In this document: one piece after another, positions 1 through 50,783 of the stretch | How positions within the stretch are numbered: the stretch's first letter is position 1 | How the letters are laid out: every line of letters begins with the position of its first letter | DNA from: Nitrospira sp. | GTDB taxonomy: Bacteria; Nitrospirota; Thermodesulfovibrionia; Thermodesulfovibrionales; Dissulfurispiraceae | Assembly: GCA_002634385.1 (NCBI GenBank) | Contig: NSJL01000027.1 | Location: 1-50,783, forward strand | DNA length: 50,783 nucleotides | Direction of reading: 5' to 3' | The notes under the pieces: generated by a model | Databases searched by the model: none | Told to the model about the DNA's origin: nothing | The model's input: the letters and a program-made list of their open reading frames with translations, nothing else | Made by a program: the position numbers and the translations under genes

Positions 1-298
1 GATACGTCCGGAAAGCCTGCCTGAAAATCGTTGGCTCGTTCAAGTCGTTAACAGTGATAAAAGTCATAAACTCCGCTCCAGTGCTGGGTTTGCAGCTAAT
101 AGTCCTAAAATCTGTCGGACACTACTGATTTGCTGTAATTTCAATTAGTAACCCGGCACTTACCCATCGGGAAGTATCATTCCCTCTATTCCGGTCCGAC
201 CTTACCTTCGGGTTTGCGCTGCATTGTTTGCAGGTATTGCATTCATGTCCCTTTAAGGGCACAATTGAAATAGGGGTATACGGAAAAGAGAATACACG

Positions 299-1447
299 AT
301 GAGAAAAACAGTGCCTCTTCTGCTCATTATTCATTTGCTCGTCTTTGCCTGCTCCCAAAAGGTCGGGGGGAAATCCCCGCAGCCGGAGGATGTCTTTCTT
401 CCCGAGGGCGACAGAGTCAGAGTGGCAGTATGGGTGGAGAGCCTCGAAATACCCTGGTCCCTCGTTTTTTTGCCGGATGGGAGGGCACTGGTCAGTGAGA
501 GGCCGGGAAGAATACGGCTGATACAGGAAGGAAAGCTGCGGGAGACGTCCTATGCGGAAATCGATGCAGCGCATACCGGAGAAGCGGGACTCATGGGACT
601 CGCTATCCATCCTGATTTCCCTCGCAAGCCCTATATTTATGCCATGCATACCTTCAGGAAAGATGGCGGCCTCTATAACAAGGTGGTCAGATTGAAGGAC
701 AAAGGAGAGAGAGGGGACATCGACAGAATAGTATTCGATGGAATACCGGGGGCAAGGCTCCATGACGGAGGAAGAATCGCCTTCGGACCGGACGGTATGT
801 TGTATATCACCACCGGGGAGAACTTCAAGGCTGATTTCGCCCAGGACCTTTCCTCACCGGCCGGCAAGATATTGCGAATTACTCCTGAAGGGGAAATTCC
901 CTCCGATAACCCTTTCAGGGGCTCTCCCGTCTACTCTTACGGACATCGCAATCCCCAGGGGATTGCATGGCATCCGCGGACCGGAAAGCTTTTCGCCTCC
1001 GAGCACGGGCCTTCCGGCGAATTCGGCCGGTTCGGCTACGACGAGATCAACATCATCGTCAAAGGCGGCAACTACGGCTGGCCTCGGACCGCCGGAGGGC
1101 CGGGAGAGAAACCCTATGTCGATCCCATACTCGTATGGAAGAAGACGACACCTCCTTCGGGGATCGCCTTTTATCGAGGGAACCTCTTCCCGCACATGAA
1201 AGGAGACCTGTTTGTCTCAACGCTGAGAGGCAGGGCATTGATACGAATACGGCTCGACAGGGCTGCCGGAAGAGTCGAAAGAATCGAGAGGTGGTTTGCA
1301 AGCGACCATGAAACGGGAACGTACGGAAGGCTGCGGGACGTGGTCGAGGGTCCCGACGGCGCGCTCTATTTCCTCACCAACAACAGGGACGGCCGGGGGA
1401 ACCCCCGCCCGGGAGATGATAAAATCTACCGCATTGTTCCGAAATAA
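299..1447 (+). CDS. PQQ-dependent sugar (aldose/sorbosone) dehydrogenase family lipoprotein (YliI-like beta-propeller)
   Basis: 382-aa ORF. N-terminal lipoprotein-type signal peptide (LLLIIHLLVFAC|S). Repeated glucose/sorbosone dehydrogenase-like motifs (SxRPGRI, HxGGRIAFGPDG, YSYGHRNPQG, GNYGWP). Confidence 0.75.
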   Translation: MRKTVPLLLIIHLLVFACSQKVGGKSPQPEDVFLPEGDRVRVAVWVESLEIPWSLVFLPDGRALVSERPGRIRLIQEGKLRETSYAEIDAAHTGEAGLMGLAIHPDFPRKPYIYAMHTFRKDGGLYNKVVRLKDKGERGDIDRIVFDGIPGARLHDGGRIAFGPDGMLYITTGENFKADFAQDLSSPAGKILRITPEGEIPSDNPFRGSPVYSYGHRNPQGIAWHPRTGKLFASEHGPSGEFGRFGYDEINIIVKGGNYGWPRTAGGPGEKPYVDPILVWKKTTPPSGIAFYRGNLFPHMKGDLFVSTLRGRALIRIRLDRAAGRVERIERWFASDHETGTYGRLRDVVEGPDGALYFLTNNRDGRGNPRPGDDKIYRIVPK

Positions 1448-1577
1448 CGGCTTCATTCAGTTTGCCTGCAGACGTCTCCGCCTCTTTCCAGGATATAAGG
1501 CCGATCCCATACCGAAATATTTCGAAGCAAAAATCATTAAAAAGCCCACTACGTTGTATCCCGATCTCATTTAGCTC

Positions 1578-1606
1578 TTGACATGAACCGGAATTCACTG
1601 TTTAAT
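1578..1606 (+). promoter_or_regulatory. Near-consensus sigma-70 promoter (TTGACA-17 nt-TTTAAT) upstream of the selenoprotein gene pair
   Basis: TTGACA at 1578-1583, 17-nt spacer, TTTAAT at 1601-1606, about 55 nt upstream of the ATG at 1662. Confidence 0.45.
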
Positions 1607-1661
1607 ATGAGCAACAGCTCATATGAGCGGCTGCTATTATAAAGACACGGGAGGTGGTAAC

Positions 1662-1868
1662 ATGGCTGAAAAGGTACTTATTTACGGAAAGGCCAGCTGA
1701 CCCTTTACCATGAGGGCAAGGTCTGCCTATGGGGATACTGCAGAGTACTTTGATGTTCTGCGTGACAAGGCCAGATTCAAGGAGATGCTCGCATATACAA
1801 AAGGAGTTTCCCAGGTGCCGGTGATCGTCGAAGGGGAAAAAGTAACCATAGGGTATGGTGGATCGTGA
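1662..1868 (+). CDS. Glutaredoxin/thioredoxin-fold selenoprotein (in-frame TGA 1698-1700 read as selenocysteine: YGKAS-U-PFT redox motif)
   Basis: ATG at 1662 preceded by GGGAGGTGG RBS. Codon 13 is TGA exactly where Grx-like proteins carry the first Cys of the CPYC motif (VLIYGKAS[U]PFTMRARS). Reading continues in frame 56 more codons to TGA at 1866-1868, with C-terminal VPVIVEGEKVTIGYGG Grx-like sequence. An fdhF-like hairpin with apical GGUC lies 19-23 nt after the UGA (GGCA-AGGUC-UGCC at 1715-1727). Confidence 0.6.
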
Positions 1869-1949
1869 GCCGTATGACCGGCCGATAGTTCATCGGCATA
1901 ATGACAGTCCGTTCCCTTTTCAGGGAAAAAGCAGAGGAGGGTTTACCGC

Positions 1950-2162
1950 ATGGGTTTAGAAGAGCGCATCAAGTCCCTTATCGCTGTCGGTGCTTCCGTG
2001 ACCTCAAACTGCCAGGAATGAGTGAAATACCACGCGGGCAGGGCCCGCGAAGCCGGAGTTGACGAACAGGACATCCTGGAAGCGATCGAAGTGGGCAAAT
2101 CCATAAGAACGGGGTCAGCGACCAGAATGGACCAGTTCCTTTCCAAAATGTTCAATACATAG
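1950..2162 (+). CDS. AhpD-like (carboxymuconolactone decarboxylase family) selenoprotein; in-frame TGA 2019-2021 within a C-x-x-U-x-x-x-H motif
   Basis: ATG at 1950 with GAGGAGG RBS. The sequence ...VTSNCQE[U]VKYHAGRA... matches the AhpD-core CxxCxxxH motif, with Sec replacing the second Cys. It continues in frame to TAG at 2160-2162. The perfect hairpin CGCGGGC-AGG-GCCCGCG (2033-2049) starts about 12 nt after the UGA. Confidence 0.6.
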
Positions 2163-2171
2163 GAGAGCCGC

Positions 2172-2217
2172 GAAGTGGAGGGAGGCAGAGCGCATCAACT
2201 CTGTCTTCCTCCACTTC
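2172..2217. terminator. Bidirectional intrinsic terminator-like hairpin between the convergent AhpD-like gene (+) and the Ku/LigD remnant (-)
   Basis: 19-bp stem GAAGTGGAGGGAGGCAGAG / CTCTGTCTTCCTCCACTTC (two mismatches), 8-nt loop, followed by a T-rich tract (tttcttgcctctt). Confidence 0.45.
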
Positions 2218-2236
2218 CCGCAGGGTTTCTTGCCTC

Positions 2237-2880
2237 TTAGACTGCCGCAAACATCTTTTCGAGCAGCACGAGGCACGCGTGCAGATCGGCTCCGGGACCG
2301 AGCACTCCCTTCCACAGGTCTCCCGTTTGTCCCACCCTTTTCATCGTCGTCTTCATGGTAAACCGCATGGGGTCGAGTTCTTCATTGACCTCGTCCCACT
2401 GCAGCGGTGCGCAGACCGGCGCACCTCTCCGGGGCCGTACGGAATACGGGGCAACCATGGTCTGCCCCCTGCGGTTCTGCAGGTAGTCGAGGTACACCTT
2501 GTGATACCGTTTGCAGGGAGTGCGCTCGATGCTGGTGGTGTCGGGCAGCCGGTAATTGACCAGCATGTTCACGATCTTTGCGAACTGCTGCACCTGCAGG
2601 TACTCATACTGCGCATCCAGGGGGACATAGACATGCAGGCCGGTGGCTCCCGAAGTCTTGCAGAAGCTGGCGGCTCCGGCACCTTCCAGGATCTCCCGCG
2701 TGACCGCCGCCGCCACGACGCTGCTGCTGAAATGACTCTCTTCAGTTCTTCGGTGTAGGTATCATGGTACCTCTCGGGAAGGAACACATCATCCAGCGCC
2801 CTCTCCTGCACCGCGTTATACATTTTTACCGGGATATTGATAAGCCCGAAACTGATTGTTCCCGACCAGATCACACGCAT
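2237..2880 (-). pseudogene. Decayed NHEJ remnant: Ku N-terminus (about 27 aa) fused to a partial, frameshifted LigD polymerase (PrimPol) domain
   Basis: Minus-strand ORF 2569..2880 begins MRVIWSGTISFGLINIPVKMY (canonical Ku N-terminus), then diverges. Overlapping ORF 2237..2716 in another frame carries the LigD PolDom hallmark SFCKTSGATGLHVYVPL and the C-terminal PLQWDEV...DPM.FT...DLW motifs. The frames switch near 2700-2720 and the total length is far short of an intact Ku or PolDom. Confidence 0.5.
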
Positions 2881-3268
2881 GGGGCACCTCCTCTCCTCTG
2901 GAGGGTTCTTGATTCAGGCCTGCATCGGCTGCAAGCCACCCGCACCTGTAGTGCCCAATTAAATTGTAGCAGGGCCTCGGGTGATGTCAACGCACCCCCC
3001 GGAAATACGCTCCGTATGGGTATGCACCGGGGACGCTGCCGGAGACGGGCAGCAGAGCGGAAAGTACCTATTGACTGTACACAGGAATGATGATAAAAGA
3101 TGAGTAGGAAGAACGATCTTCAAAAACTGATGTCCAGTGCTCAGAGCCCATCGCAAGGCCGGGAGAGGTGGGACACCCGGTGGTTCAGCCTGTTGCGCCG
3201 ACTGCAGCATGCCGGCGCAATCGAGTTCATTGTTTAAACGATGCGATGCAAGAAAAGGAGGGAGGATC

Positions 3269-3640
3269 ATGACACAGATGCTACGTGCTGCATTGGTAAT
3301 CAGTCTTGTATTCATCCTGTCCGCCTGTGCAAGCATTACGGGAAGGACGGCGGGCCAGTCGATAGATGACGCGAGGATCACCGCCTCCATCAATACCAAG
3401 TTAGTTCAGGAGCCGACCCTTAGTGCGTTCAAGATCGATGTGGACAGCTTTGAGGGCCACGTAACGCTTACCGGTCAGGTCCCGAGCAGAGAGGCGGAGC
3501 AGCGCATGATCTCTTTGGCCAGGGAAACGCAGGGGGTGAAATCAGTTACGAGCAATGTGATTATTCAGCCCCCTCAGTCGCGCACACCCGACAGAGCTCC
3601 CTCCGGTGCCGGCTCGACCCGCGGAGGATCCTCTCAATAA
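3269..3640 (+). CDS. BON-domain lipoprotein (OsmY-like)
   Basis: ATG at 3269 after AAAAGGAGGGAGG RBS. Lipobox LSAC. BON-domain signature (IDDARITASINTKLVQEP...IDVDSFEGHVTLTGQVPS...A..LARETQGVKSVTSNV). Confidence 0.7.
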   Translation: MTQMLRAALVISLVFILSACASITGRTAGQSIDDARITASINTKLVQEPTLSAFKIDVDSFEGHVTLTGQVPSREAEQRMISLARETQGVKSVTSNVIIQPPQSRTPDRAPSGAGSTRGGSSQ

Positions 3641-3698
3641 GGTATTGCTGCGCTTCGACCTTGAGGAGTGCATTCCGCTGTATGATGGATGAAATGAG

Positions 3699-3742
3699 CA
3701 CCCCTCTGCAGGATTCCATATATACTGCAGAGGGGTGTTTAT
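3699..3742. terminator. Intrinsic terminator hairpin shared by the convergent BON gene (+) and the 3828..4586 gene (-)
   Basis: Perfect 13-bp stem CACCCCTCTGCAG / CTGCAGAGGGGTG with a 13-nt loop, followed by TTTAT. Confidence 0.5.
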
Positions 3743-3827
3743 CGGAGGGGAAGACCTCCCCTTGCGCGGACTCCTCGTGGGGCTCTGCTGCGTGGAGAAC
3801 CGCGCACGGCAACCCATGATATTCGTT

Positions 3828-4586
3828 TCAGTCCCTCACTCCTCTGTCCCAATGACCCCTCACGTCTCCACACGCAATCCGGTGCTGTCCATAAAGCAGA
3901 CGGGGATAATCGGGAGGCAGCTCCCTGAGGGCATAAGGGACCCTGTCGAAGCGAACATGTATCCAGGGGCCGTCAAAATGTCTGGAGCGGTACCAGTGGC
4001 CCCGCACGGGACGCCACCAGAAACCATCATAGAATAAAAGCCTCCCTGCGCTATCGGGCACAGCATACACGTAGGTCCCGGGGATCAACACCACCGGAGG
4101 GGGCCCGGGCACCGCATACGGCGGAGGAGTCTCTTCATAGGCAAGGGGAGTCCCGTACCCTCCCCCTGTCCTCACTCCCTCGCACACCTCCCTGACCGTA
4201 TCCCGCACGAGGCGGCCGTTTTCCCATGTCCTTTCATGCACCTTTCTGCACTTCGTGTACCTATCCGGGTAATAAAAAGCGCCCACCGGCTCGGCCCGGT
4301 ACACGCCGCGACCGTTCCCGGTCGTGTATTCCACCGGTCTGTCCGTCCGGGCCGCTTCCTGCGAGCCGCGTACCGAGATATCCGCAAGGGTCGCCCCTGC
4401 TATGGCGCCGAGTCCTGCCCCGATCACCCCTCCGCGCCACGGGTTTTTGTGATCGAGCAGTGCCCCTGCTATGCCGCCGATGAGTCCCCCGGCAGCACCG
4501 CCCTCCCATTGCGGTGTCGCATATGCACTGCCTGCAAGCAAGAGGGAGATCATAGAGATGATTACCGCCTTCTTCCACCGAAACAT
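3828..4586 (-). CDS. Secreted hypothetical protein with N-terminal glycine-zipper region
   Basis: Signal peptide (MFRWKKAVIISMISLLLAGSAYA). Gly-zipper repeats (GGLIGGIAGALL..GGVIGAGLGAIAGA). AAAGGAGGA RBS 7 nt upstream of the ATG at 4586. Pro/Tyr/Trp/Arg-rich C-terminal half with no recognizable domain. Confidence 0.55.
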   Translation of the reverse strand: MFRWKKAVIISMISLLLAGSAYATPQWEGGAAGGLIGGIAGALLDHKNPWRGGVIGAGLGAIAGATLADISVRGSQEAARTDRPVEYTTGNGRGVYRAEPVGAFYYPDRYTKCRKVHERTWENGRLVRDTVREVCEGVRTGGGYGTPLAYEETPPPYAVPGPPPVVLIPGTYVYAVPDSAGRLLFYDGFWWRPVRGHWYRSRHFDGPWIHVRFDRVPYALRELPPDYPRLLYGQHRIACGDVRGHWDRGVRD

Positions 4587-4628
4587 CCTACCATCCTCCT
4601 TTTTCCTGTCTCATTTGAAGATTCTACT

Positions 4629-4859
4629 TCACGTTTCCCGCCGGTTTTGCGTTGGGTTGGTTGCCCTTTTGGCCTTCTTTGCTTTCTTGTGGTGAGAGAC
4701 TTTCTTTCCAGCCGTCTTGCCGTCCGCCTTTTTCTCCTGCACTTGCGAAGTAGAGGGCATCCCGGTTGTCGCCGTTTCGGCTGCAAAAGAGGCGCCCGTC
4801 ATTGCAAACGTAAAAACAAGTGCTGCGATTGAGGCAATGATCTTCTTTTTTTTGTTTTC
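4629..4859 (-). CDS. Hypothetical small lysine-rich protein, possibly secreted; start codon uncertain
   Basis: The open frame encodes a signal-peptide-like segment (KKKKIIASIAALVFTFAMTGASFAAE) followed by a lysine-rich tail (KKAKKAKRATNPTQNRRET). No convincing ATG+RBS is placed upstream of the hydrophobic segment. Confidence 0.2.
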   Translation of the reverse strand, partial: ENKKKKIIASIAALVFTFAMTGASFAAETATTGMPSTSQVQEKKADGKTAGKKVSHHKKAKKAKRATNPTQNRRET

Positions 4860-5442
4860 TCCCGGTTCCTGTTTCTCACTTCCTGCCCTATTTATTGCAT
4901 ACGGCATGCCTGAAGTGCCGGAAGAAAAAAACCCCAGAAAATCAAATGAGCAGAAGAAAAGATGGATAGCAGAAAGGTAAACGCACCGGTCTGATGTTTC
5001 TCTTTTAAGGCAGTTCTTCCTTTTTCGGGGAAAGATGCTGGGCATTGGGGGGCTTCCCCCTTTTCCGTACCGATTGAGTGAAAAACCTTCATTGAGCAGA
5101 CCCCGTGCTGGGTGCTGTGGTGCGGAGAGCTACACACGACACCTATTGATATTCATATCATGTCATAATGATTAGAGAAGTATACTTGTCAGCAAAAAAG
5201 TATTATGTCCCTCTTTTCACGCGGGGATTACCGGAGATTGGGCAGCCGGTCGCAGCAGAAAACAGTTTTCAGACACACCCCAGTTCAGCATGGCACCCTG
5301 CCTATCTGCTCACATGACTTCTCTTTGCTTAATTTCATTTCATTCTAAGAGGATAATCCCATTCCAAACAACCTCCTTCACCACCGGAATATCGAAAGGA
5401 AGGCCGGCATTCTTTGCTATAATGGCTGCATCCATACCTATG

Positions 5443-6468
5443 TCAGGGACGATATTCCCTGGCTGTCTCAAGAAATATCTTAATATTCTCAATGGGAACT
5501 GAATGAGGCAGGTCACAGGCCGGCATTGCCATGTACCCTCCCCCTGATGCAGCACTGGATATACACGCGAGAACAGCATCTCTTACGACTTTGCTGTCCT
5601 TATCCATTAATACTGCTGTCGCGGAGACATTCCCTGCAAGAACACAATTCCCGTGGAAGGCCTCCTTGGCCTTTTTCATGTCCACCATGGCATCAAGGCT
5701 TATGCAATTGGCACCTGAAGTACTTACCAGGTCAAGCCTGTCGCTCATCTCACCGCACATATGCAGCAGGCTTTTTGTGCCGGTCGCTTTCAGCTCCGAA
5801 AAAACGGTTTTCAAGGGCGGCAACCCCAGTTCTCCAAACCGCGCCCTTGAAATAAGACTTGCAGAACTCAACGAATCAGCCATTGAAATCATCTGAATAG
5901 TAGTATCGTCAATTAAGGGTTTATAGAAACGGAGCACCATCTTTGCGGCAAACTCGGCAACGGCCTTCACCAGGTCCTTGTTTTTGTGGATAGCTCTCAT
6001 AAGTTGTTCTATGCCGCAGAGTTGGCCTGCCAAAATGAAAGGGCCCCATGTTGTCGTCGTCACGACATACTTATTCCCCACATTCTTTGAGACGATCCTC
6101 GTTGCCTCTCTGATGTTGTTGAGAACAGGGTCGGTATCTATTCTCGACAGGTCAAGTTTTTCAAGATCAGAGATAGATCCTACTATCGGTTCCACGTCAG
6201 GCGCCCCCACCTTCCTGTAGGTGATGGGCGCCCCCAATGCTGCTACCAAACAGTTATTCAGCCCTGATCCTACATAAACGATATCAGATTGCAGGATGTC
6301 GGCCATTTCTGTTTGAATTTCTGCCATCCGTACGGGATTCCTTACCAACTTTTCCGGCTCTTCGCCGTAGTAACTGTAAGTCCAGACCCCTCCTCCGAAG
6401 ATCGAGGAGGGCATCCTATCGGTCTTCACAAAATCATAGGCCGAGAAAACAATCTCTTTTCCGTTCAT
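5443..6468 (-). CDS. Uroporphyrinogen decarboxylase (URO-D) family methyltransferase, MtaA/MtbA/O-demethylase MT-I-like (divergent paralog)
   Basis: 341 aa from the ATG at 6468 (GGAGGTGAGA RBS). URO-D/MtaA family architecture. Last gene of the long minus-strand cluster. Confidence 0.6.
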   Translation of the reverse strand: MNGKEIVFSAYDFVKTDRMPSSIFGGGVWTYSYYGEEPEKLVRNPVRMAEIQTEMADILQSDIVYVGSGLNNCLVAALGAPITYRKVGAPDVEPIVGSISDLEKLDLSRIDTDPVLNNIREATRIVSKNVGNKYVVTTTTWGPFILAGQLCGIEQLMRAIHKNKDLVKAVAEFAAKMVLRFYKPLIDDTTIQMISMADSLSSASLISRARFGELGLPPLKTVFSELKATGTKSLLHMCGEMSDRLDLVSTSGANCISLDAMVDMKKAKEAFHGNCVLAGNVSATAVLMDKDSKVVRDAVLACISSAASGGGYMAMPACDLPHSVPIENIKIFLETAREYRP

Positions 6469-6519
6469 GGTCTCACCTCCATGCAAGAGTCTTCACATAG
6501 GAAATGCATTCGCGGTTCA

Positions 6520-8205
6520 TTATGCAGCCGGCCCCAGGATAGCCTTGAGGTCTGCATCAGGTGTGGTAATGGCCATTACGTTGAAGTTTTTGATAAGCAC
6601 TCCCAGCACCCCCGGACTTATGAAGGCCGGCAATGACGGACCAATACGGATGCCCTGGATCCCGAGGTGGAAAAGCGAAAGCAGGACGGCCACGGCCTTC
6701 TGCTCGTTCCACGAGAGGACCATGGAAAGGGGGAGATCGTTTACTCCCACGCTAAAGGCCTTTGCAAGGGCGACTGCTATCTGAATAGAAGAGTAGGCGT
6801 CGTTGCACTGGCCTACGTCCAGGAGCCTCGGGATGCCGCCGATATCGCCCAGCTTCTTGTCGAAGAAGCGGAACTTGCCGCATGCCAGAGTCAGCACAAC
6901 GCAGTCCTTGGGCACTTTTTCGACGAAATCAGAGTAATAATGCCTTCCCTTTGTTCCACTGTCGCAGCCGGCAACAAGAAAGAAATGCCGAATACTCTTG
7001 TTCTTCACCGCCTCTATTACCGTGTCGGCAGCACTGAGGATCGCATTCCTTGCCGCACCGGTCAGCACAGAGCCCAGGTCCTCATCTTTCAAAAAGCCGG
7101 GCAGGGAAAGGGCCTTCTTTATAACGGGGGCAAAATCATTCTTTGTGATATACTGTATGCCGGAACTCCCAACAACGCCCGTCGTAAATACCTTGTCTTT
7201 GTAGGAATCGAGGGGCTTCTGGAAGCAGTTGGTGGACAGGACGATAGCTCCGGGAAACTGCTCAAACTCCTTGTTCTGGTTATGCCAGGCTGTCCCGTAA
7301 TGGCCGTAAAAGTGAGCGTATTTCTTCAGGCCGGGATAGCCGTGGGTGGGGAGCATCTCTCCATGCGTGTAGACATATATTCCCTTTCCCTCGCTCTGTT
7401 TGAGTATCTCTTCAAGTTCCTTAAGGTCATGTCCGGAAACGAGAATAGCCTTTCCTTTCTTGCGCCCAAGGGGTACCGTGGTAAAGACGGGATCACCGTA
7501 AGTGCCGGTGTTGCCTTTATCGAGCAACTCCATCGCCCGTATGTTTATTTCTCCGCATTTCAGGGCCAGCCCTACCCAGGCATCCAGGGAGAGATCCTTC
7601 CTGGTCATGGACGCCAGCATTTCGTGGAAAAAGGAATATATGGCGTCGTCGGTCCGTCCCAGGGTCCGGGCATGGCCAGTGTACGCTGCCACGCCTTTTA
7701 AGCCGAACAGCGTAGTACTCCGCAGGGATAGGACGTCAGGGTCCAAAGAATCGGGATTGCCGGGTCGATGTACCTGACCTTGCCAGGGCAGGACGCCATC
7801 ACTCGAAAAGAGGCCAAGGTTTTGAGCCTGCTTGAGCATTCCCTCGCGGCTTTTTTCTGGCAGGAAATTCGCCGGACCCTCCGCAAACGCGGTTTTCAGA
7901 CTCGCGGCCCGCAGCTTTTGTATCAGGCCGTCCTTGAGCTCGGCGCACCTTTTTATACATGAAACAAAAAAGTCAGGGTTGAAATTGACATTTGTAGCCG
8001 TTGAGAAAAGCGCATCCACCGTGTATTCATCCACTTCCCTGTCGGTTATCCCGGCTTTCCTGCCCTCAAGCGCAACCACCGAAAGTCCCTGCAGCGAATA
8101 GACAAGCAGATCCTGAAGATCTGATACTTCCGGAGTTTTTCCGCAGGCCCCGGTCGTCGTGCATCCCGTTCCATTTGCTGCTTTTTCACATTGATAGCAA
8201 AACAT
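6520..8205 (-). CDS. hcp: Hybrid cluster protein / hydroxylamine reductase
   Basis: Starts MFCYQCEKAANGTGCTTTGACGKT (canonical Hcp N-terminal Cys cluster). 561 aa, matching Hcp length. Confidence 0.85.
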   Translation of the reverse strand: MFCYQCEKAANGTGCTTTGACGKTPEVSDLQDLLVYSLQGLSVVALEGRKAGITDREVDEYTVDALFSTATNVNFNPDFFVSCIKRCAELKDGLIQKLRAASLKTAFAEGPANFLPEKSREGMLKQAQNLGLFSSDGVLPWQGQVHRPGNPDSLDPDVLSLRSTTLFGLKGVAAYTGHARTLGRTDDAIYSFFHEMLASMTRKDLSLDAWVGLALKCGEINIRAMELLDKGNTGTYGDPVFTTVPLGRKKGKAILVSGHDLKELEEILKQSEGKGIYVYTHGEMLPTHGYPGLKKYAHFYGHYGTAWHNQNKEFEQFPGAIVLSTNCFQKPLDSYKDKVFTTGVVGSSGIQYITKNDFAPVIKKALSLPGFLKDEDLGSVLTGAARNAILSAADTVIEAVKNKSIRHFFLVAGCDSGTKGRHYYSDFVEKVPKDCVVLTLACGKFRFFDKKLGDIGGIPRLLDVGQCNDAYSSIQIAVALAKAFSVGVNDLPLSMVLSWNEQKAVAVLLSLFHLGIQGIRIGPSLPAFISPGVLGVLIKNFNVMAITTPDADLKAILGPAA

Positions 8206-8397
8206 TTTATTTCCTCCCGATACCCTTTGTTATCTGCAGGCTGAGCAGATTAGGAAAGGGAAAGTTACGCTTTGTACAGTGTGAACATAGTCACTTCAAT
8301 TGAGGTGATTATGCTCACACAGGCTCATTTTTGAGCCTTCACCTTCATTACCTACTGTTGCCGATTCCCTTCGACGCTCGGACCCTTAACGCTTTCC

Positions 8398-9468
8398 TTA
8401 GTAAGCTCCATACAGGGCAGCCGCCTTCACGAGGGCCTTTATGTTCTCGGGCGGAACGTCGTGGTGAATTTCACATCCGGCCGATAATAGATATCCCCCT
8501 CCCGGCATACCGATCTCCAGGCATTTCTTCGCTTCTGCCATTACCTGCTCAGGGGTTCCGAACATGAGGGCCGCATTCGCCTTTGACACGCCGACGTTCC
8601 CTGCAATAGCCACCTGTTTCCCGTATTTCTCTTTTGCCCATTTCAGGTCGACCGAGTCGTGAAAAGCAACGCATATCGGCTGGATTTCATTGACGATCAA
8701 ATCCAGGAATGGAGTAGCGTTTTCACACTGATGGTAAATATACGGGGCCCTTATGGCGTCACGGATTTTTCTGTGGTAAGGGACGACGAACTCGGCATAC
8801 TGAGGCACGCTGACCGCCTCATCAACCATCCCGCCCTCAACAGTCGCTATTGCAATGGCCCCCGCTTCGAGCATGGCCTTGGCAAAAGCGATCGATGTCT
8901 GGGTGCAGAGCTCAAGCAGGTCATGGATAAAAGACGAATTTTTAGCCATCTCCACATAAAGCCGCTTATAACGGCCTTCGAGAACATCCGCCACCGTATC
9001 CGGAGGTCCGTTCACGAACCCCACGATGGGCACATCGGGATAGTTCTTCTTCAGTTTCCTGATCACGTCCAGGATGACCGGCATCCTTCCGGCCTTGGTG
9101 GGATCGGGGACTGAAAGTTTGGCAAGATCCGCAGGGGTCTTGACGGCCCATTCGCTGACCACGCCCATGCGCATACCGCCGCCGCACTTGAGCATGTAAT
9201 CCAACTTCGAGCCCAAGGCCTCGCCCTCGACCCGGAAATCCACGGGCAGGAAGAAGTTATCAGCCCCGTACACCGTATACTGCTTCTCTATCGACTGATA
9301 GAGCTTTCTCGGATGGCTAAGCCCTTCCTTCCACGTATAGTCCAGATCCACGAAGTCATGCTGGGCGGCACTCTGAAAATAAAGGGCGACGGGTACCCGG
9401 TCCGGTGTTTTAAACGTAAGGGCTGCAACAACACGTTCTAACGGAGTCATTGTGGACATTGTTCTCAC
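8398..9468 (-). CDS. URO-D family methylcobamide/corrinoid methyltransferase (MtaA/CmuA/O-demethylase MT-I-like)
   Basis: 356 aa, typical MtaA-family length and pattern. Starts 7 nt downstream of the corrinoid-protein gene. Confidence 0.7.
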   Translation of the reverse strand: MRTMSTMTPLERVVAALTFKTPDRVPVALYFQSAAQHDFVDLDYTWKEGLSHPRKLYQSIEKQYTVYGADNFFLPVDFRVEGEALGSKLDYMLKCGGGMRMGVVSEWAVKTPADLAKLSVPDPTKAGRMPVILDVIRKLKKNYPDVPIVGFVNGPPDTVADVLEGRYKRLYVEMAKNSSFIHDLLELCTQTSIAFAKAMLEAGAIAIATVEGGMVDEAVSVPQYAEFVVPYHRKIRDAIRAPYIYHQCENATPFLDLIVNEIQPICVAFHDSVDLKWAKEKYGKQVAIAGNVGVSKANAALMFGTPEQVMAEAKKCLEIGMPGGGYLLSAGCEIHHDVPPENIKALVKAAALYGAY

Positions 9469-9475
9469 CTCCTCC

Positions 9476-10114
9476 TTATTTTTCCACTGCGGATTCTACC
9501 CACTTCAGGGCTTCCTTTTCATTGTCACCATAAAAATCAGCCCCTATCTTCTTGCAAAACTCCCAGGAGATCGGTCCTCCGCCGACGCCCACCTTGATCT
9601 TGTCCCGGAGGCCTTCTTCCACGAGTCCCTCCAGGGTCCGCTTCATACTGAGCATCGTCGGCGTCATGAGGGTAGAGAGCATCAGAAAGTCGGGCTTCTC
9701 CTCAGCCACCTTCTCAAGATAATCCTCGATGGGCACGTCACGTCCCATGTCTATACAGGCAAACCCATTTGCCTCCAGCACTATCCTTACGAGGTTCTTG
9801 CCGATGTCATGGACGTCGCCTTCGACAACGCCGATCAGTACCTTGCCTTTCCCTGCCGTTTCGACCTTCATCTTTGACTTCAGGATATTGAAGGCTTCAT
9901 AGAAGGCTTCGGAGCTGAGGAGCATCTGGGGTAGATAGTACTCCTTCTTATCATACTTTTCGCTGACTATTGCCATAGCCGGGATCATACCCTTTTCTGT
10001 TATGATCATCGGGTCGATATTGTCAGCCAAGCCCTGTCTGGCCAGCCTTCCCGCTTCGTCAATGTCGCCTACAACGATGGCGTGGTTAAGGTCTTCGAAA
10101 ATTTTTTCAGACAT
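9476..10114 (-). CDS. Corrinoid (B12-binding) protein of methyltransferase systems (MtaC/MtbC/OdmA-like)
   Basis: 212 aa with an N-terminal helical cap domain. Rossmann B12-binding domain with the DxHxxG motif (GDVHDIGKN) and S.L....M signature. Confidence 0.85.
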   Translation of the reverse strand: MSEKIFEDLNHAIVVGDIDEAGRLARQGLADNIDPMIITEKGMIPAMAIVSEKYDKKEYYLPQMLLSSEAFYEAFNILKSKMKVETAGKGKVLIGVVEGDVHDIGKNLVRIVLEANGFACIDMGRDVPIEDYLEKVAEEKPDFLMLSTLMTPTMLSMKRTLEGLVEEGLRDKIKVGVGGGPISWEFCKKIGADFYGDNEKEALKWVESAVEK

Positions 10115-10153
10115 TGTGTACCTCCACCTTAGTAAAAAAGGTTTATACAGCTA

Positions 10154-10966
10154 TCACGCCTCTGCCTTGTCTTCTTTCACCTTTACATTGCCACTCCTTT
10201 CTCTTTTAGTGAGCAGGCTTTTGGCCTGTTCAAATGTGCGCTCAAGAATGTTGAGCGTCCCCTTGGTTTCGTCCACATAAAACCCGAAGGTATCCGCGAA
10301 CTTTTTCGTTTCGGCGCTGAGCGTCTCGCGGTCTCCGATTCCCGTGTCAACCATCAGTACCCGCTTATAAGCCGCTTTCTTAAAGATCCATTTGACCGTG
10401 GCGATATCCGGACAGTGAAGTTCCTTTAGCAGCAGCGTATCAGAGTGCTTAAGCCAGCCGGGAGTCACAAACCATGTGCCCGCCTCACGACGGACCTGAT
10501 CCAGGTATTTTTCGGTCCCTCCCAGCACCAGGCACACGCAGTCATCGATCGTACTGCCATCTTTATTCTGCAGCAGTACGATAGGGCAACGGAGATCGAC
10601 CAATTGTTTTTCGATATCGAGGAGTCCATTGCCGCAAAGTCCGTAGCCCAGCACGAGGACGTCACTCTTCTCAGCCAGAATCCTGGCCTGCTCTGCAACC
10701 CCCTCTCTCAGCATAGTCTTGTCCATGTGAAGAGCGACGCGAAGCACCGCAGCCAGAACCTCGAAAGAGAGTGCCGAGTCCGGCAGAAACTCAGCTGCAT
10801 CCTTTATCCTTTTCAGCCTGTTGCCCAGCAACCCATGCAGGGACGCAATGCTGTCTGTCGCAGGACCGCTCTCGACGAAAGTGACTTTCCCGATATCAGG
10901 ATCATGGGAAAGCATATGCGCCATCTCATCTTCGAAAATTTCGCACGTTAAGAGCCCGATTACCAT
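10154..10966 (-). CDS. DUF1638-domain protein (accessory protein commonly adjacent to corrinoid methyltransferase genes)
   Basis: Start placed at the ATG at 10966 (MVIGLLTCEIF..), with a GGAGAGAGGAGGA RBS-like tract upstream. Family assignment is from overall pattern and gene context. Confidence 0.5.
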   Translation of the reverse strand: MVIGLLTCEIFEDEMAHMLSHDPDIGKVTFVESGPATDSIASLHGLLGNRLKRIKDAAEFLPDSALSFEVLAAVLRVALHMDKTMLREGVAEQARILAEKSDVLVLGYGLCGNGLLDIEKQLVDLRCPIVLLQNKDGSTIDDCVCLVLGGTEKYLDQVRREAGTWFVTPGWLKHSDTLLLKELHCPDIATVKWIFKKAAYKRVLMVDTGIGDRETLSAETKKFADTFGFYVDETKGTLNILERTFEQAKSLLTKRERSGNVKVKEDKAEA

Positions 10967-10983
10967 GGCATCCTCCTCTCTCC

Positions 10984-12618
10984 TCACCCCGCAACCTTGA
11001 CGGACTCAAACAACAGACCGTTAGGGCATTCCGCTTCACAACGCCGGCAAGCGGTGCCGTTACAAAGGTCGGAGCGGATTACAATGCGTTCATTCTCACC
11101 CACCCTCTCGATGCGGGCGGCGGCCTCCGGACATTCATTGAGACATTTGCGGCAATTATCACCCAGGCACCCCCCTGCAGGGAAATCAAGAGAGAGTTCG
11201 GTGCCCACGCTGTCCACGACAGTCAGTCCCATAGGACCGATTTCGATGATGTCCCGCTTTGAGATGTGAATCAACTCCGGCGACGGGTGCGGCTGAGGAA
11301 ATTCCTGAATGCCATAGAGAGCGAGCATGCCATTCATCATATGCATCGGCATTCCTTCATCCCAATAGGCCAACTCACAGACATAGGCATTCTTAAATAC
11401 CTTTGAATCTGCGAACATGATGTGCTTGGCGGTGATCGTATCGGCCACTTTCTGGAGCATGTCCAGGAGCTCCGGACGTCTGACGATTTCAGTGGCAAGA
11501 CACAGGCTCGTGTTCCCTGCCTGTATTATCCTGCCTGCCGAGTTAGGAATCAGGCCGACTTTCCGGGCCTTTAAGGGGTCCACGTATGTGCCCGAGGCCC
11601 CTGTCATGTACACAGCGTCCAGTTTCGGCAGTTTTATGCCGACCTCTTCCACGAGTGTCATGTGCCCGGCCCGTATGGCGCCGATAGCCTTCCCCGCCTC
11701 TCGCACATCTTTCTCTGTCAGGTAGATCCCTTCGGTCATGTGCAGTTTTCCGTCGGCAGTACTGATCTTTGGCGGGCCTACCAACCCCGCATCGATCCCT
11801 TCGGCAATCGCGGCGACAACACCCGTGCCGGTAATCCCTTTCGGCTGGCAGTTCGGGGCGCCCTGCAGAACAATCACACCGTCCTTGACCCGGATGCTCG
11901 AACCGGAACGTGCGATGAGATCTGAATTGAGCACACGAATGTCCCAGACTCCGTCGCCGGAGACTAAGTCCGCAATGGCGCCCGGCTGAGCCAACATGCC
12001 GCAGGAGACGTGCTGTCCTTCCATGGCAGGGCCTGCTGCTGCCGAACCCGTCAGTATGTCACCGCCGACCTTGATGGCCATTTCCGCGTTGGTACCATAA
12101 TCTGTGACGATAGCCACCTCATCCTTATCAAGGAGGCCGGTGATATACATCATCGCCAGGGCATCCGCACCGATTTCATGCCTGACTGCCGGCGGCACAA
12201 GGAGTTCCGCCTTGTCGGGCAACTCCAGTCCGATATCGGCAGCCCGGATGACACGGGCAGGCCGCTTGACCGCCTCCGTGATTCCCAGCTTTTTGAGTCC
12301 CCGCTTGCCCGCAAAGGCCAGATCCCTGATTTCCATCCTTTGGAAGAGAGAAAGCTGGATGGGATTTCCGCAGATCGCCACACGCCCCACCTCTTTAAGG
12401 TCGATCGGGAGGGCACGGATGACCTTGTGCACCGCATTGAGAATCAACTTGTGAGTAATGTCATATCCCATTTCAAGACAGAAGTGAAGATGGTCCATAA
12501 CATTTGCCCCCGGCAGAGGGTGGCGGGTCGATATCGCGGTGGCGATGACCCTGCCATCCTCATCAATAGCCTGGGCCCGGAACCCGCTCGTCCCCAAATC
12601 TATTGACAGGCTTTTCAT
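10984..12618 (-). CDS. ramA: RamA-type reductive activase of corrinoid enzymes (ASKHA-fold ATPase with C-terminal 2x[4Fe-4S] ferredoxin domain)
   Basis: 544 aa. N-terminal sugar-kinase/Hsp70-like fold (MKSLSIDLGTSGFRA). C-terminal Cys clusters (CLGDNCRKCLNECP, CNGTACRRCEAECP). Confidence 0.75.
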   Translation of the reverse strand: MKSLSIDLGTSGFRAQAIDEDGRVIATAISTRHPLPGANVMDHLHFCLEMGYDITHKLILNAVHKVIRALPIDLKEVGRVAICGNPIQLSLFQRMEIRDLAFAGKRGLKKLGITEAVKRPARVIRAADIGLELPDKAELLVPPAVRHEIGADALAMMYITGLLDKDEVAIVTDYGTNAEMAIKVGGDILTGSAAAGPAMEGQHVSCGMLAQPGAIADLVSGDGVWDIRVLNSDLIARSGSSIRVKDGVIVLQGAPNCQPKGITGTGVVAAIAEGIDAGLVGPPKISTADGKLHMTEGIYLTEKDVREAGKAIGAIRAGHMTLVEEVGIKLPKLDAVYMTGASGTYVDPLKARKVGLIPNSAGRIIQAGNTSLCLATEIVRRPELLDMLQKVADTITAKHIMFADSKVFKNAYVCELAYWDEGMPMHMMNGMLALYGIQEFPQPHPSPELIHISKRDIIEIGPMGLTVVDSVGTELSLDFPAGGCLGDNCRKCLNECPEAAARIERVGENERIVIRSDLCNGTACRRCEAECPNGLLFESVKVAG

Positions 12619-12622
12619 AGTT

Positions 12623-13672
12623 TTAAACCCATACCTTCCTGAAGCCGTGTTTCTTACCGGTTTCGACCATGGTCTGCAGGTTTATCGTCGAGGTCTGCGG
12701 GGGTATTCCACAGCAGGTTGTGAGGACGTCAGTCCCCTTCTCAATGCACTCTATGACGGCTTGCTTGACTTCTTCCGGCTCCCCGAACAGCAGGACCCCG
12801 TTCACATTAATATTTCCACACATGGCGGTGTTTTCTCCCACCGTCTGTTTGGCATAAGCCATATTTACCATGGAGTCAACCGAGATACCCGGCGCCACCT
12901 CCGCCATCCTCGTCAGAAGCAGGTCGTTCTTCCCGCAGATGTGAAGGATTGTGGGCACTGAAATGTTTTCGGTGATGCTCCGGGAGTAGGGCTTGGCAAA
13001 TTCGTCAAACTGTTTTGGACTGATCAGATCGCAGCTGGCAGTGGCATCAACGATCACTACAACATCCGCCCCTGCCTCGACCTGGGCCTGGGCATACTTC
13101 ACGCAGACCTTCTGAGCCCTCTCAATGAGCTCCTTGGTAACGGCAGGCTTCCTCATAATTTCGCGCATGAAGGGGTCTACCCCCCTGACCTGAGCCGCTA
13201 CCATGAAGGGTCCCACGACCATCGAGAGGACGGGTATGGTATCGGGAACCCTCTTTTTGAGGAGCTTGATCGCTTCGAGGACCACCGGCATCCTGCCGTC
13301 TTTATAAGGGTCGGGGTCCTTCACCCTGCTGAAGTCGCCCGTTTCGGACACGGGGGGTTCCTTCACCGGGGGTTGTATATCCAGGCCCTTGTTGCGCCCT
13401 GCGTGATACTCCAGCTCGCATCCCATGGCTTCGGCTTCTATATTGATATCGAAGGGGACACGAACGCTCTCAAAGCCGATGACCCGATGTGCCTCATACG
13501 ACAGGGTAGCCATGAGTTCCGCGTTGGAATGCACTTCCGGCCAGAAAGCCCCGCATGATTTCATCAACTCTATCGTTCCCGTATGCAACGGCTGCGCTAC
13601 CGGTATGCGGTCTACGGGTTGATGGGCCAGGGTGGCAAAAAGTCTTTCCTTCGGAGACATGGTTTCTTTCAT
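12623..13672 (-). CDS. URO-D family corrinoid methyltransferase (MtaA-like paralog)
   Basis: Start at the ATG at 13672 (MKETMSPKERLFATL) with an AAGGAGGA RBS. 349 aa. Ends 4 nt before ramA. Confidence 0.7.
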   Translation of the reverse strand: MKETMSPKERLFATLAHQPVDRIPVAQPLHTGTIELMKSCGAFWPEVHSNAELMATLSYEAHRVIGFESVRVPFDINIEAEAMGCELEYHAGRNKGLDIQPPVKEPPVSETGDFSRVKDPDPYKDGRMPVVLEAIKLLKKRVPDTIPVLSMVVGPFMVAAQVRGVDPFMREIMRKPAVTKELIERAQKVCVKYAQAQVEAGADVVVIVDATASCDLISPKQFDEFAKPYSRSITENISVPTILHICGKNDLLLTRMAEVAPGISVDSMVNMAYAKQTVGENTAMCGNINVNGVLLFGEPEEVKQAVIECIEKGTDVLTTCCGIPPQTSTINLQTMVETGKKHGFRKVWV

Positions 13673-13778
13673 GAAATCCTCCTTTTCGGGGTTCTTGCTT
13701 CTCTCCCTAAGATGAAGCATTGAGAGGACCCTTCTTGTGTTGTGGTTAAGCATTCCTGATTGATCAGCAAAAAAATGA

Positions 13779-15395
13779 TCACTCTTTTTCCTCTGTCCTG
13801 CACATTCCAAAATCGTATGCACCTGTTCCCGGAGGCATTCCCGGCATAAGATTGACGGTGCCGGTCAAGGCACAAAAATACCCCGCACCGGTAAACGGCA
13901 CAAAATCAACGATTGGCAGTGTATATTTTCCGGGCACATTTTTTATCCGCGAGTCGTGGGAAAGGGACAGATGGGTTTTTGCGATGCACGGACCGCAATT
14001 CTGACGGCTTGAATGAAGAGCCTCCTGTCTTTCCATCCCTGTCAGGATCCCGGATGCCCGGGAAGATTGTGTTATCCCCTGCGCACCGTATATCGTGGAG
14101 GCAACTTTCGCTATTTTCTCTTCCGTGGAAAGAGAATCATCATAAAGCCTGCGGAAGCTGAAGCGCCTGTGGGTAGCCTCCACCACTGTTTCAGCGAGTT
14201 CGTCTCCCCCCCTGCTTCCCTTCTGCCATCCCCTGTGTGCAACGGCGAAATCGGCGCCGAGATCAAGTGCGGTCTTTGCAATCTTTCTTATTTCTTCATC
14301 GTGATCAAAGGAAAACCTGTTGACGGCAACGACCAGCGGAAAGCCGAAGATCTTAACGTTCCGAATATGTCTTTCGAGGTTCTTCATTCCCGCCATCAGG
14401 GCGGCGTCATTCCTTCCTGCCCATTCGCTTTCTTCAGAAACCCGGCCCCTGTCCAACGTGCTGAGACCGTGCATCTTGAGAGCCCTGGCCGTTACCACCA
14501 GGACGACGGCATTGGGCAGCCTCTGAAGCACGGGGGCTTTGATAGCCATGAATTTCTCAAAACCCGTATCCGTACCGCCTCCGCCTTCGGTAACAACGAA
14601 ATCGGCTGTCCTCAGCGCCACTTCGTCAGCCATGACGGAACAGTTGCCGTGGCTGATGTTGGAGAAAGGTCCGCAGTGGAGAATGACCGGGGTGTTTTCC
14701 GAAGAAAGAACAAGATTAGGCAGAAGGGCCTTCCGGAGGATCCGTATCAGATCCGATTCTATCCTGATAGCGGACATCAGGACCGGATTGCCGGCCTCGT
14801 CAAAGCCCAGCGTTATTCTTGATAGCCTCTCTCTCACCTCTTCATGGGTTCTGGAGAGGGAGAGGATTGCCATGAGCTCCGACGCCTGGGTCATGATAAA
14901 GCCGCTCCTCAGGGATCTGTCACATAGGTCAATAGCCCTGTTCCAGAAAATCCTCTCTTCATCCAGGCCAGGCGGATTCCCCCAGAAAAAGAGGTTATCC
15001 ATATGGGCTGCAACAAGATTGTGGGCCATGGTGACTGCGTGCGTGTCTCCGGTACAGTGAAAATCGATTTCCTCCTGAGGAAGAAGCCTTGCTTTGCCCC
15101 CTCCGGAGCCGCCGCCCTTGCGGGCAAAGTAGAGGCCCATCGAGGGTTGTCTCAATGTGGCTATCGAGCTGCTGCCTCTCCTATTAAGGGCCATGCTCAG
15201 CGTTATTGCCGTAACCGTTTTCCCTTCTCCTCTGTAAGTGGGGGTCATCGCGGTTACAAAGATATATTTGCCGCCGGGCCTTCTCGGCAGTCTTTCGGAC
15301 ACTTCGGGAGAAATCTTGGCCATAGACTTCCCGTAAGGATCGATTTCCTTCTTTTGAAACCCGAACCGTGCGGCGATGGGAAGAATGGATCGCAT
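13779..15395 (-). CDS. fhs: Formate--tetrahydrofolate ligase (formyl-THF synthetase)
   Basis: 538 aa. P-loop TPTYRGEGKTVTAITL. FTHFS C-terminal pattern (GAGYFCALTGTVNLMPGMP). Confidence 0.85.
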   Translation of the reverse strand: MRSILPIAARFGFQKKEIDPYGKSMAKISPEVSERLPRRPGGKYIFVTAMTPTYRGEGKTVTAITLSMALNRRGSSSIATLRQPSMGLYFARKGGGSGGGKARLLPQEEIDFHCTGDTHAVTMAHNLVAAHMDNLFFWGNPPGLDEERIFWNRAIDLCDRSLRSGFIMTQASELMAILSLSRTHEEVRERLSRITLGFDEAGNPVLMSAIRIESDLIRILRKALLPNLVLSSENTPVILHCGPFSNISHGNCSVMADEVALRTADFVVTEGGGGTDTGFEKFMAIKAPVLQRLPNAVVLVVTARALKMHGLSTLDRGRVSEESEWAGRNDAALMAGMKNLERHIRNVKIFGFPLVVAVNRFSFDHDEEIRKIAKTALDLGADFAVAHRGWQKGSRGGDELAETVVEATHRRFSFRRLYDDSLSTEEKIAKVASTIYGAQGITQSSRASGILTGMERQEALHSSRQNCGPCIAKTHLSLSHDSRIKNVPGKYTLPIVDFVPFTGAGYFCALTGTVNLMPGMPPGTGAYDFGMCRTEEKE

Positions 15396-16432
15396 CAGCC
15401 CGTGATTCTCCCGTTGGCCTTCACTGTTTCAACCATGATACGCATATTTTCTGCGGGAATTTCAGGCCACAGGTCACAACCGGGCCATACTGCGCTCACT
15501 CCGTCCTCAAGTGCTCTCAGTACCTCCTTCTCGACATCCTCGGGGCTCCCCAGACAAAGTATCTGGTAAGTATCGAGATTCCCGAAGATGAGGGCATCCT
15601 TTCCGAGAAGCTGCCTCGCTTTGCTTACCTCTGTCTTCTTTTCTACGCTTATCGCGTCGCCTTTTGCGTTTGCCATATCTCCCACAATCGGATTCGTGTT
15701 GCCGCAGATATGGAGCACCTTGTGCATCGGTATTCCCGCCATAATTCTGTCCAGATGCGGTTTCACGAGGGATCGGAACATTCTCGGACTCAGGACATCG
15801 GTGCTGGCGCCCATCTCTCGTATGGTTATGTAGTCGGCTCCGGCATTCCTGTATACGTCGGCCACTGCAATGATAAGGTCTGCAAACAAGCCAAGGACCT
15901 CATTCACGGTCTCCGCATTCTTGAAAGCCTGCTTCAGGAGCCCTTCCAGGTCCATCACCTGCCCTGCCAGAAGAAAAGGGCCCAGTACATAAGTGCCTAC
16001 AGCTACTTCTTCACCTATTTCTTTTTTCAGTATCCGTATCGCTTCGGTGATAACGGGAAGCCTTCCCTTTTCCGCAAGGTTCCCCGGAATCTTTATGTCC
16101 GCCGGCCCCTTGACAATCTTGTCCTTTATCGTCGGATACAGGATTCCGTCCCGATGGGAATAGGTATTCATCGTGCAGCCCAGAATTTCAGCCTCAACCG
16201 CAATGTCGTACGGGACGACGGCGCATTCAAGGCCGAAGAGCCTGTACGTAGAGGAAGAAGTCGCTGCCATCAGCTTCGGATCGGTGTGGACTTCAGAGAA
16301 AGGTATGCTGCTTTCTTTCAGTCCGTGGACAGTCACATTTCCCATACCGCTAAAGACCGGGACACGGTCGATCTCCTCCTTTCTGAATAGCCTGAGCACT
16401 CTCTCCCTGGGGCTGTACTTTTCTCCCGTCAT
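15395..16432 (-). CDS. URO-D family corrinoid methyltransferase (MtaA/CmuA-like paralog)
   Basis: 345 aa. The stop overlaps the fhs start by 1 nt (translational coupling). Confidence 0.7.
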   Translation of the reverse strand: MTGEKYSPRERVLRLFRKEEIDRVPVFSGMGNVTVHGLKESSIPFSEVHTDPKLMAATSSSTYRLFGLECAVVPYDIAVEAEILGCTMNTYSHRDGILYPTIKDKIVKGPADIKIPGNLAEKGRLPVITEAIRILKKEIGEEVAVGTYVLGPFLLAGQVMDLEGLLKQAFKNAETVNEVLGLFADLIIAVADVYRNAGADYITIREMGASTDVLSPRMFRSLVKPHLDRIMAGIPMHKVLHICGNTNPIVGDMANAKGDAISVEKKTEVSKARQLLGKDALIFGNLDTYQILCLGSPEDVEKEVLRALEDGVSAVWPGCDLWPEIPAENMRIMVETVKANGRITG

Positions 16433-16504
16433 TTATTCCTCCTTAACCATGGTTCCCGCTTTCCAGGTTGTGTATGCAAAGTGGAAACATTTTGCATACA
16501 CAAC

Positions 16505-17311
16505 CTATAGTCTTCCCTCTTTGTACGCGGCCAGATACGCAGCACAGTCCCTATCTCTTCCAAGCATCGTTTGTGCTGCCACAATAGTAGCCATGAGTTC
16601 TCTGTCGAGCGGGTTGAGGAGGACCGCGTCAAGGTCTGAAGCCATCAGCATCGCCTGGAGAGTCCTCGTCGCGAGCGAGCGCTTCGGGAGATTCCATGTA
16701 CTGGCGCTGACATTCACCATGGTCTTCACCTGGGGGAGCTCCTTCTTTATCAGCCTGAGGGACTCGAGGGAGGTGAGAGATTGCCTGTACCAGTTCGGCG
16801 CACTCACCGGGAGGCACATGAAATCGATATAAAGCAGAGAAAGATCGATTCCATACCTGTCAACCGTTTCAGCAAGTCTTTTCGCTATTTCGAGCCTTCC
16901 TTCCGCATGATCAGGCATCCCCCCCTCCTCATCGATCGTTACACCGACAACTTTGCACCCCATCTCTTTTACAAAAGGGAGTATTCCATTGATCCTGTGC
17001 TTCTGCAGGGTTATAGAGTTGGCGATGCAGCTCTTTACCTCCCTGCATCGGCGCAGGCCCGCCTCGATCGCCTTCGGATGAATACTGTCCACCGCGAGGG
17101 GAATATCGGTCACTTCCTGGACAATATCGACGGCCCATTCAAGCCTCTGGACATTGTTTTCAAGCTTCAGCCCCGCATTGACATCGATTATGTCCGCTCC
17201 TGCCTCGACCTGCTTCGTGGCTTCCTCCTGAATCACCCTGGCATTCTTCTCCTCATACGCCTTCTCGATATACTTGATCGATGTGTTGATCCTCTCTGCA
17301 ATTACTTCCAT
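16505..17311 (-). CDS. Pterin-binding methyltetrahydrofolate:corrinoid methyltransferase (MtrH/AcsE/MT-II-like, DHPS-like TIM barrel)
   Basis: 268 aa with a pterin-binding-domain pattern (ERINTS...DIIDVNAG...). Confidence 0.7.
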   Translation of the reverse strand: MEVIAERINTSIKYIEKAYEEKNARVIQEEATKQVEAGADIIDVNAGLKLENNVQRLEWAVDIVQEVTDIPLAVDSIHPKAIEAGLRRCREVKSCIANSITLQKHRINGILPFVKEMGCKVVGVTIDEEGGMPDHAEGRLEIAKRLAETVDRYGIDLSLLYIDFMCLPVSAPNWYRQSLTSLESLRLIKKELPQVKTMVNVSASTWNLPKRSLATRTLQAMLMASDLDAVLLNPLDRELMATIVAAQTMLGRDRDCAAYLAAYKEGRL

Positions 17312-17336
17312 TGTCCCTCCTGTTTCAAATCGATTA

Positions 17337-18203
17337 TTAAAATCCAGCCTTATCCAGAACGAGGGGCACTTTGTCCTCCCAGTGAATGGTATAGATATGA
17401 ACCCCCCGGGATAGATCCCGTAAATCCCTGATCAGACGGGCTGCTATTTCGATACTTGTGTCCACGGGATCGGTGCTCTTTTCAAATGCATCGAGTATGA
17501 ACTTCGGAATAGTAATCCCGGGGATATTCTTGTTCATGAAATGTGCCATCTTCGCGGATTTGAGCAGAAAGACGCCCACAAGGACAGGCACGGATAAATG
17601 CCTAGTTTTTTCAACGAAACCGGCAAACATCTCGATGTCGAAAACAGGTTGGGTCTGAAAGAAATCGGCACCTGCCGCAACTTTCTTCTCCATTTTCATT
17701 ATCTGAAGTTCCAGCGGAGCGGATGACGGGTTCACCGCCGCTCCCAGGCAAAAGGACGGAGAGCCCTTGAGGCGATTGCCCGCCATATCCGTACCGTCCT
17801 CCAGCCCTCGGGCCGCTTTCAAGAGCTGAACCGATTCAATATCGAACACTCCCTTTGCGCCGGGATGGTCCCCCAGGGACTGGTGGTCTCCGGAAAGGAC
17901 GAGGACGTTATTTATTCCCAGGGCTGAAGCGCCTAACAGATCGGATTGCAGGGCCAGCCTGTTCCTGTCCCTGCATACCATCTGAAGTATCGGTTCAAGT
18001 CCCTCTTCTTTTATCAGGAAGGAGGCGGCAAGGGAGCTGAGGCTCATGACGGCGCTCTGATTGTCCGCCGCATTTACGCCGTCGACCCTTCCCCGCAGGG
18101 GATGGAGTATCTTCAACTCTTCTCTTATATCCGTCCCCTTAGGCGGGAGAAAATCCGTTGTAATGACAAATCTTCCTGACTTTAATGCTTCCCTCAATGC
18201 CAT
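17337..18203 (-). CDS. metF: 5,10-methylenetetrahydrofolate reductase family protein (MetF-like, paralog 1)
   Basis: 288 aa, MTHFR-family TIM barrel pattern (FVITTDFLPPKG...VCRDRNR...). Separated by 1 nt from paralog 2. Confidence 0.7.
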   Translation of the reverse strand: MALREALKSGRFVITTDFLPPKGTDIREELKILHPLRGRVDGVNAADNQSAVMSLSSLAASFLIKEEGLEPILQMVCRDRNRLALQSDLLGASALGINNVLVLSGDHQSLGDHPGAKGVFDIESVQLLKAARGLEDGTDMAGNRLKGSPSFCLGAAVNPSSAPLELQIMKMEKKVAAGADFFQTQPVFDIEMFAGFVEKTRHLSVPVLVGVFLLKSAKMAHFMNKNIPGITIPKFILDAFEKSTDPVDTSIEIAARLIRDLRDLSRGVHIYTIHWEDKVPLVLDKAGF

Positions 18204-18204
18204 G

Positions 18205-19107
18205 TTACCCTACGGCTCCTGCGGTGCGGTTTTTTCTTCCCGTAATTTCTGCTTCGTCCAGGATGCGGGGAATCCGGTCGTGCCACGGCGTGGTCATCAT
18301 GAGGTGAACCCCGGAGCAGACAGCCGCGAGTTCCCTTACAAGCCTGACGGTTATATCGATGCTTCTCTTCTCAACATCTCCTTTTTCGAGCTCCTGTAGT
18401 ATCGATTCAGGAATATGCACACCCGCGACGTTTTTATTCATGAAGCGCGCGGAGGCTGCAGATTTCAGAATGAATACCCCTGCAAAAACCGGGATATCAA
18501 GAAAGGCCACCCCCTCCAGGAACCGGACATATCTATCGACGTCAAAGATGGGCTGAGTCTGCAGAAATTCGGCTCCTGCCTCAGCTTTGAGACGCGCCTT
18601 CCCGATCTCTTCCTGAGGTTTTGCCGCGCCGGGGTCGAGGACAGCGCCGAGACAGAAATTCGGTATGCCGTCAAGGCGCTTTCCACCCATGTCAAAGCCC
18701 TTCTCGAGATTCCTCGCTGCCGCCAGCAGCTGGACAGAGTCAAAGTCGAAGACCGGTTTTGTGCCCGGATTGTCCGAATCCGTCGCCTCGTCACCTCTCA
18801 GACAGAGAATGTTCCTCACTCCCAACGCATAGGCGCTCAGAAGCTCTGACTGCAGACTGATCCTGTTTCTGTCGCGACAGGTGATCTGCATTATGGGCTC
18901 TATCCCCATCTCTCTTATCTTCACGCAGGCCGCGAGGGCGCCCATCCTCATATTCGCCCCGGGCATATCAGCGACATTTATCGCATCAACCCTCCCCTTC
19001 AAAAGCTCGATACCTTTTACCGTTTTGTATACAGCTGTGCCTTTCGGCGGGATTACGTCTGTCGTTACAACAAACTCTCCGGATCTCAGCTTTTCCTTGA
19101 ATGTCAT
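18205..19107 (-). CDS. metF: 5,10-methylenetetrahydrofolate reductase family protein (MetF-like, paralog 2)
   Basis: Start at the ATG at 19107 (MTFKEKLRSGEFVVTTDVIPPKG) with a GAGGTGG RBS. Same family as the adjacent gene. Confidence 0.7.
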   Translation of the reverse strand: MTFKEKLRSGEFVVTTDVIPPKGTAVYKTVKGIELLKGRVDAINVADMPGANMRMGALAACVKIREMGIEPIMQITCRDRNRISLQSELLSAYALGVRNILCLRGDEATDSDNPGTKPVFDFDSVQLLAAARNLEKGFDMGGKRLDGIPNFCLGAVLDPGAAKPQEEIGKARLKAEAGAEFLQTQPIFDVDRYVRFLEGVAFLDIPVFAGVFILKSAASARFMNKNVAGVHIPESILQELEKGDVEKRSIDITVRLVRELAAVCSGVHLMMTTPWHDRIPRILDEAEITGRKNRTAGAVG

Positions 19108-19118
19108 CTTTCCACCTC

Positions 19119-19991
19119 TCATCTCTCGGGAATAACCCACTTCTTGCTTCTCTGTATATTCTTAAGCCTCATGAGCTGTTCCTCGGCTATCGTAAAGGTA
19201 TGTTCGGGGGCAGGGAATTTGAAGGCTTCTACCTCATCCTTGAAGGCTTTGACCGCTTTCGTAGTCTCAGCCCAGAGATTCACATATTTTTTTACGAATT
19301 TCGGAACAAAGTGTTCATAGAGTCCGATCATGTCCTGAGTGACAAGGGCCTGTCCGTCACAGTGGAGGCCGGCACCTATTCCTATCACGGGGATTTTCAG
19401 CGTTTCCGTAATGATACCGGCGACGCTCGGAGGCAAACATTCTACGGAAAGAGCAAAAGCCCCGGCTTTCTCGCATTCCATAGCGAGGTCGATGAGGTCT
19501 GACGCCTCTTCAGCGGTCTTCCCCATCACGGCAAACTTGCCGTATCGTGACACAAACTGGCGTGTAAGACCGATATGAACCATGGTAGGGATTCCGGATT
19601 CCACTATGGCCCGTGCGATCTTTACCACTTCCGGACCGCCTTCGATCTCTACACCGTCAGCACCTCCTTCCTTGATAAATCGCCGGGCATTCCTCCTGGC
19701 ATCCTCTTCGGTGTTGTAATCCATAAAGGGCATGCAAGACAGGATAAACGCCCGTTCTACGGCATTGGCGACAGCCTTGGTATGATGAATCATCTCCTCC
19801 ATAGTCACCGGGAGGGTATTCTTATATCCCAGTCCGGTCATGCCCAGAGCGTCGCTTACGAAGATGATGTCGATGCCGGCCTGATCGATAATCCTGGCAA
19901 ACGGATAATCGTAGGCGGTCAACATGCTTATTTGTTCGCCCTTTTTCTTCTTGGCCGTGAGAGAAGAAACACTCACCTTGTTTTTTTCCAT
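19119..19991 (-). CDS. panB: 3-methyl-2-oxobutanoate hydroxymethyltransferase-like enzyme (PanB family) with about 25-aa C-terminal amphipathic extension
   Basis: Strong PanB pattern (ISMLTAYDYPFARI..DIIFVSDALGMT..TLPVT..IPVIGIGAG..DGQALV). 290 aa vs about 264 for canonical PanB. The extra C-terminal tail is TIAEEQLMRLKNIQRSKKWVIPER. Confidence 0.8.
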   Translation of the reverse strand: MEKNKVSVSSLTAKKKKGEQISMLTAYDYPFARIIDQAGIDIIFVSDALGMTGLGYKNTLPVTMEEMIHHTKAVANAVERAFILSCMPFMDYNTEEDARRNARRFIKEGGADGVEIEGGPEVVKIARAIVESGIPTMVHIGLTRQFVSRYGKFAVMGKTAEEASDLIDLAMECEKAGAFALSVECLPPSVAGIITETLKIPVIGIGAGLHCDGQALVTQDMIGLYEHFVPKFVKKYVNLWAETTKAVKAFKDEVEAFKFPAPEHTFTIAEEQLMRLKNIQRSKKWVIPER

Positions 19992-20005
19992 TTTTTTCTC
20001 CGCTC

Positions 20006-20563
20006 CTATATGATTACGCTGCTCAGGCTGCTGTGGGGTGCAGGTATAATGGTCGTCATTGTCAGCATGCCGGACTCTTCGATAGCAGCCGTCGCAGCAT
20101 CAAGTGCCGCCTCGACGGAATAAAGCTCACCGGTCAGGGTTACAAAAGCCTTTCCCCCCAGCCCTCTCGCCAAACGTATCTCTATTAGCATTATGTTTGC
20201 CGCTTTTGCCGCCGTATCTGCGGCGATTATGCATGAAGCGATCGAAAAAGTCTCAATAACTCCCAGAGATGCGACTTCCTTCACCTCGGTAGTTCCCCGG
20301 ATGGCCGGGAAGATGCCTTCATGGATGTTCGGGATCAGGAGACGATCGACAATTTGATCTCCACCGATCTGAACTCCAACTTCGATGGATGCTTCCACCG
20401 GGGCGACCAATCCGCAGATGACAACACTGTATTTTCCAGGACAGGTAGGCGTCGCCTCCAATAACTCTATAGGCGCTTTCTTCATCATATAATCACATGC
20501 CATAATTCCGCGTGCAATACTTCTGAATTCTATGAGGCCCAGGGCCTGTCGCGCTTCCGTCAT
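20006..20563 (-). CDS. pduT: BMC-T shell protein, PduT-like (tandem BMC domains, putative [4Fe-4S] site)
   Basis: 185 aa. Two BMC domains. The conserved TCPGK Cys is at the position of PduT C38. Confidence 0.8.
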   Translation of the reverse strand: MTEARQALGLIEFRSIARGIMACDYMMKKAPIELLEATPTCPGKYSVVICGLVAPVEASIEVGVQIGGDQIVDRLLIPNIHEGIFPAIRGTTEVKEVASLGVIETFSIASCIIAADTAAKAANIMLIEIRLARGLGGKAFVTLTGELYSVEAALDAATAAIEESGMLTMTTIIPAPHSSLSSVII

Positions 20564-20575
20564 CCGGCTTTCCCC

Positions 20576-21904
20576 TTACGCTGCTTCGATAACAATCTCA
20601 CCTCCGCCAATCCTCTGAACCCTGCCCGAGACCGATGCGTGGTATTTAGCACCCATATATCCGTCGGGTATATCGGCGATCAGATCGCCCTGCCGGATAA
20701 CATCCCCCTCCTCAACTACCGGGACAGCCGGAGCGCCGATGTGCTGTCGTAATCCTATCTTCACCTGCCTGACCGAATAGGGCGTCTCCTTGAGCGGTGC
20801 AATCTCCTTGTACTTTTCCAGTCCCAAACGGCTCAGCAGTCGTTCTGATGGCACTTTACGATGCTCCATTTCCTGCCTCGCCTTCACTTTGACTTTTTGC
20901 GGTTCATGCCGGTAGCCTCTCTTGGCGAGTTCAGCCCTGATTTCCATGTTTACCTGCCGCGGGGAGAGACCTTGAACACAGGCATAGGTCTCGCAAAGGC
21001 CACATCCGGAGCATGCTGCCGCTGAAGTAACGACATCAGGAGCGACGACATTCCCATAATCAAGAGACCTCATGATTTTGTGGGGCTGAAGACTATGGCC
21101 CAGCAGATACCGTGGACAGAGCTCGGTACAGTAACTGCACTGAGTGCAGGCCGACTTGATCAGACGGATATTCCGCTGTAAGGGTCTGGTCTTTAAGGTG
21201 ATGAGGGGATGGTTCTTCGGCAGCACGAGAAGCATTCCCAGGGTTTTATTGACCGTACCTGAAACATCGAACGTAACCCTGCCCATCATCGGGCCTCCGG
21301 CGATCATCGCATATTCCTCGACTTTTGCACCACCGGCCATCGCTATCACGTCACCGAAAGCAGTCCCGACCGGAACCCTGAAAGTCGCCGGATGTTTCAC
21401 CTCGCCAAGAACTGAAATATGGCGGTGAGTAACCGGAATGCCCCTCTCGGCTTCCGAGATGTTGAAAAGAGTTCCGACATTCTGCACAACCACTCCCTCG
21501 GAAAGAGGGAGATTCCCTTCGGTAATGACCCTGCCCGTTACCTCGTGCACCAATACAAACTCGTCCCCGGCAGGATAGAAATCCCGGAGCAGGAAAAGCT
21601 CGATGTTCTCCTTGCCCGAGATTGCCATCGAGAGACTATCGATGGCGGTTTTATATTTCTTCTTTAGAGCCACTATGCCTTTTGAAGCGCCGACAGAGTC
21701 CATGAGGAGGGCAAGGCCGGCGATTACCGTATCGGCGTGTTTCACCATGAGCTGCTGGTCGGCCTGTGCCAGGGGTTCACATTCCGCCCCGTTGGCAATC
21801 ACCATTTCCGCTTTTGATCCGGATTTGATATGACTTGGGAAGCCCGCGCCTCCCGCACCGATTATCCCGGCGTCTCTCACCCTCGTCACAAGGTCTGTCG
21901 TCAT
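20576..21904 (-). CDS. pduS: PduS/RnfC-like flavo-Fe-S oxidoreductase (BMC-associated; cobalamin-reductase-like)
   Basis: 442 aa. RnfC-type N-terminus (GIIGAGGAGFPSHIK). Two ferredoxin-type Cys clusters (CTQCSYCTELCP; CSGCGLCETYAC). Confidence 0.75.
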   Translation of the reverse strand: MTTDLVTRVRDAGIIGAGGAGFPSHIKSGSKAEMVIANGAECEPLAQADQQLMVKHADTVIAGLALLMDSVGASKGIVALKKKYKTAIDSLSMAISGKENIELFLLRDFYPAGDEFVLVHEVTGRVITEGNLPLSEGVVVQNVGTLFNISEAERGIPVTHRHISVLGEVKHPATFRVPVGTAFGDVIAMAGGAKVEEYAMIAGGPMMGRVTFDVSGTVNKTLGMLLVLPKNHPLITLKTRPLQRNIRLIKSACTQCSYCTELCPRYLLGHSLQPHKIMRSLDYGNVVAPDVVTSAAACSGCGLCETYACVQGLSPRQVNMEIRAELAKRGYRHEPQKVKVKARQEMEHRKVPSERLLSRLGLEKYKEIAPLKETPYSVRQVKIGLRQHIGAPAVPVVEEGDVIRQGDLIADIPDGYMGAKYHASVSGRVQRIGGGEIVIEAA

Positions 21905-21917
21905 GCTGAAACCGTTC

Positions 21918-23507
21918 TCATAGTATCCTCATATATCCCGAAAGCACGCAACGCCGTTCCCTGGTAAAGTGGCGTGCAGAGGTCATGCCCTCTCCGGTAA
22001 AACTCGCGATCGTCAAGGATGCACATCCTTCACCTTCGACTCCGAGGCCGTCATAACAGGGTCCGTTCTTCACAAAAAGCGTACAGTCCGCTTCCTTTGC
22101 CATTTTCGTAAGTGTTTCCACGCTCAGGGAATGCATCACCGCTGTATGTCTGAACCCATGCTCCGCCCTGACTGCCATACTAATGGCCTGGTCTACGTTC
22201 CTGGCCCTGACGACAGGCAGCACAGGCATCATCAACTCGCTCCAGACAAAGGGATGATCATAGTCCGTCTCGGCAATTACCAGTTTTATATCGTCACCGA
22301 CCTGAACCCCTATCTCCGCCAAAATTACACTTGCATCCCTTCCTATGAAATGCAGGTTCGGGACTCCGGCTTTGCCCGGACCCCGGTTCTCACTGAAAAG
22401 AACTTTCTCCAGCCGTTTGAGCTGCCATGGGCTTAGCTCATAGGCGCCGAGCTCTTTCATATGGAATTTGAGCTCATCAGCCACCGCCTCGACTACGATG
22501 AGCTCTTTTTCGGCAATGCACGGTATGTTATTGTCGAAGCTTGCACCATTCACAATGTCCTGCGCCGCTCTCCTGATATCTACTGTCTCATCAACGACAA
22601 CAGGTGGATTTCCCGGGCCCGCCGCTATCACCTTCTTGCCGTGCTTCATCGCTTCTCTTACTACCTTCATCCCGCCCGTGACCACAAGGAGCCTTACATC
22701 ACGATGGTCCATAAGGGTCTGGGCATTGGCTATCGAGGCCTCGCTGGTCGACGTGAGAAGGTTGGACGGTCCTCCGGCCGACCGTATTGCTTTATTCAGC
22801 AATCTCACGGTTGCCAGGGAGACTTCTCTCGCTGAGGGATGGGGGCTGAAAACCACGCTGTTGCCGGCCGCCACCATCCCGATTGCGTTGCAGGCAACAG
22901 TGGCAGAAGGATTCGTCACTGGCGTTACCGCTGCAATCACGCCCCATGGTGCACGCTCGCCGAGAGTGAGTCCGTAATCCCCGGTATAGGCAGTCGTTGA
23001 TACATCTTCAACACCGGGGGTCTTTTCCGCTATCAACTGGTGCTTGATGCTCTTACTGTCAAGCCTGCCCATCCTGGTTTCTTTTACGGCCATCATCGAC
23101 AGGACATCGCCGTTTTTCATGAGTGCGTCCCTCATGGCGTCTATTATCTTCCTCCGTGTACTTAAGGAAATATCCTTCAGTTCACGCTGGGCCTTTTTTG
23201 CCGAGGCCACCGCTCCGTCGATGGTGGCAAAAATTCCGCCTTCTTCCCCGTCGGGGGCGGAAAGGACATGGATGTCGCCCGACTGCTGAACCGGGGGCGC
23301 GGCCGTACCTTTGGCGGGCGGCACAAAATCCTTTTTCCTGCCTCCATTCAGAGGCGCGTCATCATAGGCCAGGCTCCTCCTCTTCTTCCACGTAAAATCT
23401 CCTGAACTGCTTACGTGAGAAGGAGCGTGCACGTTGGACTTGAAGGTAATTCTGTCCAGAGCCTTTTCTACAAGTGACTCTACAGGACTCTCCTCATCAT
23501 CAGCCAT
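21918..23507 (-). CDS. CoA-acylating aldehyde dehydrogenase (PduP/EutE family) with about 100-aa N-terminal extension containing an encapsulation-peptide-like helix
   Basis: 529 aa. ALDH domain with catalytic-Cys motif NNIPCIAEKE. N-terminal amphipathic helix (ESLVEKALDRITF) followed by a low-complexity Pro/Gly/Lys linker. Confidence 0.8.
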   Translation of the reverse strand: MADDEESPVESLVEKALDRITFKSNVHAPSHVSSSGDFTWKKRRSLAYDDAPLNGGRKKDFVPPAKGTAAPPVQQSGDIHVLSAPDGEEGGIFATIDGAVASAKKAQRELKDISLSTRRKIIDAMRDALMKNGDVLSMMAVKETRMGRLDSKSIKHQLIAEKTPGVEDVSTTAYTGDYGLTLGERAPWGVIAAVTPVTNPSATVACNAIGMVAAGNSVVFSPHPSAREVSLATVRLLNKAIRSAGGPSNLLTSTSEASIANAQTLMDHRDVRLLVVTGGMKVVREAMKHGKKVIAAGPGNPPVVVDETVDIRRAAQDIVNGASFDNNIPCIAEKELIVVEAVADELKFHMKELGAYELSPWQLKRLEKVLFSENRGPGKAGVPNLHFIGRDASVILAEIGVQVGDDIKLVIAETDYDHPFVWSELMMPVLPVVRARNVDQAISMAVRAEHGFRHTAVMHSLSVETLTKMAKEADCTLFVKNGPCYDGLGVEGEGCASLTIASFTGEGMTSARHFTRERRCVLSGYMRIL

Positions 23508-23521
23508 CTTTCACCTCCCTC

Positions 23522-23842
23522 TCAAAATCTGACAGGCGGAGCCTGCCAGATGGGAACTTTCTGGAACTGCGCCTCGCCCGAGAGCTCCACGGTGTCCACG
23601 ATACCGATGATGACCGCGTCCACCGGCCTGTCCTTGGTGATCCCCGTTTGCCGGGCTGAGCTCTCCAGGGTATAGAGGACCACATCATTCGTTCCCGCTC
23701 CAACGGCATCCACGGCTATTTCATATCCTCCGCACGGCTCCCCTTTGTAGTCCACTTTCTCGACAATCAGAAACTTTGAACCGGCCATGGTCTGTACCCG
23801 CTGGTCGCACACGACCGTTCCTACAACCTTTCCTAAGAGCAT
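23522..23842 (-). CDS. BMC vertex protein (BMC-P; EutN/PduN/CcmL family)
   Basis: 106 aa, MLLGKVVGTVVCDQ...VDAVGAG pattern. Confidence 0.8.
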   Translation of the reverse strand: MLLGKVVGTVVCDQRVQTMAGSKFLIVEKVDYKGEPCGGYEIAVDAVGAGTNDVVLYTLESSARQTGITKDRPVDAVIIGIVDTVELSGEAQFQKVPIWQAPPVRF

Positions 23843-23858
23843 CGGACCGCTCCTTTCC

Positions 23859-24218
23859 TTACCGCGTTATTTTCTTTGATTCTTTATGTTCAATAGCCTT
23901 TTGCTCGTTCTGCTCGATCATCTCCCAGTAATCCCTGCCCCTGCCCAGCGGCAGTGCGATGTCCACATTATCATGCGGCCGCGGGATCAAATGGACACTC
24001 ACTACATCGCCCACCTTTCCGGCCGCTATGCCCCCTGCCTCAAGAGCGGCCCTTACCGCCGCCACGTCGCCCCTGACAATTGCAGTCACATAACCGCCGC
24101 CGATCTTCTCATAGCTAACCAGTTCAACCTTTGCAGCCTTCACCATTGCATCAGAGGCCTCCACCATTGCGGCAAATCCCCTTGTTTCGATCAGTCCCAA
24201 AGCTTCCGTCGTACGCAT
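23859..24218 (-). CDS. BMC-H hexameric shell protein (PduA/EutM-like) with about 25-aa C-terminal tail
   Basis: [54 protein letters not shown]...VHLIPRPH, canonical BMC-H. Confidence 0.85.
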
Positions 24219-24301
24219 TCGTATTCTCCTTTCCTTACCTGTTTCAGGTTATGTATGCACGCTCTGCAGAGCGGCGAGTAAATGTTTTTCCTGCCAATGC
24301 C

Positions 24302-25063
24302 CTATGACTCTTTTTTCGACGGGGAATTCTCCCTGCCTGTTATCGACTCAAGAGCGCGGTGAACCGCATCCATGCCGACCTCCACGTCCCTCTCTTCACC
24401 ACAAAAGTAAAGCCTGCCGAAGGCACCGAAATTTCTGACCTCTATCAATTTGATATCAGCCGCTTTTTCAGCCTCATTCGCCGCGAAGTTGGCATATCCG
24501 GCCGGATGCACCTCAAGAATGTACAGCGTTTCTCCCGGCAAAATGTAGTTTGCACTTCGGCTCGTACGGTTTATCAGCTGGCACTGATAATCGTGAACTC
24601 TTCGTATCAGTTGACTTGTCAGTATTCTCGGCTTAAGCCTGTCCATCTCCGTTTTCTTCAAGGCTTCAAGAATCGCGTTTCCGGATTGGAGTACCTGGCC
24701 CTGATCGCTATGGTGGAACTCCAGCATTCCAAACGCCCTCTCCACCACCTGAGCGCCGGGCATCACGTCTGTGGCTTTGACCGCTACATCTGTCAGCCTG
24801 TTAATCTCGATGCCCGGCGCTATCTCAACAATTATCGACGCCTGCCCCACTATGGGAAGATATCCCCGTGCGGTTGCTGCAACCTGCGATGCCAATTGCG
24901 GCTGCATCTGGTCAATAAAGACATATACCCTTAATTCAATGGCACCTCCATCCGGCTGTTCGGTACTTATGGCGGACTGATATTTTGGTATCTCCGCAGC
25001 ACCTTTCGTACTCGATTCAGTAATCTTTATCCCTGACGTGGGATGTGACTTCGAAACTGCCAT
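24302..25063 (-). CDS. BMC-T shell protein with permuted tandem BMC domains (PduB/EutL-like); first gene of the long minus-strand cluster
   Basis: 253 aa. Internal duplicated BMC-like halves. AAGGAGG RBS 10 nt before the ATG at 25063. The AT-rich promoter region lies upstream (25064-25735). Confidence 0.55.
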   Translation of the reverse strand: MAVSKSHPTSGIKITESSTKGAAEIPKYQSAISTEQPDGGAIELRVYVFIDQMQPQLASQVAATARGYLPIVGQASIIVEIAPGIEINRLTDVAVKATDVMPGAQVVERAFGMLEFHHSDQGQVLQSGNAILEALKKTEMDRLKPRILTSQLIRRVHDYQCQLINRTSRSANYILPGETLYILEVHPAGYANFAANEAEKAADIKLIEVRNFGAFGRLYFCGEERDVEVGMDAVHRALESITGRENSPSKKES

Positions 25064-25735
25064 AATCTCTCAACCTCCTTCCTATTGAATAATTGCCATC
25101 ATCGTGTCAACATGCAGATGTCTTCTGCTCTACGTCCTGTAAATACCCCCGGGGGGGTCCTGAAGATTTCGGATCTTCCGGTTCAACCGTTCGCTCCGGT
25201 AATAAATTACGTATTGGGTGTTCAAGCCGCTTGTAGCGCCATTTTTATCCATTTATTGCTTTCATCTTACAGCCCATGAATATTTGTGTCAATAAAAAAA
25301 CCAATTATTTTTTTATAATTCACTTGCCTTACAGCGCACTAATTTCGATAATTAATCATTAAAATCAATATTATATACGTCTTTTAGAGTTATATTAATT
25401 GGTAAATATTATTGCTTTTTATCAATTATGAAAGGGGGCTAAGAGCGTCTAACAAAATGAACAAAAGCTGCTCCTGTGGTAAGTCTTTCTTCTGTCATTC
25501 CCGCGAGCGGAGCGGAGCCTGTCCCCGCGTGTCGGGGATCGCGGGGATCCTTCTTACAGCAGGAAAAGATTCCGGACGAGCCGGAACGACAAATTCATTT
25601 TGTCAGAGGCTCTAAATGATATTCTCGGCAAATCCGGAGCTCTTGCCATACGCTGAAACATTACGAAACCGTCTTTCCGGACTTCTACGGAAGACCTCCT
25701 TGTCTTGACTTTGAATTTTATGCAAAAATAAAAAA

Positions 25736-28003
25736 ATGACTAAAACGTTGCAGAATGAAGAAGCAACCAAGCTCGTTACTCTGATAAACGGCACTGATGC
25801 TACTTACATAAACGCGATTCTAAACGACATCTCCGACGGCCTGGAAATAATTTCCGGGTTTCCCAGAAACCGCATCTACTTATCACTTCCTCCATGGTAT
25901 GGATCTATGAAACAGGTTCTCGAACCGTTCCATGTAAGGGGATACTCACAACAGCTGGTAAAGACCACCCTCATCGCTACAGACGATGGCGTAAGTGAAA
26001 ATAGTTTCTCATTGTCCCGACCATTGCAGAAAACCCAGGAAGCGAAAGCTTTCAGATCGTCGAAGCCCCTAATGGCTGTGGAGTATGCGGAGGTAGATAT
26101 GGAAGGCTCTGTACTTCTGGGCGAAGCACTGGATATCAAGTCGTCGTTGCTATTTCCCCTTATAAGCGAGGGCAGAGTTCTCGGGGTAGTTGCAATAGAC
26201 AGCCCGGAGCAAACCGGGCAGGATGTTTTTTTGTCCTTCAAAGATGTTCTTGCCAAGTTCCTGGGGGCAATAGCACGAAAGTTGTCTGAAGTCATTGATT
26301 ATTGGGCGCCTGTCATTCAAGAGAGAAGGGCTGAAGAAGTCATGAAGGCATATAAAGCTTCATTGATTTTGGAACTACCGATCCAGGAGGGGATGGCGGA
26401 CCTTGCCGTATTGATGGTGTCTTCCGTAGATATTATGTGCGGCGAAAGAATAGAATGTCTTGTCCCATTTTCCCTGGCGTCCCGGGAGGAGAATGACAGA
26501 AAACTATTTGACGAAACCTTGAGGGACCATAAATACACCGGGAGAATGATCCTCGGTTCCAGGTCTTTCGTGCTCACGTCTGAATTAATGGAAAAAGGGC
26601 ATGACAAGGTGAAATTTACGTCTGAAGCTTCTAATACACCGTCCTTTTTTTCCTTAAGGGATTTTGCATGCTCCTTCGAGATAGAGCTCGAGAAAAAGGC
26701 GGGCTTTACCGCCGCCATATGTTACCCCGTTGTAGACAGACAAAAGAATCTGCTTTATGCAGTTATCTTCTACCTGAAACAGAAAGCTGTTAAAATGGTC
26801 AAAGCGATGCTTCCAAAGGTTGAAGGAAAGTCTCTCCTGAAGAGCAAAATGAAAGCTCTTGAGTCCAGGATAAATGCGGTCCTCTACGGCCTTTCAGCAA
26901 GCAGCCTCGTTACAGATCACCTCATAAAGATATGCCAGGTCAACAAAAGATATGAAGATTTTAACAAGATGAAAGACATAAGGAGGGGTCTTACCGAATT
27001 TCTTCATACCATTCTTTACAATATTATGGTGGTGAGCGGCGCTGACTGCGGGACAATCGGTGTTCTGGGAAACATTAATGGTAAGAAATACGTCATTGTC
27101 GAGAGAGAGGGCGGCATAGTAGTGGGCGCGAAGGCGGGAGATATCCACAACTATATACGGCCTGTCAGGGTCGGAACCCCCGGAGAACTCCTCACGAAAG
27201 AACTGTCCTTATCGGGAATGTCCGCTGCGCAGGGCAAAATCAAGGTGGCTCACGGGATAGAGGGAGTAGAGAACGACAGGTTTATGCCCTGTCCCGGCAT
27301 GAAATCAACCATTGCAGTTCCTATTCGGGTAGGGCAGGAAACGATAGCGATGATTAACCTTGGATCAAGGAAAAAGTATTTTTTCTCAGAAAAAACGCAG
27401 AAGCTTCTTGAGATGATTTCCGAAATCGTGGGCGCGAATGTTCATAAACTCATAATGAAATATGAAGTGAGCGTCGAAGTCCTCAAGCTTTATGGCGGCA
27501 GATACCCCTACATAAAGAATGACGCATTGAATTATCTGGCGGAACTGTATCATTCCTATTTCATCGATCTGCCCAAGTTCCTGGACGATATCTTGAAGAA
27601 TTACAAGTCCAGGCGCAGGGACAGGAAGGATAAGGATAATCACATAACGCTGAAAGATATCAAGACGACATACCTTGACAGCAGCCTGGAACGCATAAAC
27701 CTTGAGGAATATCTCGAAAAGGCCGACAACGATATTGCCAATTATATTTACCTGATGCTCACGAATCGGAAGGCTTCTTTTTTCGACGCTGTTCAGGATG
27801 CCTATTCAAGGCACGACATTTCGCGGAACGTAGCGCTGCTCGTTTACGAAAAAGCCAAGCTTACCTTGGCAAAGCCCCTGGTAACGAGAATCGCCGTTCA
27901 TCTGAACGTCTGTTCAGAGAATTACAAGGGCAACTATGACGAAAAGAAAAAAATAGAGAGATTCCGGCAATTCTATAAAAAAACCATTGGAATAAAAATT
28001 TAA
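25736..28003 (+). CDS. Large GAF-domain-containing hypothetical protein (putative sensor/regulator), encoded in an AT-rich segment
   Basis: 755 aa. At least two GAF-like segments (GSVLLGEALDIKSSLLFPLISEGRVLGVVAIDS; CGTIGVL...TIAVPIRVGQETIAMINLGS). No output domain recognized. Low GC relative to its surroundings. Confidence 0.45.
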   Translation: MTKTLQNEEATKLVTLINGTDATYINAILNDISDGLEIISGFPRNRIYLSLPPWYGSMKQVLEPFHVRGYSQQLVKTTLIATDDGVSENSFSLSRPLQKTQEAKAFRSSKPLMAVEYAEVDMEGSVLLGEALDIKSSLLFPLISEGRVLGVVAIDSPEQTGQDVFLSFKDVLAKFLGAIARKLSEVIDYWAPVIQERRAEEVMKAYKASLILELPIQEGMADLAVLMVSSVDIMCGERIECLVPFSLASREENDRKLFDETLRDHKYTGRMILGSRSFVLTSELMEKGHDKVKFTSEASNTPSFFSLRDFACSFEIELEKKAGFTAAICYPVVDRQKNLLYAVIFYLKQKAVKMVKAMLPKVEGKSLLKSKMKALESRINAVLYGLSASSLVTDHLIKICQVNKRYEDFNKMKDIRRGLTEFLHTILYNIMVVSGADCGTIGVLGNINGKKYVIVEREGGIVVGAKAGDIHNYIRPVRVGTPGELLTKELSLSGMSAAQGKIKVAHGIEGVENDRFMPCPGMKSTIAVPIRVGQETIAMINLGSRKKYFFSEKTQKLLEMISEIVGANVHKLIMKYEVSVEVLKLYGGRYPYIKNDALNYLAELYHSYFIDLPKFLDDILKNYKSRRRDRKDKDNHITLKDIKTTYLDSSLERINLEEYLEKADNDIANYIYLMLTNRKASFFDAVQDAYSRHDISRNVALLVYEKAKLTLAKPLVTRIAVHLNVCSENYKGNYDEKKKIERFRQFYKKTIGIKI

Positions 28004-28099
28004 TCTTTCCCTAATAGATTCTGTTTTCGAGTAGTGAGGCCAGTTCCTTCGGATAGTGGCCTTCTTCTTGTGATTTTCGTGTTACTGCCGCTTCAGTCT

Positions 28100-28480
28100 T
28101 CAGTGGGCACACCCTCCGCCCTGCGCGTGTCCTCCGCAGCTCTGCCGAAGGGTATACTCCGGCAACTGCATTGCGAGAAACATGTCCATGTTCTCCTTTA
28201 TGCGTGCCGCGCCTGCCTGAAATACTCTGATCCCCGACTGGTTGAGCCGGGTCAGCGCTCCGCCGCCGATGCCGCCGACTATGACGGCGTCAACCTTGTG
28301 GCTGTCAAGCGCCTTGAGCGGGTTGCATGCGCCATGCGCATGATGCTGGTCCCGGTTGATAATCGTCAGCGTATCTCGTGTCGCCGTATCCACCATCACA
28401 AACATCGGCGCTGAGCCGAAATGGCCGTAGACCATGCTCTCCATTCCCTCATCTTCCTGAACAGGAAAACATACTTTCAT
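28100..28480 (-). CDS. NifX/NifB-C-terminal-like (MTH1175/dinitrogenase FeMo-cofactor-binding family) small protein
   Basis: 126 aa, MKVCFPV..EDEG..S.VYGHFGSAPMFVMVD... pattern. C-terminal His/Cys/Gly-rich tail. Confidence 0.5.
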   Translation of the reverse strand: MKVCFPVQEDEGMESMVYGHFGSAPMFVMVDTATRDTLTIINRDQHHAHGACNPLKALDSHKVDAVIVGGIGGGALTRLNQSGIRVFQAGAARIKENMDMFLAMQLPEYTLRQSCGGHAQGGGCAH

Positions 28481-28782
28481 CGTGACGCCTCCTCCTTGAA
28501 TATAGTTTCCTCAAACACCAGGGCCTTGCACTCAGCAAGGGCCGTTGCCACCTTCTTTCGTGCACTTGAAAGAATTCGCTGCACAGTTCCCCGCGAGATG
28601 CCCATCCTCAGGCCCGCCTCCTCCTGCGTAAAGCCATCCCTGTCGCAGAGCCTCAGTGCCTCAAGCTCATCCCGGTAGAGAGGGATCTTCTCTATCGAGG
28701 GCATAGGGATGCCCGTCGGCTTGAAAGCTTTCCCTTTGAGCGGACAGCCACACTCCCGTGGTTTCCTGGGTCGTGGGGACAT
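28477..28782 (-). CDS. DUF134/UPF0251 family small DNA-binding protein (sigma-70 region-4-like HTH)
   Basis: 101 aa. Conserved ...LEALRLCDRDGFTQEEAGLRMGISRGTVQRIL.. HTH. Its stop overlaps the downstream NifX-like start by 4 nt (ATGA). Confidence 0.55.
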   Translation of the reverse strand: MSPRPRKPRECGCPLKGKAFKPTGIPMPSIEKIPLYRDELEALRLCDRDGFTQEEAGLRMGISRGTVQRILSSARKKVATALAECKALVFEETIFKEEASR

Positions 28783-28887
28783 CTATATCTTTCCGTCAAT
28801 AATGTGCATATGCACATTATAGGCAACTGTGAAACGAGTGTCAAGGTGCCGACATTGTTTGGTCACAGTCCAGCACTCTCTATTCGG

Positions 28888-29517
28888 TTAGGTGCGAATT
28901 ATGTAGTGACAGACAGTTTTCCTATTAAGTATATCGGTAAGATCGCCTAGTGAAATACGCTGCTTACAACCAACTTTAAAGGTTGAAGCGTTCGAATAGA
29001 AAATATCGAGATGATCCAATGGGTGAAAATGATCATTCTCGAGTTTGGGGTCATGTTCGTAGCGAATGTAACCTTCTTCGGATAACATCAAATCGCGAAA
29101 TAGCCCCCAAATGCTATTATCTGTATCGCATAAGTCATTTATCGGCTCGGCAAAATCTAATACATGCGTTTCAGCAAATACATCATCCGTATGAAGTAAC
29201 GACAAAATATCGGATGTAACTTTGTTGTCTACGGAGGGGCAACTCAGCATACTAAAAGCTAATTCGCCTCCATCATTACTTACGAAGAAAGGGAAGTTTA
29301 AAGAAAATACTTTGTCGTCTGTAGCAAAAAAAATACGGCTCATCTTGGCAACAATTAGCTCCATTGCTCCTACTGTGTCTTCTTTGGAAACCGGCACATA
29401 GGCGAGCATTATTTTTATCGCGTTCATCCAAAGCATAATGACGTCGGCCTTAGTCCTTATTGGAGAAAATATCTGGTCCGCTTGAAACCTGTCTATACGG
29501 AATTTGAACTGCTTCAT
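28888..29517 (-). CDS. Hypothetical protein (no recognizable domain), translationally coupled to the upstream helicase-like gene
   Basis: 209 aa. 4-nt overlap (ATGA) with 29514..31547. Low-GC codon usage like its partner. Confidence 0.45.
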   Translation of the reverse strand: MKQFKFRIDRFQADQIFSPIRTKADVIMLWMNAIKIMLAYVPVSKEDTVGAMELIVAKMSRIFFATDDKVFSLNFPFFVSNDGGELAFSMLSCPSVDNKVTSDILSLLHTDDVFAETHVLDFAEPINDLCDTDNSIWGLFRDLMLSEEGYIRYEHDPKLENDHFHPLDHLDIFYSNASTFKVGCKQRISLGDLTDILNRKTVCHYIIRT

Positions 29518-31547
29518 TCGACCCCTCGTGGCATTTTTCTATATAGGAAGTCGGCAGTTTCCTTTACATTGTCATAATCAAAATCCTCGCCCACAGTCTT
29601 CTTCAGTGCTTCAAGCAGATTGGACCGGAATGCTGGGCGGACATCCAATTCGTTAAAAATCTTCTCAGTAAAGTCGAAGAAAGACATATTGCTGTTCGAG
29701 GACTTAATGGCGGTCCTGATTCGATCCTTTTCTTGATCGGTCGGGGGCGTAACCTTAATAAGGCCATCGCGATTGATTATCGAAAGTCCCTCTTGAAGAG
29801 ACGGGAGCACTTCGGCATTGCGCTCTACCGAAACAATTACGAAAGACTGAAGAAAGGACCGGGTTAACGTCATGTAGAGCGCATTACGGTATGTATAGGT
29901 CCTACCCACGTGTTCGGTGATGCATATTACGAATGGAAACTCGAGGCCTTTGACGTTGTTACGATTGCTCACAAACAAACAACCGGGCATTTTCTGTTTT
30001 GATTCGTAGGCCTTATTTACGTTCCAACCCGTTGCACGCGGGATTACCTGCTGAAGCTTGTCAGCCAAGGAATATGTTTGCCTGTTGTTATCGAGCAGAA
30101 TTATCCCAATATCGTCGGGCGTAACAGTGGGGTTATCTCTTGCGATTCTGGAGACAATTTCAACGACCGAGTCTACAGCACAATCACTAAAATTACCCTC
30201 AGTTGGCACTATTTCAACGCTCGGTGTTTGTCTATCATCGATGTCCTCGAATCGTCGAAGAGGCTCTCGTTTGAGATTATATTCACCTGTCGCAACGTCT
30301 TTGTCGACAATGTAGCCGCATCTCTCCCATTCCTTATCCTCAAGCCATCGGAGCTTCTCTCTTTCGAACAGCCCCATTCCGACTGCATGAGCAAACATCA
30401 ACGTCTTCGGGTCGGTCCGGTAGCACTTGCTGAGGAGAAAATCTGGGAAAATGCTGGGTGCAACAGATTCGTCGAAAATGCTTTGGAAGATGTCTCCTGC
30501 GATGTAGACTACATTTCGAGTAACTGCCTTGCAAAGTTCAAAAAATGATTCAGGAAAATCCTGACTTTCGTCAATTAGGACGTAATCGAACAAGGGATGA
30601 TGTTCGGGTATGATCTTCAACTCAGCTAGAGCATCGGAACACGCCTTATCAAAAGGAGTCGTCACGCTCCATCGCTGAAAGGTCAGTCCATACCTGCTAC
30701 AAATATACCTATAAATGCCGGAGTTTTCGTTACTTGCAGAACCCCAAGCGTGTACGCACCACAGACGCTCGTCCCACTTAATCTGCTGTTCAACCTTCAT
30801 GAAATTGAAGAAGTCCGGAATGCGCCGACGCAAATCGGCAGCCAGAATTTTGTTGTGACACGTCAAAGCAATTCTCGTGTCTGGTCGCTCAACGTAGAGC
30901 TCCTTTAGTTTGTGCAAGAGCAGCTCGGTCTTGCCGGTACCTGATAGCCCCTGGATTCTTATTTGGGGTTTTTCTAAGCGTTGGTATACAAACCGAGTTT
31001 GATCACCATCAAACAGTTGAATTTTGCGCTTAACTTTATCAAGGCGGCATTCAGGTATATCGACGCCAACGCGTTTGATATCATTAATGCTGCCAATAAG
31101 CAGCGAAATGAGCAGTTCGGAGAGGCGCTGTTTCGCAGGGTCCTCCAGCGTACTGGCCGTCATAATCGAATCGACATTGAGTGCCGCGCCATCTCGCAGA
31201 ATTTCTACTAATTCGCTTTTCCATTTCCGGGGGCGTCCGATTGCGTCCTTGTATCGGTACTTATCTGATATAGAGCCGAGATCTTCGACAAAATCCTCAA
31301 CGAAGGATTCAAATGATTCAGCATCGCCCGAGAAGTCGATAAAGGTGAGCTTTCTCTTCGGAATGAGGAGAACCATTGCTCCCCTATGTGCGTAAGAATA
31401 TTTGTTGTCGCCGAGGGGTCTGTCAATTACATAAGCTTGAGTCTTCGTTGTCGCTGACCATTTCTGAAGTACATCGAGAAGACAGTGATTTGTTTCGTTC
31501 TTTTCGGCTTGAAGGAAGAAAAAATTACTATCCATAAGGGTCCTCAT
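29514..31547 (-). CDS. SF1 (UvrD-like/DUF2075-type) helicase-family ATPase with about 190-aa N-terminal uncharacterized (nuclease-related?) domain; candidate defence protein
   Basis: 677 aa. Walker A GLSGTGKTELL. Walker B/DExQ VLIDESQDF. SF1 C-terminal motif KGLEFPFVICI. N-terminal region with no clear match. Confidence 0.5.
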   Translation of the reverse strand: MRTLMDSNFFFLQAEKNETNHCLLDVLQKWSATTKTQAYVIDRPLGDNKYSYAHRGAMVLLIPKRKLTFIDFSGDAESFESFVEDFVEDLGSISDKYRYKDAIGRPRKWKSELVEILRDGAALNVDSIMTASTLEDPAKQRLSELLISLLIGSINDIKRVGVDIPECRLDKVKRKIQLFDGDQTRFVYQRLEKPQIRIQGLSGTGKTELLLHKLKELYVERPDTRIALTCHNKILAADLRRRIPDFFNFMKVEQQIKWDERLWCVHAWGSASNENSGIYRYICSRYGLTFQRWSVTTPFDKACSDALAELKIIPEHHPLFDYVLIDESQDFPESFFELCKAVTRNVVYIAGDIFQSIFDESVAPSIFPDFLLSKCYRTDPKTLMFAHAVGMGLFEREKLRWLEDKEWERCGYIVDKDVATGEYNLKREPLRRFEDIDDRQTPSVEIVPTEGNFSDCAVDSVVEIVSRIARDNPTVTPDDIGIILLDNNRQTYSLADKLQQVIPRATGWNVNKAYESKQKMPGCLFVSNRNNVKGLEFPFVICITEHVGRTYTYRNALYMTLTRSFLQSFVIVSVERNAEVLPSLQEGLSIINRDGLIKVTPPTDQEKDRIRTAIKSSNSNMSFFDFTEKIFNELDVRPAFRSNLLEALKKTVGEDFDYDNVKETADFLYRKMPRGVE

Positions 31548-32037
31548 TCTATAGGTGATCCATCAGCTGACTCAAAGGTTCCATTTCGATCGCAGAAAGG
31601 CAATATGGGCGAATCTTGAAATGGTGTCCGAATATACTATAATACTCGTCCCTCCCCTCCGCGCATAAATTCGGTGCACGCCATGCGCTGCAACTCAATT
31701 ACAAGCGATGTCTAATATAAGGCGTGGTTAGCACGAACGTTTGAGATTATCATAAAGGAAATGCACCCCGCAAGAGGGGACGTTTATATGTAAAAGGGGG
31801 ATTATTTTGCTTCAACTATTGCAATGGGTGCTGATGGATATGTACCGGATATAGTTACGGTAAGTGAACTGTTAGGGTATACTATTTGAAAACTACAAAA
31901 AATACCTTTATCCGGTGAAAGAGCGAAGAAAGTTAGCTGTGAAAGTTCTTGATTGAGTAGACCAGATTAGCACTGAGATTAGCGCGGAAACGGGTATTGA
32001 AGAAAGGGGTAATGGCTCAAATCCAGGAAAGAGTGAG

Positions 32038-32111
32038 TGGCGGTGCAGGGAATCGAACCCCGGACACTGCGGATATGAGCCGCATGCTCTAACCATCTGA
32101 GCTACACCGCC
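32038..32111 (-). tRNA. tRNA with CAT anticodon (elongator tRNA-Met or lysidine-modified tRNA-Ile2); no encoded CCA
   Basis: Reverse complement GGCGGTGTAGCTCAGATGGTTAGAGCATGCGGCTCATATCCGCAGTGTCCGGGGTTCGATTCCCTGCACCGCCA folds as a cloverleaf: 7-bp acceptor stem, D-loop AGCTCAGATGGTTAGAGC, anticodon stem TGCGG/CCGCA with loop CTCATAT, T-arm GGTTCGATTCC. Confidence 0.8.
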
Positions 32112-32192
32112 TCTTGAACTATTCATTATAGCAAAGGGGCAGCTTTCAAGGCAACACGAGCCAGGTCTCCGCAGAAAACGTCGTCAGCTCAA

Positions 32193-32966
32193 TCAGTTAT
32201 CCCTCTGCATCTCCCAGAGCTTCAGATATTTCAATAAGGTATAGAAGCTGTAGAGCAGGGCAAGGATAAGGCCGTAAAAGCCGTCCCTTGCCCCCTTCTG
32301 CAGCACGAGCATCCGGAAGAAGGTAAAGGGCGGCTTGACGAGAAGATGCCATGACCGGAAGCGCCGTCCCGCCGCATGCAGCTCCCGTGCGGCGAGGGTG
32401 GAATAGGAGTCCATCTTCTGCAGGTAGTCCGAGAGCGTCCCGTACGTGTAATGCTCCAGGGGGTTCCGCAGGTGCCCCGTCTTCCCCTCCGCCACTATCT
32501 TTTCATGCACCTCCCGTTGCTCCATGGAGGCAGCGCCCTTCCTGAAGAGCCGCAGGGTGTAGTCCGGCCACCAGCCGCCGCCCCGTATCCACCGGCCCAG
32601 GAAGAAGTTCCTGCGCGGGATGAAGTAGCCCGCATAGCCGGAATCCGCAACAGCGGAGCGTATCTCCTGCAGCAGCCCTTCCGTCACGCATTCGTCCGCA
32701 TCGAGGACCAGGATCCACGGCTCCGTCGCCCTGTCAATGCCCGTCTGCTTCTGCCGGGCATATCCCTGCCAGGGGATCTGGAATACCTTATCCGTATAGC
32801 TCCGGGCGATGGAGACCGTGGCGTCGGTGCTGAAATCGTCGATGAGGATGATCTCCGCACACTCCCGGACGCTCCGGAGGGCCCGCTCGATATTCTTCTC
32901 CTCATTTTTTGTAACGATGACCACGGAGACGGGAAGGGGCGGCGCGGCGGATTCGGAACGCATCAA
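32193..32966 (-). CDS. Family 2 glycosyltransferase (LPS core/KdtX-WaaE-like)
   Basis: VSVVIVTKNEEKNIERAL...IILIDDFSTD...LVLDADE GT-A fold motifs (DxD). Confidence 0.7.
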   Translation of the reverse strand: MMRSESAAPPLPVSVVIVTKNEEKNIERALRSVRECAEIILIDDFSTDATVSIARSYTDKVFQIPWQGYARQKQTGIDRATEPWILVLDADECVTEGLLQEIRSAVADSGYAGYFIPRRNFFLGRWIRGGGWWPDYTLRLFRKGAASMEQREVHEKIVAEGKTGHLRNPLEHYTYGTLSDYLQKMDSYSTLAARELHAAGRRFRSWHLLVKPPFTFFRMLVLQKGARDGFYGLILALLYSFYTLLKYLKLWEMQRDN

Positions 32967-33742
32967 TACTTCCCTCCCACCAGGACCGCCTTTACTGACC
33001 CCAAAACCACCCGCGTCTTCAACTGTACCGGCAGCCGCCTTTCATCGTCGGTAAGCCAGATGAGAATATCCCCCTTCCGGTGAAAGATACCCTCCGATTG
33101 CATCAGCGGTTTTACCACGAGGGTAGGGAAGGTGCCCGCAGGGGTCTTGACGGTCTCCTTCCGCAGCACCCGCACTTCGAGGGCATAGGTCTTCTTATTA
33201 TCGAACAGGTCGATGGAGACCGACTTCCCCACGGCCAGGGGGAGGCTCCTGAGGTAGTAGAAGCTCGAGAGGGGATCGAATACCATGCCTTTCAGGGGGA
33301 ATTCCCGCACCTCCCTTCTGAGATGGTTGATGTGCGTGATCTTTCCCGCCGGATAATCGAACAGGATCTCCTTGTCCCGCCGGTGCTTTCCCTCCTGCAG
33401 GGTGATCCGGTACCGGTACGGAACCCCGATAAAGGCCCCAAAGGACTCCTTCTCGCCCTCCCTTTTCAGGGTGCTGGTCACCGTATCCTCGACAGCATAG
33501 AAGAGGGATACCCATTTGGCCGATTCAGCCGTCGAGATGAGTTGAATGTACTGTCCGTGGTCCCGGGCTTCGAGAATCGCTTCCCCTGTCTTGATGCCGG
33601 TCCAGGTTAGATCGTACTGAAGCCGCTCCGGGATGCTGAAGGGGAAGGCAGGGGGGATATCCATGAAAAAAACGGGAAAGAATAGGCAAAACATTCCGAC
33701 GAAGGGAAACAGGCTTCTGAATTGTATAAAAAATTTTTTCAT
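32963..33742 (-). CDS. DUF3108-like secreted protein (commonly paired with LPS glycosyltransferases)
   Basis: Signal-peptide-like N-terminus. 4-nt overlap with the downstream GT2. The start at the ATG at 33742 is the first ATG, as the upstream in-frame codon is TTG. Confidence 0.4.
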
Positions 33743-33813
33743 TCCGGTGTTCAAAATGCTGCCGTCAGGACCGGGATTTATGGCACCGGTCCGTATTTAT
33801 GGTATATTACTTA

Positions 33814-34536
33814 ATGCTCGTAATTCCTGCAATAGATTTGAAGGACGGACAGTGCGTACGGCTCCTCCAGGGGAAAGAGAAGGAGAAGACGGTCTATTCC
33901 GATGACCCCGCCTCCACCGCGAAAAAGTGGGAGTCCTGCGGTGCCAGGCTTCTCCACGTCGTCGATCTCGACGGCGCCTTCACCGGCAACCAGCGGAACA
34001 TCGACAGCATCCGGGCGATACGGGAAGCGGTTTCCATGGAGATAGAGGTGGGGGGCGGCATCCGGGACCTGGCGAGGATCGACCTGCTCGTTTCCCTCGG
34101 GATCGACCGGGTGATCCTGGGCACGGTGGCGATCGAAAAACCGGACCTCGTACAGGAGGCATGCCGGAAGCACCCCGGGAAAGTGCTGGTCGGAATCGAT
34201 GCGAAGGACGGCTTTGCCGCGGTGAAGGGCTGGGTCGAAGTGACCCGGGTGAAGGCGCGCGAGCTTGCCCTGTCCATGCAGGGGTACGGCGCCGCGGGAA
34301 TCATCTACACCGACATTGCAAAGGATGGCATGATGTCCGGTCCGAATATCGAAGCGACGCGGGAGATGGTGGATGCGCTGGAGATCCCCGTCATCGCGTC
34401 GGGAGGGGTGTCCTCCCTCGGGGACATCGAGAGACTGATGCAGATTGAAAACCTCTGGGGCACCATCACCGGCAAGGCGCTCTATTCGGGCGCCCTGGAC
34501 CTGAAAGAAGCGATACAGCGTGTACATTCCAAATAA
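33814..34536 (+). CDS. hisA: 1-(5-phosphoribosyl)-5-[(5-phosphoribosylamino)methylideneamino]imidazole-4-carboxamide isomerase
   Basis: [22 protein letters not shown] motifs. The start is chosen at the conserved M-L-V-IPAIDL; an alternative ATG lies at 33799. Confidence 0.8.
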
Positions 34537-34562
34537 CCGACCATAACGGAGTTTAAGTCACT

Positions 34563-35408
34563 ATGCTTGCAAAACGGATAATACCCTGTCTCGATGTGCG
34601 GGACGGCCGTGTCGTGAAGGGAGTGAACTTCGTAAATATCAGGGACGCAGGCGACCCTGTGGAAAACGCCATCTTCTACGATGAGCAGGGCGCCGATGAG
34701 CTCGTCTTTCTCGATATCACCGCCTCCCACGAGAAGAGAAGGATCATCCTGGATGTGGTGGAGAAGACCGCCACCGACGTCTTCATGCCCCTGACGGTGG
34801 GCGGCGGGGTGCGGGGACTGGACGATATCCGGAACCTGCTCAATGCGGGATGCGACAAGGTCGCCATCAACACCACCGCGGTCCACACCCCCGAATTCAT
34901 CGGGGAGGCCGCGGAGAGGTTCGGCAGCCAGTGCATCGTGGTCGCCATCGATGCCAAGCGCTGCACCGGAGCCTCCGGCGAGGCCCCGACATGGCTGGCC
35001 GCTTCCCGCGAGCTCCAGGACAGGCTCCTGGTGACCTCCGACCCCTCTGCCGCCGGAACGGGCTGGGAAGTGTACACCCACGGCGGGAGGAACCCCAAGA
35101 GGATCGATGCGGTGCGCTGGGCGCAGTACATGGAAGAGCTGGGCGCGGGGGAGATTCTTCTGACGAGCATGGACAGGGACGGGACAAAGGACGGCTACGA
35201 TCTGCCCCTTACCCGGGCTGTTTCCGAAGCGGTCTCGATCCCGGTCATCGCCTCCGGCGGCGTCGGCACCCTGGAGCACCTCTACGAGGGGATCGTAACC
35301 GGCAAGGCGGACGCCGTTCTTGCGGCATCGATCTTCCACTACCGGGAGTATACCATCAAAGAGGCAAAGGAATACCTGAAGGCGAAAAGGGTCCCCGTCA
35401 GGCTGTAG
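34563..35408 (+). CDS. hisF: Imidazole glycerol phosphate synthase cyclase subunit
   Basis: [23 protein letters not shown]..., canonical HisF. Contains an about 28-aa insertion relative to typical 253-aa HisF. Confidence 0.85.
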
Positions 35409-35501
35409 CCGGCAGAGAGCCGCCAAAGAACTGGTAACACGACTTACGCACATGCAATAAATGACTCTGCAATGTAAGGATTTCCCCTCTCCGTCATTGC
35501 A

Positions 35502-35529
35502 CCCCAAGGAAGTCTTCGACTTCTTGGGG
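35502..35529. repeat. Palindromic repeat copy A (CCCCAAGGAAGTCTTCGACTTCTTGGGG; core GAAGTC-TTC-GACTTC)
   Basis: Near-perfect hairpin in the convergent hisF/lipoprotein intergenic region. A second copy is at 37598-37624. Confidence 0.5.
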
Positions 35530-35641
35530 ATACCGTCATTCCGGCAGATCCTTTGAGCCGGAATCCAGAGTTTTCAAAAACTTCTGGACTCCGGTTTTCA
35601 CCGGAGTGACGAAATATGCGTAACTCGTTCTGGTAAAGCGT

Positions 35642-36262
35642 TCATTTTTTCAGGAGATAGTCGTCCGCTCCCGCGAGGGCCCTTTCCACTGCATCCGCAA
35701 GGGCCTTGTTGATCAATTCTTCGGCCTTCTCCTTATTGAAGGAGACGGTAACATAAGAGCTCGAAGCCTCCACCCTCTCCTGGTGCAGGATTCTTTTTGC
35801 GGCGGCATCCGCATATACCACAAAGAGCCGTACAGTGGTGACGTATTCCATCTTTACCAGGCTGCTGCTCCTGACGGTGAGGGAGAATTCCTCCACGGCA
35901 CCGCCGACCACCCGGTCGCCCCATTCGGGCTTCAGCGTCTGCACCGATCCATCCCACCGCTCATTCACCCTCCCGGCAGCATACCCTCTGCTCTCCAGAT
36001 AGGCGGCAACCGCCTTCGAAACCGCAGCTGCGGGGTCATCCAGCAGGGCGATGAACCGGGCCTCGTCATTCTTTATCCCGATATACCGTGTATCCGCTAC
36101 TTTTCTCTTGTCGACAAACTGCGGCACGGCAATTGTGCCCTTCCGCATCTCGTCCCCGCCCGCCGCCTTCGGCGCATAGGAAAGGGTGAGCGGGTAGTCG
36201 GAAACCGTTGCACAGGAGACGAGGAAAGCGGCCATCGCCAGCAGAAAAAAGATTCTTTTCAT
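35642..36262 (-). CDS. Hypothetical lipoprotein
   Basis: Signal peptide with lipobox (LAMAAFLVSC). 206 aa. No recognizable catalytic motif. Confidence 0.5.
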   Translation of the reverse strand: MKRIFFLLAMAAFLVSCATVSDYPLTLSYAPKAAGGDEMRKGTIAVPQFVDKRKVADTRYIGIKNDEARFIALLDDPAAAVSKAVAAYLESRGYAAGRVNERWDGSVQTLKPEWGDRVVGGAVEEFSLTVRSSSLVKMEYVTTVRLFVVYADAAAKRILHQERVEASSSYVTVSFNKEKAEELINKALADAVERALAGADDYLLKK

Positions 36263-36414
36263 GGGAGAACACCTCGCATTGTCATGGATTGGTGAGGCTC
36301 TCTTCGGATCCGTCTGAATTATACCAGATCGGAATTTCCTCTCTGTATTCGCAAAGAAAGAGGGTACTCTATGCCCCTTTCCTGCTTTTTCAAATGAGCG
36401 CGTAAGCGCGCCCC

Positions 36415-37428
36415 TTACGTCCCCGCAGGCCGGATCATCAGAGTGTCGATAGTCTCTTTCGGGGCCGGGGCAACCTTCAGGATGGAGCGCGTCCCGTTCT
36501 GTGCAACCGTGACCTCCACCGCGGGCAGCTTCTTCGCATCGGAGTAGCGCGCGCAGAGGGAAGCCGCCAGTCTCACCTCCTCTTCCGTCGCAGTGCCGCT
36601 CAGGATTGTGAGGGGACTCCCGTACCCCTCCACCCAGAACCGGTATTCCCCGTCCACAGCCAGGGAGTGGAGCGCGTTATTGTCCGCCTCGTCCCTCCCC
36701 ACAATGGCTTTCTGCGCGATGGATACCCTGAAGTGCCGGCCCACCCGCAACAGATTGATATCGGTCAGGGACGGAGCGGGGGTATGCTTCAGCAGTTCCT
36801 TTAACCGGTACGAATAGAGGGGGTCCGTCAGAAGGCACCCGCCCGCGGGCGCGGGATACTCCCTGAGGCCGAGCTCCTTTGCCAGGGCCATCTGGGGCTT
36901 CCTCGACCTGCCGTTGAAGGCGCACAGCCTCTCACGGTCCACCAGCCCCTGCTGCTCGGGAATCGTCGGCTTCAGCAGCTTTGCACTGAGGGGACGGAGG
37001 ATATACCCCGCCAGCCCCGCCTCCCGGTCAATGCGGGGAAAGGTGTCCCGCCTCTGGCTCATGGGCCGCTGCCCCAGCACTTCGCCGGTGATCACGAAAT
37101 CCGCGCCCCGCATCTTCATCAATTCCTTCGCCTCCCGCAGCATGAGGATCCTGCAGTCGATGCAGGGGTTCATGTTCTTTCCGTGCCCGAATTTCGGATT
37201 GATGACGATTTCGGTGAATTTGTCGGCGAGATGGCAGAGCTTCACCTCGAATCCGAACTGCTCGGCAGCGGCGAAGGGGTTCTTGGAGCAGGACGACCTG
37301 TCCGAGATATCGCAGCCGAAATGGGTGAGAAAGGTCACCGCGGTCACCTCGATCCCCTGCCTCATGGCGACCAGGATGGCAAGGGTGCTGTCGAGACCGC
37401 CCGAATATAATGCTATTGCTTTCGCCAT
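36415..37428 (-). CDS. PP-loop superfamily ATP pyrophosphatase (putative tRNA/cofactor sulfurtransferase; ThiI/QueC-LarE-like)
   Basis: Start at the ATG at 37428 (MAKAIALYSGGLDST, the SGGxDS PP-loop). Conserved CIDCR Cys pair. Confidence 0.55.
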   Translation of the reverse strand: MAKAIALYSGGLDSTLAILVAMRQGIEVTAVTFLTHFGCDISDRSSCSKNPFAAAEQFGFEVKLCHLADKFTEIVINPKFGHGKNMNPCIDCRILMLREAKELMKMRGADFVITGEVLGQRPMSQRRDTFPRIDREAGLAGYILRPLSAKLLKPTIPEQQGLVDRERLCAFNGRSRKPQMALAKELGLREYPAPAGGCLLTDPLYSYRLKELLKHTPAPSLTDINLLRVGRHFRVSIAQKAIVGRDEADNNALHSLAVDGEYRFWVEGYGSPLTILSGTATEEEVRLAASLCARYSDAKKLPAVEVTVAQNGTRSILKVAPAPKETIDTLMIRPAGT

Positions 37429-37441
37429 AGATACACTCCAC

Positions 37442-37690
37442 TTTATTGTTAGGGTGTGTCTGCAAACTATCTTTTGCTGCGACCGGCTGCCCAATATCTG
37501 ATAGCCCCCGGACTTCGTTCTCCCGGGCACATCATCCTCAATGTAGCTCTGCTCGGTATCATCTTATTGGCGGGCGCTGTACCCGTGACGCCTTCTGCCC
37601 CAAAAAGTCTTCGACTTTCCGGGGACCCCTGTCTTGCCCGGAAACTTTTCGCTCGGTCTCGCTACAAACACAGTGTGCAGACACACCCTA
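37442..37690. mobile_element. MITE-like element: 249-bp segment bounded by perfect 15-bp terminal inverted repeats (TAGGGTGTGTCTGCA ... TGCAGACACACCCTA)
   Basis: IR at 37442-37456 and 37676-37690. Possible TA flanks. Contains palindromic repeat copy B. Intergenic between two minus-strand genes. Confidence 0.3.
37598..37624. repeat. Palindromic repeat copy B (CCCCAAAAAGTCTTCGACTTTCCGGGG)
   Basis: About 75% identical to copy A over about 45 nt, including flanks (…GGGGA.CC.GTC.T.CCCGG). Confidence 0.45.
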
Positions 37691-37769
37691 GCCAAATCCC
37701 GAATACTGCACAGAAAAATTTGTACGCAGGGTGTTTGCTGGCGCCTGAAAGGTGCCCGGATTTTGAGGG

Positions 37770-38759
37770 TTACTTTCTTTTTGTTCCGTCGAGGGACCGG
37801 AGCAACGCCTCCGGTGTCGCCACTGCAGTCCCCACCTCGCCAACCACGATGCCGGCGGCATGGTTGGAGATGATCGCCGCGTCTTCGAGGGTGGCCCCGG
37901 CAGTCCGGGCAAGGGCAAAGGTCGCAATGACCGTATCCCCGGCCCCGGTCACATCGAAAACCTTCTTCGCCACCGTGGGGATATGCGTCGCACTGATCTC
38001 CCGCGGTGCCGTGCGTTCGAACAGACTCATCCCCTCCTCGCCGCGGGTGATGAGCACCGACTTGCAGGAGAGCCGGTTCATCAATGTCCTCCCCGCCTTC
38101 AGAAGGCTCTTCCCGTCCTTGATCTCCACCCCCGAGCCCTGGGAAGCTTCCAGGAGATTGGGGGTAATCAGGGAAACCTGCTTATAAAAATGAAAATGCC
38201 CCACCTTGGGGTCCACCGCGATAAAGGTGTTGTTGGGCTTCGCGTACTTCACCAGGGTCTTGATCAGGGCAGCCGATACGATTCCCTTTTTGTAATCCGA
38301 AACGATCACCGCATCGTGCTCCTGCATCGCCCTTTTCACATACTCCAGAAGGGCAGCCAGGTTCCTGCCCTCCAGCCTCTTCCTGTCCTCCCTGTCGAAC
38401 CGGACCACCTGCTGGTTGTGGGCGATGACCCGCGTCTTCACGGTGGTGGGACGGTGGTCCTCTATGATGCCGTCCACCGCAATGGCCCTTTCTTCCAGGA
38501 GCTCCCGGAGCACCTTCCCCAGGGAGTCCCTCCCCACGATTCCCGCAATGGAGGCCTTTCCGCCCAGGGCGATGATATTGCTCGCCACATTGGTGGCGCC
38601 GCCCAGCAGGAAGGACTCATTCACCACTTCCACCACCGGAACAGGGGCCTCGGGGGAGATCCGCTGGACCTTCCCGAAGATATAGTGGTCCAGGATCAGA
38701 TCCCCGATGATCAGTATTTTCTTGTTCCTGAAAGAGCCGATGACTTTGGAAAAACCCAT
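37770..38759 (-). CDS. hldE: D-glycero-beta-D-manno-heptose-7-phosphate kinase (HldE kinase domain / RfaE-I; PfkB-family sugar kinase)
   Basis: ILIIGDLILDHY..G..RISPEAPVPVV...GGATNVA...DVTGAGDT motifs, typical of RfaE domain I. 329 aa with no adenylyltransferase domain. Confidence 0.7.
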   Translation of the reverse strand: MGFSKVIGSFRNKKILIIGDLILDHYIFGKVQRISPEAPVPVVEVVNESFLLGGATNVASNIIALGGKASIAGIVGRDSLGKVLRELLEERAIAVDGIIEDHRPTTVKTRVIAHNQQVVRFDREDRKRLEGRNLAALLEYVKRAMQEHDAVIVSDYKKGIVSAALIKTLVKYAKPNNTFIAVDPKVGHFHFYKQVSLITPNLLEASQGSGVEIKDGKSLLKAGRTLMNRLSCKSVLITRGEEGMSLFERTAPREISATHIPTVAKKVFDVTGAGDTVIATFALARTAGATLEDAAIISNHAAGIVVGEVGTAVATPEALLRSLDGTKRK

Positions 38760-38845
38760 ACGAAAAAAATAACCTATTCAATCCCGAAGTTGCAAGTTAC
38801 CGGCACCGGCCATTCATGCGGCAGCGGAGCGGCGTGCGCAAAAGA

Positions 38846-39082
38846 TTATCTCTTTCTGATGAGAAAGGTAAACACCTCGTCGTTCCTGCTCGCCGCGACA
38901 AGCTCATGCCCAAGCCTCTTCACGAGAACGGGGATATCGGATTCGGAGCCGAAATCCGTCGCAATCACCTTGAGTATTTGCCCGGCCTCAATTTTTGCCA
39001 AAGCCCTTTTCGTGTTCAAAACCGGCATGGGGCAGGCAAGACCCCGCGTATCGACAACAACCGCCGCCTCTCTTTCCTCCAT
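38846..39082 (-). CDS. tusA: TusA-like sulfurtransferase
   Basis: 78 aa, VDTRGLACPMPVLNTKRAL (CPxP active-site motif). Confidence 0.8.
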   Translation of the reverse strand: MEEREAAVVVDTRGLACPMPVLNTKRALAKIEAGQILKVIATDFGSESDIPVLVKRLGHELVAASRNDEVFTFLIRKR

Positions 39083-39234
39083 ATGATTCCTCCTTCGTGC
39101 TTTCTATACGTGCCGTTGTTGCATAGCAAGAGGAATGCCAGTCAAAGAGTCCAGCTTCCCGCTCTTATCGATGAAAATGGCATACAAATTGCTCCTGGCC
39201 GTACAACTGTGCTGAAAGTGAAAAGGAGGACCGT

Positions 39235-39651
39235 ATGAGTGAACCATTTGTCAAAGATTCCGCGCCCTCTTCCCTCAGCGAAGAGGAGGATATCTTTATT
39301 GTCCTGTGCACTTCGGGCTTTGAAAATATACCGAGCGCACGTTCTGCCCTGATGTTTGCTTCTCTGGCGGCTTCGGCCAATTATAGGACAATCCTCTTCT
39401 GCGTACAGGGAGCGGTGGATATCATGATAAAAGGCGCCATAGAGAAAAACGAAAAGCCTCAACCGGGTGTTCCCACCCTTGCGCAACGGCTCGATGAAGC
39501 AAGGGAACTGGGAGTGGAGATACAGTGTTGCTCCCAAACCATGGCAAACAAAAAAATCACCGGGGAAGACCTCATACCGGGGGTGCAGGTTGCAGGGGCG
39601 ATGAGCCTTATCGAGCTGGTGAACAGGGCGAAAGGAACATTGAGCTTTTAA
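39235..39651 (+). CDS. DsrE/DsrF-like family sulfur-relay protein
   Basis: 138 aa, divergently paired with tusA. Pattern IFIVLCTSGFEN...ALMFA.LAASANYRTILFCVQGAV, consistent with DsrE/YchN fold and a conserved Cys. Confidence 0.55.
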   Translation: MSEPFVKDSAPSSLSEEEDIFIVLCTSGFENIPSARSALMFASLAASANYRTILFCVQGAVDIMIKGAIEKNEKPQPGVPTLAQRLDEARELGVEIQCCSQTMANKKITGEDLIPGVQVAGAMSLIELVNRAKGTLSF

Positions 39652-39698
39652 AAGAGAGGAGGCGCGTGGCAGATGCACCCTGCGTGAAAATAATGGGC

Positions 39699-41507
39699 TT
39701 ATGCATGTCTCTCCGTACGCCGGCTGCGATGTCTTTTCCCTTCGGAAAGCCCGTACTTTTGCAGCTTTCTGACAACGGTGGAATGATCAACGCCGAGCAT
39801 ATGTGCGATCTCCCTGGTCGTTCGTTTCATCTCCACGGCCTGAGCGAGCATCGACCGTTCCACCTGCTCTTTGGCGGACGTGAGAGAGGGTATTTCGGAA
39901 CCCTCCTTTTTCTCGAGGAGGTCTTCCGCCCCCTGCAGGGACATGCTGCGCGGCAGGTGTTCAGGCCTGAGCACTTCCGAATCGCTCGTTACGATTAAAC
40001 GCTCGATGATATTCTGCAACTCCCTTACATTTCCGGGCCAGTTATACGCCTCGAGTATCTCTATCAGCTCCGAAGAAATGGTCTTTGATTGTTTGTATTT
40101 CTGGTTGTACATTTTAAGGAAATGCCAGGACAGGGGGAAGATATCCTCACGCCTTTCCCGTAAAGGCGGCACCTCGATGGGTACTACATAGAGCCGGTAA
40201 AAGAGGTCTTCCCTGAACTTTTCTTCCCGTACCAGGTCCAGCAGGTTGCGGTTGGTTGCGGCGACAACACGCACGTCGAATTTGACCGGCTTTACTCCTC
40301 CCAGCCGGTAGGCCTTCATGTCCTGCAGGACCTTGAGGAGCTTTACCTGAAGGCTCAAGGGCATTTCTCCAATTTCATCGAGAAAGATAACCCCCCCGTT
40401 TGCCAATTCGAACAGACCCGGCTTCCCATCCTTCCCCGCACCGGAAAAAGATCCCTTTTCATAGCCGAACAGTTCCGACTCAAGGAGATTTTCCGGGATG
40501 GCACCGCAATTGATCGATATGAAAGGCCCGTTGCTCCGGGAGCTCAGGCTGTGTATCAGCTTCGCAAAAACCTCTTTACCGGTACCGCTCTCCCCGAGAA
40601 TCAGGACGACCGAATCCACTTTTGCGATCCTCAGGGTCAGATCCAGAACCCGCTTCATCACAGGACTCTCCACCACGACATCCCCCCCGATGATCTTGTC
40701 GAGCTGGTTTTCCTTCGCCGTCGAGAGGTAGAGTGCCGTGAGCCGCGAGACCTGCTCCTTCAAATGCTGCAGCTCGGTTACATCCCTGATATTCACCGCG
40801 ACATGCTCAACCCCGCAATCGCACTTTATGGGGGTCCCGGTCACATAAATCTCGTTGCCCTGGTGCATCGTACGCATGATGGTCACGCTCTTCTTCTGCT
40901 GGCGGGCCATATCGGAAACCTCGTAGATCGACTTCAGGCAGACATGGGGGTTGTCGGCAAGTTGCGCGATGGGCTTGCCTTCCGCATATTCCTTCCTCAA
41001 ACCCGAAATCCTCAGGAAGCTGCTGTTGACCTTTATTATCTTTTCATGGTCGGTCAGGATAATTCCGTCGTGGGAGCCATCAATAAGTACTTCCAGATTG
41101 CAGTATTGCAGCCCTCCCTGTACTTCAGCCGCCGAGAAATCCTGAAGGAAATAGAGGGTCCCTTTCATTTTTCCGCCGGAAAGCAAGGGGCCTTTCGCTA
41201 TCAGGAGTTTCTGGTCGACGGATTTGTGGAGAACCGCCTTATTGCATTTATTCAGATGCTGCGACACCTCTTCGTAACAAGGCAGCGCAGACAGCGTCCG
41301 GCCGATTACGTTTTCCCTTTCTATGTTCAGCAGCGTCTCGGCCTTGCTGTTCATCATAATAATGATATCCCGGGGATCCGTTGCAACAATGCCGACGGAA
41401 GCCGATGCCACAAGATCGGACAAACTGATACTACCCGGAAACAAACTTCCTTCTTCCATCCCGTATCGTAGCATTAAGCATCCGCAGCGTTCAAGAAGAC
41501 CGGCCAA
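39699..41507 (-). CDS. Sigma-54-dependent transcriptional activator (PAS sensor domains + AAA+ sigma-54 interaction domain + Fis-type HTH)
   Basis: GESGTGKEVFAKLIH Walker A. GAFTGA-like GSFSGAGKDGKPGLFELANGGVIFLDEIGEM. C-terminal HTH (AHMLGVDHSTVVRKL). The likely TTG start at 41507 is preceded by GAGGAGGGG. Confidence 0.8.
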   Translation of the reverse strand: MAGLLERCGCLMLRYGMEEGSLFPGSISLSDLVASASVGIVATDPRDIIIMMNSKAETLLNIERENVIGRTLSALPCYEEVSQHLNKCNKAVLHKSVDQKLLIAKGPLLSGGKMKGTLYFLQDFSAAEVQGGLQYCNLEVLIDGSHDGIILTDHEKIIKVNSSFLRISGLRKEYAEGKPIAQLADNPHVCLKSIYEVSDMARQQKKSVTIMRTMHQGNEIYVTGTPIKCDCGVEHVAVNIRDVTELQHLKEQVSRLTALYLSTAKENQLDKIIGGDVVVESPVMKRVLDLTLRIAKVDSVVLILGESGTGKEVFAKLIHSLSSRSNGPFISINCGAIPENLLESELFGYEKGSFSGAGKDGKPGLFELANGGVIFLDEIGEMPLSLQVKLLKVLQDMKAYRLGGVKPVKFDVRVVAATNRNLLDLVREEKFREDLFYRLYVVPIEVPPLRERREDIFPLSWHFLKMYNQKYKQSKTISSELIEILEAYNWPGNVRELQNIIERLIVTSDSEVLRPEHLPRSMSLQGAEDLLEKKEGSEIPSLTSAKEQVERSMLAQAVEMKRTTREIAHMLGVDHSTVVRKLQKYGLSEGKRHRSRRTERHA

Positions 41508-41941
41508 CAGCTTCCCCTCCTCTCAGGCACCCCCGCTGACCCCTTCGGAGGCGCTCTTCAAAAACGAAAAAGGCGATGAGGGACGATACCCCGCCTCGGT
41601 GGAAGATCCATGGTGCATACCGAAACATACTCTCCTTGCCAACATCTGGATCATTTGGTGCGTTTTTGGTGCATTGTAGCACCATTGTTGCAGATTGCGG
41701 TGCTGTTTTGCACCACGTCTTTCCCTTTGCAGGGCAGGTGAACGAGAAAGGCCTCTATTTATCATGGGCTGAGAAACAAAAAAGGAGGTGGCACACAAGA
41801 TGCTTAAGACTGCAGGAGGCAAGGAAAGAAGGAGGTGAAGAATAACAGCGAAAGCTGCGGGAGGGAATGCGTGTTGTGAAACGCTGCGGGAATTTTTACC
41901 GAGATGCTCAGAAGAGCACAAGAAAAAAGGAGGCAACGAGA

Positions 41942-43126
41942 ATGGGAGGGATAGCAGACGAGGTGCGCAAAGGAAAAGGACAAAAGACTAAAGGCTTTCG
42001 TCTCTCAGTGGTTCTCCTGCTGGGGATTGCATGTTTTCTTTTAAACGCCTCCGCTTCTCCTGCGGAGGACCTGAAAGGGTGGCTTCCCGCCAAGCCGATG
42101 CCCGATTGGCTGCTGCTCTATAGTAATGTGGATAAGCCGGGACCCCATCCATCGGCTGCGCTTATCGGGCTCGTACAGGGGGGGTTCGTCGACAGCAGCA
42201 ACAGCCCGAGTCAGTTCAAAATCTTTAAATTCCGCCCCGGCATTGTGGGGACGATTACCGATTATCTGAGCTTTTACACCCTGGTGGAATTCGCTTCGAA
42301 CGCGGTGACCTCGCCTACTTCAGGCGGAGGGAGACTGCTCGATGCCACGGTGACCCTGAGCCTGAAGCCGGTACGGCTTCAGCTCGGGCAGACAGTGATG
42401 CCTTTTGCAACGGATGCAACACCTGCCGGTGCAGTGCCGTGGATTGACTATGCCGATGCAGTGAAGAACATCTATTTGAAAACGCTTTCCACCGATACGG
42501 GAACGACCGCCGGCAGGGATCTCGGGCTGATGGCCTGGCAGGTATTCAGAAAAGGAACGGTAAGCTATACGTATTTTGTATCGGCAACCAATGGGAACGG
42601 GCTCTCCCAGAACGACACCAACGACAGCAAAGATGTGATGGCCCATATGAAAGTCGCCTACGGTCCGCTCTATGCGGGCGGCGCTTACTGGTCCGGAAAG
42701 ACGAGTGTCAGCGGGAAAGACCTGGATAAAGACAAGTATAATGTACATGCAGGATTCGGTGACTATACCCCCGCCTCGAAGGACAGGATTTGGGGGCTGG
42801 TCGAGTACCTGAGGACAAATGAGGAGCAATCCGCGGGTGGGGAGCTCACAGCGGACGGATGGCAGGCGGCACTGGGAGTCCGGCCGGTGAAAGACATTAT
42901 GGCCGTATACCGCTATTCCGTATACGAAACAGAGCCCGTGACAGGGACAGGGAATAAAATCACCATGCACTCGCTTATCGGGCAATATTTCGTCCCGAAC
43001 GGAAAGGGCAGCCGCCTGATGGTGCAGTATGATTTCCGCGATAACAGGCTCACTCCCTCTGACGAGAAAGCATTCTATGTACAGGTGAGTGTTCCTTTTG
43101 CCGTGCCCCTCTTCGGCGGCAAGTAA
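41942..43126 (+). CDS. Putative outer-membrane beta-barrel porin
   Basis: ATG at 41942 after AAAAGGAGG. Signal peptide (LSVVLLLGIACFLLNASA). Alternating amphipathic beta-strand pattern with Tyr/Gly-rich turns. About 395 aa. Confidence 0.45.
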   Translation: MGGIADEVRKGKGQKTKGFRLSVVLLLGIACFLLNASASPAEDLKGWLPAKPMPDWLLLYSNVDKPGPHPSAALIGLVQGGFVDSSNSPSQFKIFKFRPGIVGTITDYLSFYTLVEFASNAVTSPTSGGGRLLDATVTLSLKPVRLQLGQTVMPFATDATPAGAVPWIDYADAVKNIYLKTLSTDTGTTAGRDLGLMAWQVFRKGTVSYTYFVSATNGNGLSQNDTNDSKDVMAHMKVAYGPLYAGGAYWSGKTSVSGKDLDKDKYNVHAGFGDYTPASKDRIWGLVEYLRTNEEQSAGGELTADGWQAALGVRPVKDIMAVYRYSVYETEPVTGTGNKITMHSLIGQYFVPNGKGSRLMVQYDFRDNRLTPSDEKAFYVQVSVPFAVPLFGGK

Positions 43127-43144
43127 GCAGACAAGGAGGCAACA

Positions 43145-44344
43145 ATGAGAAATTTTGATGAACTGGACGAGATGATCGGCGAGTACGAAAAAGGGAAGAT
43201 GGACCGCAGGACGTTTCTCTCCAAGGCTGTCCTGATGGGGTTGACCCTTTCGAGTGTGAATGCATTCCTGCTTTCCAGCGGCACTTCAGCCAAGGAAGCG
43301 TCCGCCCAGACGCCGCCCGCCGGGAGGCCGGCGGACATTACCGTCGGTTTTTTCCCCAGCTGGGTGGGAGGGTGGTCGGGCGCCGTCATCAGGAACCGGG
43401 AGTTGTGGAAAAAGCACCTCCCTGCAGGAAGCAAGGTGGACTGGGACGTCCATGTCGTAGGGGCACCGGTGGCGAACAATCTGATGGCGGGCAAGCTCCA
43501 GATAGGATATCTCGGGGATACGCCCGGCATGATCGCCACTACGAAAAGGGATATTGCAGACCTGAGGATCGTGGAGTTCAACATGTTTTCGAATACGGGC
43601 CAGATATGCGCCTGTCTCCTGGTCCGGAACGACGCGCCGCCGTTCAAAACCCTCGATGAGGCGCTGCAGTGGCTGGTCGGCAAGAAAATAGGAGTCTCGG
43701 GGAAAGGTTCCTGCGGTGACCGCTTCGTTTCAGGGCTTCTGAAAAGGCACAACATAAAAGCCGAAGTGCAGTACCTCGACCCCACCATCGTAAAGACCGC
43801 CCTCCAGTCGAAAAAGATCGATGCCGCGCAGAGCTTCCAGCCCCACGTCGCCCAGATCATGAACGAGGGACTGGGCAGGCTGGCATTCACCGGAGCCCGG
43901 TGGAACTGGCAGGAGGGGAATGTCATCCTGATGAGAAAAGATTTTATCGACGCCTATCCGGATGCGGCAAAGGGATGGATAAAGGCGGACATCGAGGCAT
44001 TGCAGTTCATGCTCAAATACCCGTACGAGACGGTGAAGATCGTGGCGAAGGAGCTGCCCGGCTACAGCACCAGGGATTTATGGATGTCGCTGTACGGCCA
44101 GTATCCGAAAAACGTCGATTCGATGGAAACGAACGCGATCGCGCAGGTGGGTTTCGATGAGCCGGTGATGCGGTATATTTCGGAAGCTTTCCAGTTCCTG
44201 CATTCGATAGGCGTCATCAAAATCGACAAGCCGTTGCCCGGAGCGGTCTATCCTGACCTGGTGAATGCGGCAATACGGGAAATGGGCGTCAAGATACCCC
44301 TGGGTACGTTCAAGGGCCTGCCTCCTGCCGCGTTCAAGGGATAA
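43145..44344 (+). CDS. ABC transporter substrate-binding protein, NitT/TauT (SsuA/TauA-like) family, with Tat signal
   Basis: Twin-arginine motif DRRTFLSKAVLMG. NMT1/SsuA-like SBP fold length (399 aa). Confidence 0.65.
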   Translation: MRNFDELDEMIGEYEKGKMDRRTFLSKAVLMGLTLSSVNAFLLSSGTSAKEASAQTPPAGRPADITVGFFPSWVGGWSGAVIRNRELWKKHLPAGSKVDWDVHVVGAPVANNLMAGKLQIGYLGDTPGMIATTKRDIADLRIVEFNMFSNTGQICACLLVRNDAPPFKTLDEALQWLVGKKIGVSGKGSCGDRFVSGLLKRHNIKAEVQYLDPTIVKTALQSKKIDAAQSFQPHVAQIMNEGLGRLAFTGARWNWQEGNVILMRKDFIDAYPDAAKGWIKADIEALQFMLKYPYETVKIVAKELPGYSTRDLWMSLYGQYPKNVDSMETNAIAQVGFDEPVMRYISEAFQFLHSIGVIKIDKPLPGAVYPDLVNAAIREMGVKIPLGTFKGLPPAAFKG

Positions 44345-44380
44345 AGAAGGGTTTTTACAACACTATCATGGAAGGGGTTT

Positions 44381-44863
44381 ATGAATACTGAGTGCATGAA
44401 TAAAACCACTACACTGTCAGAAGATCTGGAAGGACTCAAGGAGGTGAGGGTTGTCTGGGACGTAACCATAGGCGACGCGAGAATGTTCGCAGACCGGATC
44501 AACCTCATCCGGCAGACCGCGGAAAGCTTCCGTAAGCGGGGGATCACTCCCTGCTTTGTCGTCGCCATTCATGGTCCGGCAACGAAATTTGCGACGCAGT
44601 CCCTGGCCGGTACGGTGTTCGAAAAGGAAACCGCCGAGAACATGCCCGACATCCGGAAGATCCTTGAGGAGCTGACCCAAAGCGGAGCGCGGATACAGCA
44701 GTGTGAGATAACCCTTCTGCGCGGCAATATCCCCAATGACTGCATTCTTCCTTTCATCAGCACGGAAGAGAACGTACTGGTCAATATTGCCGCGCTTCAG
44801 AACAAGGGCTATGCATACATGCCCTTTCACATAGCCGAGCCGCTCATCAAGCCCGGTGGGTAG
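44381..44863 (+). CDS. DsrE/DsrF/YchN-like family small protein (putative)
   Basis: 160 aa. Rossmann-like start VRVVWDVTIGD...CFVVAIHGPA. Embedded between the SBP and permease genes. Confidence 0.35.
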   Translation: MNTECMNKTTTLSEDLEGLKEVRVVWDVTIGDARMFADRINLIRQTAESFRKRGITPCFVVAIHGPATKFATQSLAGTVFEKETAENMPDIRKILEELTQSGARIQQCEITLLRGNIPNDCILPFISTEENVLVNIAALQNKGYAYMPFHIAEPLIKPGG

Positions 44864-45010
44864 AATTTCAAGAAAAGCGCACCTCCCCCTCCCCCCATCT
44901 CACCTCCCTCCTTTTGACGGGAAGGAGAGTGAGGTGGGAGAAGAGGCCGACGCTCCGGCGGAGGAAAGGCCGGTGGGGAGCCGCATCTGTTTCGTTCAGG
45001 AGGCTATTAG

Positions 45011-45823
45011 ATGATACATCAACCGAGAACCAAAATACTGTCTCCGCAGTTGTTCAGAGCGGTCGCCGGGGCACTGATTTTCCTGTCCCTCTGGTACCTG
45101 CTGACCGAAATACTGAAGCTGCCGAGATTCAAATTGATCCCCGACCCCGTATCGGTCATCAAGGAATGGGTAAGTTTCGAGCCCATGTCGGGGCGCTCCC
45201 TGTTCACCAGGGAATACTATATCGATATTGCCTACAGCGTGGGACGGACAATGGCTGCCTTCACCCTCGCCACCGTGCTGGGTGTCACCCTGGGTCTTCT
45301 CATGGGCTGGAACCGCATCCTGTACGATTTCACCTTTCCGTTGGTGGAGATCCTGCGCCCCATGCCCCCGCTGAGCTGGATTCCGCTAGCGGTGCTCATC
45401 CTCCCCGGCGTCGAATTTGCGGTTGTCTACGTGACATTTATTGCCGCGTTCTTCGCCACCGTACTGAATACGCTGCTCGGAGTATTCTCCATCGACAGGA
45501 ATTACTTCCTGGCCGCCCGCTGCCTCGGCTCCAAACCGAAGGATATCTTCCTCAACGTAGTTGTTCCGGGCTCACTGCCGTTCATCTTCACGGGGCTGCA
45601 GATCTCCATGGGGATCTCGTGGATGTCCCTGGTGGCAGGGGAGATCATCTCCGGGCAGAGGGGCCTCGGCTATGCGATCTATGAGGGCTATTTCCTCTAT
45701 CAGTTCCCGCAGGTGATCAGCTACATGTTCACGCTCGGTATCCTCGGCTACATAAGCAGTGCTGCAATCAGGGCCGTCGGCAGAAAACTCATGGCATGGG
45801 AAGCAAGACGGAGGGGGGCATAG
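45011..45823 (+). CDS. ABC transporter permease (NitT/TauT family), copy 1
   Basis: 6-TM permease with EAA-like loop. 270 aa. Confidence 0.75.
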   Translation: MIHQPRTKILSPQLFRAVAGALIFLSLWYLLTEILKLPRFKLIPDPVSVIKEWVSFEPMSGRSLFTREYYIDIAYSVGRTMAAFTLATVLGVTLGLLMGWNRILYDFTFPLVEILRPMPPLSWIPLAVLILPGVEFAVVYVTFIAAFFATVLNTLLGVFSIDRNYFLAARCLGSKPKDIFLNVVVPGSLPFIFTGLQISMGISWMSLVAGEIISGQRGLGYAIYEGYFLYQFPQVISYMFTLGILGYISSAAIRAVGRKLMAWEARRRGA

Positions 45824-46660
45824 ATGACAACACACGGCAAGATCGAAGGAGCGATTTCCATACGAAAGGTAACAAAGATTTACGATCCTGAGGGAGCCCG
45901 CGTGATGGCGATGAAGGACTGTTCGTTCGAAATGGGAGCGGGAGAATTCACCATCATTGTCGGGCCGTCGGGGTGCGGCAAAACCACTCTCCTCAACGCG
46001 GTAGCGGGGTTCGATACCATTACCTCCGGGGAGATCCTTCTGGACGGGGATACCCTCTCCTCCTCCCTGAAACAGATCAAACCGAATGTCGACCGGATGG
46101 TCGTCTTTCAAAATGGTGCCCTGTTCCCCTGGAAGACGGTCCTGGAGAATATCATCTACGGGCCTGTTGTCCAGGGCAGGATGAAAAGGCCCGCCGCAGT
46201 CGGGCACGCACGGGGAATGCTGCACCAGGTGGGACTGGGGGAGATCGAAGACAAGTACCCTGAAGAGCTTTCCTCGGGAGTGCAGAGGAGAGTAGAGATA
46301 TTGAGGGCCCTTATCAACCAGCCGAAGGTCATTATGCTGGACGAGCCCTTCCGGGGCCTCGATGCGGTGGCCAAGACCGTGATGCACGAGTTCCTGATGG
46401 AAGTCTTCTGCGCCTCCCCCCGGACGATGTTTTTTATCACCCACGACCTGGACGAAGCCATATTCCTGGGCCATAAAGTAGTGATCATGACCACCAGGCC
46501 CGCGCAGGTCAAAAAAATCGTTTCCGTGGACCTTCCGTGGCCCCGCGAGCACCACATCATGAACTCCCGCGAGTACCTCAAACTGAAGCAGGAGGTGCTC
46601 GAGGCGGTGCATGAAGAGGCGAAAAAAGCCTTCGAGGCGGGAGAACGGGAGCTGGCATGA
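45824..46660 (+). CDS. ABC transporter ATP-binding protein, copy 1
   Basis: Walker A GPSGCGKTT. Signature LSSGVQRR. Walker B IMLDEPF. Start abuts the permease stop. Confidence 0.85.
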   Translation: MTTHGKIEGAISIRKVTKIYDPEGARVMAMKDCSFEMGAGEFTIIVGPSGCGKTTLLNAVAGFDTITSGEILLDGDTLSSSLKQIKPNVDRMVVFQNGALFPWKTVLENIIYGPVVQGRMKRPAAVGHARGMLHQVGLGEIEDKYPEELSSGVQRRVEILRALINQPKVIMLDEPFRGLDAVAKTVMHEFLMEVFCASPRTMFFITHDLDEAIFLGHKVVIMTTRPAQVKKIVSVDLPWPREHHIMNSREYLKLKQEVLEAVHEEAKKAFEAGERELA

Positions 46661-46688
46661 CAAAAAAAAGAACAAGAGTCCATTGCAC

Positions 46689-47462
46689 ATGAAAAAAATG
46701 AAAAAGGTCTTCACGGTCAGGACGCTCAGGGGACTGCTTTCCATTGTCCTCCTTGTCGTTCTCTGGCAGCTTGTCGTCTTTGCGAAAGTCCCTTACCTGG
46801 AGAACCTGCCCTATCCGAATGAGGTTACGGTGCATGGCGTTGAGGCGGTACAGTCGAAAACATACTGGCTCAATTGGGAAGTCAGCCTTATTCGTATATT
46901 TGCCGGATTCATTGCGGCCCAGGTGATCGGAATCCCTTTCGGCCTCGCAATGGGTGCCAGCAAAGTTTTCAGGGACTTTACCTTCCCCGTTTTCGAGATG
47001 CTCAGGCCGGTTCCTCCCATCGCATGGATACCCCTCGCCATCCTCTTCTGGCCGACACGGGAGCTGTCTATCTACTTCCTGGTCTTCGTCGGGGCGTTCT
47101 TCATCATTGTCATAAATGTCCTGCAGGGTGTATCCAATATCTCCGCATCCCTCAAGTGGGCTGCCTATTCACTTGGGGCCCGACCGAAGGATGTCTTCTG
47201 GAAGATCATGGTGCCCGGCTCGCTCCCCTCTATCGTTACGGGAATGACGGTAGGCATGGGGGTAACCTGGAATGTCCTTATCGCCGCAGAGATGATCGCG
47301 GGGCAGGGGGGGCTGGGGAGGATGACATGGGAGGCATATACCAACCACAACATACCCCTGATTGTTGTCGGTATGGTGAGTATAGGGGTGGCGGGCTACC
47401 TGTGCAGCATGGCGATTCGCTGGCTCGGAGAGAAAGCGATGCCCTGGAAAAAAAGATTTTGA
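46689..47462 (+). CDS. ABC transporter permease (NitT/TauT family), copy 2
   Basis: Paralog of 45011..45823 (same TM layout, FPVFEMLRPVPPIAWIPLAILF vs FPLVEILRPMPPLSWIPLAVLI). Confidence 0.7.
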   Translation: MKKMKKVFTVRTLRGLLSIVLLVVLWQLVVFAKVPYLENLPYPNEVTVHGVEAVQSKTYWLNWEVSLIRIFAGFIAAQVIGIPFGLAMGASKVFRDFTFPVFEMLRPVPPIAWIPLAILFWPTRELSIYFLVFVGAFFIIVINVLQGVSNISASLKWAAYSLGARPKDVFWKIMVPGSLPSIVTGMTVGMGVTWNVLIAAEMIAGQGGLGRMTWEAYTNHNIPLIVVGMVSIGVAGYLCSMAIRWLGEKAMPWKKRF

Positions 47463-47475
47463 CAAGGAGCGTATC

Positions 47476-48372
47476 ATGGCAGGCAATAACGGCAACAGCG
47501 TAATGAGCAAAGGGAATTTCGGCGAAGTTCGCATAGAGGACGTAACGAAGGTATATGAAAAAGAAGGGACGCGTCACATGGTACTGCAGGACTGCACGCT
47601 GCATGTCCCGAGGGGAAAACTCACCGTCCTCATGGGCCCCTCCGGCTGCGGGAAGACCGTACTGGTCAACCTGATTGCGGGATACGAGAAGCCCACGTCA
47701 GGGCACGTGCGTATCGATGGCACGGGGGTAACCGGGCCGGGACCCGACCGCCTTGTGGTGTTTCAGGAGACGGCCCTTTTCCCCTGGATGACCGTTTACT
47801 CGAATGTGGTCTTCGGGTGCTCAGTACAGGGAGTTCCCAAAAAGGAAATCAGGGAAAAAGCGGAGCTCATCCTGAAAAAAGTGGGGCTCTATGAGTTCAG
47901 GGATAAGTATCCCAGCCAGCTCTCCGGGGGGATGCAGAGAAGGGCCGAGCTTGCGCGGGCGATGATCAATGACCCGAAGATCATGATACTCGACGAACCC
48001 TTCAGGGGCCTGGACGCCATGACGCGGCAACTGATGCAGGAGTTTTATGTCGGCCTTTTCGAAGAGGTCGGCAGAACAAACCTCTTTATCACCCACGAGA
48101 TTGACGAAGCCATCTTCCTGGCGGACAGGCTCGTTATCATGACCTATCAACCCGGGAAGATCAAGGCGGAAATAGAGGTCGACCTGCCGAGGCCGAGGGA
48201 GTTCCACCTGCTCGCCTCGTCGCGCTTTATGGAGATACGCGAACAGGCAATCGATCTGCTCTATGAGGAGGCGGCAAAGGCCTTTTCCGCAGGAAGCAAG
48301 GCGGCCTACGACCTCGTCGGAGCTCTGGTAGCACAGAAGGGGGCTTGCAAGCCCACATGCAAGCCCCGGTAA
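47476..48372 (+). CDS. ABC transporter ATP-binding protein, copy 2
   Basis: Walker A GPSGCGKTV. Signature LSGGMQRR. Walker B IMILDEPF. Confidence 0.85.
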   Translation: MAGNNGNSVMSKGNFGEVRIEDVTKVYEKEGTRHMVLQDCTLHVPRGKLTVLMGPSGCGKTVLVNLIAGYEKPTSGHVRIDGTGVTGPGPDRLVVFQETALFPWMTVYSNVVFGCSVQGVPKKEIREKAELILKKVGLYEFRDKYPSQLSGGMQRRAELARAMINDPKIMILDEPFRGLDAMTRQLMQEFYVGLFEEVGRTNLFITHEIDEAIFLADRLVIMTYQPGKIKAEIEVDLPRPREFHLLASSRFMEIREQAIDLLYEEAAKAFSAGSKAAYDLVGALVAQKGACKPTCKPR

Positions 48373-48475
48373 GCAGGGCGGAGACAATGGCCGCATCCGC
48401 CGGCAGGGTAACGTACAATTCCCTGCTTTCCGGCAGGAGAGCGGCTTTCCCCTCTCCCGGAAGCCGATACCGTGC

Positions 48476-49192
48476 ATGACCATTGATACGATCTGGATCG
48501 CCGCCGTAATATTCCTCGCCTCCCTGCTCCAGGGGGTTTTCGGATTCGCTTTCATGTTGATTGCGTTACCGCTGCTCTCCTTTCTCCTCAGCATGAAAGT
48601 CGCCGTTCCCTTGTTGTCCTTTTTTCTCGCACTTCTGTCGGGGATTCTTGCATTTCAATTACGCGACAAGTTCGATTATCGGGGCGTTGTCCCGCTCCTT
48701 CTCGGCGGAATTGCCGGGATACCCGCGGGGATCTTCTTCCTCCTCAAATTCAATGATACGCTGATAAAGGCGATCCTCGGCATTGTTCTCATCCTCTATT
48801 CTGCATATTCCCTGTTTCTCAAGCGGGTACCCTTCAGGTTCCCGGGATGGGCAGGATACCTGTTCGGTTTTTTCGCGGGGGCTCTCGGCGGTGCATTCAA
48901 TATCACCGGTCCCCCCGTCGTCTTTTATCTGTCTGCCCGGGAAGGCTCGAAAATCGATATAATCGGTTCCCTGAACTTTTTCTTCTGCGTCACCAGCATA
49001 CTGGTACTGGCATTGCATACAGCGGTCGGGAATATAACGTACGAGATTACGATGACCTTTCTGGAGCTTATCCCCGTAATGCTGGCGGGAATGCTGGCAG
49101 GCGGACATATCCTGAAGAAAATGAATGAGGACATATACAGGAAGGGATTGTTCCTTCTCCTCTTTGTTATGGGGGTAATGCTTCTCCTGTAA
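48476..49192 (+). CDS. TauE/SafE (TSUP, DUF81) family sulfite/anion exporter membrane protein
   Basis: 238 aa, about 7-8 TM. Internal duplication with Gly-rich motifs (GGIAGIPAG; AGALGGAFNITGPP). Confidence 0.7.
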   Translation: MTIDTIWIAAVIFLASLLQGVFGFAFMLIALPLLSFLLSMKVAVPLLSFFLALLSGILAFQLRDKFDYRGVVPLLLGGIAGIPAGIFFLLKFNDTLIKAILGIVLILYSAYSLFLKRVPFRFPGWAGYLFGFFAGALGGAFNITGPPVVFYLSAREGSKIDIIGSLNFFFCVTSILVLALHTAVGNITYEITMTFLELIPVMLAGMLAGGHILKKMNEDIYRKGLFLLLFVMGVMLLL

Positions 49193-49244
49193 GCCGGAAA
49201 AGGCTTCCCTGTTTGACATTTGGGAATACTTTTTTATAAAGTTA

Positions 49245-49874
49245 GTGATTATGGAGCATTCAGCGATTCAACTCATCCTGCAAGCAGGATACGTCGTAAA
49301 GGCAGTCCTCATTGTCCTCCTCTTCTTCTCGGTGATGTCGTGGACCATTATCTTTTTTAAATGGCGCCAGTTTTCGAAAGCCGACAGGGAGAGCTATGAC
49401 TTCATGAGGGTATTCGATGCAACCCACAATCCCCGGGATCTTTTCTCGTCCTCGAAGAAGTATCCTTCCAGTCATCTGGCCGCCCTGTTCAAGTCCGTCT
49501 ATTCGGAAAAGACCTACACGGAAAGGGACGAGCTCAAGAGGATGCTGCGGAGGTACAGCGCTCTCGAGGCCGCAAAGCTCGAGAGGTATCTCAATTTCCT
49601 CGCCACCACCGGCTCCACGGCCCCCTTCATCGGGCTGTTCGGAACCGTCTGGGGGATCATGAACGCCTTCAGGGGAATCGGAGCGGCCGGGTCCGCATCC
49701 CTGGCGGTGGTCGCTCCCGGCATTGCGGAGGCGCTGATCGCCACGGCGGTGGGCCTTGCTGCCGCCATTCCCGCGGTCATCGCCTATAACTACTACCTGA
49801 GCAGGGCGAACCGCATGATCATCGATATGGATGACTTTTCAGAGGAATTGGTCGACTACCTTCTGAGGCAGTAA
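49245..49874 (+). CDS. tolQ: MotA/TolQ/ExbB proton-channel protein
   Basis: 209 aa, 3 TM. Conserved TAPFIGLFGTVWGIM...AVVAPGIAEALIATA.GL.AAIPAVIAYN. Confidence 0.8.
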   Translation: MIMEHSAIQLILQAGYVVKAVLIVLLFFSVMSWTIIFFKWRQFSKADRESYDFMRVFDATHNPRDLFSSSKKYPSSHLAALFKSVYSEKTYTERDELKRMLRRYSALEAAKLERYLNFLATTGSTAPFIGLFGTVWGIMNAFRGIGAAGSASLAVVAPGIAEALIATAVGLAAAIPAVIAYNYYLSRANRMIIDMDDFSEELVDYLLRQ

Positions 49875-49879
49875 GAGGC

Positions 49880-50281
49880 ATGAAAGTATCCCGAAAAAGA
49901 ACAGCCCTCTCCGAGATCAACGTTACGCCCCTGGTCGATGTGATGCTGGTGCTGCTGATCATCTTTATGGTTACCGCGCCTCTCCTCCAGCAGGGAGTCG
50001 ATGTGAACCTGCCCAAGGCAAAGGGGAAAGACCTTCCCCCCGAGGAAAGGATCTCCATCGTCATCAAGAAGGGAGGCGTCCTCTATCTGAACGACAATCC
50101 CCTCCCGATGGCCGAGCTTACGAAGAAGCTCTCCGCCGTCAGCCAGCGGAACCCCAATGTCTTTCTGAAGGCGGATAAAGAGGTGCCCTACGGGCTTGTG
50201 GTGGAAGTAATGGGCGAAATAAAGGAGGCAGGGATTGAAAAACTCGGCATGATCACCGAGCCGAAGATTTCGCTGCCATGA
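49880..50281 (+). CDS. tolR: ExbD/TolR biopolymer transport protein
   Basis: 133 aa, INVTPLVDVMLVLLIIFMVTAP signature. Confidence 0.8.
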   Translation: MKVSRKRTALSEINVTPLVDVMLVLLIIFMVTAPLLQQGVDVNLPKAKGKDLPPEERISIVIKKGGVLYLNDNPLPMAELTKKLSAVSQRNPNVFLKADKEVPYGLVVEVMGEIKEAGIEKLGMITEPKISLP

Positions 50282-50783
50282 AAGCACAGAGCTTTCAGAG
50301 CGCCCTCCTTTCCTCCCTCTTCCTCCATGTCCTCCTGGTAATCGCAGCGGTCTTCGGCGTCCGTCATTCGAGCTTCTACAAAACCCCTGCCCCCTATGTG
50401 GTCTCCCTCATGGACGAATCGTCCTCTGCCGCACCCCGCAGGAGCGGAGGGGAAAGCCCGAAGGAGGAACTCCCCCGGGAAGAGAAGGAAACACAGGAGC
50501 CTGCCGTAGTCGCTCCCCCTCCCCCGGAAAAAGAGAAACCAAGTGCGAAGAAAAAGGAAGATGAATCCCTGGTACAGGACAGGATCGCCGCGCTGGAGGC
50601 GAAGAGGAAGATCGAAAAGCTGGCATCCCTGAGAAAGGTCATCGACATCGCCCCCCCCGGGAGCGCCGCCCCCGCCGCAACGAGGCTCCCCGTCCCCCCG
50701 TTGAAGGAAAGCGGACCAGGGGGGAGCGGCGCAGCGCCTTCAGGAGGTGCGGATTATTATTCCCTTGTGGTGAGCAAGATACG
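50278..50783 (+). CDS. TolA/TonB-like energy-transducing protein (5' partial; runs off the window end)
   Basis: ATG at 50278 overlaps the tolR stop. N-terminal TM (LLSSLFLHVLLVIAAVF), then a Pro/Glu/Lys-rich extended region. No stop before position 50783. Confidence 0.55.
   Translation, partial: MKAQSFQSALLSSLFLHVLLVIAAVFGVRHSSFYKTPAPYVVSLMDESSSAAPRRSGGESPKEELPREEKETQEPAVVAPPPPEKEKPSAKKKEDESLVQDRIAALEAKRKIEKLASLRKVIDIAPPGSAAPAATRLPVPPLKESGPGGSGAAPSGGADYYSLVVSKI

Follow-up and report, generated by a model that had tools for sequence, protein, structure and literature searches.

Positions 1662–1877 on the forward strand of the window (the whole 50.8-kb stretch of DNA that was analyzed) very probably constitute a real gene, which encodes a glutaredoxin-like protein of UXX-star family 1 with two selenocysteine (Sec) residues and in which each of two in-frame UGA codons is read with the help of a hairpin of its own. 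The family has been catalogued before, together with both Sec residues and their motifs, and the window gene is one more ordinary member of it rather than a new type of system.

The full coding sequence (1662..1877, +) is 216 nt long, includes two Sec codons and specifies a protein of 71 aa, MAEKVLIYGKAS-U-PFT...GYGGS-U-AV-stop. As read from the sequence, the start codon is ATG 1662–1664; the strong ribosome-binding site with which the first-pass annotation had credited this start is seen directly as GGAGG at 1650–1654 (+), 7 nt before the ATG. The first Sec codon (TGA 1698–1700, +; U13) stands in the context YGKAS-TGA-PFT and opens the UPFT motif (U13-P-F-T16, the N-terminal UxxT), where it takes the first redox-motif position of the glutaredoxin fold. 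Beyond it the frame stays open and glutaredoxin-like, as proposed earlier, for 55 codons rather than the 56 claimed, up to TGA 1866–1868. This triplet is treated as a stop in the GenBank annotation, and the earlier gene model likewise ended at 1868. That end is wrong: TGA 1866–1868 (+) is the second Sec codon (U69, the third residue from the C-terminus), and it is followed by GCC GTA and by the true stop codon TGA 1875–1877 (+), two codons past Sec69. The resulting C-terminal layout is U-A-V-stop, which corresponds to U-x-x-star. A gene model with one Sec was incomplete, since it overlooked U69 and the second SECIS hairpin at 1881–1897. The expectation that ordinary gene calling would miss the gene proved right, GenBank calling only a 52-aa ORF (1710–1868).

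Profile searches of the protein were run with U written as C. Against NCBIfam NF041114 ("UXX-star selenoprotein family 1") the read-through protein scores 98.2 bits, the equivalog cut-off being 72; the alignment is end to end (residues 5–71 on profile positions 1–70 of 70), and the profile runs on through the second Sec codon (1866–1868). Pfam Glutaredoxin (PF00462) matches residues 5–59 on profile positions 1–57 of 60 with 29.3 bits (cut-off 22.9). This match extends across the first TGA and confirms that the in-frame TGA at codon 13 stands at the first glutaredoxin active-site position. The solved glutaredoxins 7c12 and 3ic4 are weak sequence matches (E about 4e-3). The idea of a CPYC or CxxC motif at this site was correct in placing Sec at the first active-site position, but the motif is UPFT (UxxT) and no CxxC-type dithiol is present: the second active-site Cys of a classical dithiol glutaredoxin (CPYC type) is absent, position 16 being Thr. 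Scores against the classical glutaredoxin equivalog models stay below their cut-offs (TIGR02181, 24.8 vs 90; TIGR02196, 21.4 vs 88.55). The C-terminal helices which complete the glutathione site are absent as well, the protein ending 3–4 residues past GG. The UXX-star families were reportedly named by Haft and Tolstoy in mSystems in 2025. In a 2026 review of the prokaryotic selenoproteome (PMC13188914), the family is tabulated as 'Distant Grx-like protein 1' with the entry 'UxxT, 2', i.e., with two Sec.

Relatives of the gene were found 458 times in species genomes, and the best 80 of 458 were fetched; codon counts refer to 74 loci (73 species genomes and the window). The codon at site 1 is TGA in 66/74 loci, Cys (TGC/TGT) in 7/74 and TAA in 1/74, so the Cys homologues suggested earlier as an alignment control do exist. 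Site 2 is TGA in 71/74 loci, and the third codon past it is a stop in 72/74 (TGA 36, TAA 27, TAG 9). The two residues between site 2 and the stop are conserved in kind (G/A, then V/I/L). Replacement of the C-terminal Sec by Cys is found in 0/74 loci, and this Sec is kept even where site 1 is Cys. PYT, PFT, PHT or PFS follows site 1 in 72 of the 74 loci (Thr/Ser for the second Cys), the PFC motif occurring only in two variants with an extended tail. The 12 codons upstream of TGA 1698 are conserved as protein, with M1, I7 and G9 invariant, and fall on the first strand when aligned to the glutaredoxin profile. Met at codon 17, with which the 52-aa ORF begins, is confined to the closest relatives and missing from most homologues. 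Ala-Arg-Ser-Ala (codons 19–22) is near-invariant in Sec forms, whereas Cys forms relax to RA, LS or KA.

SECIS hairpin 1 (1708..1732, +; −10.0 kcal/mol) is located within the coding sequence. Its conserved core (1714–1728) comprises a 5-bp stem, in which GGCA 1715–1718 pairs with UGCC 1724–1727 and an extra G-U pair joins 1714 and 1728, and an AGGUC loop (1719–1723). The small GGCA/UGCC stem with this loop had been pointed out after the UGA in the first-pass annotation; it is present as described and covaries in the family. The window also has a lower stem, CCAU/AUGG (1708–1711/1729–1732), which is found only in the window lineage. Since this lower stem is not conserved across the family, the feature claimed for the family is limited to the 5-bp core. 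The proposed likeness to the SECIS of fdhF holds for the upper stem and the GGUC-containing loop and fails for fdhF's long lower stem, the family keeping only the 5-bp stem and the loop. Hairpin 1 is built from codons 18–23. Its stem draws on the third base of codon 18, on both Ala codons, on the final base of the Ser codon and on the initial base of the Tyr codon after it; the AGG Arg codon, together with the first two Ser-codon bases, supplies the AGGUC loop.

In the family, 95% of the hairpin 1 cells are paired, and both-sides changes number 36 vs 9.9 ± 2.4 in shuffles (0/500 shuffles reach the observed value). The covariation falls at synonymous codon positions, the Ala/Ser third-position pair being CG in 40 cases, UA in 15 and AU in 3. 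Because the Ala codons by themselves dictate two of the five pairs, the RNA evidence for this hairpin comes down to two covarying pairs. The loop starts at +19 in 49/66 homologues and reads AGGUC in 45/66. Among the Cys-form homologues, 4/7 retain the stem-closing pair beside the loop (Fisher p = 0.007, small sample), so that the contrast between Sec and Cys forms is modest. The 66-nt fold 1695–1760 is not more stable than shuffled sequences (z-score +0.55), and a competing pairing prevails in its minimum-energy structure. Stability alone cannot support hairpin 1, and comparative evidence was therefore used.

SECIS hairpin 2 (1881..1897, +; GCCGAU-AGUUC-AUCGGC, loop 1887–1891; −8.6 kcal/mol) lies entirely past the stop codon, since U69 is followed by no more than two sense codons. 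In the family, 88% of its cells are paired, and all 6 pairs have both-sides changes (108 cells vs 39 ± 6 in shuffles; 0/500 reach this number). RNAalifold independently recovers the same helix. At site 2, 67/71 homologues have a hairpin with 5 bp or more and G in the first two loop positions, the loop starting at +18 to +20 in 61/71. Slid-partner covariation controls score far below both hairpins.

An AhpD/CMD-family selenoprotein gene, which encodes 70 aa, lies at 1950..2162 (+), with Sec24 (TGA 2019–2021) in a C-Q-E-U motif and a SECIS-like hairpin of its own, CGCGGGC-AGG-GCCCGCG (2033..2049, +; −13.9 kcal/mol, loop at +19). Its product matches Pfam CMD (PF02627) with E = 3.2e-13 and TIGR00778 with 34.9 bits vs 27.8. 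In Cys homologues (P0040–P0046), NCQPC or NCLSC stands opposite the NCQE-TGA of the window. The glutaredoxin-like gene probably shares a transcript with this downstream gene; the same adjacency is also present in two related loci (L003 and L030). AhpD-like CxxU selenoproteins (pfam02627) are listed in the table of the GOS selenoproteome (PMC2398784). The neighbour gene has in common with them the CMD/AhpD domain and Sec at the second position of CxxC; it differs in being short, and its score of 33.3 does not reach the cut-off of 110 set for the GSU3128 (seleno)protein family.

The bSECIS model (PMC13188914) describes an apical loop of 3–9 nt with G in its first two positions (usually G[G/U]), an upper stem of 4–16 bp, a minimum free energy of −7.5 kcal/mol or lower, and 16–37 nt between the UGA and the loop. 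All three window hairpins fall within these constraints (−10.0, −8.6 and −13.9 kcal/mol), hairpin 1 with an AGGUC loop, 5+4 bp and a spacing of 18 nt and hairpin 2 with an AGUUC loop, 6 bp and the same 18 nt. Each of the candidate Sec codons at 1698, 1866 and 2019 is followed by a hairpin whose loop starts exactly at +19. Each UGA is accompanied by a hairpin of its own, whose G-containing apical loop starts at a distance of 19 nt, in the geometry of a SelB-binding bacterial SECIS. UGA 1875–1877, 9 nt past the Sec UGA, is read as a stop because no hairpin stands at that spacing. By a definition written after seeing the data (G-containing loop, 18–20 nt downstream), such hairpins follow 33 of the 1706 TGA trinucleotides of the window (1.9%). 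At the other TGA-plus-hairpin sites of the window, a check of in-frame coding potential turned up no selenoprotein-like gene.

A scan of the whole window with Rfam at gathering thresholds returned only tRNA-Met and no SECIS family. The 50.8-kb window contains no tRNA-Sec (ARAGORN) and no selA, selB or selD (Pfam scans, 40 ORFs). We infer that Sec decoding machinery serves the window genes; since the neighbour gene likewise combines a Cys/Sec pair with a hairpin of this geometry, Sec decoding is implied three times within 330 nt. TGA terminates 12 of the 31 Pfam-supported window genes with complete matches, and UGA is therefore a normal stop here, the genome not being recoded.

Upstream of the gene, a promoter-like site can be read from the sequence (1578..1606, +): TTGACA at 1578–1583, a 17-nt spacer and TTTAAT at 1601–1606. 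The closest homologue (L001) has the same layout (TTGACA, 17 nt, TTTACT). The site is not listed by the consensus scanner, because its second hexamer lacks A at position 2. An imperfect inverted repeat of 21+21 nt (1602..1643, no strand assigned), with arms 76% complementary and no gap, is situated between the promoter-like site and the ribosome-binding site. Its core, ATGAGC-N4-GCTCAT (1606–1621), recurs as a palindrome upstream of L001, and the repeat may be an operator. A gene for an ArsR-type HTH regulator lies upstream in the closest relatives L001, L002, L003, L030, L073 and L080. Neighbours among the 80 related loci, labelled by sequence reading as this one is, include the ArsR-type regulator in 6, a PAS/histidine kinase in 13 and an ECF sigma/anti-sigma pair in 8, and no widely shared neighbour gene is found among these loci. 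Because gene neighbourhoods are not conserved, the context gives no functional pointer.

The gene itself could be read in other ways. If Sec were inserted at position 13 only and TGA 1866–1868 were a genuine stop, a protein of 68 aa would result. TGA being a legitimate stop in this genome (12/31 genes) speaks for such a product, and the version without the last three residues passes the NF041114 cut-off already with 90.4 bits. The profile nevertheless covers U-x-x, the inclusion of which adds 8 bits; a stop follows two codons past this TGA in 72/74 loci with the residues in between conserved in kind, a fully compensated hairpin stands at SECIS distance from TGA 1866, and the family is catalogued with two Sec (PMC13188914). 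Taken with these points, the 68-aa product is improbable. The deposited record calls exactly the 52-aa gene, similar 52-aa calls occur in databases, and Sec machinery was not found within the window, all of which would suit a locus without Sec, where a 12-codon leader or nothing precedes an independent ORF (1710–1868) with its own ATG. The first-pass annotation had itself named a leader with a separate ORF as the case against a selenoprotein, and this case failed: the 12 codons before the TGA are conserved as protein and correspond to the first glutaredoxin strand, and Met17 is restricted to the closest relatives. In addition, Cys replaces TGA in seven homologues, the 52-aa fragment scores 63.1 bits against NF041114 (cut-off 72), and no ribosome-binding site precedes 1710, GGAGG standing before 1662. 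An independent 52-aa gene is thus very improbable. A genome-wide reassignment of UGA to Trp or Gly (code 4 or 25), which would make both sites sense codons, is extremely improbable. It was rejected because TGA terminates 12/31 window genes with complete Pfam matches; moreover, homologues lacking TGA carry Cys and not Trp or Gly, and hairpins follow these TGAs but only 1.9% of all TGAs. Many database homologues are indeed translated with W at both positions, but the proteins concerned were predicted on short metagenomic contigs for which gene calling had settled on an alternative code.

Given the gene with two Sec codons and a hairpin for each, two biochemical roles could be considered. Sec13 would act as the attacking selenolate and Sec69, carried on a flexible tail with the conserved GG as its hinge, as its resolving partner; from the general glutaredoxin fold, residues 13 and 69 would be expected to lie near each other. 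Within one molecule the pair could join reversibly as a selenenyl-selenide; chelation of a soft metal or metalloid would be the alternative. The family's Thr/Ser in place of the second Cys in 72/74 loci, together with a C-terminal Sec retained even where site 1 is Cys, speaks for this chemistry. A Sec13–Sec69 diselenide couple of very low potential is proposed tentatively, with the corollary that codons 19–22 (ARSA) would be held largely by RNA. In the Sec forms, Ala-Arg-Ser-Ala may persist largely because its codons make up the SECIS stem and AGGUC loop, and less because the protein requires it. In the literature consulted, no experimental demonstration of the diselenide or of an RNA-held ARSA was found for this family. 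It is likewise possible, though doubtful, that the selenols coordinate soft metals or metalloids such as Hg, As or Cu, the protein being a chaperone or sensor and not a redox couple. PMC13188914 states that the Sec residues of UXX-star proteins may be metal-binding ligands, which it leaves equally open. The ArsR-type genes upstream in six relatives, the operator-like palindrome overlapping the promoter-like site here and in L001, and a C-terminal Sec never replaced by Cys in 74 loci are consistent with metal ligation; against it, no metal-resistance genes are adjacent in the window, the neighbour is an AhpD-like redox protein of peroxidase type, and neighbourhoods are heterogeneous across the family. 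The choice of a metal-ligand role touches the biochemical role only and not the gene model.

In databases, many entries of the family either break off at the first TGA or wrongly show Trp at the two TGA sites, homologue proteins called with code 4/25 reading W at both Sec positions. In GenBank GCA_019912415.1 (contig JAIOIV010000017.1), the two selenoprotein genes are annotated as truncated hypothetical proteins of 52 aa and 46 aa. The gene is a teaching case of bacterial recoding, since its two Sec codons each have their own hairpin at the same 19-nt spacing. The gene, 216 nt in length, has the first of these hairpins embedded in its codons, and the second follows its stop. The stop is often a UGA just 9 nt past the Sec UGA, so that spacing strictly decides how a UGA is read. 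Future interest, if any, would lie in the putative biochemical role.

Many glutaredoxins have a C-terminal "semi-conserved" Cys, and an intramolecular disulfide links it to the Cys of the active site (PMC9854632). ScGrx5, EcGrx4 and AtGRXS16, described there, resemble the window protein in having a single active-site nucleophile and a second chalcogen close behind a conserved GG, and for this reason Sec69 was proposed as a resolving partner. These proteins are about 100 aa or longer, have CGFS and Cys, and bind Fe-S clusters with glutathione, whereas the window protein has Sec at both positions, UP[YF]T, and the second chalcogen one residue further from GG (GG-S/T-U). The Sec-glutaredoxin of Clostridium oremlandii and other UxxC types (PMC13188914) share with it the glutaredoxin fold and Sec at the first active-site position. 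They are UxxC proteins with one Sec and a full-length glutaredoxin with C-terminal helices, whereas the window protein has UxxT and a second Sec after GG.

With the members of the NF041114 family the window gene has UxxT, U-x-x-stop and two Sec in common, and no differences were found. The SECIS of E. coli fdhF is a SelB-binding hairpin, UGCA-GGUC-UGCA. Hairpin 1 is similar to it in the small GC-rich upper stem and in GGUC within the loop, about 19–20 nt past the UGA. Hairpin 1 (GGCA-AGGUC-UGCC) differs from fdhF in its loop of 5 nt instead of 4 and in GGUC lying one nucleotide further from the UGA; it has no counterpart of the bulged U of fdhF, and a long lower stem is not conserved in the family. 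The second SECIS of the window gene, unlike that of fdhF, is outside the coding sequence. Mammalian thioredoxin reductase, which ends in Gly-Cys-Sec-Gly-stop, likewise has Sec near the C-terminus on a flexible Gly-rich tail and a SECIS after the stop. It differs in that its SECIS is of the eukaryotic type, working with SBP2 and EFSec and lying far downstream, and in that it is a large flavoenzyme in which the partner of Sec is the adjacent Cys.

A ribosome-binding site (GGAGG, 1650–1654) and a start codon (ATG 1662) were read from the sequence. The frame from this ATG gives MAEKVLIYGKAS up to a TGA at 1698–1700 and continues past it as PFTMRARSAYGDTAEYFDVLRDKARFKEMLAYTKGVSQVPVIVEGEKVTIGYGGS as far as a TGA at 1866–1868. 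This layout agrees with the first-pass annotation, which proposed a glutaredoxin-like gene at 1662–1868 with one selenocysteine (Sec, U) and pointed out that ordinary ORF calling misses it; mechanical ORF listing indeed gives a 52-aa piece (1710–1868) alone. The DNA from 1866 reads TGA GCC GTA TGA, that is, U-A-V-stop. In profile searches of the read-through protein (U written as C), Pfam Glutaredoxin aligns over the first TGA (29.3 bits, cut-off 22.9), and NCBIfam NF041114 (“UXX-star selenoprotein family 1”) is matched above its equivalog cut-off. Without U-A-V, three profile positions at the end are left unmatched; with U-A-V, the score is 98.2 bits over profile positions 1–70 of 70. The annotated 52-aa fragment reaches 63.1 bits, under the cut-off of 72. 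Because the added U-A-V makes the match run end to end, the gene is 1662–1877 (+), encoding a 71-aa protein whose residues 13 and 69 are Sec. The former end coordinate, 1868, is the stop codon of the GenBank record and really the second Sec codon; the core of the earlier interpretation is supported, and a second Sec and a second SECIS element had been overlooked. In that record (JAIOIV010000017.1, assembly GCA_019912415.1) the window is the reverse strand and the MAG is labelled ‘Alphaproteobacteria bacterium’. This label looks doubtful: anaerobic C1 metabolism is encoded in the window, and the selenoprotein gene has its nearest relatives in Thermodesulfovibrionales/Nitrospirota MAGs.

A protein search returned 38 relatives in three groups: many translated with an alternative code and carrying W at both sites (GK.GWP[YF]T ... 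GYGG[ST]WGV), 52-aa truncations resembling the annotated piece, and a few with Cys at the first site which end just short of the second. Many public entries of the family (among the database homologues P0001–P0027) use code 4/25, placing Trp at both Sec positions, and some (e.g., P0006, P0008 and P0013) overrun the real stop where it is TGA. Such mistranslation is an artefact of annotation that arises systematically on short metagenomic contigs.

Scanning one genome per species yielded 458 related loci. Most belong to MAGs of Nitrospirota/Thermodesulfovibrionales and Desulfobacterota/Syntrophobacterales. The best 80 were retrieved, and L001, the closest of them, is 87% identical. Codons were tallied in 74 parseable loci from these best 80 of 458, the window included. 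Codon 13 is TGA in 66, TGC/TGT in 7 and TAA in 1 (L052, possibly a pseudogene or a sequencing error). Codon 69 is TGA in 71 and TGG in 1 (L045); the remaining 2 (L065 and L073) are extended-tail variants with a CPFC motif and TGA further on (...FGGT-U-x-x), probably of another UXX-star subfamily. Cys at this C-terminal site occurs in 0 of the 74. The third codon after it is a stop in 72/74 (TGA 36, TAA 27, TAG 9).

Two other explanations of the in-frame TGA codons were considered. A short leader followed by a separate ORF with its own start, named in the first-pass annotation among the findings that would overturn its reading, is ruled out, because the twelve upstream codons show conservation at the protein level (M1, I7 and G9 are invariant) and the Met starting the 52-aa ORF is confined to the closest relatives. 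Reassignment of UGA throughout the genome, the premise of the code 4/25 entries, is ruled out as well, since TGA terminates 12 of the 31 Pfam-supported genes of the window.

The GGCA/UGCC hairpin with an AGGUC loop (1719–1723) noted earlier after the first TGA is present; a G-U pair and a lower CCAU/AUGG stem extend it to 1708–1732 (−10.0 kcal/mol). In the single sequence, this hairpin alone is weak evidence, because the 66-nt segment is no more stable than its shuffled versions (z = +0.55) and its structure of lowest energy contains a competing pairing. The lower stem is not a feature of the family. The family consensus past the first UGA is CCN UAY ACN NNN NNR GCC AGG UCG GCY UAY GG. Here the stem draws on two Ala codons, on the final base of the codon before them, and on the last base of Ser and the first of the next Tyr, and the AGGUC loop is formed by the Arg codon and the first two bases of Ser. 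Ala...Ala by itself dictates two of the five pairs. Where the third bases of the Ala and Ser codons meet, the pair is CG in 40 loci, UA in 15 and AU in 3, and 2 loci are exceptions; one pair further out, GC occurs in 33, AU in 13, UA in 4, GU in 4 and CG in 1. In the family alignment 95% of cells are paired, changes on both sides number 36 vs. 9.9 ± 2.4 in shuffles (0/500), and slid-partner controls collapse. The closing pair is kept in 4/7 Cys forms vs. 58/60 Sec forms (p = 0.007, small sample), and the Arg-Ser dipeptide is relaxed in the same 7 Cys forms.

The second hairpin (1881–1897, GCCGAU-AGUUC-AUCGGC, −8.6 kcal/mol) lies entirely 3′ of the stop codon. Its sequence diverges widely among species, yet 6/6 pairs are compensated, with 108 both-sides changes vs. 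39 ± 6 in shuffles (0/500); RNAalifold recovers the same helix. Among 71 homologues from the best 80 of 458, 67 carry a stem of 5 bp or more whose loop has G in its first two positions, and the loop starts 18–20 nt past the UGA in 61. Both hairpins agree with the published constraints on bacterial SECIS elements (PMC13188914). Such a hairpin follows 1.9% of all TGA trinucleotides in the window, a figure which is only indicative because the definition was written after the data had been seen, and 3/3 candidate Sec codons, with the loop exactly at +19. After the TGA stop (3828–3830) of a 252-aa glycine-zipper-like ORF (3828–4586, −) come a 7-bp hairpin at +20 and another 88 sense codons in frame; since the downstream translation is unlike protein, the hairpin is probably a structure of the terminator type, not a SECIS element.

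The third candidate codon belongs to a second selenoprotein gene, encoding a 70-aa AhpD/CMD-family protein (1950–2162, +; GGAGG 1936–1940). Its TGA (2019–2021) lies within a C-Q-E-U motif aligned with NCQPC in Cys homologues, and its hairpin (7 bp, loop AGG, 2033–2049) is likewise at +19. GenBank holds only its last 46 aa (K8I29_02285). The adjacency of the two genes recurs in L003 and L030, among the best 80 of 458 loci. selA, selB, selD and tRNA-Sec are absent from the 50.8-kb window; as the neighbour also has a Sec codon and a hairpin, Sec decoding is implied at three sites in 330 nt, which is the best stand-in available for the machinery itself.

Gene neighbourhoods are heterogeneous over the family (loci among the best 80 of 458). 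In the window, ORFs at 2237–2880 (−) include a 159-aa LigD primase-polymerase domain ORF and an overlapping 103-aa ORF, Ku-like over its first ~30 residues only; they look like what is left of a non-homologous end-joining pair. A long same-strand block (5443–23507, −) encodes four URO-D/MtaA-like methyltransferase paralogues, a B12-binding protein, DUF1638, RACo corrinoid activase, formate-THF ligase, a pterin-binding protein, two MTHFR-like proteins, a hybrid-cluster protein, a BMC shell protein, an RnfC/Nuo51-like flavoprotein and aldehyde dehydrogenase. The block resembles a corrinoid-dependent methyl-transfer pathway adjoining microcompartment genes.

From what is established about Sec insertion in bacteria, SelB carrying Sec-tRNA(Sec) would bind each hairpin loop and supply Sec as the ribosome arrives at the UGA ~19 nt upstream. 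UGA 1875, 9 nt nearer to the second hairpin than the Sec codon, would be read as a stop because no hairpin stands at +19. Sec13 would occupy the place of the nucleophilic Cys of glutaredoxin. The chain ends four residues past the conserved GG, which in glutaredoxins borders the active site and, where a semi-conserved C-terminal Cys is present, precedes that Cys. Such a Cys, carried by many glutaredoxins, pairs with the active-site Cys in an intramolecular disulfide (PMC9854632). Sec69 could similarly be the resolving partner of Sec13, giving a selenenyl-selenide. The main alternative is the binding of a soft metal by the two selenols; metal binding has been suggested for the UXX-star family (PMC13188914). 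It fits with an ArsR-type HTH regulator gene, assigned by reading sequence, upstream in the closest relatives (L001, L002, L003, L030, L073 and L080; not in the window). It also fits with an operator-like 42-nt imperfect palindrome (core ATGAGC-N4-GCTCAT) overlapping a promoter-like TTGACA-17-TTTAAT site, the two together covering 1578–1643; both also occur upstream of L001.

The value of the finding lies in a corrected annotation and a neat example of a gene with two SECIS elements. The family is already known and curated in NCBIfam, and no new kind of system is involved. The gene has every testable defining feature of UXX-star family 1 and lacks those of a classical dithiol, glutathione-type glutaredoxin, Thr standing in place of the second Cys of CxxC.

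Follow-up and report, generated by a model that had tools for sequence, protein, structure and literature searches.

A short AhpD-like gene with an in-frame TGA codon and a UXX-star neighbour is a probable selenoprotein gene

Results

An AhpD/CMD-family gene interrupted by a single TGA

The window analysed here, a stretch of 50,783 nucleotides of DNA, contains at positions 1950–2162 of the forward strand what is, with a probability of about 0.88 as judged from sequence, a genuine CMD/AhpD-like selenoprotein gene decoded with selenocysteine (Sec). Translation, profile scores and a codon alignment with homologs identified the gene, and the codon alignment supports reading its in-frame TGA as Sec. 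A single frame runs from the ATG at 1950 through 70 sense codons to a TAG at 2160–2162, with the translation MGLEERIKSLIAVGASVTSNCQE-TGA-VKYHAGRAREAGVDEQDILEAIEVGKSIRTGSATRMDQFLSKMFNT-TAG. The sole internal stop is the TGA at 2019–2021 (+ strand, codon 24), which lies inside N-C-Q-E-U-V-K-Y-H and gives the active-site motif C21-Q-E-U24-V-K-Y-H28, with the Cys-x-x-Cys/U pair and the His at +4 both present. An earlier sequence-only reading had described a frame open to the TAG at 2160 and a CxxCxxxH motif with Sec at the second Cys. Both descriptions were borne out, with one internal TGA in the frame and that TGA aligned with the second Cys in every Cys-type homolog.

A Shine-Dalgarno sequence, GAGGAGGG, was read at 1934–1941 (+), 8 nt 5′ of the ATG, and the GTG at 2022, which is the GenBank start, has no Shine-Dalgarno sequence comparable to it. 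In the public record (contig JAIOIV010000017.1, MAG GCA_019912415.1) the locus is annotated only as a 46-residue "hypothetical protein" from this GTG, and all Sec-type relatives that we found are publicly annotated as hypothetical fragments of 42–47 residues. The closest taxon-named relatives of the gene and its upstream neighbour as a pair are Nitrospirales/Nitrospirae MAGs, with up to 91% protein identity. The NCBI label 'Alphaproteobacteria bacterium' on record GCA_019912415.1 is probably wrong, given these Nitrospirota relatives.

Conservation of the TGA codon

The homolog scan used one genome per GTDB species and returned 80 loci, to which later searches added further TGA forms. The sequence-only reading had proposed aligning the gene to Cys homologs and asking whether these end naturally at the TGA position; the aligned codon was TGT or TGC (Cys) in all 77 Cys-type genes, which come from other genomes, and the homologs read on past this position. 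Within the GTDB-species scan, TGA forms were found in only two Nitrospirota MAGs. All searches together gave nine contigs with the TGA: the window, SJ299 contigs 250 and 32, SKS1.bin124, Ga0153916, ERZ27271350, ERZ23498685, GCA_040961595.1 and Ga0394675. These form a small monophyletic clade, mostly from Nitrospirota, and the Sec forms were monophyletic in 36 of 40 bootstraps of a neighbour-joining tree in which the Sec column was coded as Cys. A single metagenome scan, in which Sec was back-translated as Cys and TGA forms could be found only via a second peptide pattern, gave one locus.

The TGA was retained across the nine contigs at protein identities of 59–91% and with near-saturated synonymous divergence. 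For four Sec-type sequences, pS was 0.4–0.95 and pN was 0.02–0.24, both upstream and downstream of the TGA, and a pN/pS of about 0.05–0.4 indicated purifying selection on both halves of the gene in the Sec clade. Low pN against high pS on either side of the TGA thus excluded both pseudogene decay and a C-terminal ORF translated on its own. A genome-wide reassignment of TGA was rejected, since TGA is the commonest ordinary stop in the window and terminates 23 of its 50 ordinary ORFs. No tRNA-Sec (selC), selA, selB or selD was found within the 50-kb window, and a search for further read-through ORFs in the window found none. In Nitrospirae, selC may be contained in selB or overlap it (PMC13188914). 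Rfam at the gathering threshold was uninformative; its one match in the window was a tRNA-Met, with no SECIS family among the hits.

A SECIS-like hairpin downstream of the TGA

The sequence-only reading had pointed to a GC-rich perfect hairpin 12 nt past the UGA, and conservation supported a SECIS-like hairpin, CGCGGGC-AGG-GCCCGCG, at 2033–2049 (+), with a 7-bp stem and the loop AGG. There are 11 nt between the UGA and the hairpin, which begins at the 12th nt, and the distance from the UGA to the loop is 18 nt. The bacterial SECIS model has a loop of 3–9 nt, a stem of 4–16 bp, 16–37 nt from UGA to loop, an MFE of −7.5 kcal/mol or lower, and a G at loop position 1 or 2 with G or U as the next base (PMC13188914). 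The hairpin agrees with this model on every point (AGG loop, 7 bp, 18 nt, −13.9 kcal/mol).

Folding of the 34 nt from the UGA onward gave −13.9 kcal/mol (z = −2.9), with 1 of 200 shuffles as stable, and in a 62-nt context the z-score was only −1.4. When the equivalent 48 nt of the 77 Cys-type homologs were folded, the mean was −9.7 and 19 of the 77 were at or below −13. Folding energy was rejected as evidence for the hairpin because of the z-score of −1.4 and because the Cys-type genes are equally stable; the evidence is instead its conservation. In the Sec clade, CAC-GCG-GGC-AGG-GCC-CGC-GA is almost invariant, whereas third positions elsewhere are scrambled. Where the amino acid was invariant, the codon was identical in four Sec sequences at 5 of 6 positions in the hairpin compared to 6 of 32 elsewhere (p = 0.005). 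Across six sequences, 42 of 42 cells (100%) pair, and the sole changes in the hairpin are two C-to-U giving G-U, one non-synonymous (Ala to Val). All changes in the six sequences are one-sided, with no double compensatory changes among them. The same element was present in three further contigs.

Some Cys-type genes (e.g. L013 and L066) carry a similar GGC-AAG-GCC hairpin at the SECIS position, within the 48 nt that follow the second Cys codon. This arises because H-[AV]-G-K-A-R-E written in GC-rich codons is self-complementary, and the hairpin may have been a pre-adaptation for conversion of Cys to Sec. A pattern-based terminator call on the SECIS stem labelled it a minus-strand terminator.

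The adjoining UXX-star gene and the flanking signals

The Grx-like gene at 1662–1877 (+), immediately upstream, was identified by its translation and its NF041114 score (98.2 bits against a cut-off of 72) as a double selenoprotein gene of UXX-star family 1, which is catalogued with the motif UxxT and two Sec (PMC13188914). Its in-frame TGAs are at 1698–1700 (S-U-P-F-T) and 1866–1868 (GGS-U-A-V-stop), and the translation, MAEKVLIYGKAS-U-PFTMRAR...GYGGS-U-AV-stop, places one Sec in UxxT and the other three residues before the stop. The gene also scored 29.1 bits against the Pfam Glutaredoxin model (cut-off 22.9). The two genes are separated by a 72-nt spacer and have three Sec codons in all. The proposal in the sequence-only reading that they form a two-gene selenoprotein pair held up, as the neighbour belongs to a curated selenoprotein family and the pairing recurs in relatives; the neighbour carries two Sec codons rather than one (at 1698 and 1866). 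A second UXX-star/AhpD-Sec pair was seen in the SJ299 MAG, on contig JADLDZ010000032.1 (L037, 2690–2925). The N-terminus of its UXX-star protein is aberrant (..ILL-TGA-KICSPFSMRAR): Ser takes the place of Sec, the residue before it is Cys, and a further TGA lies upstream. An assembly artefact, a pseudogene and a variant gene are all possible explanations.

Between the two genes, after the UXX-star stop, the hairpin GCCGAU-AGUUC-AUCGGC was read from the sequence and folded at 1881–1897 (+). Its MFE was not significant (z = −0.4), and GCCGAU...AUCGG-like hairpins were found at the equivalent place in L001 and L083. It is a candidate SECIS for the C-terminal Sec of UXX-star. Downstream of the pair, a long hairpin at 2160–2232 (+) lies between the AhpD-like gene and a convergent LigD-like ORF. 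It folded at −45.4 kcal/mol (z = −7.0), with 0 of 200 shuffles as stable, and its longer stem has about 23 consecutive pairs. No T-run follows it, yet it is likely the transcript end despite this.

A sigma-70-like promoter motif, TTGACA-17 nt-TTTAAT, was read at 1578–1606 (+), 56 nt upstream of the UXX-star gene; the sequence-only reading had put the pair under a near-consensus sigma-70 promoter. The −10 hexamer TTTAAT is without the usual A at position 2, so the promoter is putative and its activity only suggested by the motif. The consensus scan missed this motif because the scan demands an A at position 2 of the −10. The pattern class had two matches in the window compared to 0.00 expected, and the other, at 28816–28844 (−), is a perfect TTGACA-17 nt-TATAAT consensus. 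A promoter reported by the scan at 1874–1902 (ATGACC/CATAAT) lies across the intergenic hairpin and is unlikely to be real.

Other features of the window were also recorded. The LigD primase-polymerase ORF at 2237–2880 (−) matches only the C-terminal half of the profile (positions 121–254 of 254), and an overlapping ORF at 2569–2880 has a Ku-like N-terminus (MRVIWSGTISFGLINIPVKMY...) and no Pfam match; the region 2237–2880 (−) resembles the remains of a Ku-LigD end-joining locus after deletion or decay. A large corrinoid-dependent methyl-transfer/C1 gene cluster occupies 5443–19140 (−) and 20006–23507 (−). It encodes four URO-D/MtaA-like methyltransferases, a B12-binding protein, a RACo activase, a DUF1638 protein, a hybrid-cluster protein, a formate-THF ligase, two MTHFR and a pterin-binding protein, and the C1 genes are followed by a BMC shell protein, an RnfC/Nuo51-like protein and an aldehyde dehydrogenase. 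The cluster points to anaerobic methyl-group metabolism, possibly housed in a microcompartment.

Family membership and predicted fold

The 70-residue protein was scored against profiles with Sec written as Cys. It passed the cut-offs of Pfam CMD (PF02627, 49.9 bits against 23) and the NCBIfam AhpD core domain (TIGR00778, 34.9 against 27.8), and fell below those of the GSU3128 family (NF041047, 33.3 against 110, with a match spanning residues 3–67), AhpD proper (TIGR00777, 19 against 191.95) and the arsenosugar-associated peroxidase-like protein (TIGR04169, 29.9 against 120). The protein thus fits the general CMD/AhpD models and none of the narrower NCBIfam ones. When the family profile was compared with the PDB, the best sequence matches were the small CMD proteins 3BEY, 7Y4R, 1VKE and 1P8C (E = 4.5e-9 to 1e-5), with six chains per deposition and the CxxC aligned. 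A structure predicted for a Cys homolog that is 59% identical, rather than for the window protein itself, had four helices, a pLDDT of 80 and the CxxC at the start of helix 2. The best PDB matches of this model were CMD/AhpD structures (TM about 0.6, E about 0.008).

In AhpD the position 12 residues before the first Cys holds the proton-relay Glu, and in the window protein it is Ser9. This position was Ser or Ala in 7 of 7 Sec-type genes and Glu in 58 of 77 Cys-type genes. The Pro of CxPC was likewise missing from all Sec forms and found in 69 of the 77 Cys forms, and the motif His was kept in all Sec forms. With the relay Glu replaced by Ser or Ala, strict AhpD-type catalysis is therefore not guaranteed. 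A low-pKa selenol independent of the relay would explain the loss of the Glu; equally, the loss may be a trait of the clade. Many Cys-type relatives carry a Cys-rich C-terminal tail (CGC, CGS or CECD) that the Sec clade is without.

Gene neighbourhoods of Sec-type and Cys-type homologs

UXX-star adjoins the Sec-type AhpD-like gene in seven of the nine contigs, and the double selenoprotein MbdU (NF045648, 755 bits against 600) is directly upstream in six of the seven contigs with upstream sequence. The window is the exception among these seven, with no MbdU found in its 50 kb. UXX-star and MbdU neighbourhoods have reportedly been described by Haft & Tolstoy in 2025 and Haft & Gwadz in 2023. In at least two of the MbdU contigs the genes lie in ArsR-type metal-linked operons, and in relatives the pair is at the end of operons built around MbdU. 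In two longer contigs an ArsR-type regulator opens the operon, a TlpA-like W-U-P-E-C gene and small TGA-containing membrane proteins lie inside it, and a MerR, HMA, DsbD or cation-efflux gene lies alongside. No ArsR or ars genes were found near the AhpD-like gene in the window and no MbdU is present there, so the link to metal(loid)s comes from the relatives only.

The ArsR-headed operons in L086 (2100–6200) and L088 (2000–6150) are dense in TGA-containing genes, including MbdU and the AhpD-like gene. Both have a TlpA-like thioredoxin-fold gene (AHW-U-PEC) and small membrane proteins with F-C-U-Q-F. The L086 operon also has a Thioredoxin_3-like gene with GFS-U-R, and UXX-star is present in L086 only, not in L088; on the opposite strand of L088 are MerR, HMA, DsbD and a glutaredoxin-like gene.

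Neither UXX-star nor MbdU was found beside Cys-type loci. The neighbours of the Cys-type homologs were an ECF sigma factor (31 loci), ACR3 (23), ArsM-like methyltransferases (21), a SaoE/SO_0444-like permease (9), ArsC (7), ArsR (6), DsbD/CcdA (6) and ArsA (4). The ECF-type sigma factor (TIGR02937, 112 bits), in 31 of the 78 loci analysed for neighbours, nearly all of them Cys-type, was usually immediately upstream, and no other upstream neighbour of the short Cys-type CMD proteins is as common. Together with the Cys-rich tails, it may be a sign that the Cys forms act as partners in redox or metal sensing. Pfam scans of window ORFs, and the main clusters of neighbours at related loci, gave no match to AhpC or peroxiredoxin.

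Discussion

UGA-24 would be decoded as Sec by SelB and Sec-tRNA(Sec), recruited via the hairpin that lies 11 nt downstream, within the codons for H-A-G-R-A-R-E. The conserved neighbourhood suggests that the gene is co-transcribed with the UXX-star gene immediately upstream. By analogy with the CxxC...H site of AhpD (PMC3141380), the product would be a small thiol/selenol oxidoreductase in which the U24 selenolate takes the place of AhpD's second CxxC Cys, and oxidation would give a C21-U24 selenenylsulfide. The presence of the pair in the MbdU operons of relatives and of the Cys homologs in arsenic-resistance operons points to support of metal(loid) handling, through redox chemistry or ligand exchange, as the most likely role, in preference to the classical recycling of AhpC. 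We give somewhat less than even odds to the proposal, suggested by the neighbourhoods of relatives, that the protein is functionally coupled to UXX-star and MbdU in such metal(loid) handling.

That the locus is instead a pseudogene or split gene, in which TGY became TGA and translation stops to leave only a 23-residue peptide or the 46-residue fragment from GTG 2022, is very improbable. The step from TGC or TGT to TGA is a one-base change, only the 46-residue ORF is annotated here and similar ones in relatives, and what looks like a decayed Ku/LigD locus lies immediately downstream. However, the same TGA persists in nine contigs of 59–91% protein identity, where synonymous divergence is close to saturation and pN is low to either side of it. 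ATG 1950, and not GTG 2022, is the codon with a strong Shine-Dalgarno sequence in front of it, and the 46-residue fragment would be missing half of the CMD domain together with the first Cys. Programmed or leaky read-through, in which a near-cognate tRNA for Trp, Cys or Arg rather than Sec decodes the UGA and the hairpin is a generic stimulator, is if anything slightly more improbable still. It would fit a 50-kb window in which the Sec machinery was not found and a short hairpin with similar counterparts in Cys-type genes. The position of the UGA, on the other hand, is that of the redox-active Cys of CxxC, a classic Sec/Cys pair, and in the loop, correctly spaced from the UGA, is the G-G of the SECIS model (PMC13188914). 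In addition, the adjacent UXX-star, MbdU and TlpA-like W-U-P-E-C genes of the clade are TGA-containing members of selenoprotein families, which implies a Sec-using organism.

A different alternative accepts the selenoprotein and disputes its role: the product could be a classical antioxidant, either an AhpD-type reductant of AhpC or a weak peroxidase, unrelated to metals. We consider this unlikely, but far less so than the two previous alternatives. The CxxUxxxH motif and the predicted CMD fold are AhpD-like (PMC3141380), and thiol oxidoreductase is the usual classification of AhpD-like selenoproteins (PMC1088965). Against this, neither the window ORFs scanned with Pfam nor the main clusters of genes flanking related loci had an AhpC or peroxiredoxin match, the TIGR00777 score for AhpD was 19 bits against 192, the relay Glu is absent and the neighbours are arsenic- or metal-linked.

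A Sec-decoded protein with a supporting role in metal(loid) handling can be extended to a joint reading, which as a whole is speculative and a shade less probable than the coupling to UXX-star and MbdU. The Sec-type short AhpD-like proteins would then be a distinct unnamed subfamily, passing no NCBIfam equivalog and annotated everywhere as 42–47-residue fragments. They would be a dedicated component of a selenoprotein-rich metal(loid) operon (MbdU, UXX-star and TlpA-like UxxC), sometimes with an ArsR-type regulator. They would also have a single origin from Cys-type ancestors in arsenic operons, in which the hairpin encoded by H-[AV]-G-[KR]-A-R-E was turned into a SECIS, with the relay Glu and the CxPC Pro lost after Sec replaced Cys.

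For annotation, the hypothetical fragments in GenBank and other sources would be replaced by a 70-residue CxxU selenoprotein as the true product, with a double selenoprotein as its neighbour. The CMD/AhpD-like selenoproteins would gain a member from a probable Nitrospirota MAG, tied to UXX-star/MbdU by neighbourhood and to arsenic-resistance operons by homology, and this small, tractable protein could be used for probing the UXX-star and MbdU systems. The hairpin in some Cys-type genes illustrates a possible evolutionary route from a Cys codon to a Sec codon. Knowledge of selenoprotein decoding is unchanged by the finding.

Comparison with known systems

The active site has the same C-x-x-C/U-x-x-x-H spacing as AhpD from Mycobacterium tuberculosis, with the motif predicted to sit on the equivalent helix pair of an all-helical fold. 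The proton relay of that enzyme consists of Glu118, Cys130, His132, Cys133 and His137 (PMC3141380). In contrast to it, the window protein has 70 rather than about 177 residues, a Ser at −12 and no AhpC partner nearby. The best sequence and fold matches, 3BEY (O27018), 7Y4R (RclX) and 1VKE/1P8C (TM1620), share the aligned CxxC, but all are Cys proteins of 96–145 residues with extra N-terminal helices, and none is a selenoprotein. The arsenic-related AhpD-type CxxU proteins are alike in domain and motif, and Cys homologs of the window protein occur in ars operons. The window protein matches them only locally, however (30 bits against 510 and 29.9 against 120), and stands alone without a methyltransferase fusion.

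Among catalogued selenoproteins, AhpD-like (COG2128) and CMD-domain (PF02627) CxxU proteins have been known from the Sargasso Sea since 2005 (PMC1088965), "AhpD-like 1/2" selenoproteins were counted in the GOS survey, with 299 and 70 sequences (PMC2398784), and Geobacter has a "distant AhpD homolog" selenoprotein (PMC1794560). The AhpD-like/CMD types, UXX-star family 1 and MbdU are all included in a 2026 review (PMC13188914). The GSU3128 family (seleno)protein of Geobacter (NF041047) is likewise short (84 positions), AhpD-related and CxxU, but at 33.3 bits against 110 the window protein is not a member of that equivalog. The CMD-like or 'AhpD-like 2' selenoproteins share PF02627, CxxU with Sec for the second Cys, an in-coding SECIS just downstream and many Cys homologs. 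Compared to these, by description rather than by sequence, the window clade is very short (70–71 residues), comes from MAGs and metagenome contigs, those of its MAGs that are named being Nitrospirota, and adjoins UXX-star and MbdU. As CMD/AhpD-like CxxU selenoproteins are already catalogued, the window gene adds a member to a known type, and it is the tie of a short Sec-type AhpD-like protein to MbdU/UXX-star neighbourhoods that may be new.

Follow-up and report, generated by a model that had tools for sequence, protein, structure and literature searches.

A microcompartment operon joined to corrinoid and folate methyl-transfer genes in Nitrospirota: a possible metabolosome for anaerobic methyl catabolism

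What might a bacterial microcompartment (BMC) shell be doing in one gene block with a corrinoid-dependent methyltransferase system? The question is raised by a contig of Nitrospira sp. (GCA_002634385.1, NSJL01000027.1), of which we analysed a window of 50,783 nucleotides. At 5443-25063, the ORF listing bears out the 19 consecutive, co-directional minus-strand genes of the preliminary description (Table 1). HMM checks with Pfam and NCBIfam confirmed the domain calls made there for all 19, and the domains uphold its central claim, namely that a metabolosome module (shell, PduP-type aldehyde dehydrogenase (AldDH), PduS/PduT) lies head-to-tail with a corrinoid-methyltransferase/tetrahydrofolate (THF) module: past the shell block follow MTHFR (two copies), Pterin_bind, URO-D (four), FTHFS, RACo/RamA, DUF1638, B12-binding and Prismane/Hcp domains. 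Two of its labels did not hold. The first shell gene, called PduB-like, is a BMC-Tdp of the CcmP/CsoS1D type by its NCBIfam and Pfam matches, and the C1 module is not "complete": FTHFS scores under its NCBIfam equivalog cut-off, and folD is missing despite metF and fhs, as the description itself pointed out (no folD-type domain among 40 window ORFs scanned with Pfam). PduL (PF06130) and the Fe-ADH families, likewise said to be absent, have no Pfam match among the 19 genes, and the locus contains no known signature enzyme. Judged by gene content, it appears to be a distinct metabolosome type: as supposed before any comparison with catalogues, the text and Pfam table of the 2021 BMC catalogue (Sutter) hold no matching locus type, and the other published literature that we searched describes none.

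Table 1. Features of the locus in order of the minus strand, preceded by the divergent regulator gene.
Feature	Coordinates	Strand	Basis and remarks
GAF-domain regulator, 755 aa, divergent	25736..28003	+	Pfam GAF/GAF_2
Leader and promoter region	25064..25735	-	AT-rich, 670 nt, GC 0.42; separates divergent regulator gene from first shell gene
BMC-Tdp, CcmP/CsoS1D type, double-stacking trimer with gated pore	24302..25063	-	NCBIfam CcmP 266 bits; Pfam CsoS1D_N + BMC
BMC-H hexamer shell protein	23859..24218	-	PF00936 99 bits; EutM-like
BMC-P pentamer vertex protein (EutN)	23522..23842	-	PF03319 92 bits
CoA-acylating AldDH, PduP type	21918..23507	-	Pfam Aldedh; NF011927 645 bits
PduS-like flavin/Fe-S oxidoreductase	20576..21904	-	Pfam Complex1_51K/SLBB/Fer4/RnfC_N; rnfC/PrdC-like
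PduT-like tandem-BMC shell trimer, pore Cys (TCPGKY)	20006..20563	-	PF00936 x2, 143 bits; eut_PduT 121 bits
PanB paralog, ketopantoate-hydroxymethyltransferase fold	19119..19991	-	Pantoate_transf PF02548 326 bits
MTHFR paralog 1, MetF1	18205..19107	-	PF02219 127 bits; start from orthologues; longest ORF reaches 19140
MTHFR paralog 2, MetF2	17337..18203	-	PF02219 121 bits; tblastn; 50% identical to MetF1
Methyl-corrinoid:THF methyltransferase, MT-II, pterin-binding TIM barrel	16505..17311	-	Pterin_bind; PRK07535 249 bits
MtaA/CmuA-family methyltransferase a, HxC...C motif	15395..16432	-	URO-D 238 bits; TIGR01463 254 bits, above cut-off
Formate-THF ligase (FTHFS), divergent	13779..15395	-	PF01268 541 bits, full length; NCBIfam equivalog 505 bits vs 652 cut-off
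MtaA/CmuA-family methyltransferase b (URO-D_b)	12623..13672	-	URO-D 270 bits; MtaA 4ay7 215 bits; start from orthologues; longest ORF to 13822
Corrinoid-protein reductive activase, ATP-dependent, RamA type	10984..12618	-	TIGR04270 707 bits, cut-off 500; RACo domains + Fer4
DUF1638 protein	10154..10987	-	PF07796 118 bits; constant member of methyltransferase cassette
Corrinoid (B12-binding) protein, DxHxxG motif (GDVHDIG)	9476..10114	-	PF02607 + PF02310
MtaA-family methyltransferase c	8398..9468	-	URO-D 204 bits
Hybrid-cluster protein, Hcp	6520..8205	-	Prismane 506 bits; NF003658 752 bits; own 192-nt structured upstream gap
MtaA-family methyltransferase d	5443..6486	-	URO-D 172 bits

Is the join of the two modules accidental? 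The same gene order recurs in four other Nitrospirota assemblies (L005, L006, L007 and L015/16), and orthologous sets are found beyond this phylum in a Thermoleophilia genome (L012) and at least three further lineages, with component identities of 41-83% between recurring loci. The arrangement varies: the methyltransferase cassette lies upstream of the shell genes in L103/L106, a second Tdp and BMC-H are interleaved between MTHFR/AFOR and corrinoid genes in L013/L014, and L104 also carries the set. Because it is conserved across phyla, the join is, as far as comparative genomics can tell, functional and not accidental. Single components follow suit, with BMC-Tdp orthologues 60-92% identical in L005-L007, L012, L013 and L015, a 72% identical orthologue of methyltransferase c in L012, methyltransferase d orthologues directly after FTHFS in L007 and L015/L016, and the DUF1638 gene kept between the RamA and corrinoid-protein genes in L012, L013, L103 and L106. 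Hcp occurs in no related locus retrieved and is probably a passenger.

Co-transcription of all 19 genes is plausible, since no intergenic gap shows a hairpin followed by a T-run and promoter-like sites are concentrated in the leader; it is a prediction, and weakest over the structured gap before hcp. From the first shell gene onward, the junctions measure 83, 16, 14, 13, 12, 14, 11, 1, 25, 72, -1, 106, 4, -4, 39, 7, 192 and 33 nt (ORF coordinates, with starts corrected by orthologue alignment), so the tight junctions described earlier stand for many of the gaps and fail for those of, for example, 83, 72, 106 and 192 nt. Apparent overlaps of 22 nt (MetF1) and 44 nt (URO-D_b) are longest-ORF artefacts: the true starts lie downstream, at ~19107 and ~13672, leaving gaps of 11 and 106 nt. 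In the leader, sigma-70-like sites number six where 1.8 would be expected; the two strongest, at 25398-25370 and 25292-25264 on the minus strand, score 10/12 each. Rfam finds no riboswitch there. The divergent GAF-domain regulator is a probable substrate sensor; its orthologues adjoin the locus in L005, L006 and L007 (67-83% identity), copies in L016 (51%) and L015 are weaker or partial, and in the shell-less L099 a GAF protein immediately precedes the PanB-like gene.

The hinge between the modules is the PanB paralog. PanB uses CH2-THF as its formaldehyde donor. The enzyme also works with free formaldehyde, in a THF-independent reaction cited in PMC7770189. Seven substitutions (G44S, S46A, D84C, K112E, P141R, T143F and V179S in E. 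coli numbering) are common to all members of the paralog's clade and missing from ordinary PanBs; its C-terminal helix is found in ordinary PanBs too. Since D84 and K112 are reported to be strictly conserved in true KPHMTs (PMC13488298), and both persist in 143 of the 150 top-ranking representatives of the family, the paralog with its two lost pocket residues (D84C, K112E) is, on sequence grounds, no normal PanB and appears neofunctionalised. It adjoins MTHFR in eight of nine clade architectures, the exception being the transposon-disrupted L012, which has no adjacent MTHFR. Undisrupted loci with a shell block all place that block immediately upstream of the paralog. Both this position and the altered pocket strengthen the earlier idea of a PanB-like signature partner and make the paralog a candidate signature enzyme of this metabolosome. 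It also occurs inside shell-less corrinoid-methyltransferase clusters (L010, L099/100, L101), as does its sister clade (L097), there alongside an MTTB methyltransferase, and a further PanB clade (L049) is paired with an MTHFR-like gene and AFOR. In L013, L012 and the shell-less L099, the module comes with orthologous AFORs of the AOR type that share 43-57% identity. An aldehyde therefore seems to arise from the THF/PanB side and not from the shell module.

The AldDH begins, as first described, with an encapsulation-peptide-like helix (SPVESLVEKALDRI), followed by a linker of ~70 aa, and orthologues keep the helix. A recognisable encapsulation peptide is found on the AldDH only; the cargo status of the PanB-like enzyme, MTHFR and the corrinoid system therefore stays hypothetical. 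By homology and gene order alike, AldDH-PduS-PduT correspond to the PduP-PduS-PduT of a classical PDU locus: the AldDH shares 50% identity with the PduP encoded in a PDU locus from Clostridium, and the PduS-like protein, with a NuoF-type NADH/FMN domain, 2x[4Fe-4S] and RnfC_N, is 42% identical to its syntenic Clostridium counterparts. The Cys of CPGKY is kept in all PduT-like orthologues and in Clostridium PduT, and the trimer is presumed to be a [4Fe-4S] electron conduit. The closest solved relatives of the AldDH are 5jfl/6gvs/4c3s, to which the Cys of NNIPCIAEKE, presumably catalytic, aligns. Among about 120 BMC AldDHs, those of all PanB/methyltransferase-linked loci form one clade in a neighbour-joining tree (no bootstrap; both of our trees are of this kind, without support values). 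One member picked from this tree alone, P0154, sits in an MtrH-Tdp-H-P-AldDH locus, and the nearest outgroup checked belongs to an aldolase-II/PTAC locus.

How might these parts work together? A metabolosome for anaerobic methyl catabolism is our tentative reading, to which we give slightly less than an even chance. The steps up to CH2-THF are indicated by homology. The MtaA-family methyltransferases would move methyl groups from methylated substrates, most likely methoxylated aromatics or methylated thiols, onto the corrinoid protein, which the RamA activase would hold in the Co(I) state. The four URO-D proteins, whose HxC...C motif we take to be a Zn site, are MtaA-like; they may not all be MT-I, as first described, and could transfer methyl groups in either direction. 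MT-II (closest solved relatives 4o0q, then AcsE/MeTr) would pass the methyl group from the corrinoid protein to THF, and MTHFR, of which MetF1 is very divergent from solved examples, would interconvert CH3-THF and CH2-THF. The PanB paralog might then strip a formaldehyde-level C1 unit from CH2-THF and regenerate THF, the product being most simply formaldehyde, else a hydroxymethyl adduct. Made and confined within the BMC-Tdp/BMC-H/BMC-P/PduT-like shell, the reactive aldehyde would be oxidised by the encapsulated AldDH, which would use CoA and NAD+ and yield an acyl-CoA, formyl-CoA in the case of formaldehyde; acylating AldDHs are known to interconvert formaldehyde and formyl-CoA. Given that there is no alcohol dehydrogenase, NADH would be reoxidised by the PduS-like flavoprotein, with electrons leaving through the PduT Fe-S pore. 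In shell-less relatives, or alongside the shell, a tungsten AOR-type aldehyde:ferredoxin oxidoreductase could oxidise the aldehyde.

Several observations count against this pathway. By sequence the AldDH is a generic enzyme of the PduP type, which shares 54-59% identity with many AldDHs of other BMC types and bears no sign of formaldehyde preference; the locus encodes no formyl-CoA-consuming enzyme (Frc, PduL); PduS is absent from L012, L013, L103 and L106; and oxidation via free formaldehyde, independent of FolD, has no obvious energetic advantage. Moreover, three of the four shell-less architectures have no aldehyde-oxidising gene nearby, which is easier to reconcile with a non-toxic product of the PanB paralog (a 2-oxoacid adduct, for instance) than with free formaldehyde. 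A third PanB-paralog clade lies in a sugar-acid BMC without THF genes; the fold can therefore act as an ordinary 2-oxoacid aldolase.

If the methyl-catabolic reading is true, this uncultured anaerobic Nitrospirota bacterium would possess a single operon that joins a shell organelle and aldehyde oxidation to vitamin-B12/folate-dependent methyl stripping.

The 19 ORFs follow one another on the minus strand (see table), and Pfam and NCBIfam profiles bear out, gene by gene, the domain list of the preliminary description; the first shell gene, taken there to be PduB-like, is instead of the CcmP/CsoS1D type (BMC-Tdp). The junctions, said to be tight, are so in part: only 14 nt separate the PduT-like from the PanB-like gene, but there are also four sizeable gaps (72, 83, 106, and 192 nt). 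By comparison with orthologues, two long ORFs begin too far upstream, with likely starts at ~19107 and ~13672. A terminator scan and folding of each intergenic gap revealed no T-run behind a hairpin; since the minus-strand scan matches all fall within coding sequence and the gap hairpins lack a T-run, none was retained as an internal intrinsic terminator. The 670-nt AT-rich leader is enriched for promoter-like sites and contains no cobalamin or THF riboswitch in Rfam at the gathering threshold or at E≤1, and the gene for a GAF-domain regulator lies divergent from the locus. The other ORFs scanned in the window have unrelated housekeeping functions, and folD is not among them.

Some features of this region stand apart. 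The 72-nt gap between the genes for the pterin-binding methyltransferase (MT-II) and the first MtaA-family protein folds at about −22 kcal/mol and holds a perfect 14-bp hairpin (GTTGTGTATGCAAA...TTTGCATACACAAC) with no T-run after it, which may act in transcript processing or stability, or may be a palindrome bound by a protein. The hcp gene sits between two methyltransferase genes, its 192-nt upstream gap is strongly structured (−58 kcal/mol), and it is absent from every related locus retrieved, which makes it a probable passenger under the control of a separate region. A low-GC stretch (0.42–0.47 vs 0.52–0.60 elsewhere), bounded by a tRNA gene, contains the locus promoter, the GAF regulator, a DUF134/sigma-70-region-4-like (HTH) gene, a Nitro_FeMo-Co-type gene, and a UvrD-like helicase gene, and may mark the border of an island gained by horizontal transfer.

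Coordinates of the locus, listed in gene order, and of features in related loci (L-numbers, retrieved relatives)
Feature	Sequence	Position	Remark
Locus, 19 ORFs	window, minus strand	5443-25063	
1, tandem-BMC	window		BMC-Tdp
2, BMC-H	window	23859-24218	PF00936, 99 bits
3, BMC-P	window	23522-23842	PF03319, 92 bits
4, AldDH	window	21918-23507	529 aa
5, PduS-like flavin/Fe-S protein	window		
6, PduT-like double-BMC	window		
7, PanB-family	window	19119-19991	
8 and 9, MTHFR	window		50% identical mutually
10, pterin-binding methyltransferase	window		MT-II
11, MtaA-family	window		
12, FTHFS	window	13779-15395	
13, MtaA-family	window		
14, RamA-type activase	window		
15, DUF1638	window		
16, corrinoid protein	window		
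17, MtaA-family	window		
18, hybrid-cluster protein (hcp)	window	6520-8397 (region)	
19, MtaA-family	window		
Gap with hairpin	window, minus strand	16433-16504	
Low-GC stretch	window	25000-32111	
tRNA gene	window	32038-32111	
Split PduS	L005	11627-12960	three ORFs
Split URO-D gene, DDE transposase, frameshifted AFOR	L012	3176-4224, 8598-9767, 12918-14638	AFOR at 12918-14638
CLC-type chloride channel	L010	13989-15290	
DUF2284	L015	13841-14425	
DUF2284	L016		
DUF2284	L100	7263-7847	
DUF2284	L007	15904-16428	
Sister PanB clade	L097/L098	9129-13191	
Third PanB clade, example	L063	6746-11633	
Third PanB clade, other loci	L026, L028, L030, L036, L037, L042, L043, L048, L053, L055, L057, L062, L076, L081-L083, L088, L090		
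Fourth PanB group	L047	1-4400	
Fourth PanB group	L049	4695-10555	
Nearest AldDH outgroup locus	L105	4140-14614	

The clustering of PF00936 and PF03319 genes, with two BMC-T genes beside BMC-H and BMC-P, marks the upstream block as a predicted microcompartment shell, known here from the genes of a metagenome-assembled genome (MAG). AldDH is of the CoA-acylating PF00171 type (NF011927, 645 bits); its closest solved relatives are the BMC AldDHs 5jfl, 6gvs, and 4c3s, with which it aligns at the cysteine of NNIPCIAEKE, presumably the catalytic one. Its first ~25 residues make up an amphipathic helix (SPVESLVEKALDRI), followed by a ~70-residue linker; the helix is kept in the orthologues and in Clostridium PduP, and was assigned as an encapsulation peptide by eye rather than with the EP HMMs of the BMC catalogue. 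By Pfam domain limits, the other proteins of the locus show no obvious extension at either terminus. The C-terminal helix of the PanB-like protein was considered as a further encapsulation peptide and dismissed, as ordinary PanBs of the same subfamily carry it too. The pore cysteine in CPGKY is kept in all PduT-like proteins.

AldDH and the PduS-like and PduT-like proteins are 42–50% identical to PduP, PduS, and PduT from the PDU metabolosome of Clostridium sp. BSD9I1 (L008; by Pfam a classical PDU operon that includes PduCDE, GH, L, O, and F), occur in the same order, and match them in the encapsulation helix at the N terminus and in the pore cysteine. Unlike that system, the window has no PduCDE diol dehydratase, reactivase, PduL, PduO, PduQ, or PduB, its shell includes a CcmP-type BMC-Tdp, and its flanks encode THF and corrinoid methyl-transfer proteins. 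The absences emphasized in the preliminary description hold: none of the 19 genes matches PF06130 (PduL) or an alcohol dehydrogenase family, and none encodes a known signature enzyme, that is, a diol dehydratase, EutBC, GRE, class II/DeoC aldolase, or aminotransferase. PduL was not seen in the related loci L012, L013, L015, L103, and L106 either. The sole candidates are the PduS/PduT pair for redox recycling and the PanB paralog for the signature enzyme.

How does this compare with catalogued BMC types? According to the locus descriptions in the BMC catalogue (PMC8217296), MIC and other AldDH loci of unknown function likewise have an EP-bearing AldDH and neither PTAC, alcohol dehydrogenase, nor recognised signature enzyme. 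As described there, MIC-type loci also share the PduS/PduT pair with its pore cysteine and the CcmP-clade Tdp, and MIC6 combines such a Tdp with a PduT-type Ts and an EP-bearing AldDH in anaerobes; by the same descriptions they differ in having no corrinoid, folate, URO-D, MTHFR, FTHFS, or PanB families. Corrinoid, folate, URO-D, MTHFR, and PanB proteins are absent from the text descriptions of ARO and BUF2 (both as excerpts), FRAG1-8, GRM6, HO, MIC2/3/4/6/7, MUF2/3, and SPU1-7; PF02548, PF01208, PF02219, and PF01268 are absent from the Pfam table as covered here; the portions of main text covered mention neither corrinoid, methyltransferase, pantoate, tetrahydrofolate, nor Nitrospir*; and the examined parts of the tree files hold no Nitrospir* entry (PMC8217296). 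Within these descriptions and this table, then, no type has the same enzyme complement, in keeping with the earlier claim that the locus is not a described BMC type. By the catalogue's logic it is a metabolosome with an incomplete core, whose signature module, judged by gene content, would be new. A full-text literature search returned no paper in which a microcompartment is connected with these enzymes; papers on an Antarctic lake and on Thermacetogenium, which mention both microcompartments and corrinoids, describe unrelated BMCs and were set aside.

The downstream genes encode the parts of a corrinoid methyl-transfer system. The corrinoid protein (PF02607 and PF02310) carries the DxHxxG motif as GDVHDIG; the pterin-binding methyl-corrinoid:THF methyltransferase (PF00809; PRK07535 at 249 bits, slightly below the cut-off of 259) has as closest solved relatives MeTr and 4o0q, which we take to be the D. 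hafniense O-demethylase MT-II; the RamA/RACo activase reaches 707 bits with TIGR04270 (cut-off 500); and four MtaA/CmuA-family paralogs, 23–31% identical to one another, are putative MT-I enzymes, the HxC...C motif of this family being read by us as a Zn site. The corrinoid O-demethylases of Desulfitobacterium and Acetobacterium and the methanogen Mta/Mts systems have the same components: a DxHxxG corrinoid protein, a RamA-type activase, a pterin-binding MT-II, and HxC...C methyltransferases, with MTHFR and FTHFS alongside. Lignin O-demethylation clusters similarly contain the THF-recycling genes metF and FTHFS. In contrast to these systems, the window cluster begins with shell, AldDH, and PanB-like genes and is folD-free within the window, and we know of no link between corrinoid O-demethylase or methyl-thiol systems and a microcompartment or PanB paralog. 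Two MTHFRs and an FTHFS-family protein are present, whereas the third member of this trio, FolD, has no domain match in the scanned window ORFs, as the preliminary description had pointed out; the Thermoleophilia locus L012 has an FTCD_C/cyclohydrolase-type gene instead.

The FTHFS itself, a full-length Pfam match, scores 505 bits against an NCBIfam equivalog cut-off of 652, with orthologues only 60–81% identical; on these figures it is divergent, and its activity is not to be presumed. In the shell-less PanB-like/MTHFR/corrinoid cluster L010, a CLC-type chloride channel gene directly follows RACo, which hints at methyl halides as the substrate there. In loci missing the RamA-DUF1638-corrinoid protein cassette, the last MtaA-family gene is consistently followed by one for a DUF2284 protein, with DUF3786 and DUF5981 in addition in L100; these proteins may be part of the corrinoid machinery or take its place.

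The fusion of shell and methyl-transfer genes is conserved, not accidental. Scanning the genome collection with AldDH identified three other Nitrospirota MAGs (AldDH 84–89% identical) that share the window's order from BMC-Tdp through FTHFS, and the more distant L015/L016 have the identical order at 64–81% identity per gene. With the PanB-like protein as query, orthologous sets were recovered in other lineages, their components 41–83% identical to those of the window. The 4.6-Mb Thermoleophilia genome L012 reads Tdp-H-P-AldDH-BMC-T-(URO-D_b-RamA-DUF1638-CoP-URO-D_c)-transposase-PanB-like-MT-II-FTCD_C (H and P, shell proteins; URO-D, MtaA family; CoP, corrinoid protein). In L013/L014, shell and methyltransferase genes are interleaved: sensor kinase-MtrH-Tdp-H-P-AldDH-BMC-T-PanB-like-MTHFR-AFOR (aldehyde:ferredoxin oxidoreductase), continuing Tdp-H-CoP-URO-D-RR-URO-D-RamA-DUF1638-CoP. 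L103/L106 read RamA-DUF1638-CoP-URO-D-MtrH-FTHFS-Tdp-H-P-AldDH-BMC-T-PanB-like-MTHFR. In a neighbour-joining tree of ~120 BMC AldDHs (no support values), one clade holds all AldDHs of PanB/MT-linked loci; the context of one member (P0154), looked up afterwards, is MtrH-Tdp-H-P-AldDH, and the neighbouring clade, as sampled, represents an ordinary PTAC/aldolase-II BMC. The methyl-transfer genes also occur without a shell: L099/L100 (GAF regulator-PanB-like-MTHFR-MT-II-URO-D-FTHFS-URO-D) correspond to the window's THF operon minus the shell block, L101 reads URO-D-CoP-PanB-like-MTHFR-MT-II-TRAP transporter, and L010 CoP-CoP-URO-D-MT-II-URO-D-DUF1638...PanB-like-MTHFR-RACo-CLC channel. Record titles give peat, palsa, soil, and groundwater as the samples behind the loci. 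The fusion first noticed from the bare sequence is confirmed.

Some related loci show breaks that point either to decay or to faulty assembly: the PduS of L005 is in pieces, and in L012 a URO-D gene is split, a DDE transposase lies between the MT cassette and the PanB-like gene, and the AFOR is frameshifted. L105, the nearest outgroup locus by AldDH, reads PTAC-H-H-P-AldDH-PduS-T-P-P-aldolase II; ahead of it lie genes for a molybdopterin oxidoreductase and for a RACo-type corrinoid activase, making it another corrinoid-activase/BMC neighbourhood.

The hinge of the fusion is the locus "PanB", which is no ordinary PanB. It lies above the PanB cut-offs (PF02548, 326 bits; TIGR00222, 294 bits vs 208) and resembles PanBs from E. 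coli (1m3u) and M. tuberculosis (1oy0) in fold and length, with 190–197 bits to solved PanBs, whose TIM barrel belongs to the ICL/PEP-mutase superfamily. Aligned to the E. coli enzyme, however, the window protein and all 30 members of its clade (59–95% identity) show G44S, S46A, D84C, K112E, P141R, T143F, and V179S, whereas every ordinary PanB in the same match list keeps G-D-S, D84, K112, P141, and T143. D46, D84, K112, E114, H136, and E181 are the strictly conserved KPHMT pocket residues according to a 2026 study (PMC13488298). All six are kept in 143 of the 150 best family representatives; the window protein and its 30 clade members have lost two of them (D84 to Cys, K112 to Glu), and the window protein keeps the equivalents of the other four (D45, E114, H136, and E181). 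No pan gene occurs among the 40 window ORFs scanned by Pfam or in any related locus, and, again unlike PanB, the paralog neighbours MTHFR and MT-II. MTHFR follows it directly, often overlapping, in eight of nine clade architectures, the exception being the transposon-disrupted L012, with no MTHFR adjoining. It always lies inside a corrinoid-methyltransferase cluster, and the shell block, where present, is immediately upstream, save in L012, where transposase and MT cassette intervene. In a neighbour-joining tree of PanBs (no support values), the C84 clade is monophyletic, with shell-bearing basal branches and a crown of mixed shell-bearing and shell-less members; together with the monophyletic AldDHs, the pattern points to an ancient association followed by losses, or to shells encoded at other sites in those genomes. 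The 50%-identity representative library collapses this clade, so that its size is not obtainable from there, and a metagenome scan with the clade alignment returned mostly ordinary PanBs, clade members appearing only in L017, L018, L019, and L029. The suggestion that the PanB-like protein is the signature partner is strengthened to a specific, testable claim; what the shell contains, and which aldehyde, we infer.

At least three further non-canonical PanB clades exist, two of them adjoining shell genes. A sister clade (L097/L098), with Thr at 84 and Glu at 112, is arranged MT-II-PanB-like-MTHFR-MTTB with no shell genes near; its place beside an MTTB-superfamily methyltransferase suggests that the PanB-like/MTHFR pair also serves quaternary-amine-type demethylation systems. 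In a third clade (S44, A46, T84, H112, K141, K143; 43–51% identical to the window protein), the locus is highly conserved and AldDH-less: UlaD-type decarboxylase-BMC-H-Tdp-BMC-P-BMC-H-PanB-like-SDR-sugar ABC transporter, frequently with 2-oxoacid dehydrogenase E1/E2, a UlaE-type epimerase, and an aldo-keto reductase. By its gene content this seems to be a sugar-acid microcompartment, not found in the catalogue text as far as covered (PMC8217296), and as such lends no support to formaldehyde. A HUMPS-family gene beside this clade was considered as hexulose-phosphate (formaldehyde) synthase and rejected, since a UlaD-type decarboxylase scores better and a UlaE-type epimerase is near. A fourth group, with S-A-S-E-K at the diagnostic positions, has tandem PanB copies; L047 reads PanB-BMC-H-Tdp-P-AldDH-like, with a distant AldDH, and L049 PanB-PanB-MTHFR-like...AFOR (AOR-type).

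AOR-type tungsten AFORs, 43–57% identical mutually, are found in L013, L012, and the shell-less L099. They were rejected as formaldehyde-specific FOR, AOR being closer (348 and 300 bits) than FOR (211 and 151 bits). From the AldDH and AFOR contexts, non-canonical PanBs recur with an aldehyde oxidiser, be it shell-bound AldDH or soluble AOR. This pairing holds regardless of the methyltransferase that supplies the methyl group, and the aldehyde seems to originate on the THF/PanB side.

What might such a locus do? Tentatively, and with somewhat less than even confidence, we favour a model read from gene content in which the PanB paralog would unload a C1 unit and the aldehyde would be oxidised within the shell. 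By homology, MtaA-family enzymes would methylate the Co(I)-corrinoid protein from methyl-X, with RamA reactivating it, MT-II would pass the methyl group on to give CH3-THF, and MTHFR would interconvert CH3-THF and CH2-THF. The PanB paralog may then unload a formaldehyde-level unit from CH2-THF, the resulting aldehyde would be held inside the shell, and the PduP-type AldDH would convert it to an acyl-CoA (formyl-CoA, were it formaldehyde), while the PduS-like protein and PduT would regenerate NAD+, standing in for the alcohol dehydrogenase that the locus lacks. With an equilibrium constant of ~3×10^4 M^-1 for formaldehyde and THF, equal amounts of CH2-THF and THF imply free formaldehyde in the tens of micromolar; a drain via a low-Km AldDH is hence thermodynamically conceivable. 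True PanB takes CH2-THF as formaldehyde donor, and free formaldehyde also reacts (PMC7770189). By analogy with Acetobacterium woodii, where an RnfC-like subunit serves MTHFR (Bertsch 2015, cited in PMC6436200), the PduS-like protein might serve MTHFR too. DmpG/DmpF pairs and aldolase-signature BMCs (PVM, MUF, MIC4) likewise feed an aldehyde from a metal-dependent 2-oxoacid aldolase-type enzyme to a CoA-acylating dehydrogenase, a direct hand-over that avoids aldehyde build-up and a logic common to the window locus; the window enzyme differs in being a PanB TIM barrel, not a class II aldolase (PF00596) or DmpG, and in the THF-bound C1 units. In its most specific form, a natural C1 metabolosome that would turn formaldehyde from methylene-THF, via a repurposed PanB, into formyl-CoA in the shell, with electrons leaving by a PduS/PduT Fe-S conduit, the model is possible though rather unlikely. 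The fusion itself is real, conserved, and missing from the catalogue text and table as covered; what the aldehyde is and what the shell encloses, points that the preliminary description also addressed, we again infer. The model's weak points are that AldDH alone shows a visible encapsulation peptide, that this enzyme has no visible specialisation, that PduS is missing from four shell-bearing architectures (L012, L013, L103, L106), that the locus encodes no formyl-CoA-consuming enzyme, and that only one of the four shell-less architectures has an aldehyde oxidiser close by.

Those shell-less loci, most of which have no aldehyde-oxidising gene beside PanB-like/MTHFR, would also fit C1 assimilation, in which the paralog keeps its hydroxymethyltransferase chemistry on another 2-oxoacid (e.g., pyruvate to 4-hydroxy-2-oxobutanoate) and CH2-THF drains into biomass or a fermentation product, the AldDH/AOR aldehyde lying further downstream of the adduct or being unrelated. 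The four retained pocket residues leave 2-oxoacid enolate chemistry plausible, the Arg replacing P141 could bind a carboxylate, L101 has a TRAP carboxylate transporter, and the third PanB clade resembles a plain aldolase in a sugar-acid BMC. We nevertheless consider this unlikely: no locus has a conserved decarboxylase, transaminase, or dehydrogenase leading from a 4-hydroxy-2-oxoacid to an aldehyde, and neither the shell block directly upstream of PanB-like in every undisrupted locus nor the co-evolution of AldDH and PanB-like is explained. The aldehyde could alternatively come from the methylated substrates, such as lignin-derived vanillin or syringaldehyde, or arise after demethylation, with THF and PanB merely recycling the methyl carrier. 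Methoxylated aromatic aldehydes are likely common in peat, palsa, soil, and groundwater, the multiplicity of MT paralogs suggests more than one aromatic or thiol substrate, and the AORs of L012, L013, and L099 are of the broad-range kind, nearer AOR than FOR; AOR-type enzymes accept aromatic aldehydes. PduP-type enzymes, however, are known for C2–C4 aldehydes, and the shell block tracks PanB-like/MTHFR rather than any one methyltransferase: PanB-like is constant while the MT-I set varies (URO-D a/b/c/d, MtrH-type, MTTB in the sister clade), which renders this source quite doubtful.

A shell might also protect the oxygen- and oxidation-sensitive Co(I) corrinoid chemistry, with PduS as a corrinoid reductase fed via PduT and AldDH only a scaffold or cofactor balancer. 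PduS is the cobalamin reductase of PDU organelles, and activase and corrinoid protein belong to the same operon here; the gated pore of BMC-Tdp could pass large cofactors, as proposed for Tdp proteins in the catalogue (PMC8217296). Yet L012, L013, L103, and L106 have corrinoid genes and no PduS, corrinoid protein, RamA, and MTs bear no encapsulation-peptide-like terminal extensions, the same MT cassette is shell-free in L010, L101, and L097, and L015/L016 have the shell with no corrinoid cassette in the locus; we judge such a chamber improbable. Mere neighbourhood, i.e., two independent modules that are adjacent and co-regulated but metabolically uncoupled, would account for the shell-free THF/MT operon of L099/L100, for PduP-S-T in ordinary PDU loci, and for the larger gaps (72, 106, and 192 nt) in the window. 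It is very improbable given adjacency in at least five divergent lineages, with order rearranged and shell and MT genes interleaved, given the monophyly of the AldDHs, and given a PduT-like/PanB-like junction this short.

If our preferred model of C1 unloading and shell-confined oxidation is right, PanB paralogs would be a new family of signature enzymes. For annotation, the error is a systematic one, as the paralogs exceed the PanB equivalog threshold despite changes at two pocket residues that are reported to be strictly conserved. To our knowledge, every characterised or proposed metabolosome handles substrates of at least two carbons (ethanolamine, diols, choline, sugars, aminoacetone, aromatics); with a shell whose genes are joined to those for folate C1 enzymes and corrinoid methyl transfer, BMC biology would reach into one-carbon metabolism. 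Were the C1 metabolosome true, it would be the first BMC with a link to one-carbon metabolism based on corrinoids and folate, formyl-CoA would be a physiological product of a PduP-type enzyme, and the organelle would be a natural formaldehyde-containing, formyl-CoA-making compartment of interest for synthetic C1-assimilation pathways. The loci belong to anaerobes (Nitrospirota, Thermoleophilia, and others) of peat, palsa, soil, and groundwater, habitats in which much of the carbon and electron supply comes from methoxylated lignin units and methylated sulfur compounds; for these organisms, it would amount to a folD-independent route of anaerobic methyl-group oxidation.

Follow-up and report, generated by a model that had tools for sequence, protein, structure and literature searches.

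A 50,783-nucleotide stretch of a Nitrospira sp. genome (contig NSJL01000027.1), referred to here as the window, holds a gene for a protein resembling ketopantoate hydroxymethyltransferase (PanB), placed between the shell genes of a bacterial microcompartment (BMC) and a paralog of metF. The question raised by this arrangement is what a PanB-type enzyme does there, and whether its C-terminal extension delivers it to the microcompartment, as the original prediction proposed in regarding the extension as an encapsulation peptide and the protein as BMC cargo or as the signature enzyme of the compartment.

Organization of the locus

The features of the locus are collected in Table 1. The spacers that had been predicted on either side of the PanB-like gene are confirmed from the sequence: the TAG stop of the PduT-like gene ends at 20006 and is separated from the PanB-like ATG at 19991 by 14 nt that include a GGAG site, and the TGA stop (19119-19121) is followed by 11 nt (GAGGTGG) before the metF ATG at 19107, where the source assembly also starts the gene.

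Table 1. Features of the locus and their positions in the window.
Feature	Coordinates	Strand	Remarks
PanB-like paralog, C84/E112 type	19119..19991	-	ATG start, 290 aa, PanB TIM-barrel, rewired active site
C-terminal tail, residues 267-290, 24 aa	19122..19193	-	helix 270-283 directly after barrel
Cys86 codon	19734..19736	-	replaces Asp84 of E. coli PanB; ungapped alignment to 1M3U
Glu115 codon	19647..19649	-	replaces Lys112 of E. coli PanB; ungapped alignment to 1M3U
MTHFR paralog 1 (metF-like)	18205..19107	-	PF02219; 11 nt downstream of PanB-like gene
MTHFR paralog 2	17337..18203	-	PF02219, NCBIfam
Pterin-binding methyltransferase, methyl-corrinoid:THF type	16505..17311	-	PF00809; NF005719 at 248.6 bits
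Corrinoid methyltransferase/THF module remainder	5443..16432	-	profile matches
PduT-like tandem-domain shell protein (BMC-T)	20006..20563	-	PF00936 twice; 14 nt upstream of PanB-like gene
PduS-like flavo-Fe-S protein	20576..21904	-	domain order Complex1_51K-SLBB-Fer4-RnfC_N
Acylating aldehyde dehydrogenase (AldDH), 529 aa	21918..23507	-	PF00171; NF011927 at 644.6 bits
Shell genes BMC-P (23522-23842), BMC-H (23859-24218), CcmP/CsoS1D-like BMC-T (24302-25063)	23522..25063	-	profile matches

A metabolosome-type gene set is present, with BMC-H, BMC-T and BMC-P proteins and an acylating AldDH, and considered as a BMC the locus comprises BMC-H, BMC-P, two BMC-T proteins and an AldDH with an N-terminal peptide, with no recognised signature enzyme. 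In this peptide an amphipathic helix (SPVESLVEKALDRI) leads into a linker some 65 aa long, the layout of an encapsulation peptide, and the AldDH N-termini are conserved in the related loci L008 and L015-L017. Neither a phosphotransacylase nor an alcohol dehydrogenase was found in the BMC locus, and no known aldehyde-generating signature enzyme is encoded in the operon or in the homologous loci.

The remainder of the corrinoid and THF module encodes four URO-D/MtaA-family methyltransferases, FTHFS, a RACo activase, a DUF1638 protein, a B12-binding corrinoid protein and Hcp, so that with the pterin-binding methyltransferase the corrinoid methyltransferase set is complete. The operon shares its URO-D-family methyltransferases, B12-binding corrinoid protein, pterin-binding methyltransferase, RACo activase and MTHFR with the four-component corrinoid O-demethylase and MtgBCD-MetF2-type modules, and this part of the module has a published precedent in a betaine demethylation system accompanied by a metF paralog whose product oxidises methyl-H4F (PMC12478193). 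A literature search found no described corrinoid demethylase system with PanB-like or shell genes, and nothing relevant on demethylase operons or microcompartment loci that include a gene of the PanB type; a paper on Thermacetogenium concerns an ethanolamine compartment. Within the 50.8-kb window there is no panC, panD or panE, no other panB, and no gene for FolD or FchA. An NMT1_2 binding protein and a TauE exporter are encoded 17 kb away; a sulfonate or N-methyl-taurine substrate was considered because of them and set aside for want of a direct link.

Fold and family assignment

The prediction that the protein is PanB-like along its full length is well founded. It matches Pfam PF02548 (Pantoate_transf, a model of 259 positions) over residues 5-261 at 326 bits (threshold 28.7) and the NCBIfam 'equivalog' model TIGR00222 (panB) at 293.7 bits, above the cutoff of 207.55, and its relatives are annotated at source as 3-methyl-2-oxobutanoate hydroxymethyltransferase. 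All five solved PanB sequences align with its residues 5/7 to 266/267, and across the full barrel it is 36-40% identical to solved PanBs (EC 2.1.2.11; PDB 1M3U, 1OY0). The AlphaFold2 model (pLDDT 88) is a PanB-type TIM-barrel for which 28 of the 28 top Foldseek matches are PanB, the best geometric match being M. tuberculosis PanB 1OY0 (TM 0.93, rmsd 1.8 A).

An altered active site in a single clade

The ligand-pocket residues of PanB described as strictly conserved are D45/D46, D84, K112, E114, H136 and E181, with Asp84 of the E. coli enzyme lying less than 5 A from the ligand (PMC13488298). The PanB-like protein keeps four of these six (Asp45, Glu114, His136 and Glu181) and has lost two, Asp84 having become Cys86 and Lys112 having become Glu115. 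Further departures from canonical PanB are Gly44 to Ser, Ser46 to Ala, Val51 to Gly, Pro141 to Arg and Gly149 to Lys, and the active site contains a new Arg144 and Lys152. Both replacements, Cys at position 84 and Glu at position 112, are invariant in the 31 members of the clade to which the protein belongs. Position 84 is Asp in 81 of the 90 next-best PanBs; position 112 is Glu in 40/40 sequences of the wider variant set, defined by C, T, S or K at position 84 together with E112, and Lys in 81/90 of the next-best matches. Representatives of PanB clusters formed at 50% identity retain D84/K112 in about 144 of 150 cases.

In a neighbour-joining tree the 40 variant sequences form a single clade with the canonical PanBs outside it, so that the altered PanBs are monophyletic and of single origin. 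Asp45, Glu114, His136, Glu181 and the GIGAG and CDGQ motifs are invariant across the whole variant family, which has also acquired newly conserved residues (Ser46, Gly53, Glu115 and Arg/Lys144). From the exchanges of Asp84 for Cys and Lys112 for Glu, and from the new Arg144 and Lys152, we infer that the metal and acceptor site has been re-positioned. A metal site made of three cysteines (C86, C185 and C211) was considered and rejected: C185 and C211 also occur in canonical PanBs of anaerobes, and the occurrence of Thr, Ser or Lys at position 84 in sister variants argues against it.

The C-terminal helix

The protein was predicted to be about 25 aa longer than PanB at its C-terminus, and beyond the PanB core it does carry 24 residues (TIAEEQLMRLKNIQRSKKWVIPER). 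Four of the five solved PanBs stop within one residue of the motif ending in EHSF, and 1o66 runs about 11 residues further; the extra length is real relative to solved PanBs, although as a distinguishing feature it holds only against the E. coli type of enzyme. Tails of at least 10 aa are present on 38 of 40 housekeeping PanBs with panC/D/E neighbours in a first sample (median 21 aa) and on 44 of 54 in a second (median 13.5 aa). The tail is kept in relatives and is therefore no random read-through.

The predicted helix is borne out by AlphaFold2, which places it at residues 270-283, and with a hydrophobic moment of 0.61 over the best 11-residue stretch it is amphipathic. In this respect the tail is like the N-termini of PduP and PduD, a short amphipathic helix at a terminus, the feature by which encapsulation peptides (about 15-20 residues) are known. 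It differs from them in three ways. Encapsulation peptides as described in PMC12339742 are helices attached via a linker that is disordered and poorly conserved, whereas this helix begins only 3 residues past EHTF, the last barrel-associated motif, with no such linker. The tail is homologous to the tails of PanBs that have nothing to do with microcompartments: the same helix is found on housekeeping PanBs encoded beside pan genes, panE or panC/panD, in loci with no BMC genes (for example L014, HIDEKELEKLKA, and L033, HMKEDRLAALRKIRRKLLPERKAEKKK), and 9 of 36 housekeeping PanB tails have a hydrophobic moment equal to or above that of the PanB-like tail. Finally, the helix is not confined to BMC-associated homologs, in that tails 18-33 aa long are retained by the clade members of L001, L075 and L077, all of them BMC-less loci. 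A tail common on housekeeping PanBs that lack BMC genes is what the original prediction had itself named as evidence against an encapsulation peptide. Judged from sequence comparison, the C-terminal helix belongs to the PanB family at large and does not serve to target the protein to microcompartments; it probably sits at the subunit contacts of the decamer.

Genomic context across relatives

All of the C84/E112 loci (17 records together with L075-L077) contain genes for MTHFR, Pterin_bind, URO-D, corrinoid-protein or RACo functions, and none has a panC, panD or panE neighbour. The C84/E112 members adjoin a pterin-binding methyltransferase and usually MTHFR as well; L004 and L010 have Pterin_bind with no MTHFR next to it, and the variant L135 likewise lacks an adjacent MTHFR. 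T84/E112 forms occur in the order Pterin_bind, PanB-like, MTHFR beside MttB-family methyltransferases, and one K84/E112 form adjoins Pterin_bind and MTTB. The genes of the module overlap or lie only a few nucleotides apart. Canonical PanB, by comparison, has pan-gene neighbours in 40 of 52 and 54 of 79 loci in two samples (94 of 131 together), and shell genes are absent from all 52 and all 79 of these loci. The second of these control samples came from a metagenome scan with the variant-family alignment, whose generic patterns returned almost only canonical PanBs. The original prediction of a specialised PanB paralog on the methyl-THF branch thus gains strong support from the altered catalytic residues, the monophyletic clade and the synteny across phyla.

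Shell genes and an AldDH gene are also part of the operon in Nitrospirota, Thermoleophilia and Bacillota; the order BMC-T, PanB-like, MTHFR is repeated in Nitrospirota and Bacillota, and this synteny, conserved across phyla, establishes the placement of the PanB paralog in a BMC locus as recurrent. All BMC-bearing loci include AldDH. In L075 and L076 the order PanB-like, MTHFR, Pterin_bind, URO-D is kept, followed in L076 by FTHFS and URO-D, and L075 retains the upstream GAF regulator, with the shell, AldDH and PduS genes absent from both. The shell genes, AldDH and PduS are a separable block that has been placed before the demethylation module in some lineages. AFOR is encoded inside L009 and upstream of the BMC-less L075. 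The source names of two loci ('palsa' for L016 and 'MFD' for L015) suggest peat or soil.

Discussion

The explanation that we prefer, at a probability of roughly 0.55, is neofunctionalisation: a PanB paralog within a corrinoid-dependent demethylation module would transfer the one-carbon unit of methylene-THF to an acceptor that is not alpha-ketoisovalerate, and it would carry no BMC targeting peptide. A methyl group of the substrate would pass to the corrinoid protein via a URO-D or MttB-type methyltransferase, and from there to THF via the pterin-binding methyltransferase; the resulting methyl-THF would be oxidised to 5,10-methylene-THF by the adjacent MTHFR. The PanB-like enzyme would take up this methylene-THF, the one cofactor substrate it would have in common with true PanB, and hand the C1 unit to its acceptor, whereby free THF would be regenerated. 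That use of methylene-THF has been retained is suggested by homology and by the neighbouring genes. A score above the curated 'equivalog' cutoff counts against a changed function, and the protein may have residual PanB activity with another metal. With FTHFS encoded in the operon, the usual FolD route is implied to operate too, so that there would be no obvious need for a second consumer of methylene-THF, and to our knowledge the THF-binding site of PanB has no structural definition, which likewise weighs against the preferred explanation.

It is highly improbable that the protein is an ordinary housekeeping PanB, found near folate genes merely as a consumer of methylene-THF for pantothenate synthesis. 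The family score and the annotation of its relatives agree with such a role, and a canonical PanB can occur within a folate/C1 cluster, as in L013, but two of the six invariant pocket residues are replaced, the variants are monophyletic and never beside the panC/D/E genes that so often accompany canonical PanB, and the window has no pan genes. The proposal that the enzyme is BMC cargo or a signature enzyme recruited by its C-terminal helix is very unlikely, even though the helix is genuine and amphipathic, the gene follows a BMC-T gene at 14 nt and that order recurs in two phyla; the occurrence of the helix on housekeeping PanBs and in BMC-less loci and its lack of a linker speak against it, as does the AldDH of the same locus with its textbook N-terminal peptide and long linker. 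There is a rather slim chance that the PanB barrel has lost its aldol chemistry and serves an MTHFR/methyltransferase complex as a scaffold or as a folate-binding subunit without catalysis. The loss of Asp84 and Lys112 is compatible with such a binding subunit, and gene overlap with MTHFR and Pterin_bind suggests stoichiometric co-production; the residues and motifs kept throughout the variant family and those newly conserved in it make a maintained, altered active site look likelier than decay.

Doubtful, too, is a C1 metabolosome in which the PanB-like protein would act as a methylene-THF lyase or aldolase, freeing formaldehyde or a small hydroxymethyl-carbonyl and recycling THF, with the aldehyde oxidised by an encapsulated AldDH or AFOR. 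This would be a special case of the preferred explanation, the acceptor being water or a small carbonyl. Inside the shell, methyls stripped by the corrinoid methyltransferases would reach methylene-THF, the PanB-like enzyme would recycle the trapped THF pool in a manner comparable to the recycling of CoA by PduL, and AldDH or AFOR would oxidise the aldehyde ahead of its escape. Toxic aldehydes are typically confined by microcompartments, an aldehyde oxidiser is repeatedly found with the module (AldDH in the BMC-bearing loci, AFOR in L009 and L075), and in no locus is there another aldehyde-generating signature enzyme, so that the PanB-like protein is a candidate for this role. Also in its favour is that PanB enzymes transfer formaldehyde independently of THF and catalyse enolisation (Sugantino et al. 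2003, as cited in PMC7770189). Against it stand the FTHFS gene of the operon, the occurrence of the PanB-like enzyme in loci with neither shell nor AldDH genes, and the consideration that the methoxylated substrate, such as a vanillin-type compound, could itself be the aldehyde. Dissociation of methylene-THF is moreover unfavourable, the standard route being FolD plus FTHFS, and the usual substrates of PduP/EutE-type dehydrogenases are C2-C3 aldehydes. It accordingly strikes us as unlikely that the C84/E112 enzyme fills the vacant place of signature enzyme in a C1 metabolosome of a kind not yet described.

Implications

Compared with PanB (1M3U, 1OY0), the protein shares the fold, the profile thresholds, four pocket residues and the C-terminal helix of many family members, and it differs in having exchanged the link to panC/D/E for one to a pterin-binding methyltransferase and usually MTHFR. 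Annotation pipelines will name it PanB, since it passes the 'equivalog' model, and metagenome-assembled genomes with only this copy would be mis-scored as pantothenate makers. Calling a terminal amphipathic helix an encapsulation peptide requires that homologs outside microcompartments be checked. The enzyme marks a putative folate-dependent step in the anaerobic removal of methyl groups from methoxylated or N-methylated compounds, in lineages that include Nitrospirota and Thermoleophilia. In three phyla the locus type joins a corrinoid/folate methyl module to shell genes and AldDH. In the available text and supplements of the 2021 catalog there is no PF02548 or PF01208 accession, no Nitrospirae, corrinoid or tetrahydrofolate/folate entry, and no mention of panB, pantoate or MTHFR, an absence that is no proof; because this locus type was not found there, microcompartments may extend into C1 and cobalamin chemistry.

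Family membership and active site

It is clear that the window protein is PanB-like along its length, matching Pfam Pantoate_transf over residues 5-261 (326 bits) and the NCBIfam panB equivalog at 293.7 bits, above the curated cutoff of 207.55. Five solved PanB sequences align only to its residues 5/7-266/267, so that the 24 residues TIAEEQLMRLKNIQRSKKWVIPER are extra relative to these proteins; four of the five end at the EHSF motif, give or take one residue, and 1o66 runs about 11 residues further. An AlphaFold2 model (62-sequence alignment, mean pLDDT 88.3) has a helix at 270-283 of this tail, with a hydrophobic moment of 0.61 over its best 11-residue stretch. The extension, its amphipathic helix and the spacers to the flanking genes (14 nt from the PduT-like stop to the ATG, 11 nt from the TGA to the metF ATG at 19107) all read as in the original prediction.

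Database matches to the window protein fall into two groups, 30 clusters of at least 58% identity and next matches at about 55%. Comparison of 31 close relatives with the next matches, in E. coli numbering, gave seven changes that separate the close relatives and are given as fixed in 28-31 of 31: Gly44 to Ser, Val51 to Gly, Asp84 to Cys, Lys112 to Glu, Pro141 to Arg (Lys in 3), Gly149 to Lys (Arg in 2) and Ser46 to Ala, this last counted in 24 of the 31 with Ser kept in 6. Residues D45/46, D84, K112, E114, H136 and E181 are listed in a 2026 study (PMC13488298) as lying within 5 Å of the ligand and are reported there to be strictly conserved among PanB homologs; two of these six are replaced in the window protein, because Cys86 stands at position 84 and Glu115 at position 112, in regions that align to 1M3U without gaps. 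Asp84 and Lys112 are kept in about 144 of 150 representatives of the 50%-identity clusters nearest the query, and Thr, Ser or Lys at 84 accompanies Glu112 in 9 of the 90 next matches. The 40 variants form one clade without canonical sequences in a neighbour-joining tree, and Asp45, Glu114, His136, Glu181 and the GIGAG and CDGQ motifs are invariant among them; judged from sequence, the active site looks altered rather than decayed. The proposal of a specialised PanB paralog is upheld and sharpened by the pocket changes, the single clade and the conserved genomic context. No panC, panD, panE, FolD or second panB lies within the 50.8-kb window.

The C-terminal tail

The tail had been proposed to be an encapsulation peptide. 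In the best 120 database matches, tails carry FPxxEHxF followed by x-E-E-hydrophobic-x-K-hydrophobic-K, and this whole pattern is common to PanBs of many anaerobes, beyond the close relatives of the window protein. Tails and neighbours were surveyed at 60 genome loci and 80 metagenome loci, neighbours being scored with window proteins and PanC/PanD/PanE probes and probe matches confirmed by Pfam. Shell genes were present at none of the 52 canonical (Asp84/Lys112) loci in the genome scan, 40 of which had pan-gene neighbours, and at none of the 79 in the metagenome scan (54 with pan-gene neighbours). PanBs beside pan genes had tails of at least 10 aa in 38/40 and 44/54 cases (median tail 21 and 13.5 aa, respectively), as in a panE-panB pair (L014, C-terminus 'HIDEKELEKLKA') and a panB-panC-panD operon (L033, 'HMKEDRLAALRKIRRKLLPERKAEKKK'), and in 9 of 36 housekeeping tails the hydrophobic moment was at least that of the window tail. 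Close relatives at shell-less loci (L001, L075/76 and L077) retain tails of 18-33 aa; tail presence is independent of BMC association. Encapsulation peptides, as described in PMC12339742, are helices attached via a disordered linker, whereas the window tail helix starts three residues past the barrel in the model. The tail was rejected as an encapsulation peptide on grounds that include its occurrence on housekeeping PanBs, its retention without shells and its want of a linker. A C-terminal helix of M. tuberculosis PanB bridges decamer subunits (PMC7770189), and this is the structure that the model matches best in superposition, which suggests that the tail region may be structural.

The aldehyde dehydrogenase of the window begins with an amphipathic helix, SPVESLVEKALDRI, and then some 65 residues of low-complexity linker, both kept in L008 and L015-L017 and different from the N-terminus at Thermoleophilia-type loci. 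These N-terminal ~90 residues have a typical encapsulation-peptide layout. A peptide of this kind thus lies on the enzyme of the locus on which one would be expected, a further point against that role for the PanB-like tail.

Genomic context

The PanB-like gene is part of one long operon with promoter-like sites upstream only and no convincing internal terminator. Judged by its gene content, the operon is a corrinoid demethylase system that supplies methyl-THF, joined to a microcompartment (BMC) gene block.

Operon genes in order, flanking features and loci fetched around PanB relatives (window positions unless a locus is named)
Feature	Position	Strand	Remark
Promoter-like sites	~25264-25398		upstream of operon
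CcmP/CsoS1D-like BMC-T, BMC-H, BMC-P		-	genes 1-3
Acylating aldehyde dehydrogenase	21918-23507	-	gene 4
PduS-like protein	20576-21904	-	gene 5; Complex1_51K-SLBB-Fer4-RnfC_N
PduT-like BMC-T	20006-20563	-	gene 6; contains PTCPGKY
PanB-like	19119-19991	-	290 aa
Two tandem MTHFR paralogs	17337-19107	-	
Pterin-binding methyltransferase		-	
URO-D/MtaA-family methyltransferase, FTHFS, URO-D, RACo activase, DUF1638		-	
B12-binding corrinoid protein, URO-D		-	
Hcp, hybrid-cluster (prismane) protein	6520-8205	-	amid methyltransferase genes
URO-D		-	last gene
GAF-domain protein	25736-28003	+	755 aa; divergent from operon
Sigma54/PAS activator (-), then porin, NMT1_2-type binding protein, ABC transporter, TauE/SafE sulfite exporter (+)	39699-49192	-/+	
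AFOR, Bacillota locus	L009:10347-12080		between MTHFR and second shell-gene set
AFOR	L075:712-2520		upstream of shell-less operon
Lys84/Glu112 PanB-like	L135:7676-13212		between MTTB + Pterin_bind and class I/II aminotransferase + M20 peptidase
Canonical PanB (Asp84/Lys112)	L013:1-6861		ends cluster FTHFS, FchA, FolD, DUF5981 (MetV-like), MTHFR, MetH-like
Thr84/His112 PanB-like, Chloroflexia MAG CAWDZA010000021.1	L034:6829-11627		293 aa, 26-aa tail; directly after BMC-H, BMC-T, BMC-P, BMC-H

Setting of variant PanB genes
Residues 84/112	Loci	Neighbours
C/E, shell genes	window, L015-L017 (Nitrospirota)	shell genes, AldDH, PduS, methyltransferase/THF module
C/E, shell genes	L008	gene order as in window
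C/E, shell genes	L004/L019 (Thermoleophilia), L010	shell genes, AldDH, methyltransferase module
C/E, shell genes	L009/L020/L021 (Bacillota)	as preceding row, with aldehyde:ferredoxin oxidoreductase (AFOR) inside locus
C/E, no shell genes	L001-3	methyltransferase/THF genes only, within 10 kb on 216-kb contig
C/E, no shell genes	L075/76	PanB-like, MTHFR, Pterin_bind, URO-D; six BMC genes absent; L076 also FTHFS, URO-D; L075 also GAF regulator
C/E, no shell genes	L077	methyltransferase genes, TRAP transporter
T/E	L011/12, L078	Pterin_bind, PanB-like, MTHFR; adjoin MttB-family methyltransferases
K/E	L135	Pterin_bind + MTTB on one flank, aminotransferase on other

Neighbouring genes overlap or lie a few nt apart in most variant loci. 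From context across loci, therefore, the invariant partner of the variant PanBs is the pair that forms and oxidises methyl-THF, not the shell; the BMC block is an add-on, found with some versions of the methyl/THF module and not with others. L135 has no MTHFR adjacent to its PanB-like gene.

Several further features accompany these genes. GAF proteins of similar kind lie upstream in L010 and in shell-less L075, and the window GAF protein is therefore likely to regulate the methyl/folate module rather than the shell. The PduS-like protein is confined to Nitrospirota-type loci, the sole loci with two tandem MTHFR paralogs, and could be a PduS-type corrinoid reductase. The MTHFR enzyme of A. woodii includes an RnfC2-like NADH module, and by analogy the PduS-like protein could alternatively be such a module serving MTHFR. 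The PTCPGKY of the PduT-like protein corresponds to the position of the pore [4Fe-4S] ligand in Salmonella PduT (ICPGKF, Cys38); with PduS alongside, this would point to electrons crossing the shell. A binding-protein ABC transporter of NMT1_2/OpuAC type directly follows the PanB-like and Pterin_bind genes in L010, and such transport genes, there and in the window, may be a clue to the kind of substrate. AFOR genes accompany the module repeatedly. The aminotransferase in L135 would be in keeping with later transamination of a product derived from a 2-oxoacid, and the variant family may have been recruited from an arrangement like the folate cluster of L013. The third variant, in L034, belongs to a different microcompartment locus without AldDH, which also encodes a HUMPS/OMP-decarboxylase-family protein, an SDR, a sugar ABC transporter, a xylose-isomerase-like TIM barrel and a class II aldolase.

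Proposed function

The window protein is very probably (roughly 0.85) neither a housekeeping PanB nor tail-targeted cargo. Given its PanB fold and rewired pocket, the single origin of its clade and its constant association with genes for a pterin-binding methyltransferase and MTHFR, one plausible scheme, at slightly better than even odds, is that it still uses 5,10-methylene-THF and hands the C1 unit on to some acceptor that is not alpha-ketoisovalerate, freeing THF. The 5,10-methylene-THF would be the product of the neighbouring MTHFR run oxidatively, a direction proposed for MetF2 beside the betaine demethylase MtgBCD (PMC12478193). Glu115 may assume metal ligation from Asp84, and Arg144 and Lys152 may supply the lost Lys112 charge at another position.

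Were the acceptor water or a small carbonyl, the enzyme would supply aldehyde to the encapsulated dehydrogenase or AFOR and recycle THF within the lumen. PanBs perform THF-independent formaldehyde chemistry (Sugantino 2003, as cited in PMC7770189) and no other signature enzyme is present in the variant BMC loci, but FTHFS in the operon indicates the ordinary FolD route and the variant enzyme is found without shells too, and this special case, though attractive, is considered unlikely.

Relation to known systems

The window protein is descended from PanB and would work like it, but neither its catalytic residues nor its genomic context are those of a PanB. Four-component corrinoid O-demethylase and MtgBCD-type systems match the surrounding module, and metabolosomes with an incomplete core resemble the BMC part of the locus. 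Neither of the accessions PF02548 and PF01208, nor any entry for MTHFR, corrinoid, folate or Nitrospirae, occurs in the text and part of the supplements of the 2021 BMC catalog, and a literature search covering a portion of the journals returned no paper that connects a PanB-like gene to corrinoid methyltransferases or BMCs. The findings point to a neofunctionalised PanB subfamily together with a BMC-associated methyl/folate module that those parts of the catalog do not list.

What the first reader, a model, noticed from the sequence alone, without database searches (positions are those of the whole stretch)
28800..32111. Low-GC two-gene module (SF1 helicase-like ATPase with novel N-terminal domain + 209-aa partner) adjacent to a tRNA(CAT): candidate uncharacterized defence island
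The composition shifts to AT-rich from about 28.8 to 32.0 kb, ending at a tRNA gene, the classic island integration context. This segment carries no recognizable integrase, attachment-site duplication or tRNA-fragment direct repeat, which leaves the 'island' itself inferred from composition and tRNA adjacency.

The 677-aa protein has Walker A (GLSGTGKT), DExQ (VLIDESQDF) and the UvrD-family KGLEF motif. It also has an N-terminal domain of about 190 aa with no obvious identity; a nuclease-related (NERD/PD-(D/E)xK-like) domain is one possibility.

Its gene is translationally coupled (ATGA overlap) to a 209-aa ORF with no known domain. Architectures of this kind (nuclease + SF1 helicase with a small partner) recur in anti-phage systems such as Nhi, Hachiman and Gabija, but this pair does not obviously match any of them.
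Basis: partly seen in the sequence, partly recalled or inferred. Interest (0 to 1): 0.7.

Follow-up and report, generated by a model that had tools for sequence, protein, structure and literature searches.

The report
Divergent Helicase–DUF2290-type defence gene pair
The two low-GC genes next to the tRNA are a horizontally acquired copy of a widespread, already catalogued but functionally untested gene pair (STM2767/STM2766 family) that turns out to be a distant sister of the known 'Helicase + DUF2290' anti-phage system, so it is a probable phage-defence module rather than a wholly new kind of system.

Summary
A 673/677-aa SF1 (UvrD-like) helicase gene and a 209-aa gene overlap by ATGA on the minus strand at 28888-31547. 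They are AT-rich (GC 0.46 and 0.40, against about 0.55 for the window) and lie 3' of tRNA-Met(CAT).

The pair is not unknown. NCBIfam names both proteins: NF053713 'STM2767 family helicase' (930 bits) and NF053714 'STM2766 family helicase-associated protein' (217 bits). I found no functional study.

The pair is a distant sister of the Helicase+DUF2290 anti-phage system (Rousset 2022):
- The helicase cores are homologous (hhalign E 9e-44).
- The partner family matches DUF2290 profile-to-profile (probability 89%, E 2e-6), sharing an IRxDxD...HPxxH motif.
- 7 of 40 partner-family members hit Pfam or PADLOC DUF2290 directly, but this partner does not. PADLOC-DB 2.0 models therefore do not identify the pair.

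Elsewhere the pair always keeps the same gene order. It sits in the P2 gpA-gpQ defence hotspot, at prophage ends, on plasmids, and beside type I restriction and Lamassu-like genes.

The nearest host relatives lack it. A 27-kb stretch beside the tRNA is absent from them, and it has no integrase or att repeat. The N-terminal domain shows no nuclease signature, and the partner model has no close match among solved structures. Defence activity and mechanism are inferred.

The parts
29514..31535 (-). SF1/UvrD-like helicase gene, 673 aa from the second ATG (the ORF can also be read from 31547, giving 677 aa). STM2767-family.
31041..31535 (-). N-terminal domain (aa 1-165), family-specific. Predicted beta-alpha-beta-beta-beta-alpha followed by helices. 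Conserved motif EDFxEDLGxISxKYxYxxxxGRxxxW.
   Evidence: Secondary structure. Invariant residues F75, D81, F82, D85, K92, Y95, G100, R101 and W105. No Pfam hit and no PDB hit. Not significantly similar to the N-domain of canonical Helicase-DUF2290 helicases (P 0.018). Found only in fragments of this same helicase family.
29826..31040 (-). SF1 helicase core (aa 166-570) with all motifs intact: Q motif FDGDQTRF, Walker A GLSGTGKT (30927-30950), motif II DESQDF (30555-30572), AGDIFQ, CYRT, KGLEF (29937-29951), TLTRSF.
   Evidence: Sequence. The motifs are invariant in alignments A5 and A7. hhalign against canonical Helicase-DUF2290 helicases gives probability 100%, E 8.6e-44 over residues 165-609.
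29514..29825 (-). C-terminal helical extension of the helicase (aa 571-673).
   Evidence: AF2 secondary structure. The first part, up to about aa 609 and including the conserved PPT/PTEEE segment, aligns with the canonical family.
28888..29517 (-). 209-aa partner gene, STM2766-family. A divergent DUF2290-like protein, coupled to the helicase gene by an ATGA overlap.
29005..29070 (-). Conserved core of the partner (aa 150-171): YIRYEHDP...HPLDHLD. It carries the family-invariant residues R152, D156, H165, P166, H169 and D171, plus D154, which is conserved in at least 90% of members. K181 lies just downstream.
   Evidence: Invariant columns. This stretch aligns to the DUF2290 motif PIRFDFD...HPxSH.
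31536..32036 (-). AT-rich leader and promoter region between the tRNA and the helicase gene. GAGGA Shine-Dalgarno at 31541-31545; weak sigma-70-like site at 31575->31546.
   Evidence: Sequence. Promoter scan gives 9 of 12 matches. No Rfam family and no credible ORF here.
32037..32111 (-). tRNA-Met(CAT). The GT2-tRNA synteny is conserved in relatives and breaks at the tRNA 3' end.
5036..32026 (.). Stretch of about 27 kb that is absent from the two closest relatives, where about 143 bp stands in its place (L017). It contains a corrinoid-methyltransferase and microcompartment metabolic cluster, a GAF regulator, DUF134 plus a NifB-like gene, and the helicase pair at the tRNA end. This is context, not part of the module's machinery.
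   Evidence: blastn and tblastx against L017 and L018. Pfam results.

Best explanation
The segment carries a self-contained, horizontally acquired two-gene operon of the STM2767/STM2766 family. This family is a deep sister clade of the 'Helicase + DUF2290' anti-phage system (PADLOC helicase-DUF2290; DefenseFinder lists it as an 'Rst' system).

Shown here:
- Family membership of both proteins.
- Homology of the helicase core, and remote homology of the partner, to the canonical system.
- Strict helicase-then-partner pairing in every partner-anchored locus.
- Location in defence hotspots and mobile elements in other genomes.
- Absence from the host's nearest relatives, and foreign base composition.

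Inferred mechanism:
- The SF1 helicase has all ATPase and translocase motifs intact. It probably acts as the ATP-driven sensor or motor on invading or replicating phage DNA.
- Its family-specific N-terminal domain probably serves as a recognition or partner-docking module.
- The small DUF2290-like protein is probably the effector or regulator. Its invariant polar residues (R152, D154, D156, H165, H169, D171, K181) lie on three successive predicted strands and the loop before them. If they cluster in space, which I could not check from coordinates, they would form a catalytic or metal- or ligand-binding site.
- The outcome would be a block of phage DNA replication or abortive infection.

The mechanism of the canonical Helicase-DUF2290 system is itself unpublished in the searchable literature, so this part rests on analogy with helicase-plus-effector systems such as Hachiman and Gabija.
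For: Family membership:
- NCBIfam equivalog hits far above cutoff for both proteins.
- PADLOC 'Helicase' PDLC03002 at E 5e-33. That model and the DUF2290 models score 988-1141 and 245-277 bits on canonical pairs, which identifies them as the Helicase-DUF2290 models.

Homology to the canonical system:
- Helicases: hhalign probability 100%, E 8.6e-44 over about 430 columns.
- Partner against DUF2290: probability 88.9%, E 2.4e-6, with the motif IRxDxD..HPxxH shared.
- 7 of 40 partner-family members hit Pfam PF10053 (best 2.2e-6) and PADLOC PDLC02998 (4.8e-6).
- The canonical system blocks phage T7 (PMC9122126) and has phage-specific effects in P. aeruginosa MPAO1 (bioRxiv 10.64898/2026.09.16.752016).

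Pairing:
- The helicase lies immediately upstream of the partner in all 13 partner-anchored viral loci, and the pair is intact in all other fetched loci.

Contexts:
- Between P2 gpA and portal gpQ, which is the published hotspot.
- Ends of lambdoid, P22-like and filamentous prophages.
- Next to AbiTii, type I HsdR, Lamassu-like CTD7-MC3-LmuB plus an integrase, a methylase plus MTaX1, and Mrr plus SNF2.
- On plasmids of Proteobacteria and Firmicutes.

Horizontal transfer:
- 79-80% amino-acid identity to copies in other contigs, one of them a Thiobacillus MAG, although the host is a Nitrospirota MAG.
- Nucleotide homology is limited to the two ORFs.
- GC and GC3 are anomalous.
- The pair is absent from the relatives L017-L023 and L057.
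Against: - No member of the STM2767/66 clade has a published phage-challenge result that I could find.
- This partner itself has no direct DUF2290 hit in Pfam or PADLOC. The profile-profile match covers only the C-terminal 60 columns.
- The N-terminal domains of the two helicase families are not detectably related.
- A lactococcal canonical DUF2290/Helicase gave no protection against the phages tested (PMC11381338).
- Some loci (Rhizobium; Thiobacillus) have mostly housekeeping neighbours.
- In this window no other defence gene lies nearby.
- The partner model has no close match among solved or viral predicted structures, so no catalytic activity can be assigned.
Confidence: 0.68

Rival explanations
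1. The pair is an accessory replication or maintenance module of mobile elements. In this reading it is a Rep/PcrA-like helicase with a loader or specificity factor that helps rolling-circle or prophage replication, and it is not a defence system.
For: - In the C. perfringens 11.8-kb plasmid the pair directly follows the replication initiator gene.
- In P2-like prophages it sits next to the gpA nickase.
- In Alcaligenes it follows an inovirus with Rep_trans.
- The best structural matches are AdnB and Rep-type helicases.
Against: - The gpA-gpQ interval is a documented cargo hotspot with interchangeable defence genes.
- Many copies lie where there is no replicon: this window, Thiobacillus, Rhizobium, and the E. 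coli prophage termini after the tail-fibre genes.
- The homologous canonical system confers resistance to T7 when cloned alone.
- No complete deposited phage genome carries the pair.
Confidence: 0.1
2. The pair is a selfish addiction or exclusion module, toxin-antitoxin-like or acting against plasmids or conjugation. It would be kept because its loss is deleterious or because it excludes competing elements other than phages.
For: - It is frequent on plasmids, 12 of the 38 matching records being conjugative.
- It lies beside TA genes (BrnTA near canonical copies; VbhA; Fic) and beside recombinases.
- The two genes are tightly translationally coupled.
Against: - The sizes and architecture (a 673-aa motor ATPase with a 209-aa partner) are not those of typical type II TA pairs.
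- Its position in prophage hotspots matches anti-phage cargo.
- This reading overlaps with, rather than excludes, the defence reading.
Confidence: 0.12
3. The helicase is a housekeeping DNA-repair or recombination enzyme (a UvrD, Rep or RecD paralogue) native to this organism.
Against: - It is absent from all eight related Nitrospirota loci that keep the HisA-DUF3108-GT2 synteny, five of them with the tRNA-Met called.
- GC3 is 0.50 and 0.42, against 0.65-0.81 in neighbouring genes.
- It is 79% identical to a copy in a Thiobacillus MAG, a different lineage from the Nitrospirota host.
- It occurs in only 32 of 5426 complete E. coli genomes.
- The TIGR pcrA and rep models score about 10 bits.
Confidence: 0.02
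4. The pair is a decaying, non-functional remnant of a transferred element in this genome.
For: - No integrase, no att repeats and no neighbouring defence genes.
- Only a weak promoter-like match upstream.
Against: - Both ORFs are full length.
- All family-invariant residues and helicase motifs are retained.
- The ATGA coupling and the Shine-Dalgarno sequence are intact.
Confidence: 0.06

Closest known systems
STM2767 family DEAD/DEAH box helicase with STM2766 family helicase-associated protein (NCBIfam NF053713 and NF053714; type genes next to fljBA-hin in Salmonella Typhimurium LT2)
   Same: Both window proteins match full length, far above the curated cutoffs (930 and 217 bits). Gene order and overlap are the same as in the Salmonella, E. 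coli, Pseudomonas and Burkholderia copies.
   Different: Nothing structural differs; this is a member. The window copy is 40% or less identical to the Salmonella type helicase (tblastn), and its partner is only 19% identical in alignment A4. It sits in a Nitrospirota MAG. The family has a name but no published function.
Helicase + DUF2290 anti-phage system (Rousset et al. 2022, PMC9122126; PADLOC helicase-DUF2290 models PDLC03002 with PDLC02998/02999)
   Same: - Two-gene operon with an SF1 UvrD-like helicase of about 670-720 aa followed by an overlapping or abutting gene of about 210-260 aa.
- Helicase cores plus the first part of the C-terminal tail are homologous (E 8.6e-44).
- The partner shares the C-terminal DUF2290 core motif.
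- Same kinds of location: plasmids, satellite and prophage hotspots, next to R-M and TA genes.
   Different: - Helicases are only 25-29% identical, and the N-terminal domains of about 165-180 aa are not detectably related.
- This partner gives no direct hit to Pfam PF10053 or the PADLOC DUF2290 models, and its N-terminal two-thirds do not align.
- With these PADLOC models the pair is not recognised as the system.
- Anti-phage activity has been shown only for the canonical clade.
Gabija (GajA OLD-family nuclease with GajB UvrD-like helicase)
   Same: A UvrD-like SF1 helicase paired with a second protein. Weak local GajB HMM hits (best E 2e-6, about 45-residue stretches).
   Different: The partner is not an OLD/TOPRIM ATPase-nuclease, gene sizes and order differ, and the GajB matches are confined to single helicase motifs.
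Nhi and NERD+UvrD single-gene nuclease-helicases
   Same: An N-terminal extra domain fused to an SF1 helicase. The PADLOC 'NERD+UvrD' model hits the helicase part (E 2.7e-9, residues 165-360).
   Different: The N-terminal domain has no NERD or PD-(D/E)xK sequence signature. The Nhi model scores E 0.019. This system needs, or at least always carries, a second gene.
Hachiman (HamA DUF1837 nuclease with HamB SF2 helicase)
   Same: The functional logic proposed here, a helicase sensor coupled to a small effector (PMC12278908, abstract as listed).
   Different: HamB is SF2 and HamA is DUF1837. Neither family is hit here.

Membership tests
STM2767/STM2766 pair (NCBIfam) | Helicase scores at least 550 bits on NF053713 over its full length | tested here: met
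   930.5 bits, residues 7-671 against model positions 2-664 of 665
STM2767/STM2766 pair (NCBIfam) | Partner scores at least 70 bits on NF053714 | tested here: met
   217.5 bits, residues 2-206 against model positions 1-206 of 207
STM2767/STM2766 pair (NCBIfam) | Helicase gene immediately upstream of the partner on the same strand | tested here: met
   ATGA overlap in the window. The same arrangement is seen in all 13 partner-anchored viral loci and in every other fetched locus.
Helicase + DUF2290 defence system | Helicase matches the system's helicase model (PADLOC PDLC03002) | tested here: inconclusive
   E 5.4e-33 and 112 bits, but only the core aligns (168-360 plus a second stretch), against 988-1141 bits full length for canonical members. 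The profile-profile comparison is unambiguous for the core (E 8.6e-44).
Helicase + DUF2290 defence system | Adjacent protein matches DUF2290 (Pfam PF10053, PADLOC PDLC02998/02999) | tested here: not met
   No hit for this protein at E <= 1 in either library.
Helicase + DUF2290 defence system | Partner is homologous to DUF2290 at superfamily level | tested here: met
   hhalign of A4 against A3 gives probability 88.9%, E 2.4e-6 with a shared motif. 7 of 40 family members hit PF10053 and PDLC02998 directly.
Helicase + DUF2290 defence system | The helicase N-terminal domain is shared | tested here: not met
   hhalign of the N-terminal slices gives P 0.018, probability 2.6%.
Helicase + DUF2290 defence system | Confers resistance to phage when expressed | not testable with these tools
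   Shown only for the canonical clade (T7, PMC9122126).
Gabija | GajA OLD-family ATPase-nuclease partner | tested here: not met
   The partner has no PADLOC or Pfam hit, and no such gene lies in the flanks.
Nhi / NERD-UvrD | N-terminal nuclease (NERD or PD-(D/E)xK) domain with catalytic residues | tested here: not met
   No NERD or nuclease Pfam hit. Nhi scores E 0.019, and the NERD+UvrD hit covers only residues 165-360. No conserved D..(D/E)xK on the predicted strands.
Hachiman | SF2 HamB helicase with a DUF1837 HamA | tested here: not met
   The helicase is SF1, and no Ham models are hit.
tRNA-integrated genomic island | Integrase gene in the element | tested here: not met
   No integrase or recombinase among the long ORFs scanned across 5.0-32.0 kb, which is not every ORF in that range.
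tRNA-integrated genomic island | Direct repeat of the tRNA 3' end at the far boundary | tested here: not met
   Only chance-level matches of 14 nt or shorter anywhere in the window.
tRNA-integrated genomic island | Absent from close relatives, with the breakpoint at the tRNA 3' end | tested here: met
   Relatives L017 and L018 are about 86% identical in DNA. Homology stops at window 32027-32034 and resumes at about 5035-5038.
tRNA-integrated genomic island | Deviant base composition | tested here: met
   True for the 28.9-32.0 kb pair only (GC 0.40-0.46, GC3 0.42-0.50). Most of the 27-kb stretch has normal GC.

The most novel reading that the evidence does not exclude
The STM2767/STM2766 clade is a distinct, still unnamed and widespread defence system. 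Its helicase gave more than 3,000 hits, and its partner family has 776 clusters at 50% identity. The 209-aa partner would be an effector with a fold unlike any solved structure and a new catalytic activity built on the R-D-D/H-H-D-K site. Its private N-terminal helicase domain would sense a trigger different from that of canonical Helicase-DUF2290. In that case it would define a new subtype or system that the PADLOC-DB 2.0 models I tested do not recognise.
Probability: 0.3. Interest if true: 0.6.

Novelty: new variant of a known kind. Interest (0 to 1): 0.42.

Why it matters
If the inference is right, a whole clade of Helicase-DUF2290-like modules goes unrecognised by the PADLOC-DB 2.0 models tested here. 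The clade is found in Salmonella LT2, in 32 of 5426 complete E. coli genomes, in Pseudomonas, Burkholderia, lactococcal and clostridial plasmids, and here in a Nitrospirota MAG.

The parent system has no published mechanism, and the DUF2290 fold has no close match among solved structures. Comparing two deep branches pinpoints the residues to mutate first:
- partner R152, D154, D156, H165 and H169, with K181 aligned to an arginine in DUF2290;
- helicase K202 and D322/E323.

The comparison also shows that the helicase N-terminal domain is the variable part and therefore probably the specificity-determining part.

For this window the practical result is more modest. It carries one likely defence operon, acquired separately from the surrounding metabolic cluster, at a tRNA-Met flank that varies between relatives.

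Tried and rejected
- Direct Pfam and PADLOC scans of the partner gave nothing.
- The afdb50 fold library was unavailable, so DUF2290 AlphaFold models could not be compared. DUF2290 proteins could not be folded because of the tool's input restriction.
- A profile search with the N-domain alone found only fragments of the same helicase family and no new architectures.
- hhalign of the N-domains of the two helicase families was not significant.
- The search for an att or tRNA-fragment repeat and for an integrase was negative.
- No match in 50,697 deposited phage genomes. Prophage copies appear only in IMG/VR contigs and bacterial chromosomes.
- Literature searches for STM2766/STM2767, the WP accessions and the NF accessions returned only papers on fljAB deletions.
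- I considered a 2H-phosphoesterase reading of the DUF2290 'HLTL' motif. I rejected it because the STM2766 clade has HLD at that position and there is no second HxT/S motif.
- I considered a PD-(D/E)xK reading of the partner's D156/D171/K181. It remains unsupported because no restriction-endonuclease-like fold was recovered.

Full report
**1. What is in the sequence**

The minus strand of 28.9-31.5 kb carries two ORFs. One is 29514..31547 (677 aa) and the other is 28888..29517 (209 aa). They overlap by ATGA, since 29514-29517 reads tcat on the plus strand.

- GLSGTGKT at 30927-30950
- DESQDF at 30555-30572
- KGLEF at 29937-29951

The real start is most likely the second ATG at 31535, giving 673 aa. 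Three things point to this. A GAGGA lies 5 nt upstream. Database homologues are 670-673 aa. Nucleotide homology with the nearest homologues begins exactly at 31535 and ends at 28901, just before the partner's stop codon.

tRNA-Met(CAT) lies at 32037-32111 on the minus strand with its 3' end towards the pair.

Composition is clearly deviant. GC is 0.463 for the helicase and 0.398 for the partner, against 0.546 for the window outside 24.5-32.1 kb. GC3 is 0.50 and 0.42, against 0.65-0.81 for adjacent genes.

There is no integrase and no duplicated tRNA fragment. The 490-bp leader holds no Rfam family and no credible ORF.

**2. What the proteins are**

The pair is not unknown to databases.
- NCBIfam assigns the helicase to NF053713, 'STM2767 family DEAD/DEAH box helicase' (930.5 bits, cutoff 550).
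- It assigns the partner to NF053714, 'STM2766 family helicase-associated protein' (217.5 bits, cutoff 70).
- RefSeq already uses these names in E. coli.

I found no functional paper. STM2767 is mentioned only as a landmark in fljAB deletions.

Pfam sees only generic UvrD/AAA pieces in the helicase and nothing in the partner.

PADLOC's best hit for the helicase is PDLC03002 'Helicase' (E 5e-33, 112 bits, core only). The partner has no PADLOC hit. I fetched annotated Helicase+DUF2290 loci from plasmids and scanned two of them. This showed that PDLC03002 and PDLC02998/02999 are the models of that system. Canonical pairs score 988-1141 bits on the helicase model and 245-277 bits on the DUF2290 models.

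**3. Relationship to Helicase+DUF2290**

*Helicases.* A profile of 18 STM2767-type helicases against a profile of 8 canonical helicases gives probability 100%, E 8.6e-44. The match covers residues 165-609, that is the whole SF1 core plus the start of the C-terminal tail. The N-terminal domains (about 165 versus about 180 aa) are not significantly similar (P 0.018).

*Partners.*
- A 40-sequence profile of the partner family against a 9-sequence DUF2290 profile gives probability 88.9%, E 2.4e-6 over 60 columns.
- The aligned stretch carries the most conserved residues of both families. The window family has (Y)IRYDxD-x8-HPLDHxD...K. DUF2290 has PIRFDFD-x8-HPxSH...R.
- Independently, 7 of 40 partner-family members hit Pfam PF10053 directly (best 2.2e-6) and PADLOC PDLC02998 (best 4.8e-6).

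I conclude that the STM2767/STM2766 pair is a deep sister clade of the Helicase+DUF2290 system. The PADLOC models available here do not identify this copy as that system.

**4. Structure**

*Partner.* The AF2 model is confident (pLDDT 83, pTM 0.80). It is an alpha/beta protein ending in a three-stranded meander (150-155, 168-173, 178-183). Those strands, with the loop before the second one, carry R152, D154, D156, H165, H169, D171 and K181.
- Foldseek against viral models gives nothing.
- Sequence profiles hit no PDB chain.

The fold therefore has no close match among solved structures, and I cannot assign an activity. The arrangement of these residues along the strands suggests a catalytic or metal-binding site, but I could not inspect the coordinates, so this is an inference.

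*N-terminal domain.* It is predicted as beta-alpha-beta-beta-beta-alpha followed by helices. This topology is compatible with a restriction-endonuclease-like fold. However, the strands carry no conserved acidic or lysine residues. The invariant residues (F75, D81, F82, D85, K92, Y95, G100, R101, W105) sit in the long helix and the following loop. The nuclease idea is therefore not supported. A profile of this domain finds only fragments of the same helicase family.

**5. Distribution and context**

The helicase has more than 3,000 hits at E <= 1e-5. They are scattered over Pseudomonas, Rhizobium, Burkholderia, Delftia, Alcaligenes, Laribacter and others. The partner family has 776 clusters at 50% identity. 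In all 13 partner-anchored viral loci the helicase lies immediately upstream of the partner, and the pair is intact in every other locus fetched.

Contexts found:

| Locus | Host or source | Context |
|---|---|---|
| L115, L104 | P2-like prophages | Between replication protein gpA and portal gpQ, the anti-phage hotspot defined by Rousset et al. (gpA and gpQ identified by PHROGs in L115; L104 by matching ORF layout only) |
| L002 | B. gladioli | Beside the tail genes of a P2-like prophage |
| L119, L120 | E. coli | Right end of lambdoid prophages after the tail-fibre assembly gene, once next to AbiTii and ssrA |
| L117 | Delftia | Inside a P22-like prophage |
| L116 | Alcaligenes | Next to a filamentous prophage |
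| L100 | 80%-identical homologue | 19 bp after a type I HsdR gene |
| L102 | 79%-identical homologue | Next to a Lamassu-like CTD7-MC3-LmuB trio and an integrase |
| L001 | P. aeruginosa | Next to a resolvase and a methylase plus MTaX1 |
| L118 | Freshwater metagenome | Near Mrr and SNF2 genes |
| Various | Acinetobacter, C. perfringens, Lactococcus, Pantoea, Salmonella | On plasmids |

The pair is present in only 32 of 5426 complete E. coli genomes and in none of 50,697 deposited phage genomes. This is the signature of accessory, mobile, defence-type cargo. A few loci (Rhizobium and Thiobacillus) have mainly housekeeping neighbours, which shows that the 2.6-kb unit also moves on its own.

**6. 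The 'island' in this window**

The host is a Nitrospirota (Thermodesulfovibrionales-like) MAG, although one source labels it Alphaproteobacteria.

Eight related loci conserve HisA-DUF3108-GT2, five of them with tRNA-Met called, and none has the pair. In the two closest relatives (about 86% DNA identity), homology stops at window 32027-32034. That is 3-10 nt past the tRNA 3' end. It resumes at about 5035-5038. About 143 bp in L017 therefore stands in place of about 27 kb in the window.

Those 27 kb encode:
- a corrinoid-methyltransferase, folate and microcompartment metabolic cluster;
- a GAF regulator;
- DUF134 plus a NifB-like gene;
- the helicase pair, at the tRNA end.

Most of this stretch has normal GC and no integrase. 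The tRNA flank is therefore a real variable site. The low-GC pair looks like a separate, more recent 2.6-kb acquisition, not a classical integrase-borne island.

**7. Mechanism**

*Shown:* both genes are intact, all SF1 motifs are present, and the genes are translationally coupled.

*Inferred:* the helicase senses or translocates on phage DNA using ATP. The DUF2290-like partner acts as effector or regulator through its conserved polar site. The family-specific N-terminal domain sets trigger or partner specificity. The outcome is a block to phage replication or abortive infection.

The canonical system is known only to block T7 and to have phage-specific effects in P. aeruginosa MPAO1. It was inactive against the lactococcal phages tested. 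No mechanism is published in the searchable literature.

*Rivals:* an MGE replication helper, since the pair sits next to Rep or gpA in some loci; an addiction or anti-plasmid module; a housekeeping helicase (effectively refuted); and a decaying remnant.

**8. Verdict**

It is a member of a catalogued family that I link to Helicase+DUF2290 as a divergent variant. The proposed N-terminal nuclease is not supported.

Novelty is moderate: a new variant of a known kind. The main value lies in pointing to an untested, widespread clade that these PADLOC models do not detect, and in naming the residues to test.

Noticed in passing
window 5036-32026: About 27 kb adjacent to the tRNA-Met 3' end is absent from the two closest relatives, L017 and L018. 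In L017 about 143 bp stands in its place. The stretch has no integrase and no flanking repeat, so it is either an integrase-less acquisition or a deletion in the relatives.
   Followed up: partly
window 5443-25063: A large minus-strand metabolic cluster. It holds four URO-D-like methyltransferases, a B12-binding corrinoid protein, a RACo reductive activator, DUF1638, a pterin-binding methyltransferase, formate-THF ligase, MTHFR, PanB, a hybrid-cluster protein, a Nuo51/RnfC-like protein, an aldehyde dehydrogenase and BMC shell proteins. It looks like a microcompartment-associated methyl-group/C1 pathway.
   Followed up: partly
window 25736-28003 (+): A 755-aa low-GC (about 0.45) protein with GAF domains. 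It matches the NCBIfam 'GPMC system transcriptional regulator' only partially (151 bits against a cutoff of 1200). It is probably the regulator of the neighbouring microcompartment cluster, and it accounts for the second low-GC stretch.
   Followed up: no
window 28799-28844: A perfect sigma-70 consensus promoter (TTGACA-17-TATAAT, 12 of 12) on the minus strand upstream of the DUF134 gene. Its -10 box overlaps a perfect 22-nt palindrome, ATAATGTGCATATGCACATTAT (28799-28820). This looks like an operator, possibly for autoregulation by the DUF134 HTH protein.
   Followed up: no
window 28100-28782 (-): A DUF134 (sigma-70 region 4-like HTH) gene overlaps a small Nitro_FeMo-Co (NifB/NifX-like) gene. 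The pair has normal GC and sits between the two low-GC stretches.
   Followed up: no
whole window / source record: One source names the contig 'MAG: Alphaproteobacteria bacterium K8I29'. All close relatives of the flanking genes are Nitrospirota or Thermodesulfovibrionales MAGs, so the label is probably a mis-binning or misclassification.
   Followed up: partly
L102 3274-8105: The 79%-identical homologue of the pair sits beside a CTD7-MC3-LmuB_C trio (Lamassu-like, ABC-3C type), a tyrosine integrase, KfrA and DUF2726. This is a compact defence island on an integrative element.
   Followed up: no
L006 4940-5604: In the C. perfringens 11.8-kb plasmid the partner is annotated as two ORFs (51 aa and 163 aa). 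The tblastn match covers only residues 56-206, so the partner may be frameshifted or split in that plasmid.
   Followed up: no
L018 about 4170-4270: The closest long relative has a run of N directly after the tRNA-Met, so the exact junction on that contig is not resolved. L017 gives the clean junction.
   Followed up: yes
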